Positions 1 to 64,000 of a DNA stretch of 64,000 bases are shown in pieces. The notes below the pieces were generated by a model. That model had not been told where the DNA came from. It saw only the letters and a list, made by a program, of their open reading frames with translations, and did not search any database. How positions within the stretch are numbered: the stretch's first letter is position 1; every line of letters begins with the position of its first letter. The stretch comes from Patescibacteria group bacterium (lineage in GTDB: Bacteria > Patescibacteriota > Patescibacteriia > UBA10025 > JAHIVO01): NCBI GenBank assembly GCA_028718605.1, contig JAQULM010000002.1, positions 193,776 to 257,775 of the forward strand, in the 5' to 3' direction. Made by a program: the position numbers and the translations under genes.

Positions 1-3000
1 AGGTCCTGCTTGGCCGCGTTTTTATCATTGAAGGTAAGATCGCCGTCGAATATCAGCACACCGCTGGTGGCTGATCGGGTAAAGGTTGTGCCGCTCTCAA
101 GCATGAAGTTGCCGGCGACATTCAGGTTTCCTGCATCAGCCTGCTGGAATTTTCCCGTGTCATCGAGCAGGAACGCACCGTTCACGTCCATCGCGTCAGC
201 CGCCTTGACGTCGCCCGTACCGGTAACGGAAAAATTCTCAAGCCCTTCACCCGCCGATGTCAATGTCTTTTGCGGCGCGCTCCCTGTCATGATGAAAGTA
301 TTGCCCGTTCCGGGATTATAATCGCCGTCAGTAAAATCAACATTTCCGCCAACAGTCCAGGCGCTCGTGCCACTATTGATAACTTCCATACCGCTCCCGA
401 CACCGAGGAAATCGACATCGCCGCCAATCGTTACGGAGGGATTATTATCATACCCGATGAGGCCGATATTCTGGGTATTGTCAGCGCGCAGGTAGAAATT
501 CCCTCCGATAGTGTACGCGCCGGACGCGAGGGAAACGGTCGTTGACGACACGAGGTCCCGATTGTTATAAATTTCAACGTCTTTGCCGTACGTGCGCGCA
601 TCAATCGTCGTGGACTCAATCGCGCCCTCGGTGGAATCATAGAGCACGTCGGCGTCCATCGTGCCGGTCGTCCCCGGCCCGCATGACGTGCTAGTAAACC
701 GCATGGTACCGTCGCCCGTCACGGTGGCAGTACCGCTGAGAATAAAGGCCATGCCAGTATGGCTTACTGTCTGGCCGCTTCCGATTGCGAACGTATCCCC
801 GTTATTGACCTGAAGCACCCGCGATACGGTAAATCCGGTGTTCTCGGCAGTAACCGTTGCGCCCGTGCCGTCGAAAACAACGTCATACAGCGTCTTGCCG
901 CCCGCGTTGATTGTCGTACCGTCGCCACGCATGCGGAGCATGTTTGTTCCGTGATCTATCGATGCGGTTTCGTCAATGGCCAAGTCCCCATACAATTGCA
1001 CGCTCCCCAGATTATAATCAGGCGACCCGGATGCCGGCGAAAGGACAAGATTATGATAGTTCCCGCCGGTTATATTAGTGGTGTCCGTTCCCCTGAATCG
1101 GAACGTTGATTCCTCCGAAGTGTAATTTGATAAATAGAGGACATTATCTTTAATCGGTGTACCGCTACCGAGGAGGGTCCAGGTCTTGCTCACGCCGCTT
1201 GCCGCAGAGAGGTAATGGATGCTGCTGCAAGACTCGCCACAGCCACATATCTGCTGGCTAAACTCGCCCGCGATTTCAACCTCCCCCGTACCGACACCGC
1301 TCGTGGTGTAGTCGGCGCCGCTGCAGAGAGCCCCGAGCCCGAACATAAGGTTATTGAACGTCCACGTATTGCTCGAGTTGCTGAAATTACCGGTACCTCG
1401 GATTTCAACCGTACCGCCCCCCATGGTAACTGTTCCGGCACCGGCAAAATCACCGCCGATGACAGTCAAGTCTGAAGTGCCAGCGAGGGTGGTACCGGAA
1501 CCGATTGACACATCGTTGTTGATGGTCGCGGTGGAAGCAACCGTCGTCGTACCGCTCCCTGAGGTAGTGAGGTTATACAGCGTGACTGCCCCAGACCCGC
1601 CGCCCAGGTTCCCCGTGCCGGACATTGTGACGGTCGGCGTACCCGAAGTTGTATTGATGATACCGGTTGTGGTAGTGGTCAGGTCACCGCCGTTGACAGC
1701 TAGGTCGGCATTAATATTGAACGTGGAATCGGTGCCAACAGACACGTCGTTCGCGACCGTGGCCGGTGAGGTTAGAGTGGTGGTGGCGGTGGTACCGCTC
1801 CCAACGGCTACATTATAAAACGTGATGGACGGCGAAGAACCGCCTCCGATAGCCCCGGTTCCGGTCATAGTGATGATTGGTGAGCCAGTGGTATAGTCAA
1901 TGGTCGGCGAGGTGCCCGTCAGAATAATATCGCCGCCGTTAACAGTAACATCGGAGTCCATGTTCACTATCGTTGAGTCCACGGTGATATCATTGGCAGC
2001 GATGATATTGCCATAGGCATGCGTATTAATCATGTCGCCGCCGGTAAAAATAATATTGCCAAACGTACTATTGATGTCGGCAGACAGTGTCGTCCCCGTA
2101 CCATCCATCTCCAGTACGCCGCCGCTCTCCGCGGTAAATACCCCGCCGCCTCCCGGCTCACCGGTATAGAAGAACTCCACATTACCGGAAACCGTCCATT
2201 GCCCGGCGCCGGTGTTTACCGTCCCTGTCGCCGCTGCGCTCAGCGCTTCAAGATTACCGGCGATGGTTACTGTCGGATCATTCGCAGCCCCAGTCAGGGT
2301 CATGTGGTCCTCCCCAATCACGACATTGCCGGAAAAAATATAGGTACCAGCCAGCATAGTGACCGATTGGGGCGAAGCGGATGCGGCAGTATTCTCGAGC
2401 GATACGTCTCCTCCGTAGGTCCGGGCGTTCATGGACTGGTTGCCGAATTTCCCGTCAAATGCCAAGTCAGCAGTAATGGTGCCGCCGGTAGGAAAGGCGT
2501 TACTGATAGAATAGTACCGCAGGATTCCGTCGCCTGAAATCGTGCCGGTAAGCGTCAGAGAGCTGGCGCTGTTTAGGGAAAGGGTTCTGCCTGAAGCGAT
2601 TGAAAGGGTGTCGTTCGCCGCCACGGTGAGTGTGCCGGAAACGCTGAGATCAGACGCCTGGAGCGTGATGGTGCCGGTTGAAGACGGGTTGATAGTTACG
2701 TTGTTAAACGCATTACCGCCGCCGGCAATCGTATTGGCGGTGCCGGTCATGGTCACCGTGCCGCTGTTATGGGTAAACGTACCGCTATTGGCAAGGTTGC
2801 CACCGACCGAGAGCGTATCGCCGGGCGCCGTCACGGTGCCGTTGGTAATCGTGAAGTTATGGGTCACGGTTGTCGGCTTATTCGCGAAACTCCATGCCCC
2901 GCCCGTACCATCAAAAGTGACATCGTAAAAAGACGAAGAGCTATTGTCGATGGTTTCCCCGGACGTGGTCGATGTAAATGAAATATTCTCTGAACCCGCT

Positions 3001-6000
3001 GTGTACGTTCCGGACGTCCCGACACTCCACGAGCCGGAAACATACAATCCAGGTCCGCCTGAATTCGCAAGCGTGCCACCATTCTGGACCTCGAGATCGT
3101 GGGTGTATAGATAATCAGACCGCGGCGTTCCACCTCCAACCTGCTCAAGTGTCACGGTAGTATTTGGTAAAATGCTCAACTTTTCACTTTCATACGGCCC
3201 GCCGCCGTCCAAGTTAATGGTATAGCCGGCTGCGGATATACAATCGAACATTACGTCCTCGTCATAACCAGCATCGTATTTGTTAAAATCCGAGCCGTCG
3301 AGGCTTGGGGTGCCGCTGCCGCCAACGGACAAGACGTTTGCGCTCAAGGCCATGCCGGTGATGTTGCCGGATACAAACTTAGTAATGGCCGTCGATTCCG
3401 CTGCTAAGTCTACTAAATCGAGCCAAACGGTAATGGTGTCGCCGGCCGTCGGTGTGCCGATGGTGATAGTCCATTCCCCATTTGCCACCGAGCCTGTTTG
3501 GGCCTGTCTCGATGAATTAATCGCCGCGGCAACGATAGTATCATCGCTCGCGTTTGACGTCCCGCTTACGGTGACCGACGAGAAGTCCCAGCATTGGTTG
3601 TTGCTGACGTTGGCATTGGTGCCGTCGTACGCGCGGATGTGGTACGTACCGCTGCAGGCATTGGAATCCCGAACCGATACGTAGTGTATCGTCTGGGCAG
3701 TTCCGTTCATGTTCAGGTACCACGCGGTATCGGCTGTCTGGCTCTGGAGCGTCACGACCTGGCCCGAAGCGCCATTGAACGTAAGACTATTTGTTACAGT
3801 CGTTATCGAACCATTTGCGAACGTAATCGTCTTCGCGCCGCCGATACCCGAAACGGAAAGGTTGCGGAATGTATTGTCGCCCGAAATAGCAGCAGCGCCC
3901 GTTGATGTCAAGTACACAGTGCTATTATTATGCACAAACGCACCGCCGGTATTGAGGAAACTGCCCGCCACCGACAACGTGCCGCCGGACGGCGCGGTCA
4001 GAGTTCCGCCGGAAACCGTCAGTGTGCCGTTGAGCGTCGTCGTACCGGACATTGTCGTGCTCCCGGCCGACACCTCGAAATGGTGCAGCGACTGACCGGC
4101 GGTTGTCAGCGTCTTGCTTGAACCGTTCATTTTGAGCGTATTGCCGGATGTCGCCGTGAAAGTGGCGTTTGTGCCGGTGAAATCCACATTGCCGCCAAAC
4201 GTCCATGTCCCCGTACCTGTTGTAACCGTTTTGCTGTTCGTATCAGACCCGAATGACAGGTTGCTGGCAGTTACCGTGACAGTCGGGTTATTCGTGGCAC
4301 CGTCCAGGGTTATGCCGCCCGTACCGGTTGATTTGACTGTCAGGTTGCCGCTCGAAAGCGTATGGGTGCCGGAATCGAGGACGTATGAAAGGCTTGATGT
4401 CGTTCCGGTATTTTCGAATTCCAGATCAGCACCCCATGTACGTGGGTTGATAGTCACGTTCCCGCCTAAATCCTTGGCGTCATACTGGAAATCACAGTTA
4501 ATGGTAGTCCCGGTGACATCAGTATTATCCCGGTATATAACGTTGCCGTCGCCCGTTAGCGTCCCGCCGATGCTGATGCCAGGAGATGCATTATCGCTGT
4601 ATAGAACAGTGACCGTATGCCCCGTATCGATCGAGACTGTATCCGTTGCGCCGATATTCAGCTTGGAGGCGAGCGTCAGGTTTGAAACAAGGTTCAGTGT
4701 CTCGGCGCCGGAACTGATATTCGTCCCGATTGTGTTCAGCGTCTGGCCCCCAGCATCAAGGGTACTCGTCACACCGTCCGACCCGACAGCGATAACTGAT
4801 GTTCCATAGTCCACCGTGAGCATTGCCGGGGGGGCAATCGTCAGGTCGTGCGATACGTAGAACGACTCAAAAGTGTACGTCGTTTCAGATACCGGGTCTA
4901 TTTCAAGATCATAATACGAAAACGCGCCAGCGTTCACCGTCATACCACTCCCGACGTACCTGAACAGTGAGGTGCCCCCAGTCATCGTGAGAGATACCAG
5001 TGGCGATCCCGAATATGACAGTTCCCATGTCTTCGCGCCCGGATTGAGGATATGATGAAAACTACACTCATCCCCGCAGCTGCACGAACCGCCGGTAATT
5101 TGGCCTGCGATCTTCATCTTGCTCGCGCCGGACGCGGTCGATGTTGTCTTGTTTGCCGTGCAGGGCGATGGCGCGGTCAAGGAAATATTATTCAGGTTCC
5201 AGTCTGTTGCTGGTGACGCGCCGGTGCCGCCGACCGTGCCGGAAGCATTTCCGAGTGTTACGGTGCCGCCGGTCAGATTCACAATCCCAGCGCCGGTAAA
5301 GTCGCCGCCCTGGATGTCGATGCTGCTCGTACCGGACAGCGTCCCAGCTGCTACCGTGAGGTCACCGACAAGCGTCGCCCCATCCGTAAAGCTCCACCCG
5401 CCGTTCGCATTATTGAAAACAATATTATTCCAGTTGCTCATGTTCGAAATCGTCTTGCCGGTCGTGTTCGCGTCAAACGTCACCGTCCCGCTCGAATGGG
5501 TGAAAAAGTCGCCCGTCCAGTTGCCGCCGACGGTGAATGTCGCGTAACTGCCCGGCGCAACGAACGATGTGCCGCTAATAATAGTCACGTCGTTATTTAC
5601 GTCCAAATCCATCAGGAACGCAGCTCCGGTTACAGTGCATCCGAAGTGGTCGCCATCGCCGATGGTTAAATTATTGTTTATGGTTATTTCTCCCGTCTGG
5701 TCATTGCTCAAAGTATGCGACGCTCCATTCACGCTGGGCTTTACCTCAAGATTGTAGTACGTCGCGTCAGGCACGAACGTACTATTGCCGCCGGTGAAAC
5801 TAAACGTGGAGGTCGATGGTGTCACACTGCCCCCGATGACCAAAGGCGAACCGTTGTGCGTTAATGCCCACGTCTTTGCCCCGGCATCCAATGTATTGCC
5901 TGCCGATACCGTCAGCGTGCCGCCAACGGTGTTGGTGCCAGTACCCTGGGCTGTAACAGTATACGTGCTCCCCGAGAATGTGAGGTTATTGAATGACCAG

Positions 6001-9000
6001 GTTGACTCCAGACCGTCAGAACCGAAATTCCGTGCTGCCGCAACCGACTGGGTAAAGGTGCCGCCGGTAAATACCAGTGAACCGCACGTTCCGAAGCACT
6101 GGACGTCCCCATTCACCGTGACATCCTGCGAACCCCAGACCAATCCCGCCGCATGCGTTAGGTCGTTCAAGACCGACATCGCGGCAGTGTTATTCCAGCT
6201 TCCAGCAGCATTATTAAAAAATACATCATAAAACGGCTGGCCGCCTGGTGCGATCGTCTCCGTGGTAGCTGAGAGGAACTGAACCTGGGAAATGTCCTGA
6301 TTAAAGGTGCCGGTAGTGGTCCATGAACCACCGATTTTGAATGTCGGACCCTTGCCGTCATTCGTGATCGTAATCGTCCCCTCATTCAGCAAGTCGTGCG
6401 TCTCGAGGGAGTCAAAAGTGCCATTTTCCTCACCCCATGTGCTCGTCATCGTAAAGGTGGTTCCTGAAAGCACTCGGAACCGCTCATCGTCGTAGTCATC
6501 AGAATAATCTATCGGCCACAGCAGTTCATTCCATCCAGGCCCATACTGATTACTTTGGTCAATCGGATAGCCATGCACAATATCCTCGTCGTAATACCGA
6601 TTATATGCTTGCGTTAAGTTTGTTTTTGAAATCGTCGCGCTTTCGCTCGTGCTTCCCAGCGTCAGTGAATGGGGGGTGAGTACCATGCCGGTGATATCGC
6701 CTGAACCGTCATACTTCGTAATCGCCGTCGCTTCACTCGCCTCCCCGACGCCATCGACCCAGACAGAGATAATGGCATCCGCCGACTGGGCTCCGATCAT
6801 GATGCTGAATGGGTAGGTCCCTTCGCACGTGATCTGGTCAGTCTGGGGAAGGCGATCATCGCCAACCGCGATAGCGACCGTCTGGTCGCACAGTGTCGAA
6901 TCGGTAATTCCTGACACAGTTATAAACGTGAAGTCCCAGCAATGGTTATTGCTCACGTTCGAATTGGTCCCATCGTACGCCTGGATATTGTACGTGCCGG
7001 AACACGCGTCCGAATCGCGGACTGAAACATAATTGATTGTCTGTGAGGTACCATTCATCTTGAGGTTCCAGTGCACATCGTTGGTTTGGCTCTTGAGCGT
7101 GACCACCTGCCCTGAATCACCGTCAAATATCAGCGTATGGGTAACGGTCGTGGTTGAACCGTCCGCAAAGGTCACGGTCTTCGCCGCGCCTGGCTGGATG
7201 GTGAAATCGTAGAACGTATTGTTGCCTGACACTGACGCCGCAGCAGCCGTGGTAAGCGACACACTGCTGTTATTGTGGGTAAAGGTGCCGCCGGTGTTCA
7301 GGAAGCTGCCAGCGACAGACAGGGCGCCCCCGGACGGCGCGGTGAGAATACCGCCGGAGATGGTAAGCGTACCGGTGAGGGCTGCAGCGCCGACCATGGT
7401 CGTGCTGCCGGAAGCAACCTCAAAGCTATTCATAGAATTGCCCCCGGAGGTTAATGTCTTGCTGGTACCGGTCATCTTGAGGAGATTGGACGCATAGAAT
7501 CCTCCAGTGCCGAAATTGACGCTGCCAGCGACCGTATAGGTTCCGGTGCCGGTCGAAATTTCCGCGCTGCCGGTGCTGTTTTCCATCAAGTAGAAACCGC
7601 CGGTAATGTCCAGCGCGGGATTGTATGTGTCGCCATTAACCGACGCGGCAAACCCGTTATCCGAAATTATATAGAATGAACCGCCGACCGTAATCGTTCC
7701 GGCCACAGTACCCAGGTAGAATGTCCTGGTGCTATCGGTGGCATTGGTGTACAGCTCCAGATCCCCACCGTACGCACGCGTTATCACGTCCGGGTTCACG
7801 CCAGCGGTTGTCGCATCGTACCGCATGACACAACTGATTGTCCCGGTCGCGGGAAACGTATTGCCCGACTGGTACGTCAGCCGGCCAGCCCCGGAGATCG
7901 TGCCGCTCAAGGTTACAGATCCTGTCGAGGTGACAGTCACCGTCCTGCTTGTTTCGATGGCCAGTTCCTTGGATGAATACACGGTGAGTGTATTAGTAAC
8001 GCTGAAGTCGGTGCCAGTCACGGTCGAGAGGGTGCCATTCGCGCCGAAATTATAGAACGCAGTCCCTCCGGCAGTAATGGTTCCGCTGGCGCCGCTCATG
8101 CGTACCGTATTGTTCGCGGTGGCCGTATAGGTACACGCAGTCAAATCGATGTTACCGCCTATGGTCCACGTGCCGGTACCTGAATTGATGGTGTTGGTCG
8201 CACCGGCTGTGCACGACAAATTACCACCAATGGTAGATGACGGATTGTTCGTCGTGCCATTGACTGTGACTGCGTTAACGCCGTCGCCAATGAGCAAATT
8301 ATTAGTAATTATTAAGGTTGATGGCAGCGTATACGCTGGATTGCCGGCGCCGGACGGCTGGAGGTACAGGCGATAAAACGAAAGGGAACCGTACGTCGTA
8401 CTCGCAATGTTGGTTGCTCCCGTACCTGTATACCGTACCGTTGAGGTCTGCGGGGAAAACATGCCTGAGGTTGACACCAGCGGTGTGCCACTATCGGTAA
8501 AATTCCATTGCTTCGCGCCCGCGTACAGGAGGTGGCGGCAATCGTTCCTCCCCTCCATGATCATACACGTCGCGGCATATCCCTGGATCGTCATGACATT
8601 ATCGACCGTCATGCTTCCACTCCCAATCGCCGTCGTAATATCGCCCGCATTGCTGCCCGTTTGCTGGAACACCAGGTTGTAAAATGTCCAGTCTGAATCG
8701 CCGCCGATCTGCCCATCATCATAGTTGCCGACAAAGCCGATGGTGACCGTAGGGGTGCCTGTTGAGTAGGTAATCGTGCCGTCGCCGGTGATGCTGCCGC
8801 CGTTCACCGTCACACTCTGATCTGCATAGAGGAACGTCCCACTCCCGACGGTCAAATTTCCGGAGAGCGTCGCTGCGTTGGTCGCGACAGTCACGCTTGC
8901 CGAACCGGACGTCGTCAGGTTATAAATTGTTTGACCGCCCGAAGTATAGTTCTTACTCGCGCCCGTCATCGTAAACGTATGCCCAGAGGTTGCGGTGAAC

Positions 9001-12000
9001 GTGTCGCAGTTCGTCAGATCCAAATGACCACCGATTGTCCAGGTGCCAGTGCCCGTCTCCACAGTCGTTGATGCGCCGGCAGTACAGCTGAAATCAGTTC
9101 CGACGGCAATGTTTGTGTTTTGCGCCGTACCAGTCATTGTGACACTGTTCGTCCCGTTCCCTACGAGCAGGCTGCCATTGACCCGCAAGGGATTGCCGGA
9201 AGACGCATATGGCAGGGTGAAGGTAGCGGTATCAGTCGGCTGAAGCCGCAGGTCATAGTAGTAATTCGTCGTCGCATTAGTGGCACTCGCAATATTGAGC
9301 GATGTGCTGCCTGCATAGATAAATACTGACGTCGATCCGACGATCCGGCCTTGGTTCACAAATGGCGCCGATGAAGCCGCGACGTTTGCGAGCGTCCAGG
9401 TCTTCGTCCCCAAGTTGAGCGTATGGTACACGTCGCATGCATCGTCAAAATTGGTATCGGCGCAGGAGGTGGTCAAAACCCCGTTGATTGTCATGATACC
9501 GCCTCCGGCCGCTGTCGTTGTCAGGTTCGAAGAAGAAATCGAAAGGGTGAGATTATAGAACGTCCACCCGGTATCGCCACCCAGGCTACCGGTGCCTGAT
9601 AGCGTGAATGTCGGCGTGCCCGAGGAATAGGTCAGGATGCCATCGCCCGTGGCGCTGCCTGTTACGGTAACTCCGGCGTTCGCATTAAGCGTCGTGCCGC
9701 TTCCGACAGTCAGCGTGCCGATCATAACAGCGGACTGGACAGTCACGGTGCCAGTTCCCGTCGTCGTCAGTGATGTTACCGTCAAGCTGGCGCCATAGAA
9801 ATTGACCGACGCGCCGTTCATGACAAACACGCCGGTTGAGTTGCTGGATCCCAACGAAAAATCAATGCTGCCGGTTACGGTCCACGTGCCAGCACCTGGC
9901 GCGAGATATTCCGTGCCTGATCCCGCCCCGAGGTAATCGATGCTGCCCGTAATATTCACCGTCGGATCGTACGTATTCGCAAGTACCTGCATCCCACCGT
10001 TATTTGCCGCGGTGATATTGAAATCACCGATAAAGGTAAATGTCTGGCTAAAATCCGTGCCGAGCTGGATCTGCTTGAGGCTGGTATCGTAGCTATAGAA
10101 ATCGACATTGCCGCCAAACGTCCGGCCGCCGATTTGGTACCCGCTCGGCTGGTCCGTGATATCGAACCGGACCGGGCAGGAAATCGTGCCATTGGTCGGG
10201 AATGCCGGCTGCCCGCTGACGATAAACGTGCCGGAGCCGGACAGCGTACCGCCGAAGGAGAATGACGACCCGCTCATCGTCAGGGACGTACCGCTGCCGA
10301 TCGAAATCGCATTCGTCGCAGACACTATCAAAATATTAGACACGGTAATGTCCCCTGTGGTTGTGACTGTTTCGCCTGTCGCAACAGTCAAGCTGGCCAG
10401 CGTCCATGGCGTCGTACCGCCGAGGTTACCGGTCTCGTTCATGGTGACGACGCCCGTCGTGGTAAGATTGACCGTCCCGTTGCCGGTGAATCCGCCGCCG
10501 TTGATCGTGAGATTGCCGCCGCCGGAAACCGTACCAGCAGTTACCGTTACCGCGCCATCAACGCTGACGGTATTAGACTGGTCCCAGCTCCATCCGCCGC
10601 CGGAACCGTTGAACGTAAGATTATAAAATGAAATATCTCCGGTTAACGTACACCCTACACCGGTTGCGGTGAATGTCGCTGTCGGGGTGCCGCTGTAGCT
10701 CAAGGTTCCCTCGCCGGCAACAAGGTCCCCGCCGGCTGACAGCGCATTCGCAGCCATGTTCAATGTTGCAGAAGCGCCAATGTATATGTCACCGTCGGCG
10801 CCGGAGCAATCTGACGCTGGGGACGTCGTGATCGTGCCGCCAGGCGTCAAGGTATCTCCCCCCCAAATATACAGTTTGGCCCCGTCATTCACCACCAGAT
10901 TGTTGGAATTGGACGTAAATGGGATATCCGTATCATCGTCATAGTCATACTGGCCGAGGTTTGCGTTCGATGTCGGTCCTGCGTCCTCATGCCGCACGAT
11001 GACGCGATTCTGATACAAATTGATGCCGGTGAGATTTGATCCGCTGCTTCGGGTTACAGTTACTGCATCCGGGGTCTCGCCATCCAAGAACACGGTAACC
11101 ACAGCGCCCGCAGCAGCAGTCACGCTGGAAATGCTGTAGGTGCCACCGCTGGACGTACACGTATTTGAATACGACCCCAAACCATTAACCTTCAGGGTAA
11201 CCGTGAGGTTATCCGTTGAACAGTTGTATGTTGTCGAACCCTCGTTTGTATAAATAGTGCCGGAAATGGTCAGGACGGCTGAAAATGTCCAGTTGGTATT
11301 ATTGGTCGAATCGACGTTTGAACTGTCCGTTGCATCAATCGTGCTTCCGATCGCATTCGAATCCTTGACATCGACGTCGTACACCACGGGGCTGCCCGAG
11401 ACATTAAACCGCCACTGGGTTCCGGCCGTATTGCTGCGCAAGTATATTTTATTCGAATCCGATGAATTGAGGTTTAATGTCGATGTCACTGCAAAAGAGT
11501 ACGTCGGCCCGACCGGGAACCGCAGTTTGGCATTGCCAGTTGTCACATTCAGCGTCCCAACTGAGTAATTGTACCCGCTTGCAAAAATTACCGAGGGGTC
11601 GGTCTGGGCATCAGTGCCCGAGGAATTAGTAATGGTCAGGGTGCTGAAGGTAATCGTCCCCGTAACCGTTTGCTGGCTCGCGCCGCCCAGGAGGACAGTA
11701 CCGCTGCCGTGCGTGAACGTGCCGGAATTGGTAAAGTTGCCGTTTACCGTGAGGGTATCGGATGGCGGCGCTGTTACCGCACCGAGCGTAATATTCAGCG
11801 CTCCATTTAACTGGGCTCCCTCTGTAAACGCCCATGCGCCGCCAGAACCGGCAAACGTAACATTATAGAAGGACCCGCTTGGGGTTATCGTCTTACCGGT
11901 CGTTGTGGCGTCAAACGTAACAGTTGAACCGGTGGGAGCAGACGCCATGCCGCCAGTAAAGCTCCAACTCCCTCCGACGGTAAAAGTGGCAGAGTTCGAA

Positions 12001-15000
12001 AGCGTAAACTGACAAAACCCCGAGAGCGTCACATCACCGTTCACGTCTAGATTCCGGTCATTCGTATTGTCGGTAACCACCAAGGCATCTGACATCACGT
12101 GGTCGTTCGTGATCGTATACGCGTTACTCACAATAATTTTACCGGTGCCGCCCGCTGAATAGGTAACCGTCGGCGTGCTCGATACGGGATTGGTATGGGT
12201 AAGATTATAGAACGTCCAGTCGTTCGATCCTGACGTCGAGCCAAAACCGACGCTCGTACTCACATTATGCGTGAAGGTGCCCGCGGAAAGCGTCACGATA
12301 CCGCTGCCGGTCCACCCGCCATTCGCGGTGATGCTGCCAGAACCGGATAGCGTGCCGTTGATCGCGGCAGCACCCACGACCGTCATGGTCGTGCCTGACG
12401 GCGGGGTCAGTGTTGTTGTGGCGCCGACAGTCAATGTGCTGCTGAAAGCGACCGTCGGATCCGTCGTGTCGTCCAAATCAATCGTTAGCCCGCCGCATGA
12501 GGAGCAGGTCGTGGAAACCGCGCCGCTGAACGTGTACGTTCCCGAAGCCGCTGACGTTACCGTGCGAGCAGTTCCGCTACCGCTATAGAAATTAACTGTG
12601 CCGCCGTACGTGCGCGCATCGAATACAGCCGCAGGAATGCTGCCGGCAGAAGCGTCAAACCGGACTGGAACGGTAATTGTCGCGGCCGTGCCAGGCCCGC
12701 CTGTCGTCGTGCTATTGAATATCAGCGTTCCGGTACCTGATATTGTCCCCGTGCCGGCAATATCCGTCGTGCCAGAGTGCGTCAATCCGACGACTGAGAG
12801 GGACAACGTGTCCCCGCTCGCGACAGTCAATGTCCCGGCCACAGCGAGGGCGGAAGTCTGGAGGGTTATCGTGCTCGACGACGAGGGATCAATCTCGAGG
12901 TTGGCGAGTGTCTGGCTGCCGCCGGTAATCGTTCTTGACGTGCCGGTCATCTTCACCGTCGAACCTGTCGCAGTAACCGTATCGCTTAAAACAAGATCGC
13001 CATTCATAGTGACTGTTCCGCCGCTTGCGATCGTGACGTCCGCGCCAGAGAGCGTCACGTGGTAGTACGTATCATCCGAGGTGCTCTTAAGCGTACCAGT
13101 ACCGTTCATGATGAGCGTTCCGTTGGTTTCCGCTGTAAAGACGCCGTTAGCCGGAGTTTCCCCGCCAACGCCAAAATGCGCGGAACCGCTCACAGTCCAC
13201 GTGCTTGCTCCCGCATTGAGGGTAGTGTGCCCGTTTGTTCCAGCTATCGTAAGGTCTCCACTGACAGCAACCGACGGATCATTCGTGGCAGCGGTAAGCG
13301 TCAGCGTAGTTGTCGGATCATCAATCATCTTCAGGTCGCCTATAACCGTAAAAGACCCCGCAAGCATCGTGACAATGCGGGCTCCTCCCAGCAGCTCTGT
13401 GCCAAGTGTGCCCACGATTACGTCCCCGGTAAACGTCCGTGCGGTAATGCTCTGGTTGTTGTTCTTGGGATTGATGTACGTTATCGCGATACTCATCGTG
13501 CCGGTGCCCGGAAACGCGGTGGATCCGTAATACACGAGTATGCCATCCCCCGTAATTGTGCCCCCTAATGATATTGAAGTGGTGACTTTAATGGTCTTGG
13601 ATACATTGACGGAAAATACTGAGCTGGCGTCAACGGTCAGCGTGCCGCTGATAGTCATGCTGTGAGTGGCGGTCGTGGTCGGACCTGAAATCCGCAAACT
13701 GCTCAAGGTATTTGATGCGTCAACGCCGAGATTGCCGGATGCTCCCAACGTAACAGTCCCCGCAGTAAAATAGATCGTCCCGGTTCCCGTAATATCGCCG
13801 CCATTCACTGTCAGGTCCCCGGTACCGCCCAGTGTCGCGCTATCTGCGATTGTGATATCGAGTGCCACAGTCGTTGTCGCACCGACAGAAAACGAGGAGC
13901 CCGCATCGATCGTGACGCCGCCGGCTATCACGCTGGTCGCTGTATCAGTATACATCGCACCCGCATCGTCAACGTGCACGTTGCCGCTCGTCCCCTGTGT
14001 TGTCACGGTACCGCCCGGATCGAGAGAATCGCTCCCATTGATATGCAGCTCGATGCCAGAAGAAACAGTGAGGTTTGGCGAGGTGCCGCTGTACAGGATA
14101 TCAGTATCGGACACTACGCCCTTTGCCGTGAAGATGTTCGCATTGGTAATCGTGCCCGTGTTGTCAGCGCGAACCGCGAGCCGGTCCTGGTACAGCGCGA
14201 TGCCGCTCGTCGCCGCACCAGTGCTCGCCACGACCGTTGTGGCCTTTTCAGTTTCGCCGTCTAGGTACACGAGCACATTACTGCCGGACTGTACCATCAC
14301 GTTGTTAATCGTCCAGTCGCCTGATGACGTTTCCGCGGTGCACGCGCCGCCGCCGCACGCAGTCGTGGAACCGTCAACAACAAGCACGACGGTTTTTGCT
14401 GCTGAAGTAATCTTGGTATTCTCATCAGTCTGATACACTGACCCCGACATGGTAACAGCGAAATACCAGTCAAGGTTATGCCCTGAGTTTACGCTATTTG
14501 AGGCATAGACTGGCGCCCATACGGAGGCATCAGAATCTCTGACGTCTACATAGCTCACGCTGATTGTTGAATAGAAGTATGTCGGATAATATGTGCCATC
14601 GGATGTGCTTCGCAAATAAATGAGATTTCCGGATGCACCGGTGAGCGTCAGCGCCCCATTGACATACCAGCCGCCCGAATCGAAATTCAGGTGCGTGCCC
14701 CCTTGGGTGGCGGTAAATGCCCCAGTGAGCTCAAAGAATCCGTTGAAGGTGACGCCCGTTGCGTTCGTATTTGTCACTTCCACCGCGCCGAAGTTACTCA
14801 TGCCATCCAGGCTCCCCGAAAAACTCTGCGCTCCCGTTCCCGCGATTGTCATCTGGCCGCCATTATCAGCAAACGTACCGCCATTCGTATAATCACCAAG
14901 TACCCGGAACGCGGTATCCGAAACAGTGCTTGGCGCAGACAGTACTCCCGCCTCATTAATGGTTATTGCTCCGGTAATCGTCGTTGTGGGATCATTTGTA

Positions 15001-18000
15001 TTTAAATCAAGCGTGACCGCAGAATAAACGGTAGTAATGTCCAACGTCGAATGGAGGGTCAGTGTGCCAGCGCCTGCTATGACGCTCATCGGACTGACGT
15101 TCGTAGAATAAATTTCTATCGGACCGTAATCCGTACGCGCACTCATGGTCTGGTTGCCGGCTGTTGCATCAAATCTTATCGTCGTGCTCCATGAGAGGGT
15201 GCCGGTCGTGGGGAACGCAGTCGTCGGCTTGTAGACAAACGTACCCGAACCGAGAATACTTGAATTATTTGGAAAGGTCAGGGTTCCCGTCGAGGCGAGG
15301 GTGAGGGCCCTGCCGGTTTCGATTTCTACCTGAGTCGTCGCAGTGATGTTCAAGGTACCCGCAACCGTTGGGTCATTGGTACCGCCGGAAGCCACGACAA
15401 CTCCCCGATAGCTGCTGCCGTCACCAAGTGTTAAGTTATTGAAACTCGTATCGCTCGAGCCGTCGATCTGAACGTCCCCCGTGCTTGCCATGAGCACGGT
15501 GCCAGCATCGTGAGTAAACGTACCGTTGTCCGTCAAGTTGCCGTTGAGCGTGAGGGTCGTCGACGATGGCGCTAAAACAACTGTACTCGCGCCAATCGTG
15601 AACGCGCCACCGATGCTCACCGTCGGGTCGGTGGTGTCGTCCAGGTCCAGGGTGAGGCCGCCGATACAGCCGCTGCAGGTCGTGGTGACAGAAGAGCTGA
15701 AGGTAAACGTCCCGCTCGCCGGCGCTGTAATGAACGCGCCGAGATCAACATTACTGGCATAAAATTCCACGGGGCCACCATAGGTCCGAGCGTCAAATAT
15801 CGTGCTCGTGATGTCGGCTGACGTCGCATCGAAGCGCACGACGGAACTGAGGGTGCCCCCGCTCCCGGGACCGGCTGATAGATTGTTGAATCTCAACGTG
15901 CCGGCACCTGAGATCGTGCCATTGAATGTAATCGCAACTGTCGAACTATGGGTCAGCCTGCGCCCGGCGCTGATCGATAGCGTATCGCCCGTGTCGATAT
16001 TGAGGGTTCCGCCTGTCGTTATCGTCGGATCTTCGGACCCCTCAATCGTAACCGTCCCAGCTGTTGCGTCGCCGATCGTCAGGTTGTAGAACGTCGTGTC
16101 GCTCTCTCCGTTGATGCTGCCCGTGCCGACCATGCTCACGGTGCCGGAGCCAGGGACAAATGTCCCGCCGTTCGTAAAATTCCCCTCAATAGTGACTGAA
16201 CGGCTGCTCGCTGTCAGAGTCCCGCTGGTATTAGTCAGGCTGCCATTCAAGTAGGTCAGCAAGTTACTGGAGTTAAAAGAATTTGCAGTATCATTAAACT
16301 TCAAATTGTAGAACTTCGGCGAATCATCTGACCACTGGTACCACGCTGCCGTGTCTAAGCCCCCAATCAGGTCGTCGACCGTCAGCGTACCGCCGCTCAC
16401 TGTCGTCGTCGTGAGCGTCTCGTTATTGTATACGATGACCGCGCGCCCGATCAGTTCGCCGCCAGTCATATTGAAAGTCATCCCTCCATTGGCGTACCGC
16501 GCCAACTCGACAATGCCGTCGGCGGACACCCCGGCACGGTGCGTACCACCGCTGAGATTGACGGTGCCGGCATCCAGGAACATATGATTCCCAACATCGA
16601 GCGAACCGCCAGCAAGGTTGAGCACTGCGGTGGCACTGCAGCCATTGCCCATATTCAGGATGCCCGACGTGCTCAGCACGTCAACATTCGAACCGGCGTT
16701 GATGTTCAGGGTGCCAGCTGTACAATGGTTAATGTCGTCTTTGATAACCGTATTGCCGCCGCCGAGCGTAGCGGTACCGCCGGTAATAGTAAGGTCTTCA
16801 TCGGTGCCGTCGCCAATCGTGAATGTCCCGGCGGTATGGTTCAGAATCCCCGCAGTACTGACGCCGCCATCAGCACCGCCGGTAACAGTAGTATTGGCCT
16901 CGACAGTGAGAGTGGCGCTCGCGTCAATGGCAATATTATTACCAATAGTATTTCCGGTAGTATCCAGCGAGGCAGTTGCGGAGTCGTCAACGTGCAAATC
17001 CCCGGTACCCTGGGTCGTCACGGTGCCGCCCGGGTCATACGTATCGCCCGTCCAGATATGCAGTTCCAGGTTTGAGTTAACGAGCATCGCATTCGAGTTG
17101 GATGTGAAGCCAATTTCAGTATCGCCGGTACAGTTCGTACCGGTATCGTTATCGCAGCTCGCGAGGTCTGAATTAGCGATACTGCCGGAATGCTCGTTGC
17201 GCAGGATGACCCGGTTTTGGTAGATGCTCAAACCAGTACAATTGGGCGCGTCAGTGCAGGAAGCGCCGTATTTCAGGACGAGCGTGCCGTCCGCGGTCGT
17301 ATCATTGATCCAGATCGTCAGAATGTCGCCGGCGGTAGTCCCCGTAACACCAGCAATAGACCACGCGCCCGAGCCATCCGTGCCATCAGCATCAGAAAAA
17401 GTAGCCCCCGTTGTGCTATTGACCAATTTAATTGACCCGCCGCTGCTATTAAGGGTGGTGCCGGTTTCGTTCGTATACGCAGTGCCGGAGATTGTGAGGG
17501 AGCCAAAATTCCAATTGGTATTGAAGAGTGAGTTGACGTTCGACGCGTCAGAGGCGTCGATGCTGGCGCTCGCGGTCGACCGGGATACATCCACGTCGTA
17601 CACGACCTGACTGGCTGGCACATTAAAGAGCCACGCAATACCTGAGTCATTGCTGCGCAGATAAATTTTATCTGAAGTCGACGAATTCAGGTTGAGGGTG
17701 GTACTGACGGTGAAGGAATAGGTCGGACCAACCGGAAACCGCAGCTTGGCGTTGCCGGTTGTGACGTTCAGGGTGCCGGTCGAGTAGTCCGTCCCGTCGG
17801 CGAAGATGACTGACGGCGACGTCTGGGGATCAGACCCTGAACTGTTTGTCACGGTCAGGGTGCTAAAGGTTATGGTGCCAGTAACGGTCTGCTGGGCGCT
17901 GCCAGCGAGCAGGACAGTGCCGCTTCCGTGGGTGAATGTGCCGGAATTGGTGAAATTACCGCTGACCGTCAGCGTCTGCCCGCTGGCGCCGGTCAGGGTG

Positions 18001-21000
18001 GCAGTCGCGCCGATGGATACATCGCCGGTGACGCCCAGTGGGCCTGCACCCTGGGTGAGCGCGCAGGCTGTCCCCGATCCGACAGTCAGATTGCCGCCGA
18101 TGGACGTGCCGGAGATGGTGGTAGCTAATGCCGTGCCGGCCATCGTCAGGTTACCCGCGATGGTGGTGATGCCCGTCAGTATTTTTGTCCCACTCCCGGA
18201 CAGGCCGAGGTGGTGGTAGGCGTTACTGTGGACGGTCTGCGACCCGCCGGTGTAATTCACGGTGTTGCCGACTGCAGTGGCGGTCATGGTGGTAATAGTG
18301 GACGTGCCGTTAATGTTCAGCGTGCCGGTAGCGCTGTTGGCCAGGATGCCGGAGCCGGCGAGCGCGGTCGACACGGTCAGCGTGCCGTTATTCGTCAGGG
18401 TGCAAAGGTTCACGGTCATGTTGGCGACTGAAATGGCGTTGGTCCCGCCAATCGCCTGGTCACTCAAATTGAAGAGGTAGACACCGGTGCCCCACGTATG
18501 GCTGACCGCACTATTATTAGTAAAGCCGCCCCGAAACGTAAAGCCTTCATTCGCGGAGTTTTTCCAGGTGCCCCCATCGTTAATGGTGACCGCACCGCTC
18601 AGGGTCTTGGTGCCGGTGGCGGAGTTGAAGGTCAAGGTTCCCGTAATAGACGTGGTGCCGCTGACTGTCAGGTTTACGGCACCAGCGGAAAAGTTCGCTG
18701 TATCATCGATGATCAGGTTGCCGGTGACAGCCAACGCCGAGGTAGCGGTGCCGGTTGCCGTACCGCTCCAGGTCAGGTTGCCTTTGACAGTAGTAAGGCT
18801 GGTCAGCGTCTTGGCACCACTGGTACCGAATCCCAGATGGTGGTAGGCGGTAGCTTTGACCGTCTGTGCGCCGCCGTACATGTAGTTCACCGTGTTACCG
18901 ACCGCTGAAGCAGTGAGTGTAGTGATGCCCACCGCGCCGGAAAAACTAATGTTCAGGGTTCCGGTGGCGCTGTTGGTCAGGCCGCCGGTGCCGGCAAGCC
19001 CTTTTGTCACGGTCAGGGTGCCATTGTTTGTCAGGGTGACGCCGGTCACCGTCACGATGGTAAGGGAGATTTCATTGGTGCCGCCGATCGCCTGGGCATT
19101 GGTGTCGAACGTATAGGTGCCGGGGCCGGCAGTAAACGTGTTGGCGCTATTGTTGGTCAGGCCGCCGCGGAACGTCACGTCCGAGTCGCCGGAGTTGGTC
19201 CAGGTGCCACCCGCGTTGACAGTCACCGCGCCAACGAAAATTTTGGTGCCAGTTGGGTTACTGATGGTCAATGTCCCGGTAATAGACGTCGTGCCAGTAA
19301 CGGTAAGATCATAAGCTTCAACAGTCAGCAGCCCGCTTGTATCGATAGCAAGGTTCTGGGCAATAGAGGTGGCTCCGCCGGTCGTCATGGCACCGCTATC
19401 ATCGATATGCAGGCCGCCGGTACCCTGGGTCGTTACCGTGCCGGCTGGTGCATACGTCTTGCTCGTCCAAATATGCAGCTCAATATTGGAGTTCGTCAAA
19501 TTGCCTACCGTGAGGGCTGGCGTGCCGGCCGTGTAGTACAGAATATCCGTATCCGCGTACGTGCCATAACCGGTCAGGATCTGGGTATTCGTAATAGATG
19601 AGCCGGTCTCGTATCGAACGATTAAATCGTTCTGGTACAGGTCAATGCCGGTCAGGTCCGAGCCGGTACCCACGGTGACGGTAGTAGCCAGCGGCGTACC
19701 GTCAGTATCAAGATAGAGCGTAAGGACATCACCGCTTACGGTAGTAATATTTGAAATTGTGTACGCGCCGCTGGTGACAGTAGCCGTACAGGCTCCGCCG
19801 CCACAGGCGGTGTTTGTGCCGTTCACGAGCAAGCGGATGGTCGGTGTGCCGGAAATAAGCGTCGATCCTTCGTCGGAGTATACGTTGCCGGATATTGACG
19901 CTCCGCTGCAACCGCCGGTGGCAGTACACTTGGCCATGACAAAATTCACGTAGGGCGGAGTGTGGTCGCTGCCGGCAGTGATGGTAGCGGTCACCGTATG
20001 GGTATGGTCATCTGGGGCAACATTCGTACCAGTAGAAAAATAGCTGTCAGTCGTTGCACCTGCGACGGTTGCAGTTGCGGCAGTGTCATCGTGCGTGGCA
20101 GAACCGCCTGTCCCGCTCTCAGTAGAAAAGCCTTGGACAAAATTATTCTGGTACGGAGAGGCGTCAGAAATAACGTCCCAGTTGGTGCCGGGATCGGCAT
20201 CAAACATGCCGATCGTGTTCTGGGGGATACTCTGTGGAGTAGCATTGGTCTGCTGGTAAATCATGGTCTGCACGTACGGCGGTACGGACGTTTTGCTATC
20301 AGAAGTTGAGTTTGCGGGAGCGGCATGGGTGTGCGAATTGACGCTGTAAGAAGGCGGGACATCGGCAAAAACCAAACCGACGTTGTACGTACCGGTTGAA
20401 GCGGCTAATGATCCCCACGAGGTCATGCCATGGGTATGCGTATCGCTGCCGCCGGTGGTATGGGAGTTTGTCAGCTTGACGAGCCGGCTGTCAGCAGCGG
20501 AGAAACGGGTCCAGCTGCCGCTCTGGCTTGCCGAGGAAAACATAAACGTGTTCTGCGGTATGGTTGTCGGATTCTGGGCATTGCTCTTCCACAGGTAGAA
20601 TGAGTGGAACGCCGGGTTGTTATCCGCGGGCCCAGCAGTCGGTGCGGTGGTAGTATGGGCATGGCTATACGCCGCCCTGGCGGTACAGCTCCTCAAGCAT
20701 GTATGTGCAAGACCCGTGGTTGTTTGGGCAACCGTAGCGCCAGTGACCGTCGGCGTGTGGGTAGCGGTACCGCCGGTACCGCCATAGGTAGCAGCGCCGC
20801 GTAGAAACACGGCACTGGCGCCGTCATAGGTAGTCTGGTTCGTCCAGCCATCAGCTGCGGTACCTGAGGTGGCAAGCAAGTACATATACGCGGGATCAAT
20901 AGCGAGTTGCCAGGCACGGTGCTCCTGCCAGTCTCCGGCCTGCGCCGGGCCGAGAGCATAGAGCGCCGGGCTCTTCTCCGGAGACTTGAATGTATAACCG

Positions 21001-23135
21001 AGAGTAACCGTACTGCCTGCCAGCAAATCAACGTCCCAGGCGACAGATCGGACGACGTCGGTGCCGTTATAGTACGGCTGGTTGCGGCCGCCGTTCTCCG
21101 GCTTGACATCAAAATCGATCGGAAACTCCTCCTTGATGGTACCGCGGAAATCGTCCCGCACCGTCACCTCGAGCCTCATCGGCTGGTAAATGTTCGGGAA
21201 CACGCGAGTCGGGCCAAACCGTTTTACCGTAAACTGAGGCGCATCCTCTACGATAATAGTGTCCGAGAGCGAATGCGAGGTGCCCCGCACAGTCGCTACG
21301 AGATCAAGCGTATACGTGCCGGTGGCACCTGTCTGGTAGGTACCACTATAGTCCGGCTTCTGGTAGAGCTCTTTTTTCGTGCAGAAATCCGTGATTGCAA
21401 TACTTCCGTCAGCAGTCTTGAGCTCCGTTTTCTTGCCGCGCGGATCAGTCACCGTGAGGACTATTTCCGCATCACATACCGTTTGGCCAATATCATCAAC
21501 CGCACCAATCGAAACGGTTGCCGTTTCGCCTGCGTTGTACAGGGTTTGGTCAGGATTCATGGCGAGCGCTCCCCAGCTGAAACTCTGGCTGACAACCTCG
21601 GTCGTCGTATCCTGGGTCACTACCATGGTTACCGTATACTTGCCAGGCCTCGTGAACGATTCCGTATCAAACGCATAGGCTGCGGTAGTGACGCCGTCAT
21701 CTTCGCCCTCCGCGATGGTAAGCGGCGCATCCACTTCATTGCCGAGGGGGTCAAAAACGCGAACATCGTTCACGGTACGCTCTTTGGGGCTCGCGCCGAT
21801 AAAACCAAGAGGTGATTTTTCCTTCACGTCTATTTCGATCACCGGCTGCTCTCCGGGTGTAACGTCTGGCTGCTTAACATTCACGCTCCCGTGGATTTCC
21901 TCCGCGACTGGATCGGGTTCCACGAGCTCAAGGTCGAGGCGGACTCCATCAAGATACGCGATACTGCCCTCCGCCGCCGCGACCGGGTTGTACGTGACGC
22001 GGACAGCAAGGCTGGAAACGACCGACGTTTTCGTTATCTCGGGAATCGCGTATTTCCAATAGCCGCCATTCGATGAATTGCTTATGTCTTCCACGAGTGC
22101 AGTTGAATCGAGCACTTTCCATGTCGCACCGTCCATCGTATAGGATACCGTGAGAACGTCTTCGTTATTCGTAAAGCTATCAGCGGCGAGCGACAGCATA
22201 ACATACGCGCTCTGGACAGGCGTGTCCGCTACAATCCCCGCTGGCAATAGAAAGTCATTCGCTTCGAATACGGGGTCAACTTCCGTAAGGGCGCTCGGAT
22301 TTTCAATGGTCGTTTCTTCGCCAAGTACCATGCCCCCCGCATTCACTGCCGCATTGACCGGAATATCATCTTGTTTGGCGATATTCGTATTCGCTGATTT
22401 GTCGGATTTTATTTTTTCACTTGCCGGCTTGGCAGTGTTCGTTTTTTTAGGTGCCTCCTCTTCTGGGGCAGCGACGGGCACTTCAGTCGACACCATGGGC
22501 ATATTGTTGTACACCGCTGAGTTACCATCAGTAAACACTGAAAGCTTCGAATTGCTCAGTGCGTCAATATGCTTTGCTCTATCGGGCGCTTCCCACCCCT
22601 GGACGCGGGTCGGTTCAATACGGACTACCACTGGGGGTTTCTCTTCCGCACGGGCAAGATAAACATACGTAAAAAATGAAACTTGAACGATAACAAACGT
22701 AAACGCGACGAATGCCGTGGAGTAGACAAATACGGAAAACTTCCGGCTGATGAGCAGCAGCTTCAGATACTGCAGGGAAAAACCTGGTTTGATGATATAC
22801 GACTTCGGTGCCGGCGCCGGTTGCGGCTGCTTTTTCTGCCTTGGCTCAGGCTTCGCCCCATGGGATGCGTCAGGCGGGGGTGATGCCAGATAGAGCTTCC
22901 GGATAACTTCACGGTCATAGCGCCGGTCTCGGCGCGGGCCAACCCTCATTGCGGACAGCTTGCCGGACTTATCCCAATTGCGAAGCGTGTTTGGGTGCAC
23001 ACGAAAAATCTCACTCACCTGATCGATAGTGAGGAGCTTTGGAAGGGAAGTAAAGTCTACTTTTCCCCTGTCGGCATCGTCCTTCCTGCGAGCGAAGAGA
23101 TCCCCTATTCCCTTAATAAGCGCCGGAAGCTGCAC
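1..23135 (-). CDS. giant (>7,700 aa; 3' end beyond window start) membrane-anchored surface protein: N-terminal MerR/excisionase-type HTH, one TM helix, then beta-helix-like repeat arrays, Cna-B/CarbopepD-like modules and phage tail-collar-like modules
   Basis: Hand translation of the minus strand in the frame whose codons occupy + positions 3k..3k+2 is stop-free in every stretch checked: 23144->22621 codon by codon, 20400-19980, 19960-19740, 18000-17820, 6635-6480 and 180-3. It reads as protein, e.g. TLTGASGQTLTVSGNFTNSGTFTHGSGTVLLAGSAQQTVTGTITFSTLTV at ~17.9 kb. An in-frame TAA at 23147-23145 bounds the 5' side. The frame is still open at position 3, so the ORF leaves the window, which explains its absence from a closed-ORF track. 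The numerous 60-300 aa V/P/L/T-rich + strand ORFs across 1-22.9 kb are antisense shadows of it. Start codon is uncertain: in-frame GTG at 23135, no in-frame ATG before the HTH, first ATG at 22949, and no obvious SD. Confidence 0.72.
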   Translation of the reverse strand, partial: MQLPALIKGIGDLFARRKDDADRGKVDFTSLPKLLTIDQVSEIFRVHPNTLRNWDKSGKLSAMRVGPRRDRRYDREVIRKLYLASPPPDASHGAKPEPRQKKQPQPAPAPKSYIIKPGFSLQYLKLLLISRKFSVFVYSTAFVAFTFVIVQVSFFTYVYLARAEEKPPVVVRIEPTRVQGWEAPDRAKHIDALSNSKLSVFTDGNSAVYNNMPMVSTEVPVAAPEEEAPKKTNTAKPASEKIKSDKSANTNIAKQDDIPVNAAVNAGGMVLGEETTIENPSALTEVDPVFEANDFLLPAGIVADTPVQSAYVMLSLAADSFTNNEDVLTVSYTMDGATWKVLDSTALVEDISNSSNGGYWKYAIPEITKTSVVSSLAVRVTYNPVAAAEGSIAYLDGVRLDLELVEPDPVAEEIHGSVNVKQPDVTPGEQPVIEIDVKEKSPLGFIGASPKERTVNDVRVFDPLGNEVDAPLTIAEGEDDGVTTAAYAFDTESFTRPGKYTVTMVVTQDTTTEVVSQSFSWGALAMNPDQTLYNAGETATVSIGAVDDIGQTVCDAEIVLTVTDPRGKKTELKTADGSIAITDFCTKKELYQKPDYSGTYQTGATGTYTLDLVATVRGTSHSLSDTIIVEDAPQFTVKRFGPTRVFPNIYQPMRLEVTVRDDFRGTIKEEFPIDFDVKPENGGRNQPYYNGTDVVRSVAWDVDLLAGSTVTLGYTFKSPEKSPALYALGPAQAGDWQEHRAWQLAIDPAYMYLLATSGTAADGWTNQTTYDGASAVFLRGAATYGGTGGTATHTPTVTGATVAQTTTGLAHTCLRSCTARAAYSHAHTTTAPTAGPADNNPAFHSFYLWKSNAQNPTTIPQNTFMFSSASQSGSWTRFSAADSRLVKLTNSHTTGGSDTHTHGMTSWGSLAASTGTYNVGLVFADVPPSYSVNSHTHAAPANSTSDSKTSVPPYVQTMIYQQTNATPQSIPQNTIGMFDADPGTNWDVISDASPYQNNFVQGFSTESGTGGSATHDDTAATATVAGATTDSYFSTGTNVAPDDHTHTVTATITAGSDHTPPYVNFVMAKCTATGGCSGASISGNVYSDEGSTLISGTPTIRLLVNGTNTACGGGACTATVTSGAYTISNITTVSGDVLTLYLDTDGTPLATTVTVGTGSDLTGIDLYQNDLIVRYETGSSITNTQILTGYGTYADTDILYYTAGTPALTVGNLTNSNIELHIWTSKTYAPAGTVTTQGTGGLHIDDSGAMTTGGATSIAQNLAIDTSGLLTVEAYDLTVTGTTSITGTLTISNPTGTKIFVGAVTVNAGGTWTNSGDSDVTFRGGLTNNSANTFTAGPGTYTFDTNAQAIGGTNEISLTIVTVTGVTLTNNGTLTVTKGLAGTGGLTNSATGTLNISFSGAVGITTLTASAVGNTVNYMYGGAQTVKATAYHHLGFGTSGAKTLTSLTTVKGNLTWSGTATGTATSALAVTGNLIIDDTANFSAGAVNLTVSGTTSITGTLTFNSATGTKTLSGAVTINDGGTWKNSANEGFTFRGGFTNNSAVSHTWGTGVYLFNLSDQAIGGTNAISVANMTVNLCTLTNNGTLTVSTALAGSGILANSATGTLNINGTSTITTMTATAVGNTVNYTGGSQTVHSNAYHHLGLSGSGTKILTGITTIAGNLTMAGTALATTISGTSIGGNLTVGSGTACALTQGAGPLGVTGDVSIGATATLTGASGQTLTVSGNFTNSGTFTHGSGTVLLAGSAQQTVTGTITFSTLTVTNSSGSDPQTSPSVIFADGTDYSTGTLNVTTGNAKLRFPVGPTYSFTVSTTLNLNSSTSDKIYLRSNDSGIAWLFNVPASQVVYDVDVSRSTASASIDASDASNVNSLFNTNWNFGSLTISGTAYTNETGTTLNSSGGSIKLVNSTTGATFSDADGTDGSGAWSIAGVTGTTAGDILTIWINDTTADGTLVLKYGASCTDAPNCTGLSIYQNRVILRNEHSGSIANSDLASCDNDTGTNCTGDTEIGFTSNSNAMLVNSNLELHIWTGDTYDPGGTVTTQGTGDLHVDDSATASLDTTGNTIGNNIAIDASATLTVEANTTVTGGADGGVSTAGILNHTAGTFTIGDGTDEDLTITGGTATLGGGNTVIKDDINHCTAGTLNINAGSNVDVLSTSGILNMGNGCSATAVLNLAGGSLDVGNHMFLDAGTVNLSGGTHRAGVSADGIVELARYANGGMTFNMTGGELIGRAVIVYNNETLTTTTVSGGTLTVDDLIGGLDTAAWYQWSDDSPKFYNLKFNDTANSFNSSNLLTYLNGSLTNTSGTLTASSRSVTIEGNFTNGGTFVPGSGTVSMVGTGSINGESDTTFYNLTIGDATAGTVTIEGSEDPTITTGGTLNIDTGDTLSISAGRRLTHSSTVAITFNGTISGAGTLRFNNLSAGPGSGGTLSSVVRFDATSADITSTIFDARTYGGPVEFYASNVDLGAFITAPASGTFTFSSSVTTTCSGCIGGLTLDLDDTTDPTVSIGGAFTIGASTVVLAPSSTTLTLNGNLTDNGTFTHDAGTVLMASTGDVQIDGSSDTSFNNLTLGDGSSYRGVVVASGGTNDPTVAGTLNITATTQVEIETGRALTLASTGTLTFPNNSSILGSGTFVYKPTTAFPTTGTLSWSTTIRFDATAGNQTMSARTDYGPIEIYSTNVSPMSVIAGAGTLTLHSTLDITTVYSAVTLDLNTNDPTTTITGAITINEAGVLSAPSTVSDTAFRVLGDYTNGGTFADNGGQMTIAGTGAQSFSGSLDGMSNFGAVEVTNTNATGVTFNGFFELTGAFTATQGGTHLNFDSGGWYVNGALTLTGASGNLIYLRSTSDGTYYPTYFYSTISVSYVDVRDSDASVWAPVYASNSVNSGHNLDWYFAVTMSGSVYQTDENTKITSAAKTVVLVVDGSTTACGGGACTAETSSGDWTINNVMVQSGSNVLVYLDGETEKATTVVASTGAATSGIALYQDRLAVRADNTGTITNANIFTAKGVVSDTDILYSGTSPNLTVSSGIELHINGSDSLDPGGTVTTQGTSGNVHVDDAGAMYTDTATSVIAGGVTIDAGSSFSVGATTTVALDITIADSATLGGTGDLTVNGGDITGTGTIYFTAGTVTLGASGNLGVDASNTLSSLRISGPTTTATHSMTISGTLTVDASSVFSVNVSKTIKVTTSISLGGTITGDGILVYYGSTAFPGTGTMSIAITYINPKNNNQSITARTFTGDVIVGTLGTELLGGARIVTMLAGSFTVIGDLKMIDDPTTTLTLTAATNDPSVAVSGDLTIAGTNGHTTLNAGASTWTVSGSAHFGVGGETPANGVFTAETNGTLIMNGTGTLKSTSDDTYYHVTLSGADVTIASGGTVTMNGDLVLSDTVTATGSTVKMTGTSRTITGGSQTLANLEIDPSSSSTITLQTSALAVAGTLTVASGDTLSLSVVGLTHSGTTDIAGTGTISGTGTLIFNSTTTGGPGTAATITVPVRFDASAGSIPAAVFDARTYGGTVNFYSGSGTARTVTSAASGTYTFSGAVSTTCSSCGGLTIDLDDTTDPTVAFSSTLTVGATTTLTPPSGTTMTVVGAAAINGTLSGSGSITANGGWTGSGIVTLSAGTFTHNVSTSVGFGSTSGSNDWTFYNLTHTNPVSSTPTVTYSAGGTGKIIVSNAYTITNDHVMSDALVVTDNTNDRNLDVNGDVTLSGFCQFTLSNSATFTVGGSWSFTGGMASAPTGSTVTFDATTTGKTITPSGSFYNVTFAGSGGAWAFTEGAQLNGALNITLGAVTAPPSDTLTVNGNFTNSGTFTHGSGTVLLGGASQQTVTGTITFSTLTITNSSGTDAQTDPSVIFASGYNYSVGTLNVTTGNAKLRFPVGPTYSFAVTSTLNLNSSDSNKIYLRSNTAGTQWRFNVSGSPVVYDVDVKDSNAIGSTIDATDSSNVDSTNNTNWTFSAVLTISGTIYTNEGSTTYNCSTDNLTVTLKVNGLGSYSNTCTSSGGTYSISSVTAAAGAVVTVFLDGETPDAVTVTRSSGSNLTGINLYQNRVIVRHEDAGPTSNANLGQYDYDDDTDIPFTSNSNNLVVNDGAKLYIWGGDTLTPGGTITTSPASDCSGADGDIYIGASATLNMAANALSAGGDLVAGEGTLSYSGTPTATFTATGVGCTLTGDISFYNLTFNGSGGGWSWDQSNTVSVDGAVTVTAGTVSGGGNLTINGGGFTGNGTVNLTTTGVVTMNETGNLGGTTPWTLASLTVATGETVTTTGDITVSNILIVSATNAISIGSGTSLTMSGSSFSFGGTLSGSGTFIVSGQPAFPTNGTISCPVRFDITDQPSGYQIGGRTFGGNVDFYSYDTSLKQIQLGTDFSQTFTFIGDFNITAANNGGMQVLANTYDPTVNITGSIDYLGAGSGTEYLAPGAGTWTVTGSIDFSLGSSNSTGVFVMNGASVNFYGASLTVTSLTTTGTGTVTVQSAVMIGTLTVGSGTTLNANAGVTVTGSATGDGILTYSSGTPTFTLSGTGSLGGDTGWTFYNLTLSISSSNLTTTAAGGGIMTINGVLTTSCADTNFDDACDVYHTLNLGTKTWTLANVAASSAPFVNQGRIVGSTSVFIYAGSTSLNIASATNATTNYYYDLRLQPTDTATFTLPYASSGNPLRVNGSLLVGNGTNSVTMTGTAQNTNIAVGTDFSCTAGASTTVETGTGTWTIGGHLDLTNCDTFTATSGHTFTMTGASKNYTSGGQTIYNLTTSGSASVTVATNAATLSGNLTVGSGTFLYADQSVTVNGGSITGDGTITYSTGTPTVTIGFVGNYDDGQIGGDSDWTFYNLVFQQTGSNAGDITTAIGSGSMTVDNVMTIQGYAATCMIMEGRNDCRHLLYAGAKQWNFTDSGTPLVSTSGMFSPQTSTVRYTGTGATNIASTTYGSLSFYRLYLQPSGAGNPAYTLPSTLIITNNLLIGDGVNAVTVNGTTNNPSSTIGGNLSCTAGATNTINSGTGTWTIGGNIDLTACTYTATANNTVRMSGASGTITAGGTAFYNFGANGTLSTVTGTDFSVTNTLTVYSSKELAIETSRTVTVTSTGSVTLSGTISGAGRLTYQSGNTFPATGTISCVMRYDATTAGVNPDVITRAYGGDLELYTNATDSTRTFYLGTVAGTITVGGSFYIISDNGFAASVNGDTYNPALDITGGFYLMENSTGSAEISTGTGTYTVAGSVNFGTGGFYASNLLKMTGTSKTLTSGGNSMNSFEVASGSTTMVGAAALTGTLTISGGILTAPSGGALSVAGSFLNTGGTFTHNNSSVSLTTAAAASVSGNNTFYDFTIQPGAAKTVTFADGSTTTVTHTLIFDGDSGQVVTLKSQTNDVHWNLKMNGTSQTINYVSVRDSDACSGTYNIQAYDGTNSNVSNNHCWDFTFITVSGITDSTLCDQTVAIAVGDDRLPQTDQITCEGTYPFSIMIGAQSADAIISVWVDGVGEASEATAITKYDGSGDITGMVLTPHSLTLGSTSESATISKTNLTQAYNRYYDEDIVHGYPIDQSNQYGPGWNELLWPIDYSDDYDDERFRVLSGTTFTMTSTWGEENGTFDSLETHDLLNEGTITITNDGKGPTFKIGGSWTTTGTFNQDISQVQFLSATTETIAPGGQPFYDVFFNNAAGSWNNTAAMSVLNDLTHAAGLVWGSQDVTVNGDVQCFGTCGSLVFTGGTFTQSVAAARNFGSDGLESTWSFNNLTFSGSTYTVTAQGTGTNTVGGTLTVSAGNTLDAGAKTWALTHNGSPLVIGGSVTPSTSTFSFTGGNSTFVPDATYYNLEVKPSVNGASHTLSNDQTGEITINNNLTIGDGDHFGCTVTGAAFLMDLDVNNDVTIISGTSFVAPGSYATFTVGGNWTGDFFTHSSGTVTFDANTTGKTISNMSNWNNIVFNNANGGWSFTDGATLVGDLTVAAGTLSGTSSIDIQGGDFTGAGIVNLTGGTVTLGNASGTVGGTGASPATDWNLNNISLTAPSPCTANKTTSTASGASKMKIAGQITGGSCSCGDECSFHHILNPGAKTWELSYSGSPLVSLTMTGGTSLFRYVGSGMTVNAGAFSYYDLEIDPVSETTYTFESFYVSHDLTIAPPAMLTVDYGTSVIAVGSDGVTSTLDAGGQTLNTIGTNISSGAETLNLVSNLTLASKLNIGATDTVSIDTGHTVTVLYSDNASPGISIGGTLTGDGNVIYRDNTDVTGTTINCDFQYDAKDLGGNVTINPRTWGADLEFENTGTTSSLSYVLDSGTHTLSSGNLTVKSTGTGGITLDGATNNPTVTVTASNLSFGSDTNSKTVTTGTGTWTFGGNVDFTGTNATFTATSGNTLKMNGSSKTLTTAGQSLHHFEVSAGSTTMSGTTTLNGTLTVSGGTLTAPSGGTLSVAGSFLNTGGAFVHNNSTVYLTSTGAAAISGDNTFRNLSVSGIGGAKTITFANGSITTVTNSLTFNGASGQVVTLQSQTADTAWYLNMNGTAQTIHYVSVRDSNACSGTYHIRAYDGTNANVSNNQCWDFSSVTVSGTSNASDDTIVAAAINSSRQAQTGSVANGEWTITIGTPTAGDTITVWLDLVDLAAESTAITKFVSGNITGMALSANVLSVGGSGTPSLDGSDFNKYDAGYDEDVMFDCISAAGYTINLDGGGPYESEKLSILPNTTVTLEQVGGGTPRSDYLYTHDLEVQNGGTLANSGGPGLYVSGSWSVGTSGTYTAGSENISFTSTTSGETIDNSSSSFYDVTFDGTGGAWSFANKPTTVTHNFTITNGTVTAPGDTLSVGGNLANSGTFTHNSGTVTMTGTANTIAGGGNAFNNVTINPSSTGTITLQASDLSVSGTLTVAANDTLSIASGRTLSLNSASSLTLTGTISGDGILRYYSISNAFPTGGTITADLAFDGKFGNQSMNARTYGGDVSLENTAASASPQSVTMLAGTYIFSGNVVIGEDHMTLTGAANDPTVTIAGNLEALSAAATGTVNTGAGQWTVSGNVEFFYTGEPGGGGVFTAESGGVLEMDGTGTTLSADINSTFGNIIFTGGDMINTHAYGNIIAANDITVDSTIVNMDSDVTVNGGDIILTGTSPTIDYTTGSPIITMTGTGAIGGGSSPSITFYNVAVGSGTTATTTLTSPATVANDVSVGTDSTFNINADLAVNGGDLTTTTTGIINTTSGTPTVTMSGTGNLGGGSGAVTLYNLTTSGSGTTTVASTATINNDVSIGSGTTLAGTSDLTVIGGDFAGAGTVTMGGGTVEIRGTGNFSNSSNTWTFNNLMFGLGALCSGADYTTSGVGTGEVEIAGEFSQQICGCGESCSSIHYLSAASGVSKTWTLLGSGTPIKDNVLYLSNYTSEESTFRFRGTDTTNITGGNYHNLVLSPASGSPDYNLGSVQLYGDLAIDETASIDHGTNMLRMRGDGTTINAGGKTLYDVVFDGTGATVTAENTGFTVSRVLQVNNGDTFAIGSGQTVSHTGMAFILSGTATVTGDGTMRFTSTSCGPGTTGTMDADVLYDSTEGAIESTTIDARTYGKDVEIYNNRDLVSSTTVSLASGAYTIGGNFYLRADNTQNIGLIGYDNNPSVTIGGDVDFLGVGSGMEVINSGTSAWTVGGNVDFTDGDYNPGTGNTFIMTGSAPQKTLTSAGEGLENFSVTGTGDVKAADAMDVNGAFLLDDTGKFQQADAGNLNVAGNFMLESGTTFTRSATSGVLIFDGDLTFNDKNAAKQD
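3300..4100. repeat. ~800-nt module duplicated at ~6650-7500 within the giant gene
   Basis: Antisense ORFs 3594-3684 / 3709-4095 are collinear with 6936-7032 / 7219-7497, e.g. SQHWLLLTLALVPSYARMWYVPLQALESRTDT vs SQQWLLLTFELVPSYAWILYVPEHASESRTET. Offset ~3.35 kb. Confidence 0.6.
10860..11900. repeat. dispersed ~1-1.3 kb module duplicated ~6.2 kb downstream (partner 17080-18130), ~65-75% nt identity
   Basis: gcagtttggcattgccagttgtcacattcagcgtccc (11.52 kb) vs gcagcttggcgttgccggttgtgacgttcagggtgcc (17.74 kb). gtgaacgtgccggaattggtaaagttgcc vs gtgaatgtgccggaattggtgaaattacc. Flanking 300-400 nt are also collinear. Confidence 0.65.
18205..19465. repeat. tandem ~630-nt (~210-aa) duplication inside the giant gene (unit 1 ~18205-18835, unit 2 ~18835-19465), ~75-80% nt identity
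   Basis: Antisense ORFs 18262-18480 vs 18892-19116 and 18487-18846 vs 19117-19314 are collinear paralogs. Direct nucleotide comparison agrees, e.g. ttcagcgtgccggtagcgctgttggccagg vs ttcagggttccggtggcgctgttggtcagg, and gtcaaggttcccgtaatagacgtggtgccgctgactgtcag vs gtcaatgtcccggtaatagacgtcgtgccagtaacggtaag. Confidence 0.7.
19745..19900 (-). other. Cna-B / carboxypeptidase-regulatory-like beta-sandwich module with Cys-rich insert (recurs at ~10.95, ~14.1, ~17.15 kb)
   Basis: Hand translation 19960->19740: VNFVMAKCTATGGCSGASISGNVYSDEGSTLISGTPTIRLLVNGTNTACGGGACTATVTSGAYTISNITT, with the G-x-V-x-D-x-x-G-x-P-hydrophobic-x-G-A-x-V-x-L ... T-x-x-x-G-x-Y pattern. Nucleotide-level paralogs are visible at 14080-14300, 17170-17400 and 10960-11200. 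Confidence 0.4.
19990..20900 (-). other. two to three phage tail-collar-like (MdpB-like) modules inside the giant protein
   Basis: Hand translation 20400->19980: ADVPPSYSVNSHTHAAPANSTSDSKTSVPPYVQTMIYQQTNATPQSIPQNTIGMFDADPGTNWDVISDASPYQNNFVQGFSTESGTGGSATHDDTAATATVAGATTDSYFSTGTNVAPDDHTHTVTATI, continuing ...HTPPYVNFVMAKC. The repeated I-G-x-x-x-x-x-x-x-P-x-G-W ... G-G-S-x-T-H ... H-T-H ... P-P-Y-V signature matches the phage tail collar / microcystin-dependent-protein fold. Confidence 0.45.
22656..22739 (-). other. single transmembrane helix (signal-anchor) of the giant protein, preceded by a Pro/Lys-rich linker
   Basis: Translated: ...PEPRQKKQPQPAPAPKSYIIKPGFSLQYLKLLLISRK-FSVFVYSTAFVAFTFVIVQVSFFTYVYL-ARAEEKPPVVVRIEP...; a 28-residue hydrophobic stretch flanked by basic residues. 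Confidence 0.7.
22887..23036 (-). other. HTH_17 / MerR-excisionase-type helix-turn-helix DNA-binding domain at N-terminus of the giant protein
   Basis: Translated directly: LLTIDQVSEIFRVHPNTLRNWDKSGKLSAMRVGPRRDRRYDREVIRKLYL. This is the classic L-T-hydrophobic-x-E-hydrophobic-A-x-x-hydrophobic-x-V-x-x-x-T-hydrophobic-x-x-W pattern with K-x-G-x-L-x-A-x-R-hydrophobic-G-x-x-hydrophobic-R-hydrophobic signature. Confidence 0.75.
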
Positions 23136-23202
23136 ACGAATGTATTAAATTGTGCTTACGTTAGTCAAGAACCAATCTTAACTTACCAAACATTACAGCA
23201 AC

Positions 23203-23231
23203 AGTATATCACATATTATGCGTCTTGTCCA
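23203..23231 (-). promoter_or_regulatory. candidate sigma70-type promoter for the giant gene (-35 TGGACA, 17-nt spacer containing TG, -10 TATACT)
   Basis: On the minus strand: tggaca-agacgcataatatgtga-tatact. + strand tgtcca at 23226-23231 and agtata at 23203-23208. It lies between the plsX terminator and the giant ORF start. Confidence 0.35.
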
Positions 23232-23246
23232 GGACTTGAAAACAAA

Positions 23247-23288
23247 AGAAACGCTGGGGTTCACGGGAATCCCAGCGCTACTTGATTG
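23247..23288 (-). terminator. rho-independent terminator downstream of plsX
   Basis: Minus strand: AGCGCTGGG-attcccgtgaac-CCCAGCG followed by TTTCTTTTGTTTTC. It lies 13 nt after the plsX stop. Confidence 0.5.
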
Positions 23289-23300
23289 GCGCGAAGCCAA

Positions 23301-24344
23301 TTAATGATTCTGCATCTGGTCGTGGATCATGGACACGATTCCAGCATTCACCTCCTTGCATGCCATGGCAATGGCATGCTTAAACGCTTCTGGCGTAGAT
23401 CGGCCATGTGCCTTGATAACTACACCGTTCACACCCAGTAATGGCACGCCACCATACCGCTGGTAATCGAAAGCCCGCTTTAAAGATCCGATTGTAGATT
23501 TGAGAAAGATTTTTCCGCCGATGAGCGCAAAAATCTTTTGGCTCAAGTGGCCCGACCGGACAATCTGCCGAAGCATATCTTCCATTGTCGGCTTGAAACC
23601 TTCGGCCATCTTCAGAACAATGTTGCCGGTGAACCCGTCAGTTACGAGGACATTGCACTCACCAGAAAATACACGATTTCCTTCGATATTACCAGAGAAT
23701 ACAACCTTTCCATCCTCGCTCAACCGAACGAGTAACTGGTGCACTTTTTGGGTAAGTTCATTGCCCTTACCTCTCTCGGATCCGACGTTAATCAACCCAA
23801 CTCGCGGAGAATCAAAACCGAGAACCAGCCGAGCATAAATTGCTCCCATAACGGCAAACTGCTCAAGGTACACCGGCTTACAATCTGCATTGGCACCAAC
23901 GTCAAGGACCAAACTCGGATTGCCGGTGAGTGTCGGGAAGGTAGCAGCGAGCGCTGGCCGACGGATACCCTCAATCCGCTGGAGTCGGCGCAGGGCAACT
24001 GCAAGCAGCGCGCCAGTATTTCCAGCGCTTAGAAATGCATCCGCCGCGCCATCTCGCACCAACTGGAGCCCGACATGCATAGAAGAATCAAGCTTGTTAC
24101 GCAACATGTCACCTGGCTGGTCTCCCGGTTCGACCACCTGTGTTGTATGATGGATGCTCAATCGCGTGGTTCCATTGTGCTTATGGCGCCCGAGTTCTTG
24201 CTCAACTTTAGCCTTATCACCGATTAGTACCAGTGAAAAATCACCCGGTAGTTCTTTCAAAGCCAGCAGCGCACCATGAACAGGATGTGACGGATAAAAA
24301 TCTCCGCCCATGGCGTCGACTGCAATACGAACGTGTTGTGGCAT
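23301..24344 (-). CDS. plsX: phosphate acyltransferase PlsX
   Basis: 347 aa. ATG start with GGAGG 7 nt upstream. Sequence IAVDAMGGD...GNTGA...DVGAN...HG(R/K)S is diagnostic of PlsX. Confidence 0.95.
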   Translation of the reverse strand: MPQHVRIAVDAMGGDFYPSHPVHGALLALKELPGDFSLVLIGDKAKVEQELGRHKHNGTTRLSIHHTTQVVEPGDQPGDMLRNKLDSSMHVGLQLVRDGAADAFLSAGNTGALLAVALRRLQRIEGIRRPALAATFPTLTGNPSLVLDVGANADCKPVYLEQFAVMGAIYARLVLGFDSPRVGLINVGSERGKGNELTQKVHQLLVRLSEDGKVVFSGNIEGNRVFSGECNVLVTDGFTGNIVLKMAEGFKPTMEDMLRQIVRSGHLSQKIFALIGGKIFLKSTIGSLKRAFDYQRYGGVPLLGVNGVVIKAHGRSTPEAFKHAIAMACKEVNAGIVSMIHDQMQNH

Positions 24345-24445
24345 GACGCCTCCTCTGTATTCTTAAGACGAGTTAATGTTCGCTGTTTATTACACTATAT
24401 GTTCGCGCATTGTACCACGCCGGGGACGTACGCACAAGAAGCCCG

Positions 24446-24488
24446 AAAATGAAAAAGCTCGCTGGGGCAGCAGCGAGCATTTTTTATA
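24446..24488 (-). terminator. rho-independent terminator after the 197-aa gene
   Basis: Minus strand: GCTCGCTG-ctgcccc-AGCGAGC followed by TTTTTCATTTTC. Confidence 0.5.
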
Positions 24489-24519
24489 GATCAGCAGGAT
24501 CACGTCAATCGCCAGACGT

Positions 24520-25113
24520 TTATTTCGGATAACTGGCAATCTGATCGTACGGGGTCCGGCACACGTCCAGGAAGCCGGCGAAGCGTTCGATAACGACCGC
24601 CAGATCGGGATACTGGTCCACGAGACTCCGTAACTCTCTCATGACGGCATCATACACTACACCGAGGGGAAAGTACGACGGGTGAATGACGCGAGCTTTT
24701 CCGCCAGCACATCCGTTGATGACGACATCCGTGCTGAGAATCCATCCGGTCGCCCCGAGCTGTCCTTCGCTTGCCTGGAGGGAAGCAAGGAGCACCTGGT
24801 AATCACGGTAAATGTTCTCTCCCGGGCCAAAGGGTGCGTACTTCCGGACTGCTACTGTACACACCGGATTACCGGGCGTTTCCGTAGCGGAGTACGAAAC
24901 GTCAGCCGAGCAGAGGCGGGCGGCCATTGAACGCTTGTCGCGAACAGTCGTATGGATCTGCAATTTACAGACCCGAATAGGGGAAAACAGTGCTTCCCCC
25001 GTAAGTACCTGCTCCAGCCCTACTGTCGGCATTGCATCACACGTGCCGCGGATGAACACCCTTGATTCAACGTAGCCTGTGAGCGCCCCGAGGGCAAGTC
25101 CTAAATCAGCCAT
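24520..25113 (-). CDS. hypothetical protein (197 aa)
   Basis: ATG with GGAGG RBS. No recognisable family from sequence. Confidence 0.6.
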   Translation of the reverse strand: MADLGLALGALTGYVESRVFIRGTCDAMPTVGLEQVLTGEALFSPIRVCKLQIHTTVRDKRSMAARLCSADVSYSATETPGNPVCTVAVRKYAPFGPGENIYRDYQVLLASLQASEGQLGATGWILSTDVVINGCAGGKARVIHPSYFPLGVVYDAVMRELRSLVDQYPDLAVVIERFAGFLDVCRTPYDQIASYPK

Positions 25114-25324
25114 AATTCCTCCAATCGCCTAGAGCCGTCAATGGCCCATCGGCTATGGTGTAAGGTTTCAATTGTGAAAATGCTCCGGCTGCCCCCGGAG
25201 CGTTAGCTATTTTGTGTTATGGTACTGTACCAAGAGGTCTATCCGGTGTCAACCCAGAGAATATAGAAGTGCGGCACTTTCCCTGTCCCATGGAAAGTGC
25301 CGCAACGTAAGCTCCATACCCAAT

Positions 25325-25747
25325 TCACTGCAGCTCAATCTCGAACTCCTCCTTCCCGACATACCGAGTAAACTCCTCGAGGAACGGGCATTTCTGCGCG
25401 GCAATAGTTCTCCCGACGATCTCCCACCAGTGTTCGACCTTCGAAATTATATTATCCCCGACCTGGTGCAAGACCGACGCAAGTAGTGGGTCATCGTTCA
25501 GCGCCGCTGCTAGAGCGATCCTCGTTCCGCCGTACTCGTCACCGTGAATCGACAAGAGTTCGACCTCCTCGCTCAACACTTGAAACTTGAGATAGCGATT
25601 TCCGAACGTCTTGTCTGGCATCGGATTGACAAACAATATTCGATATGACTGGGAATGCGGTCCGACTGAAATATGGATCGAGCCCCGATACCGGTGAATA
25701 TGCGGCTGGAGCTGCTCGAGGTAGGTACGGACAATCATAGTAGGCAT
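25325..25747 (-). CDS. hypothetical protein (141 aa)
   Basis: The ORF track gives 188 aa, but the internal ATG at 25747 (MPTMIVRTY...) has AGGAGG 6 nt upstream. The longer N-terminal extension would overlap the recA 3' region. Confidence 0.55.
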   Translation of the reverse strand: MPTMIVRTYLEQLQPHIHRYRGSIHISVGPHSQSYRILFVNPMPDKTFGNRYLKFQVLSEEVELLSIHGDEYGGTRIALAAALNDDPLLASVLHQVGDNIISKVEHWWEIVGRTIAAQKCPFLEEFTRYVGKEEFEIELQ

Positions 25748-25913
25748 CGTTGCCTCCTTTCTCCGCGTATGGAACGTGCTGGGCCCCCGATAGTAAAGAT
25801 CAGTGGAAATATTCAGACAATAATAGCCCGAAAAATTAGATTTGTCAATGGTATTCAAAAACCCGTACGGATTTTCCCCGTACGGGCCCATTATTCAACA
25901 TGCTATGGAAATC

Positions 25914-26957
25914 CTATGCGGCGCGCTCTCGCTCTGCCTGTTCTGCTGCTTCAAAGACTTTCTTCTTGATCTCCTCGACGAGTTTCTGGTTCGCTCTCAG
26001 CGCGAGGCGCGCTGCCTCATGGCCGACGCCGAGCTTAGTTTCACCATATTCAAACGTATTGCCGACTTTTTTCACAACACCATTCAAAACGCCGGCATCG
26101 AGCACATCGCCTGCGATTGAAATTCCTTCATTATACATGATGTCAAACTCGCACGTGCGGAACGGCGGGGCAACCTTGTTCTTCACGATCTTGCACTTGA
26201 CGCGGTTGCCGATCGACAGGTCGCCTTTCTTGATCTGCGCCGCGCGGCGCACTTCGATGCGGACAGAGGCGTAGAATTTCAGCGCCATGCCTCCGGTCGT
26301 GGTTTCGGGATTGCCGAAGAAGACGCCGATTTTCATGCGCGTCTGGTTGATAAAAATGACGACGGTTTTCGTCTTCGAAACGATACCCGCGAGCTTCCGG
26401 AGCGCCTGGCTCATGAGCCGCGCCTGTAAACCCATGTGCTGATCACCCATTTCACCCTCAATTTCCGCTTTCGGTACGAGCGCGGCAACCGAATCGATAA
26501 CGACCACATCGACGCCATTTGACCGGACCAGCGTCTCGGTGATTTCCAGCGCTTGCTCGCCGGTATCCGGCTGGGAAATTAATAGTTCATCAATATTAAC
26601 GCCAATTTTCTTCGCGTACTCCGGATCCAACGCGTGCTCAGCATCGACGAACGCCGCGGTACCGCCCATGCGCTGGACTGAGGCAACGACATGCTGTGCG
26701 AGCGTCGTCTTGCCGGACGCTTCGGGACCGTAAATCTCGATGATGCGGCCGCGCGGTACGCCGCCGACACCGAGTGCGAGGTCGAGCGAGAGGCACCCTG
26801 TCGGAACGGCATCAACCTGGATTTTCTTCGCCTCACCGAGGCGCATGATGGAACCGTCGCCGAAACGCTCTTTGATCTGTTCTATCGCTTCCTGCGCTGC
26901 ACGCGCTTTTCCGTGCTTGGCGCTGTCTTCGCTGCTGGTATGGTGTTGTTTTGGCAT
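25914..26957 (-). CDS. recA: recombinase RecA
   Basis: 347 aa. GPESSGKTT-type Walker A (GPEASGKTT) and the L1/L2 loop region are typical of RecA. Confidence 0.97.
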
Positions 26958-26971
26958 AGGAAAAAAATTAT

Positions 26972-27664
26972 TTATTGGCTCGTTGGTTCATCGGGTGCTC
27001 GTTGTACGACCCGGCGCGTAATAATAGCTTCTTTGCTCCGTTTTGTGTGTGCGGTTACCGTAATGGTATTCACACCGCCCGTCAGGTCGATCTTTTCGGA
27101 AAACGTACCATCGGAGCTCAGAATAACATTCTTACCATTGATCGCAACCGTCGCTTCAGGAACGGTACGCCCTTCGAGGAGCACCTGGCGCTCCGTAATA
27201 ATAGCATAATCAACAGGATTACTCACCACAAGTTCCGGGGGTGCAAATATCTCGGTAACTTTAAAAATTACATACCCGAGACACGCCCCAATCACGATGA
27301 CGATGAAAATAATCCGGAAAAGTTTCGGGGTAATGTAGGCGCGGGGAACCGAGTGTTTCGGAGTGAAGAGCCGCCCCTTGGCATGGTCTCGGATGACTTT
27401 TTTCTCCTGCTGGCGGTATAATCCGAGCACAAAATCGGCACTGACATTCAGAAACCGGGCATACTCCCGCAGGAACCCCTCGATATATACATGGCCCGGC
27501 AGCTCCTGGTACGCTCCCCGTTCCAGTGCGGCGAGGTACTCCGCCCGTATCTGGGTTGCCGCTGCGGCTTCATCGACGGTTTTGCCCATTTCTTCGCGTA
27601 CTTTCCGCAAGCGTTCACCCAGGGTTTTCGAACGCTCCACTCTCCGTGTTGAAAAAATATGCAT
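26972..27664 (-). CDS. rodZ: RodZ-like cytoskeleton protein (XRE-type HTH + TM + C-terminal DUF4115-like domain)
   Basis: N-terminus [43 protein letters not shown], single [22 protein letters not shown], beta-rich C-terminal domain. Confidence 0.75.
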
Positions 27665-27684
27665 AAGCTCCTGATGCCAACAAC

Positions 27685-29979
27685 TTATTGAGGGTCTTCC
27701 GGCGCTCCCGCATCATCTTCCGGATTCTCGGGTGGATACTCGTCCGTCCCCTCGTCCGGATACGCATCGTGGTCTGGCGCGCCATCCCGGGGAACGAGAA
27801 TTTCACGCGGTTTTGCGCCGTCGCCAGGCCCAATAACACCCTGTTCCTCCATAATATCAAGCAAGCGGGCAGCGCGGGCATACCCAACCCGCAACCGCCG
27901 CTGGAGCAGCGATGCCGACGCTTTTCCCGTTTTGATAACGAGGTCTTTCGCCTGGCTCAGGAGCTCGTCGTCGCCCATGTCTTCAAAATTTCCTACAAGC
28001 GTACGGTCAACAACCTTGACAGTCACGTCCTCCTGGTATTCCGGCGTCCCCTGGCTCTTCAGGAAACTCGCAATGCGCGTAATCTCCTGATCAGTGACAT
28101 ACGCGCACTGGAGGCGTTTAGGTTTGGATAATTGGGAGGATATATAGAGCATATCGCCTCGCCCCAGCAGTTTTTCTGCCCCCGAAGAATCCAAAATCGT
28201 GCGAGAGTCAACGACGGATGCCACCGAGAAAGCGATGCGTGTGGTGATGTTCGCTTTAATCAATCCGGTGATAATATCGACCGACGGGCGCTGGGTAGCG
28301 AGTATCAGGTGGATGCCGACTGCGCGCGCCATCTGGGCAAGCCGTATAATCGCGGCCTCCACTTCATTCGCGGCGACAGACATTAAATCAGCAAGCTCAT
28401 CAATCACGACAACCAGATATGGCATAGTATTCCCGTTGTCACTATTGTACGCGTGGATATCGCGGTGCCCGGTTTTCGACAGGAGCTGGAACCGGCGATC
28501 CATCTCCGCGACAACCCACCGCAGTGCGTTAATCGTCTTGTCAATTTCGTTAATGACGGGGGTGATGAGATGCGGGATTCCATTGTAGACGGAGAATTCG
28601 ACCCGTTTCGGATCAATGAGAATAAGTTTGAGCTCGTCTGGCGAATTTTGGTACAGGAGGCTCAGCAGTATGGTATTGAGGCACACTGATTTTCCGGAAC
28701 CTGTTGCGCCAGCAACCAGCAGGTGCGGCATCGGATCGACATCGGCGAGCCAGATGTGCCCCGCGACGTCTTTGCCGACGCCGATGGTCAGCTTCGACTT
28801 GCGCTTCTTGAATTCGCGGCTGGTCAGCACGTCCTTAAGTTTAACGATCGCAACTGCCTGGTTCGGCACCTCGATGCCAACCAACGACTTGCCTGGAATC
28901 GGCGCCTCAATACGGATCGGGTGCGCTGCGAGTGCGAGCGCAAGGTCGTTTGACAGTGAAGTGATCTGGGCAAGTTTGACGCCCTCGGCCGGCTTCAGCG
29001 TATACTGGGTAACCGTCGGGCCAACTTTCACTTCGTCCATTTCAACTTCAATCCCAAAATTATACAGCGTCCGCTGGATTTTCTCTTTATGCGCCTCGAT
29101 ATCTCCGCTCAGCGGCTTGGTCGTGCTCGCATCAAGCAGGTCGAGTGGAATCTCGACACGCTTCCGTACCGTTGGCCGCGGAGCGCCGAAAAGCCCAAGT
29201 TGCTCCTCCTTCGCAGACTGGGTTGCCGCATTCGGAGTTACGGATTGCGCCGCTTGACCGGCAACCTCCTTCACGCCAAACACCGCTTCCTGAGAAGTTC
29301 CGCCATCGTCCGCCCGGGATGAAGCCTCATCGCCCTCTTCTGGCTCATTCAGATTACTGCGCAACCGCGAAGAAAATTCACCGAACCGCCCTGTCATCCG
29401 GCGTACAACTGAACCGCTCCGGTACAACCGCTGAAGAGAAATATCAAACAGTACCATTACCGAAACTATCAGAATAGCAAAGAGTAGCACACCGCCTGCC
29501 CACGGCCCAAGCGCTTTCTGCACCGGATATGAAAGAATGAGCCCACTATACCCCCCGCCACGACCATCTGCAAAGTGCTTCATCATCTCTCCCGATGGAA
29601 CGAATACGAGGTGCAATATCGACGTTATGCTCAGTATGAAAAGCCCGCATCCGATATAATTCATGGTACGGAGGGCAAATTGCTGTGGCCGCAATGCAAT
29701 ATACCCAAAAACGAACAAGAGGAGGGGGATTATAAACCTGCCCCAGCCGAATCCATACACCAGCCCGGTATTGATCATTTCTCCGAATCTCCCCGCCCAC
29801 CCGCATAAACTGAACAGTGTGAGCACGGCAAATGTAAAAATGATGACAACAATTATTCCGCGCTTCGTTTCAGACCGCAGCCGAGGAGCGGCGAGCGGAG
29901 CAGCAGGACGTTCACGCTCATCGTGATCCGCCTCTCTCTTATACTCCTTCAAATATTCTTTTTTTGTCTTCTTCGACAT
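27685..29979 (-). CDS. ftsK: DNA translocase FtsK/SpoIIIE
   Basis: 764 aa. N-terminal 4 TM segments, motor domain with Walker A GATGSGKS, C-terminal gamma winged helix. Confidence 0.95.
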   Translation of the reverse strand: MSKKTKKEYLKEYKREADHDERERPAAPLAAPRLRSETKRGIIVVIIFTFAVLTLFSLCGWAGRFGEMINTGLVYGFGWGRFIIPLLLFVFGYIALRPQQFALRTMNYIGCGLFILSITSILHLVFVPSGEMMKHFADGRGGGYSGLILSYPVQKALGPWAGGVLLFAILIVSVMVLFDISLQRLYRSGSVVRRMTGRFGEFSSRLRSNLNEPEEGDEASSRADDGGTSQEAVFGVKEVAGQAAQSVTPNAATQSAKEEQLGLFGAPRPTVRKRVEIPLDLLDASTTKPLSGDIEAHKEKIQRTLYNFGIEVEMDEVKVGPTVTQYTLKPAEGVKLAQITSLSNDLALALAAHPIRIEAPIPGKSLVGIEVPNQAVAIVKLKDVLTSREFKKRKSKLTIGVGKDVAGHIWLADVDPMPHLLVAGATGSGKSVCLNTILLSLLYQNSPDELKLILIDPKRVEFSVYNGIPHLITPVINEIDKTINALRWVVAEMDRRFQLLSKTGHRDIHAYNSDNGNTMPYLVVVIDELADLMSVAANEVEAAIIRLAQMARAVGIHLILATQRPSVDIITGLIKANITTRIAFSVASVVDSRTILDSSGAEKLLGRGDMLYISSQLSKPKRLQCAYVTDQEITRIASFLKSQGTPEYQEDVTVKVVDRTLVGNFEDMGDDELLSQAKDLVIKTGKASASLLQRRLRVGYARAARLLDIMEEQGVIGPGDGAKPREILVPRDGAPDHDAYPDEGTDEYPPENPEDDAGAPEDPQ

Positions 29980-30120
29980 ACGCCTGCAGTGTCGTTTTGG
30001 TTCACTTATGGATGCAGTGTATCACGTATACGAGCCTGTTTCAATCAAAATGGACCTTCATTTGTAATGCAGGGGAAGGTTTGCGGAATGCAGAGACGAC
30101 GCGAGAGACACCGGAAAATA

Positions 30121-33100
30121 TTACGTGCGGTGGAATCCCGTTCCTGCAGGAATGAGCTTGCCGATGATCACGTTTTCTTTCAGTCCTCGGAGATGGTCGA
30201 CCTTCCCGGACACGGCAGCATCAATAAGGACACGTGCCGTCTCCTGGAAAGACGCTGCCGACAGGAAGCTGTCGATCGAAAGGGATGCCTTGGTGATTCC
30301 GAGCAGCAGCTGCTCGCCGATAGCCGGTTTTCCGCCTTTTTTCTTCGCTTCATCGTTTGCCTCGACAAAACGCGTCCGCTCAATGATCTCGCCGGAAAGA
30401 AAACTCGTATCGCCGGGTTCCTTGATATACACCCGCGAGAACATCTGCCGGATTACGATCTCGATATGCTTGTCGTTCAATTTTTGGCCCTGGGATGAAT
30501 AAATGTATTGGATTTCTTTCAAAATGTACCGCTCAACCGCCTCTTGCCCGGAAAGGTAAAATAATTGGTGCAAGTCGAGGCTGCCGTCCGTCAGCTGGTC
30601 ACCGACATTCACGAGATCTCCGTCCTTGATCCATGGCAGCTGCCCCGTCGGCACTTGGTACTCTTTTTTCTTGTCACGTTCGGCAACAATAGTAATTTTC
30701 CCGTTGGCAACTCTTGCGGTACCTCCCAAACGCGCTTTTATCTCAGTGGTGCCGTCAATATACAGAACTTGATCGGCGTTTACCGTTTCGCCGTCCTTCA
30801 CCTTGACGGTTATTCCCTTGGTGCGCTTGGGGAGCGGATACTCAGTTTCATCAATGCCCCGATGGGCTACAACGATTTTTTTCATGTTCTTGCCCTCATC
30901 AACAATCGACGCTTTCCCGGTAACTCCTGCGATCAACGCCGGCCGCCGGATTGGCCGCGCCTCGAAGAGCTCTTCAACGCGGGGCAACCCCTGGGTGATA
31001 TCCTGCCCTGCGACGCCGCCCGTATGGAACGTCCGCATGGTGAGCTGCGTGCCGGGTTCGCCGATACTCTGTGCCGCAATGATACCGATTGCGGTGCCGA
31101 ATTCAACAGTTTTATTGAAACCGAGGTCGTACCCATAGCACGTCTGGCACAAACCCCAGCGAGTCTTGCAACGCAAGCTTGAACGGATCTTCAATTCGGC
31201 AAGCTTGAGCTTGGCGATCTTGGGCAGATCGGATTCAGTGATAACTTGGCTGGCCTTCACGAGAACCTTCTTGCCCTTGGGATCAATGATGTCCTCGACA
31301 GGAGCACGTCCAAGCATGCGGTTCTCAAAGTCTTCGCCCATCTGGTCGCTTTCTGCCCGGGTAATCAGGAAGCCTTCCGTATCACCACAATCCTCCTCGG
31401 TGATGATGACATCCTGCGACACGTCAATCAGGCGGCGCGTGAGATACCCTGCGTTCGCAGTTCGGAGAGCGGTATCGGACAAGCCTTTACGCGCACCGTG
31501 AGTTGATATGAAATACTCGAGCACGTCAAATCCTTCCTTGAAGCTTCCGCGGACCGGCAGCTCGATCGTCTCACCGGCAGGGTTCGTCACGAGGCCTTTC
31601 ATGCCCATCATCTGTGTCGTTTGCGCCCAAGAACCGCGTGCGCCCGATTCAATCATCGAAAAAACAGAACCTTGCGGATTCAGCGCTTCGCGGCTCGCCT
31701 TCTGTATGCGGTCCTTCGCCTGCGCCCAGAGCTCGATGACCTTCATGTGGCGCTCGTCATTGGTCAATAACCCCTGCTCATAGTGAGCCTGAACTTCATC
31801 AAGGAGCGTCTCCGCTTCGTGGATAATCATGTATTTATCATCCGGAGTCACCAGATCGCCCATTCCCCAGCTGATGCCGGACGTCGTCAGATAGCGGAAC
31901 GACAGCTTTTTCACCTTATCCAGCAGTATAACCACCTCTTCACGTGGAAGCTTATGGAGGAATGTGCTGATGAGCTTGGTCAAAGACCGCCGATCAATGA
32001 CCTCATTGATGAAACCAGTGCCGGCGGGAAGCACACTGTTGAAAATAATGCGCCCGGATGACGTAAGAAACATCTCCTTCCCTATCTTCACGCGAACTTC
32101 ATCCTGTATATGAATACGCCCAAGCTGGTATGCGGTAAGTGTTTCTTCAACCGAGCAAAAGCTCTTCAGGGTTTCAGCCGGATGCTGCTTCATCATCGTC
32201 AGATAGTAGCACCCGAGCACGATATCCTGGGTTGGTGAAATTATTGGCGAACCAGTCGAGGGTTTCAATAAGTTTTTTATCGAAGCAATGAGGTCTGCTG
32301 CTTCCTTCTTCGCATTTTCAGTCAACGGGACATGCACGGCCATCTGGTCGCCGTCAAAGTCAGCATTGAACGCCGGGCAAACGAGGGGGTGTATCTGGAT
32401 CGCCTTGCCTTCGATGAGAACCGGCCTGAACGCCTGGATGCCTAAGCGGTGGAGCGTCGGCGCGCGATTGAGGAGGACGTGGGCGCCGCGGGTCACCTCT
32501 TCAAGGATATCCCATACTTCAGCCCTGCCTGCCTCGATAAAACGGCTGGCGCTTCGGACGTTGTGCACGAATTCACGCTTAATCAATTGGCTGATGATAA
32601 ATGGTTTAAAAAGTTCCAGCGCCATCCGCTTGGGCAATCCGCACTCATCCATCTTCAGGTGCGGACCGACGACAATAACTGACCGGCCCGAGTAATCGAC
32701 GCGCTTCCCCAAGAGGTTCTGACGGAACCGGCCTTGTTTGCCCTTCAGGATATCGGCAATCGATTTCAGCATGCGCTTTTGGCCTGTTGAGGCAGTGACG
32801 GTCTTGCCGTGTCGGGCGTTGTTGTCGATCAGGGCATCAACCGCTTCCTGCAGCATACGCTTCTCGTTTCGCTGGATGACTTCCGGCGCGTTCAATGCGA
32901 TTAGGCGCTTCAAGCGATTGTTGCGGTTGATGACGCGGCGATACAAATCATTGAGGTCAGAGGCGGCAAACCGGCCGCCATCAAGCTGCACCATAGGACG
33001 GAGGTCCGGCGGAATAACCGGAATGACCGTTAAAATCATCCATTCGGGCCGCAGTTTGTTGATCTGCAAATTCTTGAACAATTTCAGGCGGCGAACCGCG

Positions 33101-33984
33101 CGACGGCGCTTCCCTTCAGGCGCACTTAAAACTTCCGCCTCAAGCCGAACGATTTCCGAGCTGAGATCTATAGCCCGCAGCAGTTCATGGACAGCTTCGG
33201 CGCCAATCGATGCTTCAAATACATGCCCATATTTCAACGAAAGGTCGCGGTACATCTGCTCAGAAATAATCTGCAGGGGACGCAACCCCTTCAGCTCGCG
33301 CTTCGCGAGGTCGACAGCCTCACCGAGGTCCCGCAGTTTCTCATCGCGCATCTGGCTATTCGCGGCAAGCTCCTCGTCGAGCTCCTTGATGAACGTACTC
33401 TTCTTCGCCCCTTCTTTTTCTTCTTCGACGTCCTTCGCGCGGCGCTGCTTGATATCATTCGCAATCCTCGAAAACTCCGCTTCGATGGACTTTTTCTTCG
33501 CCTGGTGCTCAACGTCGATCTGTTTCAGGGTTTCTTCGCGGAGCGTATCGTCAACGTGGGTAATAATGTAATTCGCGAAATAAATGACTTTCTCGAGATC
33601 CTGGATTGAGAGGTCGAGGATGAGGCCAATCTTCGACGGAACGCCCCGGAGGAACCAAATGTGCGAAACGGGAGCCGCAAGCTTAATATGCCCCATTCGC
33701 TCGCGACGGACAACGCTCCTCGTGACCTCCACTCCGCACTTGTCGCAGACGATTCCCTTATACCGGACTTTCTTATACTTCCCGCAATAGCACTCCCAGT
33801 CTTTCGTGGGACCAAAAATCTTCTCGCAGAAAAGGCCGTCCTTTTCCGGCTTCTGGGTCCGGTAGTTCACGGTCTCTGGCTTCAGCACCTCGCCGTGGGA
33901 CCAACCCAATATATCTTCAGGCGACCCGAGTTTCAGCCGGATAGCCTTGAATTCAATCGCTTTTTGTTCCCGGTCAAGTATCAT
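30121..33984 (-). CDS. rpoC: DNA-directed RNA polymerase subunit beta'
   Basis: 1287 aa. NADFDGDQM catalytic motif, Zn-finger CYCGKYK...CDKCGVEV. Confidence 0.98.
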   Translation of the reverse strand: MILDREQKAIEFKAIRLKLGSPEDILGWSHGEVLKPETVNYRTQKPEKDGLFCEKIFGPTKDWECYCGKYKKVRYKGIVCDKCGVEVTRSVVRRERMGHIKLAAPVSHIWFLRGVPSKIGLILDLSIQDLEKVIYFANYIITHVDDTLREETLKQIDVEHQAKKKSIEAEFSRIANDIKQRRAKDVEEEKEGAKKSTFIKELDEELAANSQMRDEKLRDLGEAVDLAKRELKGLRPLQIISEQMYRDLSLKYGHVFEASIGAEAVHELLRAIDLSSEIVRLEAEVLSAPEGKRRRAVRRLKLFKNLQINKLRPEWMILTVIPVIPPDLRPMVQLDGGRFAASDLNDLYRRVINRNNRLKRLIALNAPEVIQRNEKRMLQEAVDALIDNNARHGKTVTASTGQKRMLKSIADILKGKQGRFRQNLLGKRVDYSGRSVIVVGPHLKMDECGLPKRMALELFKPFIISQLIKREFVHNVRSASRFIEAGRAEVWDILEEVTRGAHVLLNRAPTLHRLGIQAFRPVLIEGKAIQIHPLVCPAFNADFDGDQMAVHVPLTENAKKEAADLIASIKNLLKPSTGSPIISPTQDIVLGCYYLTMMKQHPAETLKSFCSVEETLTAYQLGRIHIQDEVRVKIGKEMFLTSSGRIIFNSVLPAGTGFINEVIDRRSLTKLISTFLHKLPREEVVILLDKVKKLSFRYLTTSGISWGMGDLVTPDDKYMIIHEAETLLDEVQAHYEQGLLTNDERHMKVIELWAQAKDRIQKASREALNPQGSVFSMIESGARGSWAQTTQMMGMKGLVTNPAGETIELPVRGSFKEGFDVLEYFISTHGARKGLSDTALRTANAGYLTRRLIDVSQDVIITEEDCGDTEGFLITRAESDQMGEDFENRMLGRAPVEDIIDPKGKKVLVKASQVITESDLPKIAKLKLAELKIRSSLRCKTRWGLCQTCYGYDLGFNKTVEFGTAIGIIAAQSIGEPGTQLTMRTFHTGGVAGQDITQGLPRVEELFEARPIRRPALIAGVTGKASIVDEGKNMKKIVVAHRGIDETEYPLPKRTKGITVKVKDGETVNADQVLYIDGTTEIKARLGGTARVANGKITIVAERDKKKEYQVPTGQLPWIKDGDLVNVGDQLTDGSLDLHQLFYLSGQEAVERYILKEIQYIYSSQGQKLNDKHIEIVIRQMFSRVYIKEPGDTSFLSGEIIERTRFVEANDEAKKKGGKPAIGEQLLLGITKASLSIDSFLSAASFQETARVLIDAAVSGKVDHLRGLKENVIIGKLIPAGTGFHRT

Positions 33985-33989
33985 AAGTG

Positions 33990-36900
33990 TTATTGTTTCT
34001 CCGGTTTAGCCGCCGTAGCGTCCCCCTCATCACGATTTTTCCGTGGTTCATCGCCCTCAATCGAACCGCCGATAAGTTCAATATCAAGGCAGAGGCCCTT
34101 GAGCTCGCGTACGAGGACATTGAATGATTCCGGAATATTCAACCGCTTGATCGGCTCGCCTTTGATAATCGCTTCATACGCTTTTGAGCGACCTGGAACA
34201 TCATCAGATTTAATAGTCAGCATTTCCTGCAATGTATGCGCCGCACCGTACGCCTCGAGTGCCCATACCTCCATTTCACCGAATCGTTGGCCGCCGAACT
34301 GCGCTTTGCCTCCCAAGGGCTGCTGTGTTACCAAGGAATACGGACCGATGGATCGCATGTGGATCTTGTCTTCAACAAGATGGTTCAGCTTCATCATATA
34401 TATATAACCGACGGTCACCTTCTGGTCGAATGTTTCGCCTGTCCTTCCGTCACGAAGCCTGATTTTGCCGTCTTCCGAAAAACCAGCGCGCACGAGCTCC
34501 GACCGGATTATTTCTTCAGATACGCCATTCAAAGCCGGGCTGGCCACCGTATAGCCGAGCGCATGTGCTGCCATGCCAAGGTGTGTTTCCAATATTTGGC
34601 CAAGGTTCATACGAGACGCCACACCGAGCGGGTTCAAGACAATATCTACCGGCGTCCCATCCGCCATGTACGGCATATCCTCGTCTGCAACGATGCGGGA
34701 AATCACGCCCTTGTTCCCATGCCGGCCGGCCATTTTGTCGCCGACCTGGACTTTACGCAGCTGCGCGACGGAAACCTGGATCGATTTGATAATACCGGAC
34801 GGGAGCTTGTCGCCCCGGTCGCGGGAAAATATCTTCACATCGACGACTTTGCCATGCTCACCGTGCTCAAGGTATAGCGAACTGTCTTTTACGTCTTTCG
34901 CTTTTTCCCCGAAGATAGCCCGCAAGAGTTTCTCTTCTGCTGAGAGTTCTGTTTCGCCTTTCGGCGTAATTTTGCCGACAAGAATGTCACCAGAAGAAAC
35001 TTCTGCGCCGATCCGGATGATGCCTTCTTCATCAAGGTCTTTTAATTTGTCCTCGCCAATATTGGGAATGTCCCGCGTCACAACTTCAGGCCCGAGTTTC
35101 GTGTCACGCACGTCAACCATATAATCCTCGATGTGAATCGAGGTGAACCGGTCTTCCTGCACGAGCCGGTCGGATATGAGGATGGCGTCTTCGTAGTTGC
35201 CGCCCTCCCACGACATAAATGCGACGAGGATATTCTGCCCGAGCGCAAGTTCGCCGCCCTGCGTTGCGGGGCCATCCGCGAGCACCTCTCCCGCTTTTAC
35301 CTCTTGGCCGACGTTGACGACTGACCGTTGGTTAACACACGTCGATGCATTAGACCGAACAAATTTTTTGAGCAGATACTTTTTCATTGCGCCCGATTTT
35401 TCCTGAACCTGGATCTCACGGCCATCCGCATGCACGACCTTACCGTCGTTCGCCGCAACGATGATCTGGCCGGAATCCCGGGCTGCCTTGTATTCGATCC
35501 CGGTGCCGACGAGCGGCGTGTCGGGATTGACGCACGGCACGGCTTGGCGCTGCATATTGGATCCCATGAGCGCGCGGACGGCATCATCGTGCTCAAGGAA
35601 AGGGATCAATGCGGTTGTAACGCTAATAATTTGGTACGGCGCCACATCCATATAATCAACCATGGCGACAGACTGCACGGTCGGCTCGCCATGGAGCCGT
35701 ACTTCTGCCCGCTCATTGACGAAATACCCGTCGTCGTTAATCGGCGTTGTCGCCGCAGTCGTCACGTAGCGCTCCTCAACAAATGCATCGAGAAGGACAA
35801 TCTCTTTTGTCACCCGCGGTTTTACTGGAATCGTTTTTGCGCCGGTCGTTTCGAGCTGCTTGGCAAGATCCCGAGTGATCGTATCGCCTGCATGCCCAAC
35901 AACCGTACCGCTTTCGTTCGGGATATCGCTGCGGAGGATTTCGCCCTCCGTCACTGACGCCTTGTTTTCAATATCATGCACTACCTTGCGGAACGGGGTC
36001 TCGATAAAGCCAAAATCATTAATGCGCGCGTAGCACGATAAATGGCCAACAAGGCCGATATTCGGCCCTTCTGGCGTGGCAATCGGGCAGATACGGCCAT
36101 AGTGGGTGCTATGGACGTCGCGTACGTCGAATCCTGCGCGTTCCCGCGACAAGCCCCCGGGACCCATAGCCGACAGGCGGCGCTTATGCTCCAGCTCGGC
36201 CAGAGGATTCGTCTGGTCCATGAACTGCGAGAGCTGCGAGGACATGAAGAATTCTTTGATCGCGCCGATGATCGGCCGCGCGTTGATCAGCTGGTTCGGC
36301 GTCAGGGTATTGATATCAAGCGTCGACATACGGTCTTTCACGATACGCTCCATGCGTGCAAGGCCGACGCGGAACTTATTCTGCACGAGCTCGCCGATCG
36401 CGCGGACGCGCCGGTTGCCGAGGTGGTCAATATCATCGGGTGCTTCCTGGGTCTTATTGAGGCGGATGACCTCTTTCACGATCGCGACGAGATCGTCCTT
36501 CTGGAGTACCCGGTGTTCCTTGTCATTCGGAAACGTAAAGCCGAACCGCTGGTTCAATTTATAGCGGCCAACACGGCCAAAATCATAGCGGTCAAAGCTG
36601 AAAAACATTTTGAAGATAAGATCGCGTGCATTATCGACTGTCGCCAGGTCGCCCGGCCGCACGCGCTTGTACACCTCTTTCAGGCCTTCCGCTTCGTTCC
36701 GAGCGGCATCCTTTGCCAGTGTCGTTTCGATGTACCGGATATCCGGGTCATTATCGACGTCGCTGAACAAGTTTTTTATCTCTTCATCAGAACCGTAGCC
36801 GAAAGCCCGCATCAGTGAAGTTACCGGCACTTTGCGCTTGCGGTCGATCTTCACGGAAATGATATTGTTCATGTCGGTTTCCAGCTCGAGCCAAGCGCCG

Positions 36901-37421
36901 CGGTTCGGGATGATTTTCGCGCCGTAGTGCCGCTTGTCACGGATTGTCTCGGAGTTAAAAAATACGCCAGCTGAACGGATCAGCTGGCTTACCACGACGC
37001 GCTCGATGCCATTGATGACAAACGTGCCGCGATCAGTCATGATCGGGAAATCACCGAGGTAAATTTCCTGTTCCTTGATTTCGCCCGTCTTCTTGTTCAC
37101 CAGCTTGGTCTCGACACGCAACGGCGCTTCGAACGTCACGTTCTTCTCCCGTGCCGTCCACTCGTCGAACCGGGGTTCATCAAGATAATAATTGAGGAAA
37201 TACAATTCAAGGTCGCGTCCAATAAAATCCCTGATCGGCGAAATCTCATCGAAGAGCTCGCGCAGGCCGGATTCCAAAAGCCATGCGTATGAAGATTTCT
37301 GGACATCAATCAGATCAGGCAACTCAATGGCAGCCTGAATTTCTGAAAAATGCTTTCGGGTTGATGCCGATACGGCAACAGTCGATGAAGTAGACATAAA
37401 ATAAACCCTCTTCTTTGTCAT
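33990..37421 (-). CDS. rpoB: DNA-directed RNA polymerase subunit beta
   Basis: 1143 aa. Conserved rifampicin-cluster and beta C-terminal regions. The rpoC start lies 6 nt downstream of the rpoB stop. Confidence 0.98.
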   Translation of the reverse strand: MTKKRVYFMSTSSTVAVSASTRKHFSEIQAAIELPDLIDVQKSSYAWLLESGLRELFDEISPIRDFIGRDLELYFLNYYLDEPRFDEWTAREKNVTFEAPLRVETKLVNKKTGEIKEQEIYLGDFPIMTDRGTFVINGIERVVVSQLIRSAGVFFNSETIRDKRHYGAKIIPNRGAWLELETDMNNIISVKIDRKRKVPVTSLMRAFGYGSDEEIKNLFSDVDNDPDIRYIETTLAKDAARNEAEGLKEVYKRVRPGDLATVDNARDLIFKMFFSFDRYDFGRVGRYKLNQRFGFTFPNDKEHRVLQKDDLVAIVKEVIRLNKTQEAPDDIDHLGNRRVRAIGELVQNKFRVGLARMERIVKDRMSTLDINTLTPNQLINARPIIGAIKEFFMSSQLSQFMDQTNPLAELEHKRRLSAMGPGGLSRERAGFDVRDVHSTHYGRICPIATPEGPNIGLVGHLSCYARINDFGFIETPFRKVVHDIENKASVTEGEILRSDIPNESGTVVGHAGDTITRDLAKQLETTGAKTIPVKPRVTKEIVLLDAFVEERYVTTAATTPINDDGYFVNERAEVRLHGEPTVQSVAMVDYMDVAPYQIISVTTALIPFLEHDDAVRALMGSNMQRQAVPCVNPDTPLVGTGIEYKAARDSGQIIVAANDGKVVHADGREIQVQEKSGAMKKYLLKKFVRSNASTCVNQRSVVNVGQEVKAGEVLADGPATQGGELALGQNILVAFMSWEGGNYEDAILISDRLVQEDRFTSIHIEDYMVDVRDTKLGPEVVTRDIPNIGEDKLKDLDEEGIIRIGAEVSSGDILVGKITPKGETELSAEEKLLRAIFGEKAKDVKDSSLYLEHGEHGKVVDVKIFSRDRGDKLPSGIIKSIQVSVAQLRKVQVGDKMAGRHGNKGVISRIVADEDMPYMADGTPVDIVLNPLGVASRMNLGQILETHLGMAAHALGYTVASPALNGVSEEIIRSELVRAGFSEDGKIRLRDGRTGETFDQKVTVGYIYMMKLNHLVEDKIHMRSIGPYSLVTQQPLGGKAQFGGQRFGEMEVWALEAYGAAHTLQEMLTIKSDDVPGRSKAYEAIIKGEPIKRLNIPESFNVLVRELKGLCLDIELIGGSIEGDEPRKNRDEGDATAAKPEKQ

Positions 37422-37700
37422 ACAACAAAGAAAAGAGTGCCTCGTTTACTAATTTCGACTATCGATAAACGTCATTCAATGTTTGCGACGTTCCCTTTAT
37501 ATAAGGAATTTGTGCTTAGGAGTGTAGCAGATGAGTATTGGTATGTCAAGCTTTCTGTGGGAATACTTATAAATATATATTATATTCACCAATATTAGCC
37601 AAAATGAATTTTAAACTAAAAGCGCAATTATTACCCGAAAAACAGTTTATCCACACAAAAATAGCGCGGATAAATGCACTCCGCGGGAATGCCCGCAGTA

Positions 37701-38180
37701 CTATTTCCACGCTTCGAGGTATGCGCCTTGGCGATCAGCACGGATAATCCGTAAGCACCTGACAACACGCTTCCGCGACTCCATGCTCAGCAGCGGTAAA
37801 GCGCTTGCGGCATGAAAAAATGCCCACTCGGTTATTTCATTTCCGCGAAGCCGAATTTTTTTCACCTGCGGCTTCCTCAGTACGCCGCCATAAAAAATAA
37901 ACTGCAATGCCTCAGTTTTTACACCGCGAGCGCGCACATAATCCACGGCTACAAACTCTGGCTCCTTGATTGCCAGTCCGATTTCCTCCCGCACTTCGCG
38001 TATTGCGGCAGCTCGCGGCGGCTCATTCAAATCAACACCGCCGCCCGGGAGAGACCAGTGTCCTTTGTATGATGGTTTTACGAGCAGCACCTGGCCTCGA
38101 ACATTCAAAAAAATAACCCCCGAACCGATACGTTTACGCGGCAATCCCCGATAAAACTTGCTATCGCTCATTTTTTTCAT
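37701..38180 (-). CDS. NUDIX hydrolase
   Basis: 159 aa. Nudix box GGGVDLNEPPRAAAIREVREEIGL (GX5EX7REUXEEXGU). Confidence 0.85.
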   Translation of the reverse strand: MKKMSDSKFYRGLPRKRIGSGVIFLNVRGQVLLVKPSYKGHWSLPGGGVDLNEPPRAAAIREVREEIGLAIKEPEFVAVDYVRARGVKTEALQFIFYGGVLRKPQVKKIRLRGNEITEWAFFHAASALPLLSMESRKRVVRCLRIIRADRQGAYLEAWK

Positions 38181-39496
38181 TCGCGTGCTTCGTTCAGTAA
38201 ACCAACGATTACTTTTTTATCATCCCACGGTACCAGCTTCCCATCTCCAACCGCCATCTTTGTTTCCCCTCCCTTGCCAGTAATTAGAACTATGTCTCCC
38301 CGGTCAGCCAATGCCAACGCCCTACGAATCGCCTCTCCGCGATCGAGAATCCGCCAGCAATCCTGCCCCTCTGTTTTACCTGCCTCGATCGCGCCGGCAA
38401 AAACGCTACCAATAATCGCCTGCGGATCTTCATCGTACGGATCTTCATTCGTCACGATAACAGAGTCAGCATACCTGCCCGCAATACTGCCCAGTATCGG
38501 CCGCTTCGCCCGATCCCTACCGCCGCCCTGCGACCCGAGCACACCGATGATTTTCCGGGGAGTGAACGACCGAACGGTCTGGTACACCGCTTCGAGCGAA
38601 GCCGGCTCATGCGCGTAATCAACGAAAATGCGGATGCCACGCTTATTTTCAATTTCCTCCATTCTCCCTGGCAACGGACTGGCTGATTCTAATGTGCGTT
38701 TCATGGATTCAAGCGCAATGCCCTGCGACATGCCGACCGCGATGGCAGCGAGCGCGTTTGAAACATTAAATTCCCCGAGCAAACGCATGGCGATCGTCGT
38801 CCCGTTGATATCAAACGAAATGCCATCCGGCCTTAATGCAACCTCTGTGGCATGAAGGGTATGCGGAATCCCGGTTACCATTGATTTCAAACCGTACACC
38901 CACTTATCGTCAGCGGGTGGGGCCAGGAATCGCTCTGCCTCGGTATCATCAGAATTTGCTATAACAATCTTTTTCACATCATGGCCAGCGATGTGTTTCC
39001 GGCAGCTCCGATACAAACCAGAAAACAGCTTTAATTTTGCCGCACGGTACTTTTCATAGCTCCCGTGCGATTCAATGTGCTCGGGCGAAAGGTTTGTGAA
39101 CACGGCAACGTCATACGCGATGCCGAGATGTCGGTACTGGGCAATCCCCTCCGATGACGTTTCGACGACGGCGTACCGGCAGCCTGCCCGCACCATCTGC
39201 GAAAGCAACTGCTGCAGCCGGAACCTGCCCGGCATTGTCTGCTTGGTTTCGTTCAGCCATTCACGAGGCCCAATTTTATATTTGATTGTCGACACGAGCC
39301 CGACCGTTTGGCCGGCGCCTTCCAATATCTTCGCTGCGAGGTTCGCAACCGTGGACTTGCCCTTCGTGCCCGTTACGCCGATTACCACCATCCGGCATGA
39401 CGGATGGCCGAACAGAACAGCACCGAGCTTCGCGAGCGACCAGTGGTACCAGCGCAATGCAGGCTTGGGGACGAATTTTTTTATCAGTGATTTCAT
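38177..39496 (-). CDS. Mur ligase family protein (MurE/Mpl-like UDP-N-acetylmuramoyl-peptide ligase)
   Basis: 439 aa. P-loop VIGVTGTKGKST, DYAHEP...GS(Q)GGGRD C-terminal domain motif. Exact Mur paralog not assignable. Confidence 0.7.
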   Translation of the reverse strand: MKSLIKKFVPKPALRWYHWSLAKLGAVLFGHPSCRMVVIGVTGTKGKSTVANLAAKILEGAGQTVGLVSTIKYKIGPREWLNETKQTMPGRFRLQQLLSQMVRAGCRYAVVETSSEGIAQYRHLGIAYDVAVFTNLSPEHIESHGSYEKYRAAKLKLFSGLYRSCRKHIAGHDVKKIVIANSDDTEAERFLAPPADDKWVYGLKSMVTGIPHTLHATEVALRPDGISFDINGTTIAMRLLGEFNVSNALAAIAVGMSQGIALESMKRTLESASPLPGRMEEIENKRGIRIFVDYAHEPASLEAVYQTVRSFTPRKIIGVLGSQGGGRDRAKRPILGSIAGRYADSVIVTNEDPYDEDPQAIIGSVFAGAIEAGKTEGQDCWRILDRGEAIRRALALADRGDIVLITGKGGETKMAVGDGKLVPWDDKKVIVGLLNEARE

Positions 39497-39813
39497 GAAG
39501 CTCGCGGATTCCTTGTCTCGTCAACCAACCAACGCTCATACGATCTCAAAACGCGGCCAACAGGCAGTTCGACAATGCAAGGCACGTCATGGGAATGCTC
39601 GGTGTTAATCAACGCTTTGATCGTCCTAAAATACTTCTTCTGGGTTGCGATGAGGGTAACGATTCCCTTTGTTTGAACCATTTTTCCGCGCCACCAATAC
39701 ATGTCCTCCTGTTTAATAAAATTGACACAAGCGGCTAAATGCTTTTGCAGTATTACCTTTGATATTCTCCTGGCTTCTTTGATTGTCGGGTAATGGACGT
39801 AAACGTGGATCAT
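39493..39813 (-). CDS. cutA: divalent-cation tolerance protein CutA
   Basis: 106 aa. LAAC...Y.W.GK...KT...H.Y..P....LP pattern of CutA1. Confidence 0.8.
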   Translation of the reverse strand: MIHVYVHYPTIKEARRISKVILQKHLAACVNFIKQEDMYWWRGKMVQTKGIVTLIATQKKYFRTIKALINTEHSHDVPCIVELPVGRVLRSYERWLVDETRNPRAS

Positions 39814-39931
39814 AGTAAATCGTTTGGGTTAGGGTTGGCGCAGCTCGTATCGTTGAAGGGTGTAGCTGGCGGCTTAATAACACCGTAACCCCAAACTTTA
39901 ACGATACGGGCGGCGATACCACCACCGCCAC

Positions 39932-40324
39932 CTATTCCGCCCTGATCAAATTCCCTTCCGGATCCAGCTCGACGAAATGGTGGACGCTTCCTGCGCGATA
40001 GAGCACGCACTGGTTTGCCGGATCTTCGTCGACTGCTTGCCGTGGATTGTGCGCAATATCTGCAGCCCAATCGGGGATAACGGTGTTTGACAGGCACGGA
40101 CCCTGCGACAGGTCCGTCTCTATCTGAAACTGGATGCGCCACAGTTCTTTCGCCTTCGCGATCGCCAGGTCCTTGTCCGCCTTTTCCTTGATCTTAATGT
40201 CGGCGGTTCCGGTCGCAATATCAAGTGCCGAATAACCGTTCGTGTTCGATGACTTTTTCGCGCATGCGGTGACCACGAACGCAACCACGGCAATGCACAC
40301 GATAATGAGTATTTTTTTTACCAT
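39932..40324 (-). CDS. putative secreted lipoprotein (130 aa)
   Basis: N-terminus MVKKILIIVCIAVVAFVVTAC with lipobox-like VTAC. Upstream, a -10 TATAAT and AAGGAG RBS lie 9 nt before the ATG. Confidence 0.6.
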   Translation of the reverse strand: MVKKILIIVCIAVVAFVVTACAKKSSNTNGYSALDIATGTADIKIKEKADKDLAIAKAKELWRIQFQIETDLSQGPCLSNTVIPDWAADIAHNPRQAVDEDPANQCVLYRAGSVHHFVELDPEGNLIRAE

Positions 40325-40529
40325 ATAATTAGGCTCCTTGTATCGCTATTATAATGCCTCTGCAATATTAAAACAAACCAAAAACCGCCGCCTCCATTCT
40401 ATCATTCTGAGGCTCGGTATCATCAAGGCCAGAGAATCCCCCGACCAAAGGTCGGGAGACGCTTCGCTTCACTCAGCGTGACAATCGTAGAGCAGCACGA
40501 ATCTGCTCCTGCTACTAATAACTAACGTC

Positions 40530-41681
40530 CTACTTCTTCAGTACGCCTACCTTATCCAGCTTCTCCCACGGCACGTCAATATCAGTCCGGCCAAAATGCC
40601 CATACGCCGCCGTCTGCTCGTAGATGGGGCGCTCGAGGTCGAGCTCGCGGATGATGTCAGCCGGCTTGACCGGGAAGTGCTGCTCAACAAGCTTCTCAAT
40701 CTCATCGTCCGGTTTCGTACCGGTACCGTAGGTATCGATAAAAATCGAAACAGGTTTGGCAACGCCGATTGAATACGCGAGCTGCACCAAACACTTCGTC
40801 GCCAGCCCCGCAGCTACAATGTTTTTCGCAATATACCGGGCTGCATAGGCAGCGCTCCGGTCTACTTTAGTCACGCACTTGCCGGAAAAACAGCCGCCGC
40901 CGTGGGGGGCGCTGCCGCCGTACGTATCAACGATAATCTTGCGGCCGGTAAGCCCGGTGTCTGCCGGGGGGCCGCCAAGCACAAACTTGCCGGTAGAATT
41001 GATGAACAATTGCGTGTCCCGCGTCATCCACTTCCCCAACACTGGCTCAATGACGTGCTTCTTGATATCAGCTCGCAATGTTCCCATTTTTACCGAATCC
41101 GAATGATGTGCCGCGATGACCACCGTCGTCACCCGCTCCGGTTTGCCGTCTACGTACTCGACGCTTACCTGCGACTTACCGTCCGGCCGCAAGTAGGTAA
41201 GTGTTTTATTCTTGCGGACTTCCGCAAGTTTCCTGGCAAGCTGGTGCGCGAGTGATATGGGGAGCGGCATCAGCTCCGGCGTCTCGTCGCACGCGAAACC
41301 GAACATCATGCCCTGGTCACCCGCTCCCTGCTCCTTAAATTCTCCCGTGCCATCAACGCCCTGGGCAATATCCGGAGACTGCTCGTGGAGCGTGCTAATG
41401 ACGCCAATGTCCTTATAGCAGAAACCGAACTCCGGATCATCATACCCGATGCGCTTCAGTGTCCGGCGGACGATTTCCTGGATATCAACGTACGCTTCTG
41501 TCCGTGCTTCGCCGCCAACCATAACAAGGCCGGTCGTGGCAAAGCACTCGATACCTGCGTGTGTCTTTGGATCCTGCCTCAGCATCTCGTCATAAATCGC
41601 ATCCGACAGCTGATCGCACACCTTGTCCGGGTGCCCTTCGGTCACGGACTCCGACGTGAATATTTTCTTCTGGCTTTTCAT
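40530..41681 (-). CDS. metK: S-adenosylmethionine synthetase
   Basis: 383 aa. GHPDK, GAGDQG, DTYGG hallmark motifs. Confidence 0.97.
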
Positions 41682-41704
41682 ATGATTGAATTGATTGTAT
41701 TAAT

Positions 41705-41872
41705 TAAATAAAAAATCTCTTCGTAGATAAGAGATTGGTTCACAGAGTATGACTCTTATCTGTCCTCATCGAACGACGAGGCTGGATGTGGCACCTTGCG
41801 CATGTCTTGAACAAACGCAGGTTGTCGGAGCGTTATCGGGCCAGAACCCTCGGCTCACTCTTGATAATTGGT
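41705..41872 (-). promoter_or_regulatory. SAM-I (S-box) riboswitch with terminator expression platform in the metK leader
   Basis: Minus-strand RNA: AUUAUCAAGAGUGAGCCGAGGGUUCUGGCCCGAUAACGCUCCGACAACC...GGUGCCACAUCCAGCC...GAUGAGGACAGAUAAGAG, then CUCUUAUCUACGAAGAGAUUUUUUAUUU. It matches the SAM-I consensus: UUAUCAAGAG, GAGGG, CUGGCCCGAU, GCAACC, GGUGCCA, AUCC, GAUGAG, with P1 UUAUC/GAUAA. The terminator hairpin ends 24 nt before the metK ATG. Confidence 0.8.
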
Positions 41873-41983
41873 TTTCGGTTGTAAATGATAGGGACACTAT
41901 AGCAAACAGTGTCGCGGCAGTCAATGCCAGCTTGACAGGACCCCCAGACGGTATACAATGGTGTTTCCATAATCAGCCACCCT

Positions 41984-42835
41984 ATGCTCGATAATAACCT
42001 GCAATACCTGATCAAGCTGTCAGAGGAAATTAAAAACAGCAGCCGCAACCAGCGGCTCGCGAAGACGTTAATATTCATTTTCCTGACATCGCTCATCGCA
42101 TCACTGCTGTTCTACGGGCTGAATGCGATCGACCAACAGTTCGTGCACAAAATCACTGAGTACGTCCCGGAGGCATTTCTGTACCTCGAACTGCTTATCC
42201 TTTCGGTATTCGCCAGCCTCGGTTGTATCAAAATATATGAATGGATGCGATCGTTCGAACGGTTTGGGAAATATTCCTGGGATTCCCAAACAGTCTTGCA
42301 TGACTGGCGATTCCAGGGCATTCTCCGCAGTGACCAGGCGCGGAAAGCGCTCGTGCTGACCGACTCTGACGCCGGATGCATTCTGCACCGCAGAAGTTGG
42401 AAAAACTTCACATTCAAATTCTCATTCCTCATCGGCAACGAACACGGATTCGGCGTTGTATTCCGGGCACAGGACCTTGAAAACTACCTCATGTTCAAGG
42501 TAAACCCGGGCCAACCGATAAGCTTCCACTACCGCGACAGCGGGAGCTGGCAAATACTGAAAGGAAGTGGCCCTGCCGTTACCCTGCCGATCGGGAAATG
42601 GGTCGAGGGATCGCTCGAAGTGCGCGAACAACAGGCGAAACTCGAACTCAATGGAACTACGATTGACTATGTGCTCCCGAACTTCGCAATACTGAACTAC
42701 GTCGTTTCCAAAGACCAACAAAGGGTAGAAAACCCACTCGTCATCCCTATCACGCACAACCGCGGTTCTGTCGGCTTTCGTGCGTTCGGGGACGAAGAGC
42801 TGCACTTCAAGGATGTCACCGTCGAGCGGCTATAA
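41984..42835 (+). CDS. membrane protein with C-terminal DUF1080/LamG-like (3-keto-disaccharide-hydrolase-like) jelly-roll domain
   Basis: 283 aa. Two N-terminal hydrophobic segments. C-terminal WKNFTFKFSFLIGNEHGFGVVFRAQD...KVNPGQ...GKWVEGSLEVREQQAKLELNGT resembles the DUF1080 pattern. Confidence 0.45.
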   Translation: MLDNNLQYLIKLSEEIKNSSRNQRLAKTLIFIFLTSLIASLLFYGLNAIDQQFVHKITEYVPEAFLYLELLILSVFASLGCIKIYEWMRSFERFGKYSWDSQTVLHDWRFQGILRSDQARKALVLTDSDAGCILHRRSWKNFTFKFSFLIGNEHGFGVVFRAQDLENYLMFKVNPGQPISFHYRDSGSWQILKGSGPAVTLPIGKWVEGSLEVREQQAKLELNGTTIDYVLPNFAILNYVVSKDQQRVENPLVIPITHNRGSVGFRAFGDEELHFKDVTVERL

Positions 42836-42932
42836 ATTTATACTGCCAATTTCTGCCGCGAATAGATTTATTCAAGTTCTTTGGGGTAGGCCAAGCATTC
42901 AATTCAGACAGCACCAAGGTTTATTAAAACTT

Positions 42933-43006
42933 GGGTCCGGGGTGTCATTAAGCCCCTCCAATAAGCAGTATGATAATTCGAGCAAGCGCATTGACGCCCC
43001 GGCGCC
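42933..43006. repeat. copy 1 of a ~75-nt conserved intergenic element (second copy 50653-50729); candidate structured RNA
   Basis: GGGTCCGGGG-TGTCATTAAGCCCCTCCAA-TAAGCAGTATGATAATTCGAGCAAGCGCATTGACG-CCCCGGCGCC versus GGGTCCGGGGGCTTCATTAAGCAACTCCAAACGGTAGTTCGGCAGGAATCAGGCAAGCGCATTGAAGCCCCCGGCGG. Conserved blocks are separated by length-variable blocks. The outer CCGGGG/CCCCGG stem becomes CCGGGGG/CCCCCGG in copy 2 (compensatory). Confidence 0.45.
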
Positions 43007-43140
43007 TCCCTTCGGCTTCGCTCAGGGCATGCTTTTCTGCTACTTGTATAGTAATATCGAACATCTTTTCTTGCTTGCCCGCCACTGGCGGGGCGCTAAG
43101 AAAAGCGGCTAAATAATTTCATTCATTAACTCCTTATAAT

Positions 43141-43204
43141 AAAAAAGCCCGCACCCATCTGGTAGCTACGCATTCGTAACTCTCACATGGCGGTGCGGGC
43201 TTTA
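43141..43204. terminator. putative bidirectional terminator-like hairpin between convergent genes (long-loop stem GCCCGCACC/GGTGCGGGC flanked by A6 and T3AT)
   Basis: AAAAAAGCCCGCACC-33 nt-GGTGCGGGCTTTAT. Confidence 0.3.
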
Positions 43205-43617
43205 TCGCACAACCCTCCCCTGCAGTGAGAAGGATTGGGATCCTCGCAAACAGTTGCTTGTTCGGATCACGAGGTAAGTATAGCACGATTTCCCTTTAAA
43301 ATCAATACGAAAGGGTTCAGGCAAGATCGATCCTGAACCCTTGTTCGATGTCCATCACTCCCAACCGAGCGTCCGAGCTATGGCTACCGCGAGGCAACCT
43401 TGGTCGGTCTCCTGTCCCAGTCTGAGAATTGTTCCAAGTGCGATTTTGGGGCTCCCTGAAGATTGAATAATGCACCGAATTACTTCTTCCAGGGTATCAA
43501 TTGTACCCTCTCGACTTCGCGCCAAACGAGTCCTCCTTTCGTTTTCGAATACGACAAACACGTTCGGATATATAGTGCATATCCTACCGGAATGTTCTCG
43601 GGAATGCAACTACGTAT

Positions 43618-45201
43618 TTACTGCGGTCCTGCGTCACGAACTGACGCCGGTGTATCCGGGAATTTCTTCAAAAAGTTTTCGCGGAACTTCAAAGCGAGAT
43701 CCCGCGCTTGCTTCTCGTACGCGCCCTTATCGGCCCACGTGCTCACCGGATCAAGTATCGCTGCGGGAACGTCCGGACATGACGCTGGCATGATCAGGTT
43801 GAATATCGGGTGCTCCCGGTACTGCACGCGATCCAGCTCGCCGTTCAGCGCCGCGGTAACCATGGCACGCGTCAGGGCAATGTCGATCCGCTTGCCGACG
43901 CCATACGGCCCGCCCGACCAACCAGTATTGATAAGAAATATATTCGTACGGTACTCCGTCGTATAGTCCCGCAGGAGGTTCGCGTACACCATCGGCTTTA
44001 CCGGCATGAACGGCTCGCCGAAGAATGACGAAAAAGTAACTTTCGGCTCAATGATTCCCCGCTCAGTGCCCGCGAGCTTGGCAGTGTAGCCGGACATGAA
44101 ATGGTACATCGCCTGTTCGTGCGTGAGACGAGCAATCGGGGGCAGCACGCCGAACGCATCGGCAGTCAGGAAAATAATGGTTTTCGGGTGCCCGCCCATT
44201 CCCGAAAGCTCGGCGTTCGGGATGCTCGTTAAGGGGTATGCGACGCGCGTGTTTTCGGTAATCGACTTGTCGGTATAATCATACTCTTTACTCTGAGGAT
44301 TCATCACAACGTTCTCAACAACAGCGCCATGTCGTACCGCATCGTAAATCTGCGGCTCTTTTTCGCGGGATAAATTAATGCATTTTGCATAACAGCCTGC
44401 CTCGAAATTAAAAACGCCGTTCTCGGACCACCCGTGTTCATCATCACCGATCAAGCGCCGGTTCGGGTCAGCGGACAGTGATGTTTTTCCCGTGCCGGAA
44501 AGGCCGAAAAATAACGCGGTATCGCCGGATGGGCCGATATTCGCGGAGCAGTGCATCGGGAATACGCCGTGCTGCGGGAGGAGGTAATTCATGATTGAAA
44601 AAACAGATTTCTTGATTTCACCGCCGTATTTCGTCGCGCCAATCAGCACCATCCGCTTTTCAAAGCTAATCACGATGAATGCCTCCGAACGTACGCCATC
44701 CACGGCAGGATCCGCAAGGCACCCAGGCGCAGACAGAATCGTAAAGCCGGGTACATACGCAGCCAGTTGCTGAATATCCGGATGCCGGAGGAGATGTGAT
44801 ATAAGCAGGTTTTGTGATGCGAATTCATTGACCACGCGGACGTTCAGGGCATGGCGCGGATCAGCACCGGCGATGCCGTCAAAAATATACAACTCCGGAC
44901 AGCGCGACAGGTAATCCGTGATTTTCGTGTACAGCTTTTCAAAAACACCCGTCGGCAGAGGTACATTAATTTTGCCCCAGTGAATTTGGTCGTGCACCGA
45001 TGGCTCGTCAACGATGTACCGGTCGTCCGGCGAACGCCCCGTATACTTTCCTGTCGTGACGGTGAGCGCTCCCGACGCGCTGATCACGCCCTCACCCTTT
45101 TTCACCGCGCGATCAACGAGATCGTCGACCGGGAGGTTCCGATGCACTTCGCCATGCGGCGTAATGCCAATTTTCCCAAGCCCAAAATCATTCATTGCCA
45201 T
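43618..45201 (-). CDS. pckA: phosphoenolpyruvate carboxykinase (ATP)
   Basis: Kinase-1a motif GLSGTGKTSLS, then RLIGDDEHGW, NTGW..G. The ORF-track start at 45267 is a TTG. The ATG at 45201 (MAMNDFGLGKIGI...) matches PckA N-termini. Confidence 0.93.
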   Translation of the reverse strand: MAMNDFGLGKIGITPHGEVHRNLPVDDLVDRAVKKGEGVISASGALTVTTGKYTGRSPDDRYIVDEPSVHDQIHWGKINVPLPTGVFEKLYTKITDYLSRCPELYIFDGIAGADPRHALNVRVVNEFASQNLLISHLLRHPDIQQLAAYVPGFTILSAPGCLADPAVDGVRSEAFIVISFEKRMVLIGATKYGGEIKKSVFSIMNYLLPQHGVFPMHCSANIGPSGDTALFFGLSGTGKTSLSADPNRRLIGDDEHGWSENGVFNFEAGCYAKCINLSREKEPQIYDAVRHGAVVENVVMNPQSKEYDYTDKSITENTRVAYPLTSIPNAELSGMGGHPKTIIFLTADAFGVLPPIARLTHEQAMYHFMSGYTAKLAGTERGIIEPKVTFSSFFGEPFMPVKPMVYANLLRDYTTEYRTNIFLINTGWSGGPYGVGKRIDIALTRAMVTAALNGELDRVQYREHPIFNLIMPASCPDVPAAILDPVSTWADKGAYEKQARDLALKFRENFLKKFPDTPASVRDAGPQ

Positions 45202-45308
45202 ATTTTCTTTTTTAATAGTGAATGTTCGCGTTTTCGTTAATAAATATTGTGAACCGAAAAAAAACAAAACCGCCTAACGATACAAGCTGCGCAAACGCCA
45301 ATACAACC

Positions 45309-46607
45309 CTACCCTTTCGCCATCTCCTTGCACGCTGCGAATATATTATCAAAAATGCGCTGGAGTTTTTCGCGCGCAACGGAGGAATAGGCGATACGCA
45401 ATAGGTTGCCGATCGCGATGACGCCGGTGCTGTGCTTCTCGATCAGGCGTTTCCGCACGTTCTCGGCATTCAGGCGGTCCGTCAGTTGGACGCACATGAA
45501 ATAGCCGGAATTATACGGCAATGGCTTGAAATACTCTATGTACTCAGGATGATGCTCCACGATCTTTTTAATCTCCTGGTACCGGCTGTAGAGTGCCGCG
45601 CGCTTTTCAGCCTTTTCCTGCCCATAGGTGGGGGATGAAAATGCGTTCAGCAGCAAGCCCTGTGATATATTCGGAGCATTCGATATCGTTGCCCGGACTG
45701 CACCGGCTGCCTTGTCCTCCAGCGCGCCGTAGAGCTCTTTGGCGCCGCCTTTGCATCCGAACGTCACGAAGCCGACACGGAACCCCCACACGTAATCCTC
45801 CTTGGTACAGCCGTCTGCCTTGACCGCAAGCAGCTGCTCGCTCGCTTCCGCCAGCTTCCCGAAAAGCGACTCGGCGTAAACGCCATCTTCAAAAACGAGC
45901 CCAAAGTACGCATCATCGCATACGACGACCAACGGATGGTGGACGGCGTGCAGCGTGAGTGTTTCGATGATCTGGTTCGCTTCGGCAGTTGTCGGCGAAT
46001 ACCCGGTCGGATTGTTCGGAAAATTCAGCACGACAACCGTCGGCGCAGCGCTGTGCTGTAATGTTTCCCGCAAGCCCTCAATGTTAAACCGTCCATCGTG
46101 GAACAGCGGGAAGGTAACGATCTCAGCGCCGTACGAAACCCCGAACGTCAACTTGTAATTGCCCCAAAACGGCTCAGGGATGACAACGCGTATGCCCGGC
46201 TCCATGAATAAATACCCGACAATGCTCAATCCATGCGTCAGGGCTGACGTAACAATGGGAATACTGGTTTCAGAAACGATCGACGGATTTTTCTGGCGTA
46301 CCTGCGCCTGCCATAATTCACGGAGTTTTTTATTGCCGAAGCTCGGCGCGTACGGGAATGCAGAATCCTTACCGATCGTGAGCTGCTTGGAAATTGAATC
46401 GAGCGCCATGATCGAACCGTCATCCTCGCACGCCATGCCGATCGTCGCATTCAGCTCCGCGCCTTTCGCCTCCGCAGTCTGGCCGAGTATCCCCTCGTGC
46501 GGAAAATACACAAGCCGTCCGCGTTCTGATAGCATGCCAAAAATGGCTCGATTCCAATTCGAGATAACAGCATTGAGGCGTTCTGCTGGTGGGGTCGGTA
46601 TACCCAT
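45309..46607 (-). CDS. class I/II pyridoxal-phosphate-dependent aminotransferase
   Basis: 432 aa. NFPNNPTGY motif and PLP-lysine region (T-K-E-D-Y-V-W-G-F-R-V-G-F). Confidence 0.8.
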   Translation of the reverse strand: MGIPTPPAERLNAVISNWNRAIFGMLSERGRLVYFPHEGILGQTAEAKGAELNATIGMACEDDGSIMALDSISKQLTIGKDSAFPYAPSFGNKKLRELWQAQVRQKNPSIVSETSIPIVTSALTHGLSIVGYLFMEPGIRVVIPEPFWGNYKLTFGVSYGAEIVTFPLFHDGRFNIEGLRETLQHSAAPTVVVLNFPNNPTGYSPTTAEANQIIETLTLHAVHHPLVVVCDDAYFGLVFEDGVYAESLFGKLAEASEQLLAVKADGCTKEDYVWGFRVGFVTFGCKGGAKELYGALEDKAAGAVRATISNAPNISQGLLLNAFSSPTYGQEKAEKRAALYSRYQEIKKIVEHHPEYIEYFKPLPYNSGYFMCVQLTDRLNAENVRKRLIEKHSTGVIAIGNLLRIAYSSVAREKLQRIFDNIFAACKEMAKG

Positions 46608-46945
46608 GCTTTTTTCCGCAAATAGTAAACCTATTCCAAATGCAAAAAACAGCCTTGTAACTTCAGTCTATCGTTATGGCAGGAAAAAATCAAGGCACTG
46701 TCCAACTCAATTGTTCGCTCAAGCTCATTTGCCCTCGACCCCACTCCGCAAACTTCGTTTGCTGCGCGGGGCAGGCAGGAATCGGTCACCAGTCGCGCTT
46801 CGCGCGCTCGCGACCCCGCCCCCGCCTGCCGAAGGCCCGTCCGGCGGGCAGGTCGCATCACCTTCGGTGACATGCTCCGGCTTTCGATTCCCGACAAAAG
46901 CAAAACTGTTTGCTTTCTTCTCGGTCAAATTCTCTAAAGCTCATC

Positions 46946-47017
46946 TGCCCTCGACAGGAATCGAACCTGTATTTCCGGCTCCGGAGGCTGGCGTCCTATC
47001 CATTGAACGACGAGGGC
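46946..47017 (-). tRNA. tRNA-Arg (anticodon CCG)
   Basis: Minus strand: GCCCTCG-TC-GTTC-AATGGATA-GGAC-G-CCAGC-CUCCGGA-GCCGG-AAAT-ACAGG-TTCGATT-CCTGT-CGAGGGC-A. Cloverleaf with 7-bp acceptor, T-loop TTCGATT, anticodon loop CU-CCG-GA, one A-C mismatch in the anticodon stem. CCA not encoded. Confidence 0.85.
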
Positions 47018-47026
47018 AAGGCAACC

Positions 47027-47740
47027 TTACGTTTTTTTCAAGAACTTTGACAGCCGTGCGATATCTGATGGATTCCCAAAATCCATCCAGTAGTTCGAAA
47101 GCTCTATGACCTTCATTTTTCGCTCAGCCGCAAGAAGTGTAATAGCGTCAGTAATTTCATACTCGCCCCGCGGCGAGAGCGTGATCCGGTCAATCGCCGG
47201 GAAAATATCAGGCGTGAATTTATAAATGCTTACATTCGCAAGATCGCTCACAAACGTCTGGGGCTTCTCAACGATCCGCTCAAGGTGCCCAGCGGAATCC
47301 GTAACAAGCACGCCCATGCGCTCCGGGTGGTCGGTCTTCGTTGCACCGACGTATGAATACTGGTCATCGCGCATGAATTGCTTGATGTCATCTGTAGCGT
47401 AGAAATTATCCCCCGCTACGGAGAGAAATTGCTCGGCACCAATGATGTCCCGCATAAGCTTCACGGGCAACGCCGTGCCGTATACGCCCTCGCCCAACAC
47501 TGCGAACTGGTTGATAACCCGGATCGGGCACGAATAGGTACGGGCGAACTCCTCGATAAACTCCGCCTGGTAACCCGCGACGATAAAAAACTTTTGCAAG
47601 CCCGCGGCGCGCAAATTTTCAAGCAGGTACCACAGGAACGGCTTGCCGTTCACATGAATCATGTGCTTCGGCTTGTTCTTGGCGAGGTGCTTCATGCGCG
47701 TCCCCCGTCCTGCAGCTGAAATGACGACCGTCGAGATCAT
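47027..47740 (-). CDS. sugar-phosphate nucleotidyltransferase (RmlA/GalU-like NTP-transferase fold)
   Basis: The track start is a TTG at 47755. ATG at 47740 gives MISTVVISAAGRGTRMKHL (G-x-G-T-R-hydrophobic motif). Confidence 0.8.
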   Translation of the reverse strand: MISTVVISAAGRGTRMKHLAKNKPKHMIHVNGKPFLWYLLENLRAAGLQKFFIVAGYQAEFIEEFARTYSCPIRVINQFAVLGEGVYGTALPVKLMRDIIGAEQFLSVAGDNFYATDDIKQFMRDDQYSYVGATKTDHPERMGVLVTDSAGHLERIVEKPQTFVSDLANVSIYKFTPDIFPAIDRITLSPRGEYEITDAITLLAAERKMKVIELSNYWMDFGNPSDIARLSKFLKKT

Positions 47741-47776
47741 AGTGGCTATCCGCAAACGATCAGGATAATCAATGAT

Positions 47777-48814
47777 TTACGAGCCCGACCGCACGGTGCG
47801 GGCGATTGAATACAGTGTATACCACGGTTTTCGCAAAATCAAATCATACGCCCCGAGGTAGGAAACGCCATGCCCGCCGAAGCCTTTCTTGAACCGTGTG
47901 ATGCCCCCCCAGTCTTCCGTGCCGCGGACCGGATCGGTTTCCGGGGCAACACCCCAAAAATCGTACTGCCGGAACCCGAGTTTCTTCGCGTGCTCGATCT
48001 GGTTCCACTGCAGGAGGTGAGGCGCCATAACGTTACGGTGCTCATTGGCGGACGCGCCGTGCAGGTAGGTTGCCGTGTCACCAAACAGGGCGACAAGGTT
48101 GCACGCAATCGCCGTCCCATTATGCTCTGCGATGAATAATTTCAATACCCCTGCGGGCGCCAGAACGGACTGCATCGCGCGGTAGTGCTCGGGAGAATGC
48201 GACACAAACCTATCGCGAATGCTCGTCTGGTCATTGAGTTTCAAGAATTTCTCAAGATCTTCTGCGCTTTCCGAGCAGCGGACAGTGACCCCGTGCTTCT
48301 GCGCGAGCCGGATATTGTACCGCGTCTTCGGGTGCATCCCCCGCTGCAGCTCGCTTCCGGATTTTGTGAGGTCCAGGAGCCACGTATCCTGTGGCTGGAC
48401 AAAAGCGGCATGCCGGGGATTGAAGGTACTCGATGCGGTGTCAAAGACAGCCCTGCTCTGTTTTTCTATCGGCGGCTCGATCTTCACGAACATAGCCCCG
48501 CGCTGCCGCGCATGTTCAACCACTGCCGCGACCAACGTTCGTAATACTTCCACGTAGCGATCCACGGGCAGCCGCGCGTCCACCACCGGCCCGCGCGGGC
48601 AGTACAAATACGTCCTGCCAAACGCAACGCTCCGGAGGATACATTGAACCGTACCAAGAAGTTTCCCGTGGTCCTCAACGCCAATGCGTCTGATTCCGCG
48701 CCCCATCCGCTCCTGAAACATTCCCCACTGCCAGGACTGTAAAAACTGGGCGCTTCCCTGAGTGCCCACAAATTCATTGAACACTTGCTCGCTCGTGATT
48801 TCTTTGACTTCCAT
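47777..48814 (-). CDS. FemAB-family peptidoglycan interpeptide-bridge aminoacyltransferase
   Basis: 345 aa. FemAB-like bipartite GNAT architecture; ...KTRYNIRLAQKHGVTV... and C-terminal ...FKKGFGG... are typical. Confidence 0.7.
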   Translation of the reverse strand: MEVKEITSEQVFNEFVGTQGSAQFLQSWQWGMFQERMGRGIRRIGVEDHGKLLGTVQCILRSVAFGRTYLYCPRGPVVDARLPVDRYVEVLRTLVAAVVEHARQRGAMFVKIEPPIEKQSRAVFDTASSTFNPRHAAFVQPQDTWLLDLTKSGSELQRGMHPKTRYNIRLAQKHGVTVRCSESAEDLEKFLKLNDQTSIRDRFVSHSPEHYRAMQSVLAPAGVLKLFIAEHNGTAIACNLVALFGDTATYLHGASANEHRNVMAPHLLQWNQIEHAKKLGFRQYDFWGVAPETDPVRGTEDWGGITRFKKGFGGHGVSYLGAYDLILRKPWYTLYSIARTVRSGS

Positions 48815-48817
48815 GGC

Positions 48818-49402
48818 CTAGTGTTTTTTGCCGAGAATTTTGAGCGCTGCCTTGAGGCGGTCCTCAACATTCGCGATACGCTGGTCAATGGACCGGACCG
48901 CGTGCCGCGCCTGCCTTCCTGTGTACCCGAGCCCGGTGAGAGCGTCAATAACATCGCTGTCTGCTGTTGCACCGCTCACCGCTTCACCGTCTACCGTAAT
49001 GCCCTCCCCGACTTTGCCGCGGAGTTCAAGAACCAAGCGCTCTGCCGTTTTCCTGCCAATGCCGGAAACCTTGGTCAGGAGCGCCGTATCACCCTGTGCA
49101 ATCGCGCGCTTCAGCTCCCCGACCGGCGCCAGCGACATGATCGTGAGCGCGGTCTTGGGCCCGATGCCGGTAACGCCAATGAGTTGCTCAAAAAACGACA
49201 ATTCCTCTACAGCACCAAACCCATACAGGTCGTGGATGTCCTCGCGCACGTATTCGTGCGTGTGTAATATGACAGTGCCGGCGATCTTCAACTTCCCTAA
49301 AAACGCCGGCGTACTGTACACACGATATCCGACTCCGTGTACATCGACGATCACCGAGCGTTCTGCAATTACCTGAATAGTTCCTTCAATGCGTGCGATC
49401 AT
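48818..49402 (-). CDS. ruvA: Holliday junction branch-migration complex subunit RuvA
   Basis: 194 aa. N-terminus MIARIEGTI...DVHGVGYRV, HhH motifs LIGVTGIGPKTA / KVSGIGRKTAERL. Confidence 0.95.
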   Translation of the reverse strand: MIARIEGTIQVIAERSVIVDVHGVGYRVYSTPAFLGKLKIAGTVILHTHEYVREDIHDLYGFGAVEELSFFEQLIGVTGIGPKTALTIMSLAPVGELKRAIAQGDTALLTKVSGIGRKTAERLVLELRGKVGEGITVDGEAVSGATADSDVIDALTGLGYTGRQARHAVRSIDQRIANVEDRLKAALKILGKKH

Positions 49403-49528
49403 AGTGAAGTCAGTATATCAAAAAAAATGGCTAAAATAAACGGGGGGCGCGTGCGGACGCGTCCCCCTCGGAACAATCTTAGAATACGGTGCTAGCACCC
49501 GGCTAGAGAGCAATTAGCTGCTGTGCCC

Positions 49529-50470
49529 TCAGCCTTCGGCCTTCTTCTCACCTTCGGGCGGAACGGCGGTATCGGTCTCATCAACCTTCACGGGTTCGGC
49601 AGCAACGGCATCGGCCGGCCCTACGATCTTCACGTTGACCACCACTTCGCACGAATCCGAACCGACGCTGTTGGTGGCGCATACGGTGAGCGTCACCGTA
49701 CCGGCTTCGGAAACTTTGAACGTCAGTTTGTCGTCGGCCCACGCACCGCCGAAAGCTCCTTCGACGGACACGTCGATAATCTCGCCCTGGATCGGCAATG
49801 CTACGGTGACGATACCGGCAACCGGAATCGTCGTTTCGATCGGCCCATCCGGCTTGGTGATGGCCGGCGCAACCGCCGCTTTGACGGCTTCTTCCGGCGG
49901 GGCTTCGTCAACCTTCGCGGTCACGGCGGTCTGGTCAGTCGTCTCGGCGGATCCGACACCATCGCCGTCATTCTCGAGAATGGCCTGGGCTGCGGCGGCA
50001 TCTTCGGGCGTGATCGGCGCTTCGATCGCGACATCGATTCGCACCATCTCGGTGGTCTCCTTATTGCCGTTCTTCGCGGTAACCTCGATCGTGTACACGC
50101 CCGCCTCGGTGACGATGAAGAACAGACTTCCGTCGGCCCACCACGTGTTTTCGGCGTTGGTGGTCACGTCAATCGAATCATCGATGGCCAGCTTAACGCT
50201 GGTCTCGCCGGGCCCCTTGACTGTGAGCGGAATCGGCTCATCCGGAACGTGGATGACCGGTTGCGCAACCTTTTCGGGCTCGGCCGCCGCGGTTTCGTCC
50301 ACTTCGATTACGAAATCACCGGACAGCACCCGCCGTATGACCGGTTTCGCCAGATCAGCAGCCGCTAAAGCGGCTACGCTACTGTCGCAGTCCGGAAAAA
50401 CCTTCCGAACTACCTCAGCGGCCGCGTCTAATGCAAGACGCATCGATTCCTTCAATTCCACAATCTTCAT
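49529..50470 (-). CDS. hypothetical protein with two tandem Ig-like (Big/PKD-like) beta-sandwich repeats and acidic linkers
   Basis: 313 aa. GGAGGAG RBS. Repeats ...VTEAGVYTIEVTAKNGNKETTEMVRIDV... and ...VSEAGTVTLTVCATNSVGSDSCEVVVNV.... No N-terminal signal peptide recognised. Confidence 0.6.
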   Translation of the reverse strand: MKIVELKESMRLALDAAAEVVRKVFPDCDSSVAALAAADLAKPVIRRVLSGDFVIEVDETAAAEPEKVAQPVIHVPDEPIPLTVKGPGETSVKLAIDDSIDVTTNAENTWWADGSLFFIVTEAGVYTIEVTAKNGNKETTEMVRIDVAIEAPITPEDAAAAQAILENDGDGVGSAETTDQTAVTAKVDEAPPEEAVKAAVAPAITKPDGPIETTIPVAGIVTVALPIQGEIIDVSVEGAFGGAWADDKLTFKVSEAGTVTLTVCATNSVGSDSCEVVVNVKIVGPADAVAAEPVKVDETDTAVPPEGEKKAEG

Positions 50471-50652
50471 CGAGTACTCCTCCTCTGCTCATCCTGAGCA
50501 ATTGATACGGTGCTTGGTTGTACCCTTTCTAAAATAAAAAAAGGGCGGTTTGTGTTGGTATTATTCCCCAATCCTACAGTATCAATCCGATGTGTCAAGG
50601 CTATGATCCAATAAAAAATATAGTTAATAGTAGGATCGATTTGATAGGGGCG

Positions 50653-50729
50653 GGGTCCGGGGGCTTCATTAAGCAACTCCAAACGGTAGTTCGGCAGGAA
50701 TCAGGCAAGCGCATTGAAGCCCCCGGCGG
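50653..50729. repeat. copy 2 of the ~75-nt conserved element, in the divergent region upstream of malQ
   Basis: See copy 1 (42933-43006). Confidence 0.45.
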
Positions 50730-50739
50730 TTCTTTTCTA

Positions 50740-50777
50740 TCACTTTTCTTGACGCCAAGAAAAGTGACATACATAAA
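50740..50777 (+). promoter_or_regulatory. perfect 12-bp inverted repeat (TCACTTTTCTTG-acgc-CAAGAAAAGTGA) overlapping a candidate malQ promoter (-35 TTGACG 50749-54, -10 CATAAA 50772-77)
   Basis: Seen directly, 57-95 nt upstream of the malQ ATG. Operator-like or attenuator-like. Confidence 0.35.
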
Positions 50778-50833
50778 AACTATGATTTCTGCATGTCTGC
50801 GCCAAAGAATCGTTTCTATGCTATCATTGGAAC

Positions 50834-52315
50834 ATGGAACGCGCATCCGGAATTCTTCTGCATATAACGTCGCTCCCGTGCCCGTACGGCACCGGTGATT
50901 TCGGGCCTGAGGCGTATCGCTTCGTTGATTTCCTCCAGTCCGCCGGACAGAAAATCTGGCAGGTTTTGCCGCTGAACAATCCTGACCCTCTTGGGTCGCC
51001 ATACGCCTCTGTTTCATCCGCTGCGCTGAACACCCTGCTCATAAGCCCCGACCAGCTTGTTTCAGACGGATTGCTCCCGAAAAACGCCCTGCCAAAACCA
51101 GCGCCCGTGCAACTGGTAGACTATGGCATGGTAAAATTGCAAAAAACCCTCCTTGTCCAAAAATCCTACAGCCACTTCATGGGCCACGCATCGCAGGAGC
51201 AGAAAAAAAACTTCGCTGCATTCCAACAGGCGCAAGATGGGTGGCTTCCCGACTTTTCGCTGTTCATGGCGCTGAAAGACCACCACGCCAGCAAACCATG
51301 GCACCAGTGGCCGCAGGAGCTCGCGAACCGGCAGCCTGAATCGCTCTCGAAATGGGCAAAAAAATTGGCCCATGAAATTGCAGTGCACGAATACGGCCAG
51401 TGGCTCGCATTCAGCCAGTGGGAACGATTAAAACGGTACACGAACGAACACGGCGTCGTAATTATTGGCGACCTGCCGTTCTTTGTCGGCCGCGACAGCG
51501 TTGACGTTTGGACAAACAAACAACTGTTCCTTATGGGCGCAGATAACAAACCAACGTTTGTTTCGGGAGTCCCGCCGGACTACTTCTCGAAGCGCGGCCA
51601 GCGCTGGGGCGAACCGCAGTACGACTGGGGTGCAATGCAAAAAACCGGCTTTGCGTGGTGGATCGAGCGCTTTCAGCGGCTCCGGCAACTCTACGATATT
51701 ATCCGGCTTGACCACTTCCGGGGCTACCATGCGCTCTGGTATGTCCCCTCCGGCGCGAAAACCGCGCGTATCGGCGAGTGGCGTGATGTGCCTGGCGAAA
51801 AACTTTTCGCGACACTCCTTGCCCAAACAAAAAAACTCCCCTGCATTGCGGAAGACCTCGGTTTCATGACCGACAGCGCCTATGCACTCCGCGATTCCCT
51901 CAAGCTCCCGGGCATGCGCATACTTCTGTTTGCGTTCTCCGGCTATGCCGATAGCCCCCACCTGCCGGAAAATTTCGTTACCAACTGCGTATGCTATACC
52001 GGTTCGCATGATAACGACACGGCCCGCAGCTGGGTAACCAAAACCGGCCGTGCCATCGAACGGCACAACGCCCGCGTGTACACCAGCGCGTCGAATGAGG
52101 AATTTGCGTGGAAACTTATTAAAGCGGGTATGCATTCAAAAGCGGACACGTTCATCGCGCCCATGCAGGACGTTCTCAACCTCGGCGCTGAAGCGCGCAT
52201 GAACAAGCCGTCAACCAAGCGCGGTAACTGGCTGTGGCGGATGCAGCCGAATACACTGACTCAATACCTCTCCGACAAGCTCCGAAAATTGACTGAATCG
52301 GCTGGGCGCGGATAA
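50834..52315 (+). CDS. malQ: 4-alpha-glucanotransferase (amylomaltase)
   Basis: 493 aa. GH77 signatures GILLHITSLP, DLPFFV, RLDHFRGY, DLGF. Confidence 0.95.
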   Translation: MERASGILLHITSLPCPYGTGDFGPEAYRFVDFLQSAGQKIWQVLPLNNPDPLGSPYASVSSAALNTLLISPDQLVSDGLLPKNALPKPAPVQLVDYGMVKLQKTLLVQKSYSHFMGHASQEQKKNFAAFQQAQDGWLPDFSLFMALKDHHASKPWHQWPQELANRQPESLSKWAKKLAHEIAVHEYGQWLAFSQWERLKRYTNEHGVVIIGDLPFFVGRDSVDVWTNKQLFLMGADNKPTFVSGVPPDYFSKRGQRWGEPQYDWGAMQKTGFAWWIERFQRLRQLYDIIRLDHFRGYHALWYVPSGAKTARIGEWRDVPGEKLFATLLAQTKKLPCIAEDLGFMTDSAYALRDSLKLPGMRILLFAFSGYADSPHLPENFVTNCVCYTGSHDNDTARSWVTKTGRAIERHNARVYTSASNEEFAWKLIKAGMHSKADTFIAPMQDVLNLGAEARMNKPSTKRGNWLWRMQPNTLTQYLSDKLRKLTESAGRG

Positions 52316-52383
52316 AAAAACGGAGCCGCCCAGAAAACCAAGCGACTCCATTATTCGGTTTCTTGCCGTCCGTGCCTGTTTTG

Positions 52384-52848
52384 TTAAACAAGCTCGTCGG
52401 TAAGGCGCACAGGAATGGCAGTATCGACGGTTGCGTAACCACTCCCAAACCTGAACTCGTTGCCACGGAACATGATGTACACTTGCTCGCGGCTCAAGCC
52501 GACCTCGACGCCAGAAGCCTCGAACTTCTCGAACTCACACAACTTCCGCCCCTCGACATACAGGGTCGGGTAATTGTCGTGGTCAGTCTGTTCCCTGATC
52601 CCGTTGTCAAAAACGACGGTGACGTCTTCGACCGCGAACCGGGGCCGTCGGGCTTCCAGGGATTCCGGATAGTACATATTGCACGTGTGTGCAATTGCCT
52701 TCCAAAAAACCGCGAGACTGTCGGCGGTCGGTACGGGGGCACCACGTCCGGTAGCATACCGAATGCAGTCGAAAATGATCGGCCGCAGTGCGCTAATGAT
52801 CAGTTCCGCATCCCATGCGTTGATGCGTACGATGCGCTGTCTATTCAT
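52384..52848 (-). CDS. hypothetical protein (154 aa)
   Basis: The track start is a TTG. The next codon is ATG with AGGAG 6 nt upstream. No recognisable family. Confidence 0.55.
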   Translation of the reverse strand: MNRQRIVRINAWDAELIISALRPIIFDCIRYATGRGAPVPTADSLAVFWKAIAHTCNMYYPESLEARRPRFAVEDVTVVFDNGIREQTDHDNYPTLYVEGRKLCEFEKFEASGVEVGLSREQVYIMFRGNEFRFGSGYATVDTAIPVRLTDELV

Positions 52849-52980
52849 CAATCACTCCTATTGTTTCGAATTCACCAAATCGAGTATCGTTCGCGCCTTC
52901 CGCAATATTAAGAAAGGGCGATGTACAAAACTAGCACATCACCAGTGATATGTCAAGGGTACAATAAGCTAAACGATGGG

Positions 52981-53193
52981 TTACCGCTTCGCAATTTCCG
53001 TGCGCCTCATGTCAGTTTTGGACAAACCATGTGGCCTCTTTAAATCTTCCATCTCCCGCTCCTTCGCCAATTCATCTAAAATTCTTTGGTCTTCCTCTTT
53101 TTTCTCATCTACTTCTCTTGAAACCCGCTCCTGCATTTTGCGAATTTCTCGCTCGGGCATTCCAAATCCTGAAAAATCCCTGCGTTCTGGCAT
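52981..53193 (-). CDS. small highly charged hypothetical protein (70 aa, E/K/R-rich)
   Basis: ATG-initiated ORF in an AT-rich stretch. No SD. Could be a spurious ORF. Confidence 0.3.
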   Translation of the reverse strand: MPERRDFSGFGMPEREIRKMQERVSREVDEKKEEDQRILDELAKEREMEDLKRPHGLSKTDMRRTEIAKR

Positions 53194-53496
53194 AATATTG
53201 GTATTAATAATTACAAACTCCTCGTACCCTCCTCATTGTACCATAAAAATGATATACTGGAGCGGCTCATTTTTTACTGAATGCAATGATGAAATTCAAA
53301 CTCCACTCACCGATCTGACCCACGTGCGAATAAAAAAATACCTTAGTATATACAGCCGAGGCATTTTATTCTTCTCACCCCAAGGCGGGCCGGTGGAGAG
53401 AGTGTCAGTCTACAAATAAATGTATACCAACGACCGACCCGGCCTGGGAAGACAAATCTCTGTTTCACTCCACCAATTACTTGATGAGCTGGAAAA

Positions 53497-53536
53497 GAGA
53501 GAGGAGACAGACAAGCGTGCGGGCCCGTCTGCCTCC
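53497..53536 (-). terminator. 40-nt hairpin (GGAGGCAGAC-GGGCCCGCACGCTT-GTCTGTCTCC, then TCTCTC) 3' of the 224-aa gene; identical copy at 54385-54424
   Basis: A perfect 40/40-nt direct repeat 888 nt apart. Each copy sits immediately 3' of one of two tandem minus-strand genes. Confidence 0.45.
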
Positions 53537-53582
53537 TCGTGAAGCCTGTCGACTGTGCAATCGCAACGCAGCTTCTTTAATG

Positions 53583-54257
53583 CTACCAGTTTACAACGAC
53601 CGGTTGGTCGTTATCCATTCCCCAGACCGCTTCAACGGTGTGGGAGGTTAAGTTTCCACATCCCCATGCCTCGGGGACGCGGATAATCCTTCTCCGTTCA
53701 GCAGGTGCCGAACGGAAAACAATATCCCACCCAGGCTTTTCCGGCGGAGCGGATTGATCAAAGTCGGAGGAGGACTCCTCCTTCTCCGACTTTTCCGGTA
53801 CATACCGGGTTAGACGGAACCCTTCAGACACCTCAATATCGGCTTTCTTCCGATATTGTAATGCCAGTCGAGGTTCATTTTCCTTGTAAAGTAGGGTGGC
53901 ATAGGCCAGCCCCTGATGCCATAACAGCACTAGTTGATCCCCGAGCTCGGGGACGAGCCTGGCGACCATCTGGGCGACTTCCGCTGCCCAGGATCTTGGG
54001 ACTATCGCGGTAATCGCACCGCGATCATCCCAGGCGATCCCTCCGGTCAAGGGGACGATTTCCCCAAGGAGGGTTGCGAGGGACCCTCGCATGGCACTTC
54101 CCCCATCAAGCGATGAGGGATGCCAAGTTAGGCTGGCGCCACCAATAATATGGCGGCACCCATTTGAGTATTGGATCACGGAAATTTCGTCGTGATCACG
54201 TTGTACAAACACTCTATCACCCGAACGTGGGTGATAGACGAATTCAACGTTCATATT
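53583..54257 (-). CDS. hypothetical protein (224 aa)
   Basis: The track ORF extends to 54464. The ATG at 54257 (MNVEFVYHPRSG...) is preceded by GGAGGAAACGTGAAT and avoids overlap with the upstream terminator copy. Confidence 0.55.
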   Translation of the reverse strand, partial: NMNVEFVYHPRSGDRVFVQRDHDEISVIQYSNGCRHIIGGASLTWHPSSLDGGSAMRGSLATLLGEIVPLTGGIAWDDRGAITAIVPRSWAAEVAQMVARLVPELGDQLVLLWHQGLAYATLLYKENEPRLALQYRKKADIEVSEGFRLTRYVPEKSEKEESSSDFDQSAPPEKPGWDIVFRSAPAERRRIIRVPEAWGCGNLTSHTVEAVWGMDNDQPVVVNW

Positions 54258-54384
54258 CACGTTTCCTCCACGCCCACACGGTAAAAACCAGCGGGACTTT
54301 GTTTGTTTTTTCTTCTGCCCGAACCGTTGTGGTCCAAGCTTTTTCCCATGTTTCAATCTGCGAAAGATTTCACAAACTGAAATT

Positions 54385-54424
54385 GAGAGAGGAGACAGAC
54401 AAGCGTGCGGGCCCGTCTGCCTCC
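54385..54424 (-). terminator. second identical copy of the 40-nt hairpin, 3' of the 156-aa gene
   Basis: Identical to 53497-53536. Confidence 0.45.
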
Positions 54425-54445
54425 CCATAAGGCCATCTGGTTGTG

Positions 54446-54916
54446 CTAACCAGCGGCCTCCCATTCTTTCACTCGCCGCTCAATCGCAGCGGCGACCTCG
54501 GGGAGGGCTTCATCCCCTCGCCCGTAACCAATGAGAGGGGCGATTTCCCTCCCATCAGTAATTTCTAGGCTGACTCGCATCTTTCGACGCGAGAACCTCT
54601 CGTCCACCCACCGGAGGCGGATGCCTATTGGCCGCCACCAGGTGGTTCCGTCACTATGTGTAAGCCCCCCTAAGCGGAGCCGTACATACGTTCCACCTGG
54701 CCACCAATAATCGATGACTAGGCAGTCGTCGAAGTCCCATTGGTCCTTCAACTCCTCTGGTAGAGGAGCTCCCCGCAGCGTTATCCGCCGCGGATTATTC
54801 AAATTTTTGGGCAGCACTTGGCCCAAAAATTCGTTCCGGCGTAGCCTTGCGACCACGCCTGAAATTGTAAATATCCCCTCCCAAGCTGGGAATGGGATCG
54901 ATATGGTAGCTTTCAT
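54446..54916 (-). CDS. hypothetical protein (156 aa, Trp-rich)
   Basis: ATG start with AAGGGGGG upstream. No recognisable family. Confidence 0.55.
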   Translation of the reverse strand: MKATISIPFPAWEGIFTISGVVARLRRNEFLGQVLPKNLNNPRRITLRGAPLPEELKDQWDFDDCLVIDYWWPGGTYVRLRLGGLTHSDGTTWWRPIGIRLRWVDERFSRRKMRVSLEITDGREIAPLIGYGRGDEALPEVAAAIERRVKEWEAAG

Positions 54917-55977
54917 ACGCTACCCCCCTTGTTTTTCGGCAACAGCTGGTTGCCGAGGGTTTTTGTTCCACCCCAACCCGTAATTGGGTGGGCTGTTTCT
55001 TTCATTTTTCAAGTTGGTTTCCCAACTGCAACCCCCACTACCATGAGTAATGGAGGCGCGCACTTAGGGCTAGGCCGCGTCTCGTTCACCGTGTTCCCGT
55101 GCCGCGAACTTGTATATGCGGCAGGGGAATTTTGGATTCCTGACAACGGACTAGCTGGTCGGCTTGAGATTTTCCATTAACCTCTCTCCTCATTGATCCG
55201 TTTCCTGACCGGTACAAGCAATGGTCGGGTGGCGGATCCTATAATTCCAAATGGAAAACTTCAAACACTGACATGGTCCTTCATAGCTTTATGCGAAGAA
55301 GGACAAAAGAACATAACAAAAGAACGATCACTCTATTTTTGAGTGTACTCGGGAGACAAAAGCTGTTTTCTCCCGGATACACCCGCCAATATAAAACGGG
55401 CCCAATCACTTTATGAGAGAGCCCGTTTTATTGACTGGATATTGTCATAGATAAAAAAATAATCTACAACGCTCTCAATGGCTTTCGCCACTGTGGTCAC
55501 CATGTCCATTTCCTCTCCAAAACGGACGAAGGCGCTCTCTCCACGCAGCCCCGAGCGATTCCCTGGGCTGCGGTACACTATTTAATTTTCAAATTGCTAC
55601 CCTCTCCTCTCGGTTGATACTCTTCACTGGTTTCTCCCGCATGCCTGCGGGAGAAGGACACTGACGAGTATCGCCGTACATCCGTCCGTGGTATATCGAG
55701 GGCTACCTCTCTCCTGCCGTAACCCTCAATATATCAGCTGGAAATGGATGGACAGTGATGAGCCTGCGTAGCTGGCCGTCTCCTGTTAGATAACCGGCTA
55801 TCACGTATGGCTTTCAGTGCGATGTAAGGTGCTTTGGCGAAAGAACAAATTTTTTACGTAACAGGGCAGTATATACCTATGTACTTTTTATGTCAATCTC
55901 TATTGCCACAACTTATACACTAAACGTTATTAATCATTGATAATAGTATTATTCGCACTCAATTTATTGAATATATA

Positions 55978-56018
55978 TGTCAAAAATATTTGACATTGAT
56001 TATGAAGCATGCTATTAT
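55978..56018 (+). promoter_or_regulatory. near-consensus promoter (-35 TTGACA 55990-95, 17-nt spacer, -10 TATTAT 56013-18) overlapped by the palindrome TGTCAAA-AATA-TTTGACA (55978-55995); candidate autoregulatory operator of the TrmB-like gene
   Basis: Seen directly in the AT-rich region 35 nt upstream of the 56053 ATG. Confidence 0.45.
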
Positions 56019-56052
56019 TACCCTACTGATTGAGTATTAATCCGCTTTTTCT

Positions 56053-56826
56053 ATGCCAACCCCCACTAACCTGGCTGTACTGTTATCCACAGTCGGCCTT
56101 GAACCAAAAGAAGCTCTGGTCTATGAGGCCTTATTGGGATTGGGGAAAACGGGCATAGGCCAGCTCCTCAACCGCGTGCCGTACAAGCGCGGCAATACCT
56201 ACGTCCTGGTGTATTCCCTGATAAAGAAAGGCTTGGTAGCGGAAATTGAAGAACACGGCCGGAAGGTATTCGTTGTCGAGCCCCCGGACCGTCTTATGGC
56301 GCTTGTTGAAGAGCGCCAAAAAGACACGGCTCGCCAGCAGCAAACCCTGGACCGTGCGCTCCCCGATCTTCTATCACGCTACCGGCTCGCGATGAACAAA
56401 CCAGGCGTACGGTACTTCGAAGGCAGGGAAGGAATCATAAAAATCTACGAAGAGCTGCTCGCAAATAACCTGCCGATCGACAGCATCGAAGAAAAAGGCG
56501 ACCTTGTCGCGTACCTCCCAGATTATGCCCCGGAGTACGTGCGCAAACGAATCGCGAAAAAACTATTTAATCGCGTTATCTCTCCAGATTCAAATTCATT
56601 GAACAAAACAGATCCGGCCAAATTCATCGAAGCCCGGCTCGCTCCTGCAGCGCGATTCCCGTTTCGCATGGACATCAAAATTAGCGGGAACAAAGTCTCA
56701 CTGATTACGTTCCAAAAAGAAGACGCTGTCGGCGTACTCATCGACAATCCTGAGATCGCTGCCAACTTCCACATCCTCTTCGAATTCCTCTGGGGCCTTA
56801 TGCCGCACGCTGCGACCGCTGTATAA
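56053..56826 (+). CDS. TrmB-family transcriptional regulator (N-terminal winged HTH)
   Basis: 257 aa. N-terminus LGLEPKEALVYEALLGLGKTGIGQLLNRVPYKRGNTYVLVYSLIKKGLV matches the TrmB HTH pattern. Confidence 0.7.
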   Translation: MPTPTNLAVLLSTVGLEPKEALVYEALLGLGKTGIGQLLNRVPYKRGNTYVLVYSLIKKGLVAEIEEHGRKVFVVEPPDRLMALVEERQKDTARQQQTLDRALPDLLSRYRLAMNKPGVRYFEGREGIIKIYEELLANNLPIDSIEEKGDLVAYLPDYAPEYVRKRIAKKLFNRVISPDSNSLNKTDPAKFIEARLAPAARFPFRMDIKISGNKVSLITFQKEDAVGVLIDNPEIAANFHILFEFLWGLMPHAATAV

Positions 56827-59800
56827 CTGTTTGCTCAACACCGCCATGCGCGTTAAGGCTACGGAGGTACTCCGCATTACCCGCGACAGCATCGAGCCGC
56901 ACCAACCGGCAGCCCGGTTCGAGCATTTTTGACATCTGCCCACCGTCAAGCGGCCCATTGCTGATAAGCACAGCAAGCGGTGCATCCGTCGTTTTGTAGT
57001 CCTCGCCTTTGATACCGGGGCCTTGCACGATGTAGATTTCTGGTTCCGCTGGAATGACGCCCTGGCGAGCTAACTCATTCAGTTCTTGCTGAACGCCTTG
57101 GAGCTCTGCGATGCGGTAGTACCGCCCAAAATTTTCACGGACATTATCGTCCAAATACATGCCACCCGTCTTCAGCTTCTTCACCACATCTACTATGAAC
57201 TTTCCGTACTTTTCCCGGTCCACATAAACAGTTGACCGCACGCCAAGTGCCACGTCAATCTGCCCATCGCGCAGTTTATTTACTTCCGAAAAATCTCCTA
57301 ACATAACACCTGCCGGATGGGCATTGAGGAGTTCATATACATCCTGCTCGTCAAAATCATCACGCAAATATTTTTCAACCTCGCGAATTAACAGCTGGCG
57401 CGCATCCTGCCATACTGCCGTTTGGCGTGCTACCTCGAACTTTTGAGCATATATCGGGCCATCCGGCGTTTCTATCGCCTGGCTCGTCGGCACCGCCTCG
57501 GCGTCCTGCATTTTTTTGCCGGAATCTTTTAAGTGCTTTTTCAAAGCATTAGGATCGCGGACAATGTCGCTCTGGACATCCTGGTTGTACTCAATTTTGC
57601 CAGCCGCTGTCTGGCCGGCTTTTATGAGGATAGTTCGTTTTACATACTCAACCAGAGACTGCCGATCCTGTTCCTTGAGTTCCTTGCCAAGTGCGACTTC
57701 AATTTTGTCAAAATCAATCAACCGTTGTATGGGCCCCGCCAGATCATAATACAGCGCATCACTCATGGCGAATTCAGTGAAATTATCCGCTGCACCGGAT
57801 AACCGTAATTTGTGTTTGGCCAAACCGCTGCCCGGCCCGAACTCGAGCAGAGTCTTTTTGCCATCGCCCTGGCCGCTCTGGCCTGCTCCCCTGAGCACTT
57901 CCGCCACATTTACGCCTAAACGCTGATTGTACTCCTCCGGTTGACGGTCAACTTTCCAGTACAATTCCGGCATCGGCCTGAGTTTGCCCATTGCATTCAA
58001 TGCGCGCAAATAGATTGCTTCACTCGGCTGTTCCGATCCTCCGATGCTCTGCATGACCATTTCTTGGGCGCGCTCATACTCCGCCAAATCAACGTTATCC
58101 CGCGTGAGAAGCTCCGCAATCTTCATAAATTGTACTCTCAAAACTTCATGAAATGCGGTTTCTTTTTTTAGTTCGGCTATAACTTCACTGACATCGAGAC
58201 CCCCCTGTTCCATTTTATTAAAACTTTCTTTCAATAAATCTTTCGCGCGCACCATCAAACACTCATATATTTCTTGCTGGGACAGCGTAGCACCAGCAGG
58301 TACTCGTGATAATTCTCCCACTAACTTCTCGCTTTTTTCACGTGCGTTATGAGTCAACGCCGCAAATTCTTTAAAAATAATCTGAACTTCTTCGGGTTTC
58401 ATTTTTTTCCCAAGTTCAAGTATTCTTTCGCCCATCGACGGATCGAATTCGGTAGACAAAAAAGTTGTCATGCCGTCGTTGCCATACCGTTTGGTAAATT
58501 CCATTACAGGCTTGGCCTCTTCAGCCCCCCGCCTCTTAATAAATTTCAGAAAATAATTTTGCTCGGGAAGCGTAAGCTGTGAAAGCTCGACGCCAAAATC
58601 TTGATGGATTTGCTCCCGCATCGGGCCACTTTGCAAATACTCATAATCAAAAAGGGTCTGCATGTCAGCTTCTTTGTCTGACGGACCTTTCCCGCTCCTT
58701 GACAGTGTTATGTCTGGTACTTCCAGTTTTTTTAGAAAAAATCCCGCTCTCTGGGACAGCAAACCCCTGTGCTTTATAACGTCTTCCCTGGACGGACTCC
58801 ACTCAAGATACTGCAATCCACTGGCTCGTGCCGCCTTAATTGCCTCCTCCGGGGGCATCATGTGTTCTTCGTGCTCCCGAAGTTCAAGTTGCACAGACTT
58901 AATCTCTGGGTAATCGTCCGGATCGGAAATCGCCAATCTCCCGTCATGCCTAAAGCTACCAAAACGCTGCGGTGCTATAGCAAACGCGTTATTATCGTTC
59001 CGATGATACTCACCACTCTCCATTTCTGACAGTAGCTGCCTCGCCCTGCTATTCAGAAGATAGCTTCCCTCATTCTTTTCAGCCACTGCCCGGAGAACGC
59101 TGATTAACGTTTCCTTTATTTTCACTTCGGAGAACTGCGCGTTATCAGAATACGCATGCAACTGTCTAATAAATTCAAGCCATCTTCCCGTGCGGTTAAA
59201 ATTATTGCTATTTTTAAAGTCGAGGCTTCCCTTAAAAGCCTTTTCATAGTTGAAAAAGGAAGCTAGATAATTCATCGCATCAACGGAAGTTGCTTTAAAT
59301 TCGGGGGACACGTCGGGTCGCCAGTTCATATCTGCCATCCCGTTGAGTAGTAAATCATTATTTATCGTCTGGCCGTTTTGTGATAACACTTTCCAGTACG
59401 CTTCAGCTTGCTCGGGATACTCAAAATACAGCTCCCGCAACACCGTAAATGATTTATCGACCGAGGATGACGTATCCTTGTCATTATCGCGGCGAAAATC
59501 ACCATGCAGCTGCACCGCATTTTCCATTTCGCAACAGAACGACCACAATTCCGTTTCTTTAATGTTGTTTTCCCTCGCTAGCTGAAAACCTCGGCTCATG
59601 ATTACCCTAAAAACCGATTCAGGAAGCTGATGTCGCCGTCCCGCTATTTCGTCAAATAAAAATAAAAACTTCCTATACCCTCGTACATCAAGGGAGGAAA
59701 TCATTGCACATGCTTCTGAATAGTCGTCCTTATCTTCAACATCACCAGATACTAATAACTCCAGTGCTTTTTTTTCGACCGGCATGTCTTGCTCGCCCTC

Positions 59801-59863
59801 GTGCAATTCCTCCGAAACTTGCTGATGGCGGATATCATTATTGATTTCCATGCCCGCTCTCAT
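56798..59863 (-). CDS. large hypothetical cytoplasmic protein (1,021 aa), E/K/D-rich, possible C-terminal Rossmann/SAM-methyltransferase-like GxGxG motif (LLEFGPGSG)
   Basis: Uninterrupted ATG ORF. Convergent 29-nt overlap with the TrmB-like gene. No family recognised. Confidence 0.7.
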   Translation of the reverse strand: MRAGMEINNDIRHQQVSEELHEGEQDMPVEKKALELLVSGDVEDKDDYSEACAMISSLDVRGYRKFLFLFDEIAGRRHQLPESVFRVIMSRGFQLARENNIKETELWSFCCEMENAVQLHGDFRRDNDKDTSSSVDKSFTVLRELYFEYPEQAEAYWKVLSQNGQTINNDLLLNGMADMNWRPDVSPEFKATSVDAMNYLASFFNYEKAFKGSLDFKNSNNFNRTGRWLEFIRQLHAYSDNAQFSEVKIKETLISVLRAVAEKNEGSYLLNSRARQLLSEMESGEYHRNDNNAFAIAPQRFGSFRHDGRLAISDPDDYPEIKSVQLELREHEEHMMPPEEAIKAARASGLQYLEWSPSREDVIKHRGLLSQRAGFFLKKLEVPDITLSRSGKGPSDKEADMQTLFDYEYLQSGPMREQIHQDFGVELSQLTLPEQNYFLKFIKRRGAEEAKPVMEFTKRYGNDGMTTFLSTEFDPSMGERILELGKKMKPEEVQIIFKEFAALTHNAREKSEKLVGELSRVPAGATLSQQEIYECLMVRAKDLLKESFNKMEQGGLDVSEVIAELKKETAFHEVLRVQFMKIAELLTRDNVDLAEYERAQEMVMQSIGGSEQPSEAIYLRALNAMGKLRPMPELYWKVDRQPEEYNQRLGVNVAEVLRGAGQSGQGDGKKTLLEFGPGSGLAKHKLRLSGAADNFTEFAMSDALYYDLAGPIQRLIDFDKIEVALGKELKEQDRQSLVEYVKRTILIKAGQTAAGKIEYNQDVQSDIVRDPNALKKHLKDSGKKMQDAEAVPTSQAIETPDGPIYAQKFEVARQTAVWQDARQLLIREVEKYLRDDFDEQDVYELLNAHPAGVMLGDFSEVNKLRDGQIDVALGVRSTVYVDREKYGKFIVDVVKKLKTGGMYLDDNVRENFGRYYRIAELQGVQQELNELARQGVIPAEPEIYIVQGPGIKGEDYKTTDAPLAVLISNGPLDGGQMSKMLEPGCRLVRLDAVAGNAEYLRSLNAHGGVEQTVIQRSQRAA

Positions 59864-59961
59864 AAACTTGCAATTATTTGCTACCTACATCTTACCACCT
59901 TTAACGATACATAATATATATATTTTTTCTTACTGTCAATGTCTGCTATAGTGTACATGCT

Positions 59962-61950
59962 ATGGAATTCAAACTCCAATCAAAATTCAAACCAACCGGC
60001 GACCAACCCCGTGCCATTAAACAGCTCGTTGCTGGCCTGAACAAGGGCTACTCGCACCAGACCCTGCTCGGGGTGACCGGCTCGGGCAAGACGTTCACCA
60101 TGGCCAACGTGATCCAGAAGGTGCAGAAACCCACGCTGGTGATTTCGCATAACAAGACGCTCGCCGCGCAGCTCGCGTCCGAATTCCAGGACTTTTTTCC
60201 TGAAAATTCCGTCAATTACTTCGTTTCATACTACGACTACTACCAGCCCGAGGCGTACATTCCCCGCACCGACACGTACATCGAGAAAGAAACGCAGCTC
60301 AACGAGGAAATTGACCGGCTGCGGCACGCGTCAACGACAGCGCTGCTCTCGCGCGACGACGTCATCATCGTCGCGTCCGTGTCCTGCATCTACGGCCTGG
60401 GATCACCGACTGAATACAAGCAGGATGTACTCAAGCTTGAAAAAGGGTCATCCCTCAAGCGCGATATAATCCTCCATGCGCTCGTGAACATCCGGTACCA
60501 ACGTACCCAATCAGATCTCTGGCGCAGCAAGTTTCGCGTTGCCGGCGACGTACTTGAAGTATTCCCGGCGTATTCGGAGAATAATTTTTTCCGGATCGAA
60601 TTCTACGGCGATACCATTGAAAAAATCAGCGAGGTCGATTCCCTCACGAGAAAAACACTCGCAACGATGGACGCTGTCGATATTTATCCCGCAAAGCACT
60701 ACCTCGCACCCGACGAAACGATGAAACGGGCGCTCCAGCAAATCGCGGCAGACCTCGATACCCAGGTTGCGCGGCTAAAAAAAGAAAACAAGCTTCTCGA
60801 AGCGCAGCGCCTGGATCAACGGACGCGGTACGACCTGGAAATGATCAAGGAAATCGGGTACTGCAACGGCATCGAGAACTACTCGCGGTATTTCGACGGC
60901 AGGAAGCCGGGCCAGCCGCCATTTACCCTCATTGACTTCTTCCCTGACGACTTTCTGACAATCATCGATGAATCGCACATGTCCGTGCCCCAAATACGCG
61001 GCATGTATTTCGGCGACCGTTCACGCAAGGAAACGCTCGTCAGCTTCGGGTTCCGGCTGCCGGCAGCGCTCGATAACCGGCCGCTGAAATACGAGGAGTT
61101 CGCCAAAAAAATGAAGCAAACGGTGTACACATCGGCAACACCGACTGACTATGAGCGTGAAATGTCCCAACAGGTCGTCGAGCAGATCATCCGGCCGACC
61201 GGGCTCCTGGACCCGACGATTGAGGTCAAACCAACGGAAAACCAGATCGACGACTTAATCGCGGAAATCAAGGCGCGAGTCGCGAAAAAACAGCGCGTGC
61301 TCGTAACAACACTCACGAAACGCATGGCCGAGGACCTCACTGATTATCTCGCTGACTTGGAAATCAAGGTACAATACCTGCACTCCGAGGTGGATACCAT
61401 GGAACGGCTGGAAATACTGCGCGACCTGCGTTCTGGCGCGTACGACGTCGTCGTTGGTATCAACCTGCTGCGCGAAGGCTTGGACCTACCCGAGGTGTCA
61501 CTGATCGCTATCCTGGACGCTGACAAGGAAGGTTACCTCCGCTCTGACACTGCCCTGATTCAAACCATGGGCAGGGCTGCGCGCCACGTCGAAGGGCACA
61601 TCATCATGTACGCTGACAAAGTAACGGACTCCATGCGCCGCGCGATCCACGAAACAAACCGCCGCCGCACGATCCAACGGGGGTACAACGAGGAACATGG
61701 CATTACGCCCCAATCAATCACCAAGGCAATCAAGGAAACACGGCTTGCCGGCGCGAAAGCTGCTGCCCCGGAAACGGCGAAATTTCCGCTTAAGGACATC
61801 CCGCGGGAAGAGATCTCGCACCTCATCGCCGACCTCGAATCGCACATGGAGATTGCCGCGAGGAATTTAGAGTTTGAGAAAGCAGCAGCCATCCGCGACC
61901 AGCTTCAGCTTCTCAAAAATACATCAGCACGTAAAAAACGCCGGCGATAA
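59962..61950 (+). CDS. uvrB: excinuclease ABC subunit B
   Basis: 662 aa. GVTGSGKT Walker A, DESH box, C-terminal UVR domain AAIRDQL. Confidence 0.97.
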
Positions 61951-61999
61951 ACCGCTCTGTCGTTGAACCGCGGAACACCGTCTTTGTCGCAAAGAAAAA

Positions 62000-62038
62000 G
62001 AGCCGCCCGGTACATTCCTATGTACACATAAGCGGCTC
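62000..62038. terminator. two-tier hairpin between convergent uvrB and the sigma-factor gene (GAGCCGC...GTACAT-tcct-ATGTAC...GCGGCTC), A-rich 5' / T-rich 3'
   Basis: Seen directly; likely a bidirectional terminator. Confidence 0.35.
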
Positions 62039-62039
62039 G

Positions 62040-63950
62040 TTAATTATCACCTCCTGAAAATACTGTGTTCAAATAGCTTCTGAGCGACCGCGACCGGCTC
62101 GCGTGCCGCATTCTGCGGATCGCCTTTTCCTTGATCTGCCTGACACGCTCGCGGGTCTTGGCGCACTGGGCACCAATCTCCTCAAGCGTATATGACCGTT
62201 CCCTATTGAGGCCGAAATAGAGAGTAAGCACCCAGGCTTCGATTGGTGTCAGTGTATCAAGCGCCTTTTCGATCTCGACCTTGAGACTGGCCTCAAGCGT
62301 CCCGATATCCGGCTGGTCTTTGGGGCCTGCTGGAATGATGTCGAGAAGGGTCCCCTCCTCGTCGTCATAACCAATCGGCTTGTCAAAAGAGAGTGCGTCG
62401 CGGCCCGACACAATCGTTGAGGCAACCTCTGCCTCAGACAGTGCCAATTCATGGGCAATCTCCTCCGACGAAGGTTCGCGGCCGAGCGTTTGCTGCAGAC
62501 GCGCAGTCGTCTTCCCAATCTTGTGGAGAACGCCAACCCGGTTGAGGGGGAGACGCACGGCACGGCTGTGCTCGGCAAGCGCCTGCAGAATCGCCTGACG
62601 GATCCACCAGACAGCGTACGAGATGAACTTGAAGCCTCTCGTCTCGTCAAACCGCTTGGCAGCCTTGATCAGGCCGATGTTACCCTCGTTAATGAGGTCC
62701 GAGAGGGACAAACCCTGGTTCTGGTACTGCTTGGCGACAGACACGACGAAGCGCAGATTGGCACTGGTCAGCTTGTCGAGGGCTTTTTTACTGCCCTGTC
62801 GAATCTGCTGTGCAAGCCTCGCTTCTTCTGCCGCATTTATCAGTGGTGTTCCATTGATTTCCCGCAAATACACGTCGAGCGAATGGTCCTCGTCACGGAA
62901 CGACCGGCTTTTCCCAGAACTCGCCCGTTCTTCACGCACTTGTGGCGATCGAACAGGGCGCGTACGGGCAGTCTTCCGAACCTTCTGAGCAAGGGCTGGC
63001 GGCTCGGGCTCTATGTCGATGACAAGGTTTGCATACGCCTGAGCGTAGAACAGCCAAGAAACCATGCGGACCGCGTACCGCAGCGTATCACCGGCCAATT
63101 CCTTGAGCAATGGCTGATGAACGTGCTCCGGTACGGCTTCGATGAGCCGGTCCCACGGGCACAGGCGGACACCACCGTCATCGGGCATGAGCTCCAGCAG
63201 AAATGGATACTCAACGGCGAGCATGTACCAGAATTTCTCCGGTTCAAGCTCATGGAGTTCCTGATCCACTGGGCCATTGTCGCTCGTGATGGTGCGCAAA
63301 TCCGGAAACTCACCGCGCAGTGCGGCAAATTCATGGGGCTTGCACACCACGATCCTCCCGAGCAACTCGTGAATCACACCGAAGCCGGTCTCAACCGCAC
63401 TCGGTTGCCGCGGAATCGCGAAGCCTCCCGTGAGCACCGGTGGCTGAGCGTCTGATGGCGCCGTAGAGCCACGGTAGTGCTGTACGAGACGGAGGTACAC
63501 GGTGGGGCTGATGCCGATGGATGCAGCGGTAGGTACGATCGTATTCGGATCGTACATGCGTCCAACGAGTTCTGCCTCGGTGCATTTATGCTTCTGGCAA
63601 TACGCCGTAAGGGCTGCATACGCCTTCGCGGGGATGCTAATCCCCGTGGGATGCGCTTGCAGTTCGCCGCCGAACTGCACCGCGGTCGTGGACGCAGCGA
63701 TGAGCTGTGAAACTGCATCGCTATCCAATCCCGCGACTTGGCGCGTGCGTACCCAGTCTGCGAGCTGCGGCATGGTTAGGGACGCATACCGCTTCCGCTT
63801 CTGGAGCTGCCGCAATGCCGCAGGCCATGACCGAAACTTCTGCCATAACTGTGCGATCTCATGGCCGACGATGCCTTCACCGATCCCTTTGAACGGGGAA
63901 CCGGCGATCGATCGAACGGAAGCTGCCGGCTGTTGGGCTGGCGCAACCAA
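62040..63950 (-). CDS. RNA polymerase sigma-70 family factor (RpoD-like regions 2-4) with a >330-aa non-canonical N-terminal extension; 5' end uncertain
   Basis: C-terminal half: DLINEGNIGLIKAAKRFD (2.2), FISYAVWWIRQAI (2.3/2.4), region 4 LEEIGAQCAKTRERVRQIKEKAIRRMR. The track start is a TTG and the frame stays open to the window end, so the true start may lie beyond 64000. Confidence 0.85.
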   Translation of the reverse strand: MVAPAQQPAASVRSIAGSPFKGIGEGIVGHEIAQLWQKFRSWPAALRQLQKRKRYASLTMPQLADWVRTRQVAGLDSDAVSQLIAASTTAVQFGGELQAHPTGISIPAKAYAALTAYCQKHKCTEAELVGRMYDPNTIVPTAASIGISPTVYLRLVQHYRGSTAPSDAQPPVLTGGFAIPRQPSAVETGFGVIHELLGRIVVCKPHEFAALRGEFPDLRTITSDNGPVDQELHELEPEKFWYMLAVEYPFLLELMPDDGGVRLCPWDRLIEAVPEHVHQPLLKELAGDTLRYAVRMVSWLFYAQAYANLVIDIEPEPPALAQKVRKTARTRPVRSPQVREERASSGKSRSFRDEDHSLDVYLREINGTPLINAAEEARLAQQIRQGSKKALDKLTSANLRFVVSVAKQYQNQGLSLSDLINEGNIGLIKAAKRFDETRGFKFISYAVWWIRQAILQALAEHSRAVRLPLNRVGVLHKIGKTTARLQQTLGREPSSEEIAHELALSEAEVASTIVSGRDALSFDKPIGYDDEEGTLLDIIPAGPKDQPDIGTLEASLKVEIEKALDTLTPIEAWVLTLYFGLNRERSYTLEEIGAQCAKTRERVRQIKEKAIRRMRHASRSRSLRSYLNTVFSGGDN

Positions 63951-64000
63951 CTCAGTCGCGGGAAGCGACTCGATCTCGTACCACCACAGGCAGCGGTGAA

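Follow-up and report, generated by a model that had tools for sequence, protein, structure and literature searches.

A giant gene of a Patescibacteria bacterium for a probable membrane-anchored surface fibre with a cytoplasmic winged helix-turn-helix domain

The DNA analysed here, a stretch of 64,000 nucleotides called the window below, comes from a Patescibacteria (CPR) bacterium and carries most of one real giant gene. We read its 8,379-aa product, with a probability of about 0.7, as a bitopic, membrane-anchored surface fibre and adhesin working within a surface complex of several proteins. Outward from the membrane, the protein is predicted to present a spacer of variable length, then beta-sandwiches of the Ig/macroglobulin-like type, the three HxH units and finally ~6,600 aa of beta-helix. 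It most likely acts as both fibre and adhesin in that complex, which the episymbiont would use to reach or hold another cell. Very large surface-targeted proteins of Patescibacteria have already been viewed as candidates for host interaction (PMC13059738). The gene and its parts, in the order of reading, are as follows.

23203-23231, minus strand: promoter-like site, -35 TGGACA (23231-23226), 17-nt spacer and extended -10 TGATATACT (23211-23203); from a consensus scan
23155-23185, minus strand: conserved leader element, box A TAAGTTAAG and, after a constant 13 nt, its inverted copy box B CTAACGTAAG; from the leader alignment
3-23135, minus strand: in-window part of the giant gene (7,711 of 8,379 codons), whose 3' end runs off the window; from the stop-free frame, GTG 23135 and the NCBI call
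22887-23036, minus strand: winged helix-turn-helix (HTH), HTH_17/MerR-like (BldC/Xis) type, aa 34-83; from Pfam, PDB sequence matches and alignment
22653-22742, minus strand: sole transmembrane (TM) segment, a predicted signal anchor, aa 132-161; from hydropathy, an AF2 helix and conserved position
22269-22493, minus strand: low-complexity Pro/Glu/Asn/Lys-rich spacer, aa ~215-289; large indels between orthologues, pLDDT <50
20982-22268, minus strand: beta-sandwich block, Ig-like or macroglobulin (MG)-like, aa 290-718; from AF2, Foldseek and a sub-threshold Pfam match
19881-20768, minus strand: His/Thr-rich segment of three tandem units, aa 790-1085; from a 17-sequence alignment and profile search
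3-19880, minus strand: predicted beta-helix body, aa 1086-7711; diverged copies of a ~250-aa module

The gene, its extent and its assembly

Six-frame translation in which closure was not required gave one minus-strand frame free of stops from 23144 to 3 (7,714 codons, zero stops), as the preliminary description of this DNA had claimed; no other open stretch of the window exceeds 1,294 codons. The in-frame stop which that description placed just upstream, at 23147, is indeed there (23145-23147). The first start codon is GTG 23135, which leaves 7,711 codons within the window and lines up with the annotated N-terminus of the homologue P0001 (MQLPALIK versus MRLPAILK). By exact look-up of the neighbouring PlsX, we found the same gene with the same start in an NCBI record (GCA_028711455.1, contig JAQTSE010000001.1, 251,100 bp). 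The product there is 8,379 aa, so that the gene ends ~2,004 nt past window position 1, well inside the contig. By our mapping, position w of the window falls at 189,876 - w of that record. The window carries 92% of the 8,379-codon gene, and the gene occupies 10% of the 251-kb contig. It is missing from the list of open reading frames because the lister drops frames running off the window, which agrees with the earlier explanation that the gene does not close there. The proposed richness in G, T, S and N is also evident in the composition (T 16.9%, G 12.8%, S 10.3%, N 6.7%).

With a GC content of 55%, a frame this long would practically never stay open by chance, and mis-assembly across the gene is very unlikely. 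DNA repeats within the gene do not exceed 70% identity, and no exact repeat is longer than 20 bp. Moreover, two independent Logan assemblies, SRR22315508 (18307-26150) and SRR22315506 (19299-26148), are both 100% identical to the window and cover the first 3.8-4.8 kb of the gene. The source is repetitive MAG-derived sequence, which might suggest a pseudogene, a chimera across repeats or several genes fused by sequencing error; but the low repeat identity, the two agreeing assemblies, the absence of stops and the same-order orthologues (3,870-9,711 aa) in ~15 genomes, including complete or near-complete contigs, make this explanation negligible.

The cytoplasmic domain, the membrane anchor and the leader

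The N-terminal ~130 aa are directly predicted to be cytoplasmic and bear a winged HTH of the BldC/Xis type. At aa 34-83, Pfam detected HTH_17 (28.8 bits, cut-off 27) and MerR_1 (27.8 bits, cut-off 21.6), and HTH_17 was matched by 13/13 family members scanned. The best solved relatives found by PDB sequence matching are BldC, the protein of entries 6AMK and 6AMA (E 8e-5) (PMC5859096), and phage Xis (4J2N). This domain is the most conserved part of the protein, with HPNTLRNWD...R.G.R.DRRY invariant in the family. When the alignment was mapped to the BldC residues (PMC5859096), the backbone, wing and interface residues were kept (F44/R45/V46, T50, W54, K56, R71/R72/Y73), while the base-reading positions carry other residues (N49 and N53 here, K26 and R30 in BldC). 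Between the HTH and the TM segment there is just a linker of ~45 aa rich in Pro and Lys, with neither a MerR coiled-coil dimerisation helix nor an effector domain, and this is a further likeness to BldC and Xis. BldC binds short repeats in variable number, namely 9-bp direct repeats bound head-to-tail (PMC5859096), and the giant gene has repeated boxes in its own leader. However, BldC is a free 68-aa protein, whereas here the domain continues into a TM helix and an ectodomain of 8,000 aa.

It is predicted that one TM helix anchors the giant with the N-terminus inside and the C-terminus outside. The hydropathy scan found one hydrophobic segment in 7,711 aa, and its N-terminal flank has six K+R against one D+E. 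AF2 gave a helix at 139-164, and the TM position is kept in all orthologues. The topology analysis also shows paired Cys. With this predicted topology, the giant resembles ToxR and CadC, which have an N-terminal cytoplasmic DNA-binding-type domain, one TM segment and an extracytoplasmic part. On the other hand, its HTH is of the HTH_17/MerR-like and not of the OmpR/PhoB type (Trans_reg_C) by Pfam, and its outer part appears to be a huge structural fibre rather than a small sensor domain. Since an OmpR/PhoB-type domain is absent, the giant is not filed here as a ToxR-like member, and the resemblance is one of possible mechanism only.

The promoter-like site has 10/12 consensus matches plus TG. 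TTGGACA...TGnTATA[AC]T sits 199-225 nt from the 'HP' codon in 14/15 genes compared, where the site of L011 is a one-base variant read by eye. No Shine-Dalgarno sequence was found before GTG 23135. The leader element lies within the ~68-nt leader, and the alignment of 11 leaders gave T..TAAGT.A and CTA....AG as invariant columns. It matched once in the window and in 0/100 shuffles, and across 83 loci it occurred upstream of orthologous giants only. Among 22 loci examined for an association between the HTH and the TAAGT leader, the TAAGT core was missing upstream of all three HTH-less superfamily members, and related motifs were present in 3/4 distant HTH-bearing ones. An RNA-structure explanation of the leader was dropped because Rfam gave no match, the hairpin showed no covariation (76.8% of cells paired versus 75.5% when shuffled, with 134/500 shuffles as high) and the fold of the window leader has z = -1.1.

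More speculatively, the cytoplasmic HTH may bind the TAAGT boxes in the gene's own leader. Through such binding, how much fibre is made or what state it is in would be linked to transcription of its gene, either because the protein represses its own gene or because the gene under transcription is tethered to the membrane. In its fullest form, which we think unlikely, the giant would be a single-polypeptide link from the extracellular fibre of ~100 nm to the chromosome. The BldC-like domain would then act on its own leader either while tethered to the membrane or after release of the anchor stub upon assembly or host engagement, and each exported or engaged fibre would feed back on transcription as a contact-sensing or copy-counting device. 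If this were true, the recurrent fusion of unrelated HTH families to giant ectodomains would be a general CPR strategy.

Alternatively, the HTH may not bind DNA at all but serve as a module for protein interaction or topology that keeps the anchor in place or makes it more stable; the model is RodZ, in which the cytoplasmic HTH is a binding site for MreB. The leader would then be bound by another factor, such as a stand-alone ~60-70-aa HTH_17 protein, or would act at the RNA level. This seems possible, if somewhat unlikely. A RodZ-like HTH-TM gene lies three genes upstream (26972-27664), so the HTH-TM architecture exists without a role in transcription, and stand-alone HTH ORFs of the HPNTLRNW type are widespread in Patescibacteria. 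HTH families other than HTH_17 occupy the same N-terminal position in other superfamily members, which points to selection for a cytoplasmic HTH on these giants and also fits a generic rather than a sequence-specific role. The recognition helix does not co-vary with the leader type, as a RodZ-like role would have it, though this comparison is uninformative because the helix is identical in both leader groups. On the other hand, the contact residues for DNA backbone and wing are conserved in what is the least variable part of the protein, and the leader motif tracks HTH-bearing genes, albeit in a small sample.

The ectodomain and the beta-helix body

The Pro/Glu/Asn/Lys-rich spacer varies in length between orthologues. 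The beta-sandwich block that follows (aa 290-718) is, by sequence profile, the base module of a large superfamily, which the exhaustive HMM search found in 1,458 cluster representatives at E<=1e-30. From a 5-sequence alignment, AF2 modelled aa 1-1100 poorly (pLDDT 44), and the result was usable only for this block, which is all-beta at pLDDT 60-88. With this moderate-confidence model, Foldseek matched Ig-like domains of PrgB, MG domains of complement C3/C5, bacterial alpha-2-macroglobulin and S-layer proteins at E 1e-9 to 1e-7, the MG domains of C3/C5/ECAM at E 1e-8 to 1e-7. Pfam MG2 is sub-threshold at aa 529-576 (27.3 bits, cut-off 32.8), and 7/13 relatives match it at E<=1e-3.

The units of the His/Thr-rich segment follow the pattern IP.G.IA.FD..P..W ... 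GGS.THTH ... HTHT ... PPY, with conserved HxH pairs at aa 825, 900, 935 and 1044; in the 17 aligned sequences, eight His are invariant and two near-invariant. The segment has no match in Pfam or NCBIfam. The only PDB match of its profile is the short tail fibre of phage SU10 (7Z47_I), borderline at E 0.0048 and spanning the two HxH pairs of that fibre, which its authors propose to bind Fe2+ in the trimer. Paired HxH at similar spacing is thus a likeness to phage short tail fibres (SU10 gp16, T4 gp12). In contrast, the giant has no match to Pfam Collar (PF07484) even at E<=5, and a trimer or metal site in it is putative.

From aa 1086 on, ~6,600 aa of right-handed parallel beta-helix outside the membrane are directly predicted by structure modelling. 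The body is made of ~12-15 near-full copies of a ~250-aa module plus partial ones (30-75% identity). No short residue-level repeat period was found, autocorrelation peaks being weak, and the repeat unit is the module itself. Searches with the body gave no significant family in Pfam and NCBIfam, and the window protein gave no match to PF13229 (Beta_helix) or PF05048 (NosD) at E<=0.01. The best Foldseek match of the body is the S-layer protein RsaA, a weak one. As a separate observation, P0024, a distant HTH-less member of the superfamily, does carry the Beta_helix and NosD families. If each rung takes ~26 residues, as the strand spacing of the model suggests, and adds the usual 0.48 nm of rise, a continuous and straight beta-helix would make a rod of roughly 120 nm. 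CPR cells are about 200-300 nm in diameter, and the rod would be a substantial fraction of this.

The same fold is found in beta-helical adhesin passengers, such as those of the autotransporters UpaB, pertactin, Pet and Vag8 and of the two-partner-secretion (TPS) protein EtpA. Unlike these, the giant has no beta-barrel translocator or TPS domain (Pfam on the 7,711 aa, complete orthologues and their C-termini), is anchored by an N-terminal TM helix and is roughly 10 times longer, and it has no detectable sequence similarity to them (about 12-14% identity). CPR bacteria are usually described as having no outer membrane. A recent preprint on Pam pili likewise describes them so (bioRxiv 10.64898/2026.03.03.709456). 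An autotransporter, TPS or CDI reading was rejected on these defining features. The giants of Omnitrophota are alike in coming from ultrasmall host-dependent bacteria, in being largely Pfam-dark with extracellular beta-helical regions and in their proposed action on other cells (bioRxiv 10.1101/2023.11.21.568195). However, those giants (archaeovorin and dockerin types) have numerous TM regions, SecA-DEAD or SecA preprotein-binding domains and 30,000-85,000 aa (bioRxiv 10.1101/2023.11.21.568195), whereas ours has an N-terminal HTH and belongs to another phylum. With one TM segment in 7,711 aa and no SecA domain, membership in that family was rejected.

Relatives, partner genes and the surface complex

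Orthologues were found in ~15 species-level genomes and keep the HTH-TM-ectodomain order in one ORF from 3,870 aa (L004, closed) up to 9,711 aa. The preliminary interpretation is partly supported: the single TM segment, the predicted topology and the body fit a giant surface protein with beta-helix, but the notion that each such protein is essentially unique in sequence does not hold here, since there are these orthologues. The gene order rpoC-ftsK-rodZ-recA-plsX-giant is common to the window, L006 and L015. The informative searches for relatives were the exhaustive HMM search and the genome scan; a word-indexed protein search saturates on the T/G/S-rich query (6 and then 4 matches, mostly fragments). 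The last 700 in-window aa found no relatives among genome contigs, and an exact 50-mer scan of metagenome contigs for the missing 3' end gave no match. One 6,677-aa family member is named only 'helix-turn-helix domain-containing protein' in its public record, and our literature search found no description of an HTH_17-anchored CPR giant and no mention of the assembly or run accessions. The family is widespread and apparently undescribed; one carrier is a Kerfeldbacteria/Parcubacteria relative, the lineage of CP181398.1.

The final 668 codons fall beyond the window, so the C-terminal domain was deduced from orthologues. Their last ~145 aa form a domain which recurs at the C-terminus of small secreted proteins (d1) whose genes follow directly downstream, with 71% identity (E 1e-65) and 86% identity (E 8e-83) between giant and d1 within a locus. 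In the orthologous loci, d1 proteins of ~330-365 aa carry signal peptides and frequently occur as tandem duplicates, and adjoining d2 proteins have a signal peptide plus a C-terminal TM segment. The sole family match of d2 is a sub-threshold one to PF06030 (DUF916/WxLIP_PGBD; 23.0 bits, cut-off 27.3, E 9e-5). The orthologous C-terminal domain and d1 gave no significant family in Pfam and NCBIfam, a PDB sequence search with d1 gave nothing relevant, and no WxL domain was detected in the orthologous C-termini or in d1 and d2. A homology search found no d1 protein on the source contig JAQTSE010000001.1. One syntenic relative encodes dockerin and cohesin proteins beside d1 and d2. By analogy with these loci, the giant of the window probably ends in a d1-type domain of ~145 aa and has d1/d2 partners downstream.

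Two known systems resemble this arrangement. WxL/Csc loci of Gram-positive bacteria encode two secreted proteins, one large and one small, with a common C-terminal domain, accompanied by a DUF916-type TM protein. The orthologous loci similarly combine a very large with a small secreted protein, alike in their C-terminal domain, next to the signal-peptide/C-terminal-TM protein with the weak DUF916/WxLIP_PGBD match; this likeness is known from relatives only, and the giant differs in its N-terminal TM/HTH anchor and in the WxL domain not being detected. Pam pili, of the same phylum, are encoded in operons for ~38-55-kDa secreted two-domain proteins and TM-anchored chaperone-like proteins. Pam loci reportedly have a 'tail fibre-like protein' encoded as a conserved neighbour, and Pam homologues are reported mainly in Saccharimonadia and Microgenomatia (bioRxiv 10.64898/2026.03.03.709456). 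In contrast to our loci, no giant or HTH-anchored component is described there.

The giant might then be the tip adhesin of a chaperone-assembled pilus, Pam-like or chaperone-usher-like, which we consider doubtful. Its C-terminal d1-type domain would be a pilin-like acceptor onto which d1 polymerises at the membrane with the help of TM-anchored d2 chaperones, and the N-terminal HTH-TM stub would be cleaved off. After such cleavage, the conserved Ig/HxH end would become the distal receptor-binding tip, and the released stub could regulate. The close identity of the giant and d1 domains, the size, signal peptides and tandem duplication of d1, and the d2 architecture, which is that described for PamC/PamD, fit this idea, as does the order known from FimH and PapG, with the binding part at the N-terminus and the pilin domain at the C-terminus. 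However, d1 has no relevant match among PDB sequences, the one family match of d2 is not PapD-like, no cleavage site was identified, and the lineage here is of the Parcubacteria group, not one of those where Pam homologues mainly occur. Moreover, none of the features of such a pilus is visible in the window itself.

A non-projecting envelope component anchored at both ends, in a WxL/Csc-like complex or S-layer-like coat, also seems unlikely. The N-terminus would sit in the membrane, the C-terminal domain would dock to d2 or the wall, and the beta-helix would run along or around the cell surface. The WxL/Csc locus logic with the PF06030 match of d2, the weak RsaA match of the body, the matches of the N-terminal block to S-layer Ig domains, and the dockerin and cohesin genes of the syntenic operon are in its favour. 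That the beta-helix is enzymatic or toxic, as a polysaccharide lyase/depolymerase array or a CdiA/FHA-like toxin-delivery filament against the host envelope, is quite improbable.

Type IV pili and the newly reported Pam pili account for most of what is known of how ultrasmall CPR bacteria find, hold and sense their hosts. Read as a membrane-anchored fibre and adhesin, the giant is a candidate determinant of host recognition. Its gene couples a DNA-binding-type domain to a giant surface fibre and has a conserved promoter and leader element of its own; among relatives it stands first in a surface-complex operon. The family offers hypotheses on binding of the HTH to the leader, on a shared C-terminal domain for assembly and on metal-clamped HxH units. 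If it is true that the HTH reports on the fibre, this would be a new type of transmembrane signalling architecture.

One gene among housekeeping genes

Six-frame translation without a required stop gave an uninterrupted minus-strand frame from 23144 to 3 (7,714 codons), as the preliminary description had claimed, and the second-longest open stretch in the 64-kb window is 1,294 codons. The in-frame stop that it placed just upstream occupies 23145-23147, and the earliest start codon in the frame, GTG at 23135, follows after three sense codons. This start matches the annotated N-terminus of the homologous protein P0001 residue for residue in the alignment. An NCBI record (JAQTSE010000001.1, 251,100 bp, GCA_028711455.1), to which an exact sequence match of the neighbouring PlsX assigns the window, begins the gene at this GTG as well and gives it 8,379 aa, so that the window contains 7,711 of 8,379 codons (92%) and the gene ends about 2,004 nt past position 1. 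It had been unlisted simply because a closed-ORF lister dropped it, as was supposed, while the NCBI record calls it. Mis-assembly is very unlikely, because the internal DNA repeats are diverged (at most 70% identical, longest exact repeat 20 bp) and two independent Logan assemblies from different runs are identical to the window (100%) over 3.8-4.8 kb at the 5' end of the ORF. The giant is one gene.

Its neighbours are core housekeeping genes (plsX, recA, rodZ-like, ftsK, rpoC, rpoB, a Nudix hydrolase gene and murE), followed farther away by metK, pckA, a FemAB-family gene, malQ, uvrB and a sigma-70 gene. The order rpoC-ftsK-rodZ-recA-plsX-giant is common to the window and two relatives. Other ORFs observed in the window are as follows.

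24520-25113 (-) and 25325-25891 (-): a pair of short ORFs that lie between recA and plsX and have no family match, called as 197 aa and 137-140 aa in the source record and Logan contigs
26972-27664 (-): RodZ-like protein (HTH, TM, extracellular part), three genes upstream of the giant, a small-scale case of its HTH-TM architecture
56798-59863 (-): E/L-rich ORF of 1,021 aa without a Pfam family at E<=1e-5, located where GC is lowest and skew strongest in the window (58-60 kb: GC 0.44, GC skew -0.2)

Predicted cytoplasmic HTH, membrane anchor and ectodomain

The N-terminal part of the giant protein is composed of the following segments.

aa 34-83: HTH_17/MerR-like winged helix, above the Pfam threshold
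aa 132-161: predicted TM segment, the only hydrophobic segment among 7,711 residues
aa ~215-289: variable low-complexity spacer, from the alignment
aa 290-718: all-beta block, modelled with pLDDT 60-88
aa 790-1085: three tandem units with invariant HxH pairs, from the family alignment

The N-flank of the TM segment has six K/R versus one D/E, which gives an N-in/C-out topology, and the cysteines occur mainly in close pairs, which fits an extracellular location. The giant is predicted to be a bitopic protein with its HTH_17 domain in the cytoplasm and its Ig/macroglobulin-like, HxH and beta-helix parts outside the cell. The HTH is the best-conserved region of the whole protein (HPNTLRNWD...R.G.R.DRRY is invariant), and its nearest solved relatives are Streptomyces BldC (6AMK/6AMA; PMC5859096) and a mycobacteriophage Xis. 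The HMMER alignment showed that backbone, wing and interface residues of BldC (assigned according to PMC5859096) are retained: F21/R22/V23, T27, W31, K33 and R47/R48/Y49 correspond to F44/R45/V46, T50, W54, K56 and R71/R72/Y73 of the giant. The base-reading K26 and R30 are replaced by N49 and N53, both different. We infer that this domain probably works as a DNA-binding scaffold and has a specificity of its own.

The model of aa 290-718 resembles strings of Ig-like/macroglobulin domains in PrgB, complement C3/C5, bacterial alpha-2-macroglobulin and S-layer proteins, and a sub-threshold Pfam MG2 match is consistent with it. A family profile of the HxH segment found one PDB match, the short tail fibre of phage SU10 (E 0.0048), spanning both of its HxH pairs, for which the structure's authors proposed Fe2+ binding in the trimer, similar to T4. 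Pfam Collar was not detected in the HxH segment of the giant. We take this likeness to tail fibres as a lead and not as membership, and the HxH units might use metal to hold a trimer together, or might not.

Promoter and leader of the giant gene

A promoter is predicted upstream of the GTG (TGGACA-17-TGATATACT), and of the 15 genes compared, 14 have the same extended -10 at 199-225 nt from the "HP" codon; the 15th, in L011, carries a one-base variant, read by eye. The elements in the window are as follows.

23136-23231 (-): promoter and leader, with counterparts in upstream regions of L004-L018
23155-23185: the single match to the composite box A/box B pattern in the window
23133-23160 (-): …GCACAATTTAATACATTCGTG, no Shine-Dalgarno-like sequence before the GTG
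23239-23277 (-): terminator-like hairpin CGCTGGG…CCCAGCG (12-nt loop), then TTTCTTTTGTTTT, by direct reading

The leader of about 68 nt carries box A (T..TAAGT.A) and box B (CTAA...AAGC, an inverted copy), common to 11 genomes of 37-55% GC, with a constant spacer, which the search pattern sets at 13 nt from one full box to the other. The composite pattern matched 0 of 100 shuffles, and in about 1.3 Mb of scanned Patescibacteria loci it is confined to the upstream regions of orthologous giants, where the training sequences match by construction, so that the informative part is its absence elsewhere. TAAGT is the top enriched 5-mer, present in 15/15 leaders (26 observed vs 1.1 expected), followed by GTTAG (17 vs 0.7). 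The leaders are of two types, one including the window and the other L004, L005, L012 and L014. This promoter and leader are family-specific. A conserved hairpin in the leader was considered and rejected, since variation breaks the pairs without compensation (76.8% of cells paired vs 75.5 +/- 1.4% in shuffles). Shuffled versions of the window leader fold just as well (z = -1.1), and nothing in Rfam corresponds to it.

Since the boxes are conserved as sequence at fixed spacing, they point to a putative protein-binding site. BldC recognises a varying number of short repeats (PMC5859096), and the giant's own BldC-like domain would therefore be the obvious candidate binder. Related upstream motifs were found in three of four distant HTH-bearing members and not in the other one, and TAAGT was found upstream of none of three HTH-less superfamily members. 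Genes of both leader types encode the same recognition helix, which makes co-variation of helix and leader uninformative. Binding of the HTH to its own leader is a tentative proposal. The HTH of RodZ is a binder of MreB and not of DNA, and a similar non-DNA module in the giant is about as probable as leader binding, each of the two being less likely than not; some other role takes the rest of the probability.

The terminator-like hairpin, whose loop exceeds the 8-nt limit of our hairpin scan and which the scan therefore missed, is placed between the plsX end and the giant's promoter, and this suggests that the giant gene is transcribed alone. Moreover, several orthologues also have no Shine-Dalgarno-like sequence, so translation of the 25-kb mRNA may start via the A/U-rich unstructured leader.

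Relatives, partner genes and possible function

The giant had been regarded as essentially unique in sequence, but a genome scan with the N-terminal query revealed 227 relatives, almost exclusively in Patescibacteria/CPR MAGs and including a complete Candidatus Kerfeldbacteria chromosome (Parcubacteria group). The best ~15 of the 227 cover the entire HTH-TM-ectodomain module in a single ORF. The L004 orthologue closes at 3,870 aa, the syntenic relative (L091) encodes 9,711 aa, and several others exceed 4,000 aa, a lower bound because their frames are still open where the sequence stops. An exhaustive profile search gave 4,460 cluster representatives at E<=1e-3 (1,458 at E<=1e-30), many of 2,000-7,400 aa, most of which cover the ectodomain base (profile positions ~300-1012). 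An HTH_17-type N-terminus is present in 27 of the 152 best matches (median length 3,840 aa), and most of the others start with a plain signal anchor. Divergent single/double HTH_17 or tandem HTH_28/HTH_23/HTH_Tnp_1 domains, followed by TM and ectodomain, occupy the same position in P0034, P0146, P0133, P0148; P0073, P0082, P0106 and P0111. Because various HTH families occur there, this suggests that a cytoplasmic HTH was fused to giant ectodomains repeatedly and independently.

Most other Patescibacteria encode the HPNTLRNW-type HTH as a stand-alone ORF, usually 60-70 aa long within a range of 58-130 aa, and many Saccharibacteria, Doudnabacteria and others are examples (L020-L083, among 80 loci). 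It also occurs with multiple TM segments (L019, L021) and fused to a GAF and histidine-kinase module (P0006). A family member of 6,677 aa is named just "helix-turn-helix domain-containing protein" by NCBI. The base module can carry enzymes instead of or besides the beta-helix, such as an S8 serine peptidase directly after it (P0004 in L013, a contig labelled Zixibacteria) or an inserted M23 peptidase with a plain signal peptide (P0005). A divergent gene for LytR-CpsA-Psr, a cell-wall glycopolymer ligase, lies directly upstream of the giant in three distant HTH-bearing loci (L085, L088, L089).

The final ~330 aa are conserved in complete orthologues, with no Pfam or PDB match. We surveyed the DNA around the giant genes of L004 (the closest orthologue), of the syntenic relative and of seven superfamily members. 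A secreted protein of ~330-365 aa (d1), in one copy or two, recurrently comes after the giant, and then proteins of ~300-336 aa (d2) that combine a signal peptide with a C-terminal TM helix. These conserved, unannotated genes are located as follows; the L086 sequence ends too early to show the pattern.

L004, 21744-23174: d1/d2 genes
L091, 10001-17650: d1/d2 genes
L084, L085, L087-L090: d1/d2 genes

The last ~145 aa of the orthologous giants are the same domain as the C-terminal half of d1. Identity between the two is 71% in L004 (E 1e-65); for the syntenic relative it is 86% (E 8e-83). The two d1 orthologues are 63% identical over the whole protein, and as these figures cover different regions, they only hint that the shared domain may be kept matched within each locus. 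By orthology, the C-terminal domain of our giant would also be common to downstream secreted proteins. The d2 proteins showed a sub-threshold match (23.0 bits vs cut-off 27.3) to the peptidoglycan-binding domain of WxL-interacting proteins (DUF916). Further genes follow in the syntenic relative and encode a dockerin protein, a cohesin-like protein with a TM anchor and a CarboxypepD_reg protein.

The giant is like beta-helical adhesins in fold and location, but it lacks the defining secretion and anchoring features of autotransporters/TPS proteins. It shares its topology with ToxR-type regulators, whose DNA-binding family is different, and the multi-TM, SecA-DEAD giants of Omnitrophota (10.1101/2023.11.21.568195) are of a different kind. 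The locus logic of the relatives resembles Gram-positive WxL/Csc surface complexes and CPR Pam pili, for both of which homology was examined by Pfam alone. [quoted passage not shown] The gene already stands in the public record, and giant surface proteins are known from CPR bacteria; we did not find the HTH-anchored architecture, the conserved leader or the shared-C-terminal-domain operon described in the literature.

Finally, orthology suggests that the giant would assemble into a multi-protein surface complex. It may project as a rod, be docked at both of its ends, or be cleaved and form the tip adhesin of a d1 filament. We are fairly confident that the giant serves an episymbiotic bacterium as a very long fibre or adhesin on the cell surface, which fits the published view of very large Patescibacteria proteins as surface-targeted candidates for host interaction (PMC13059738).
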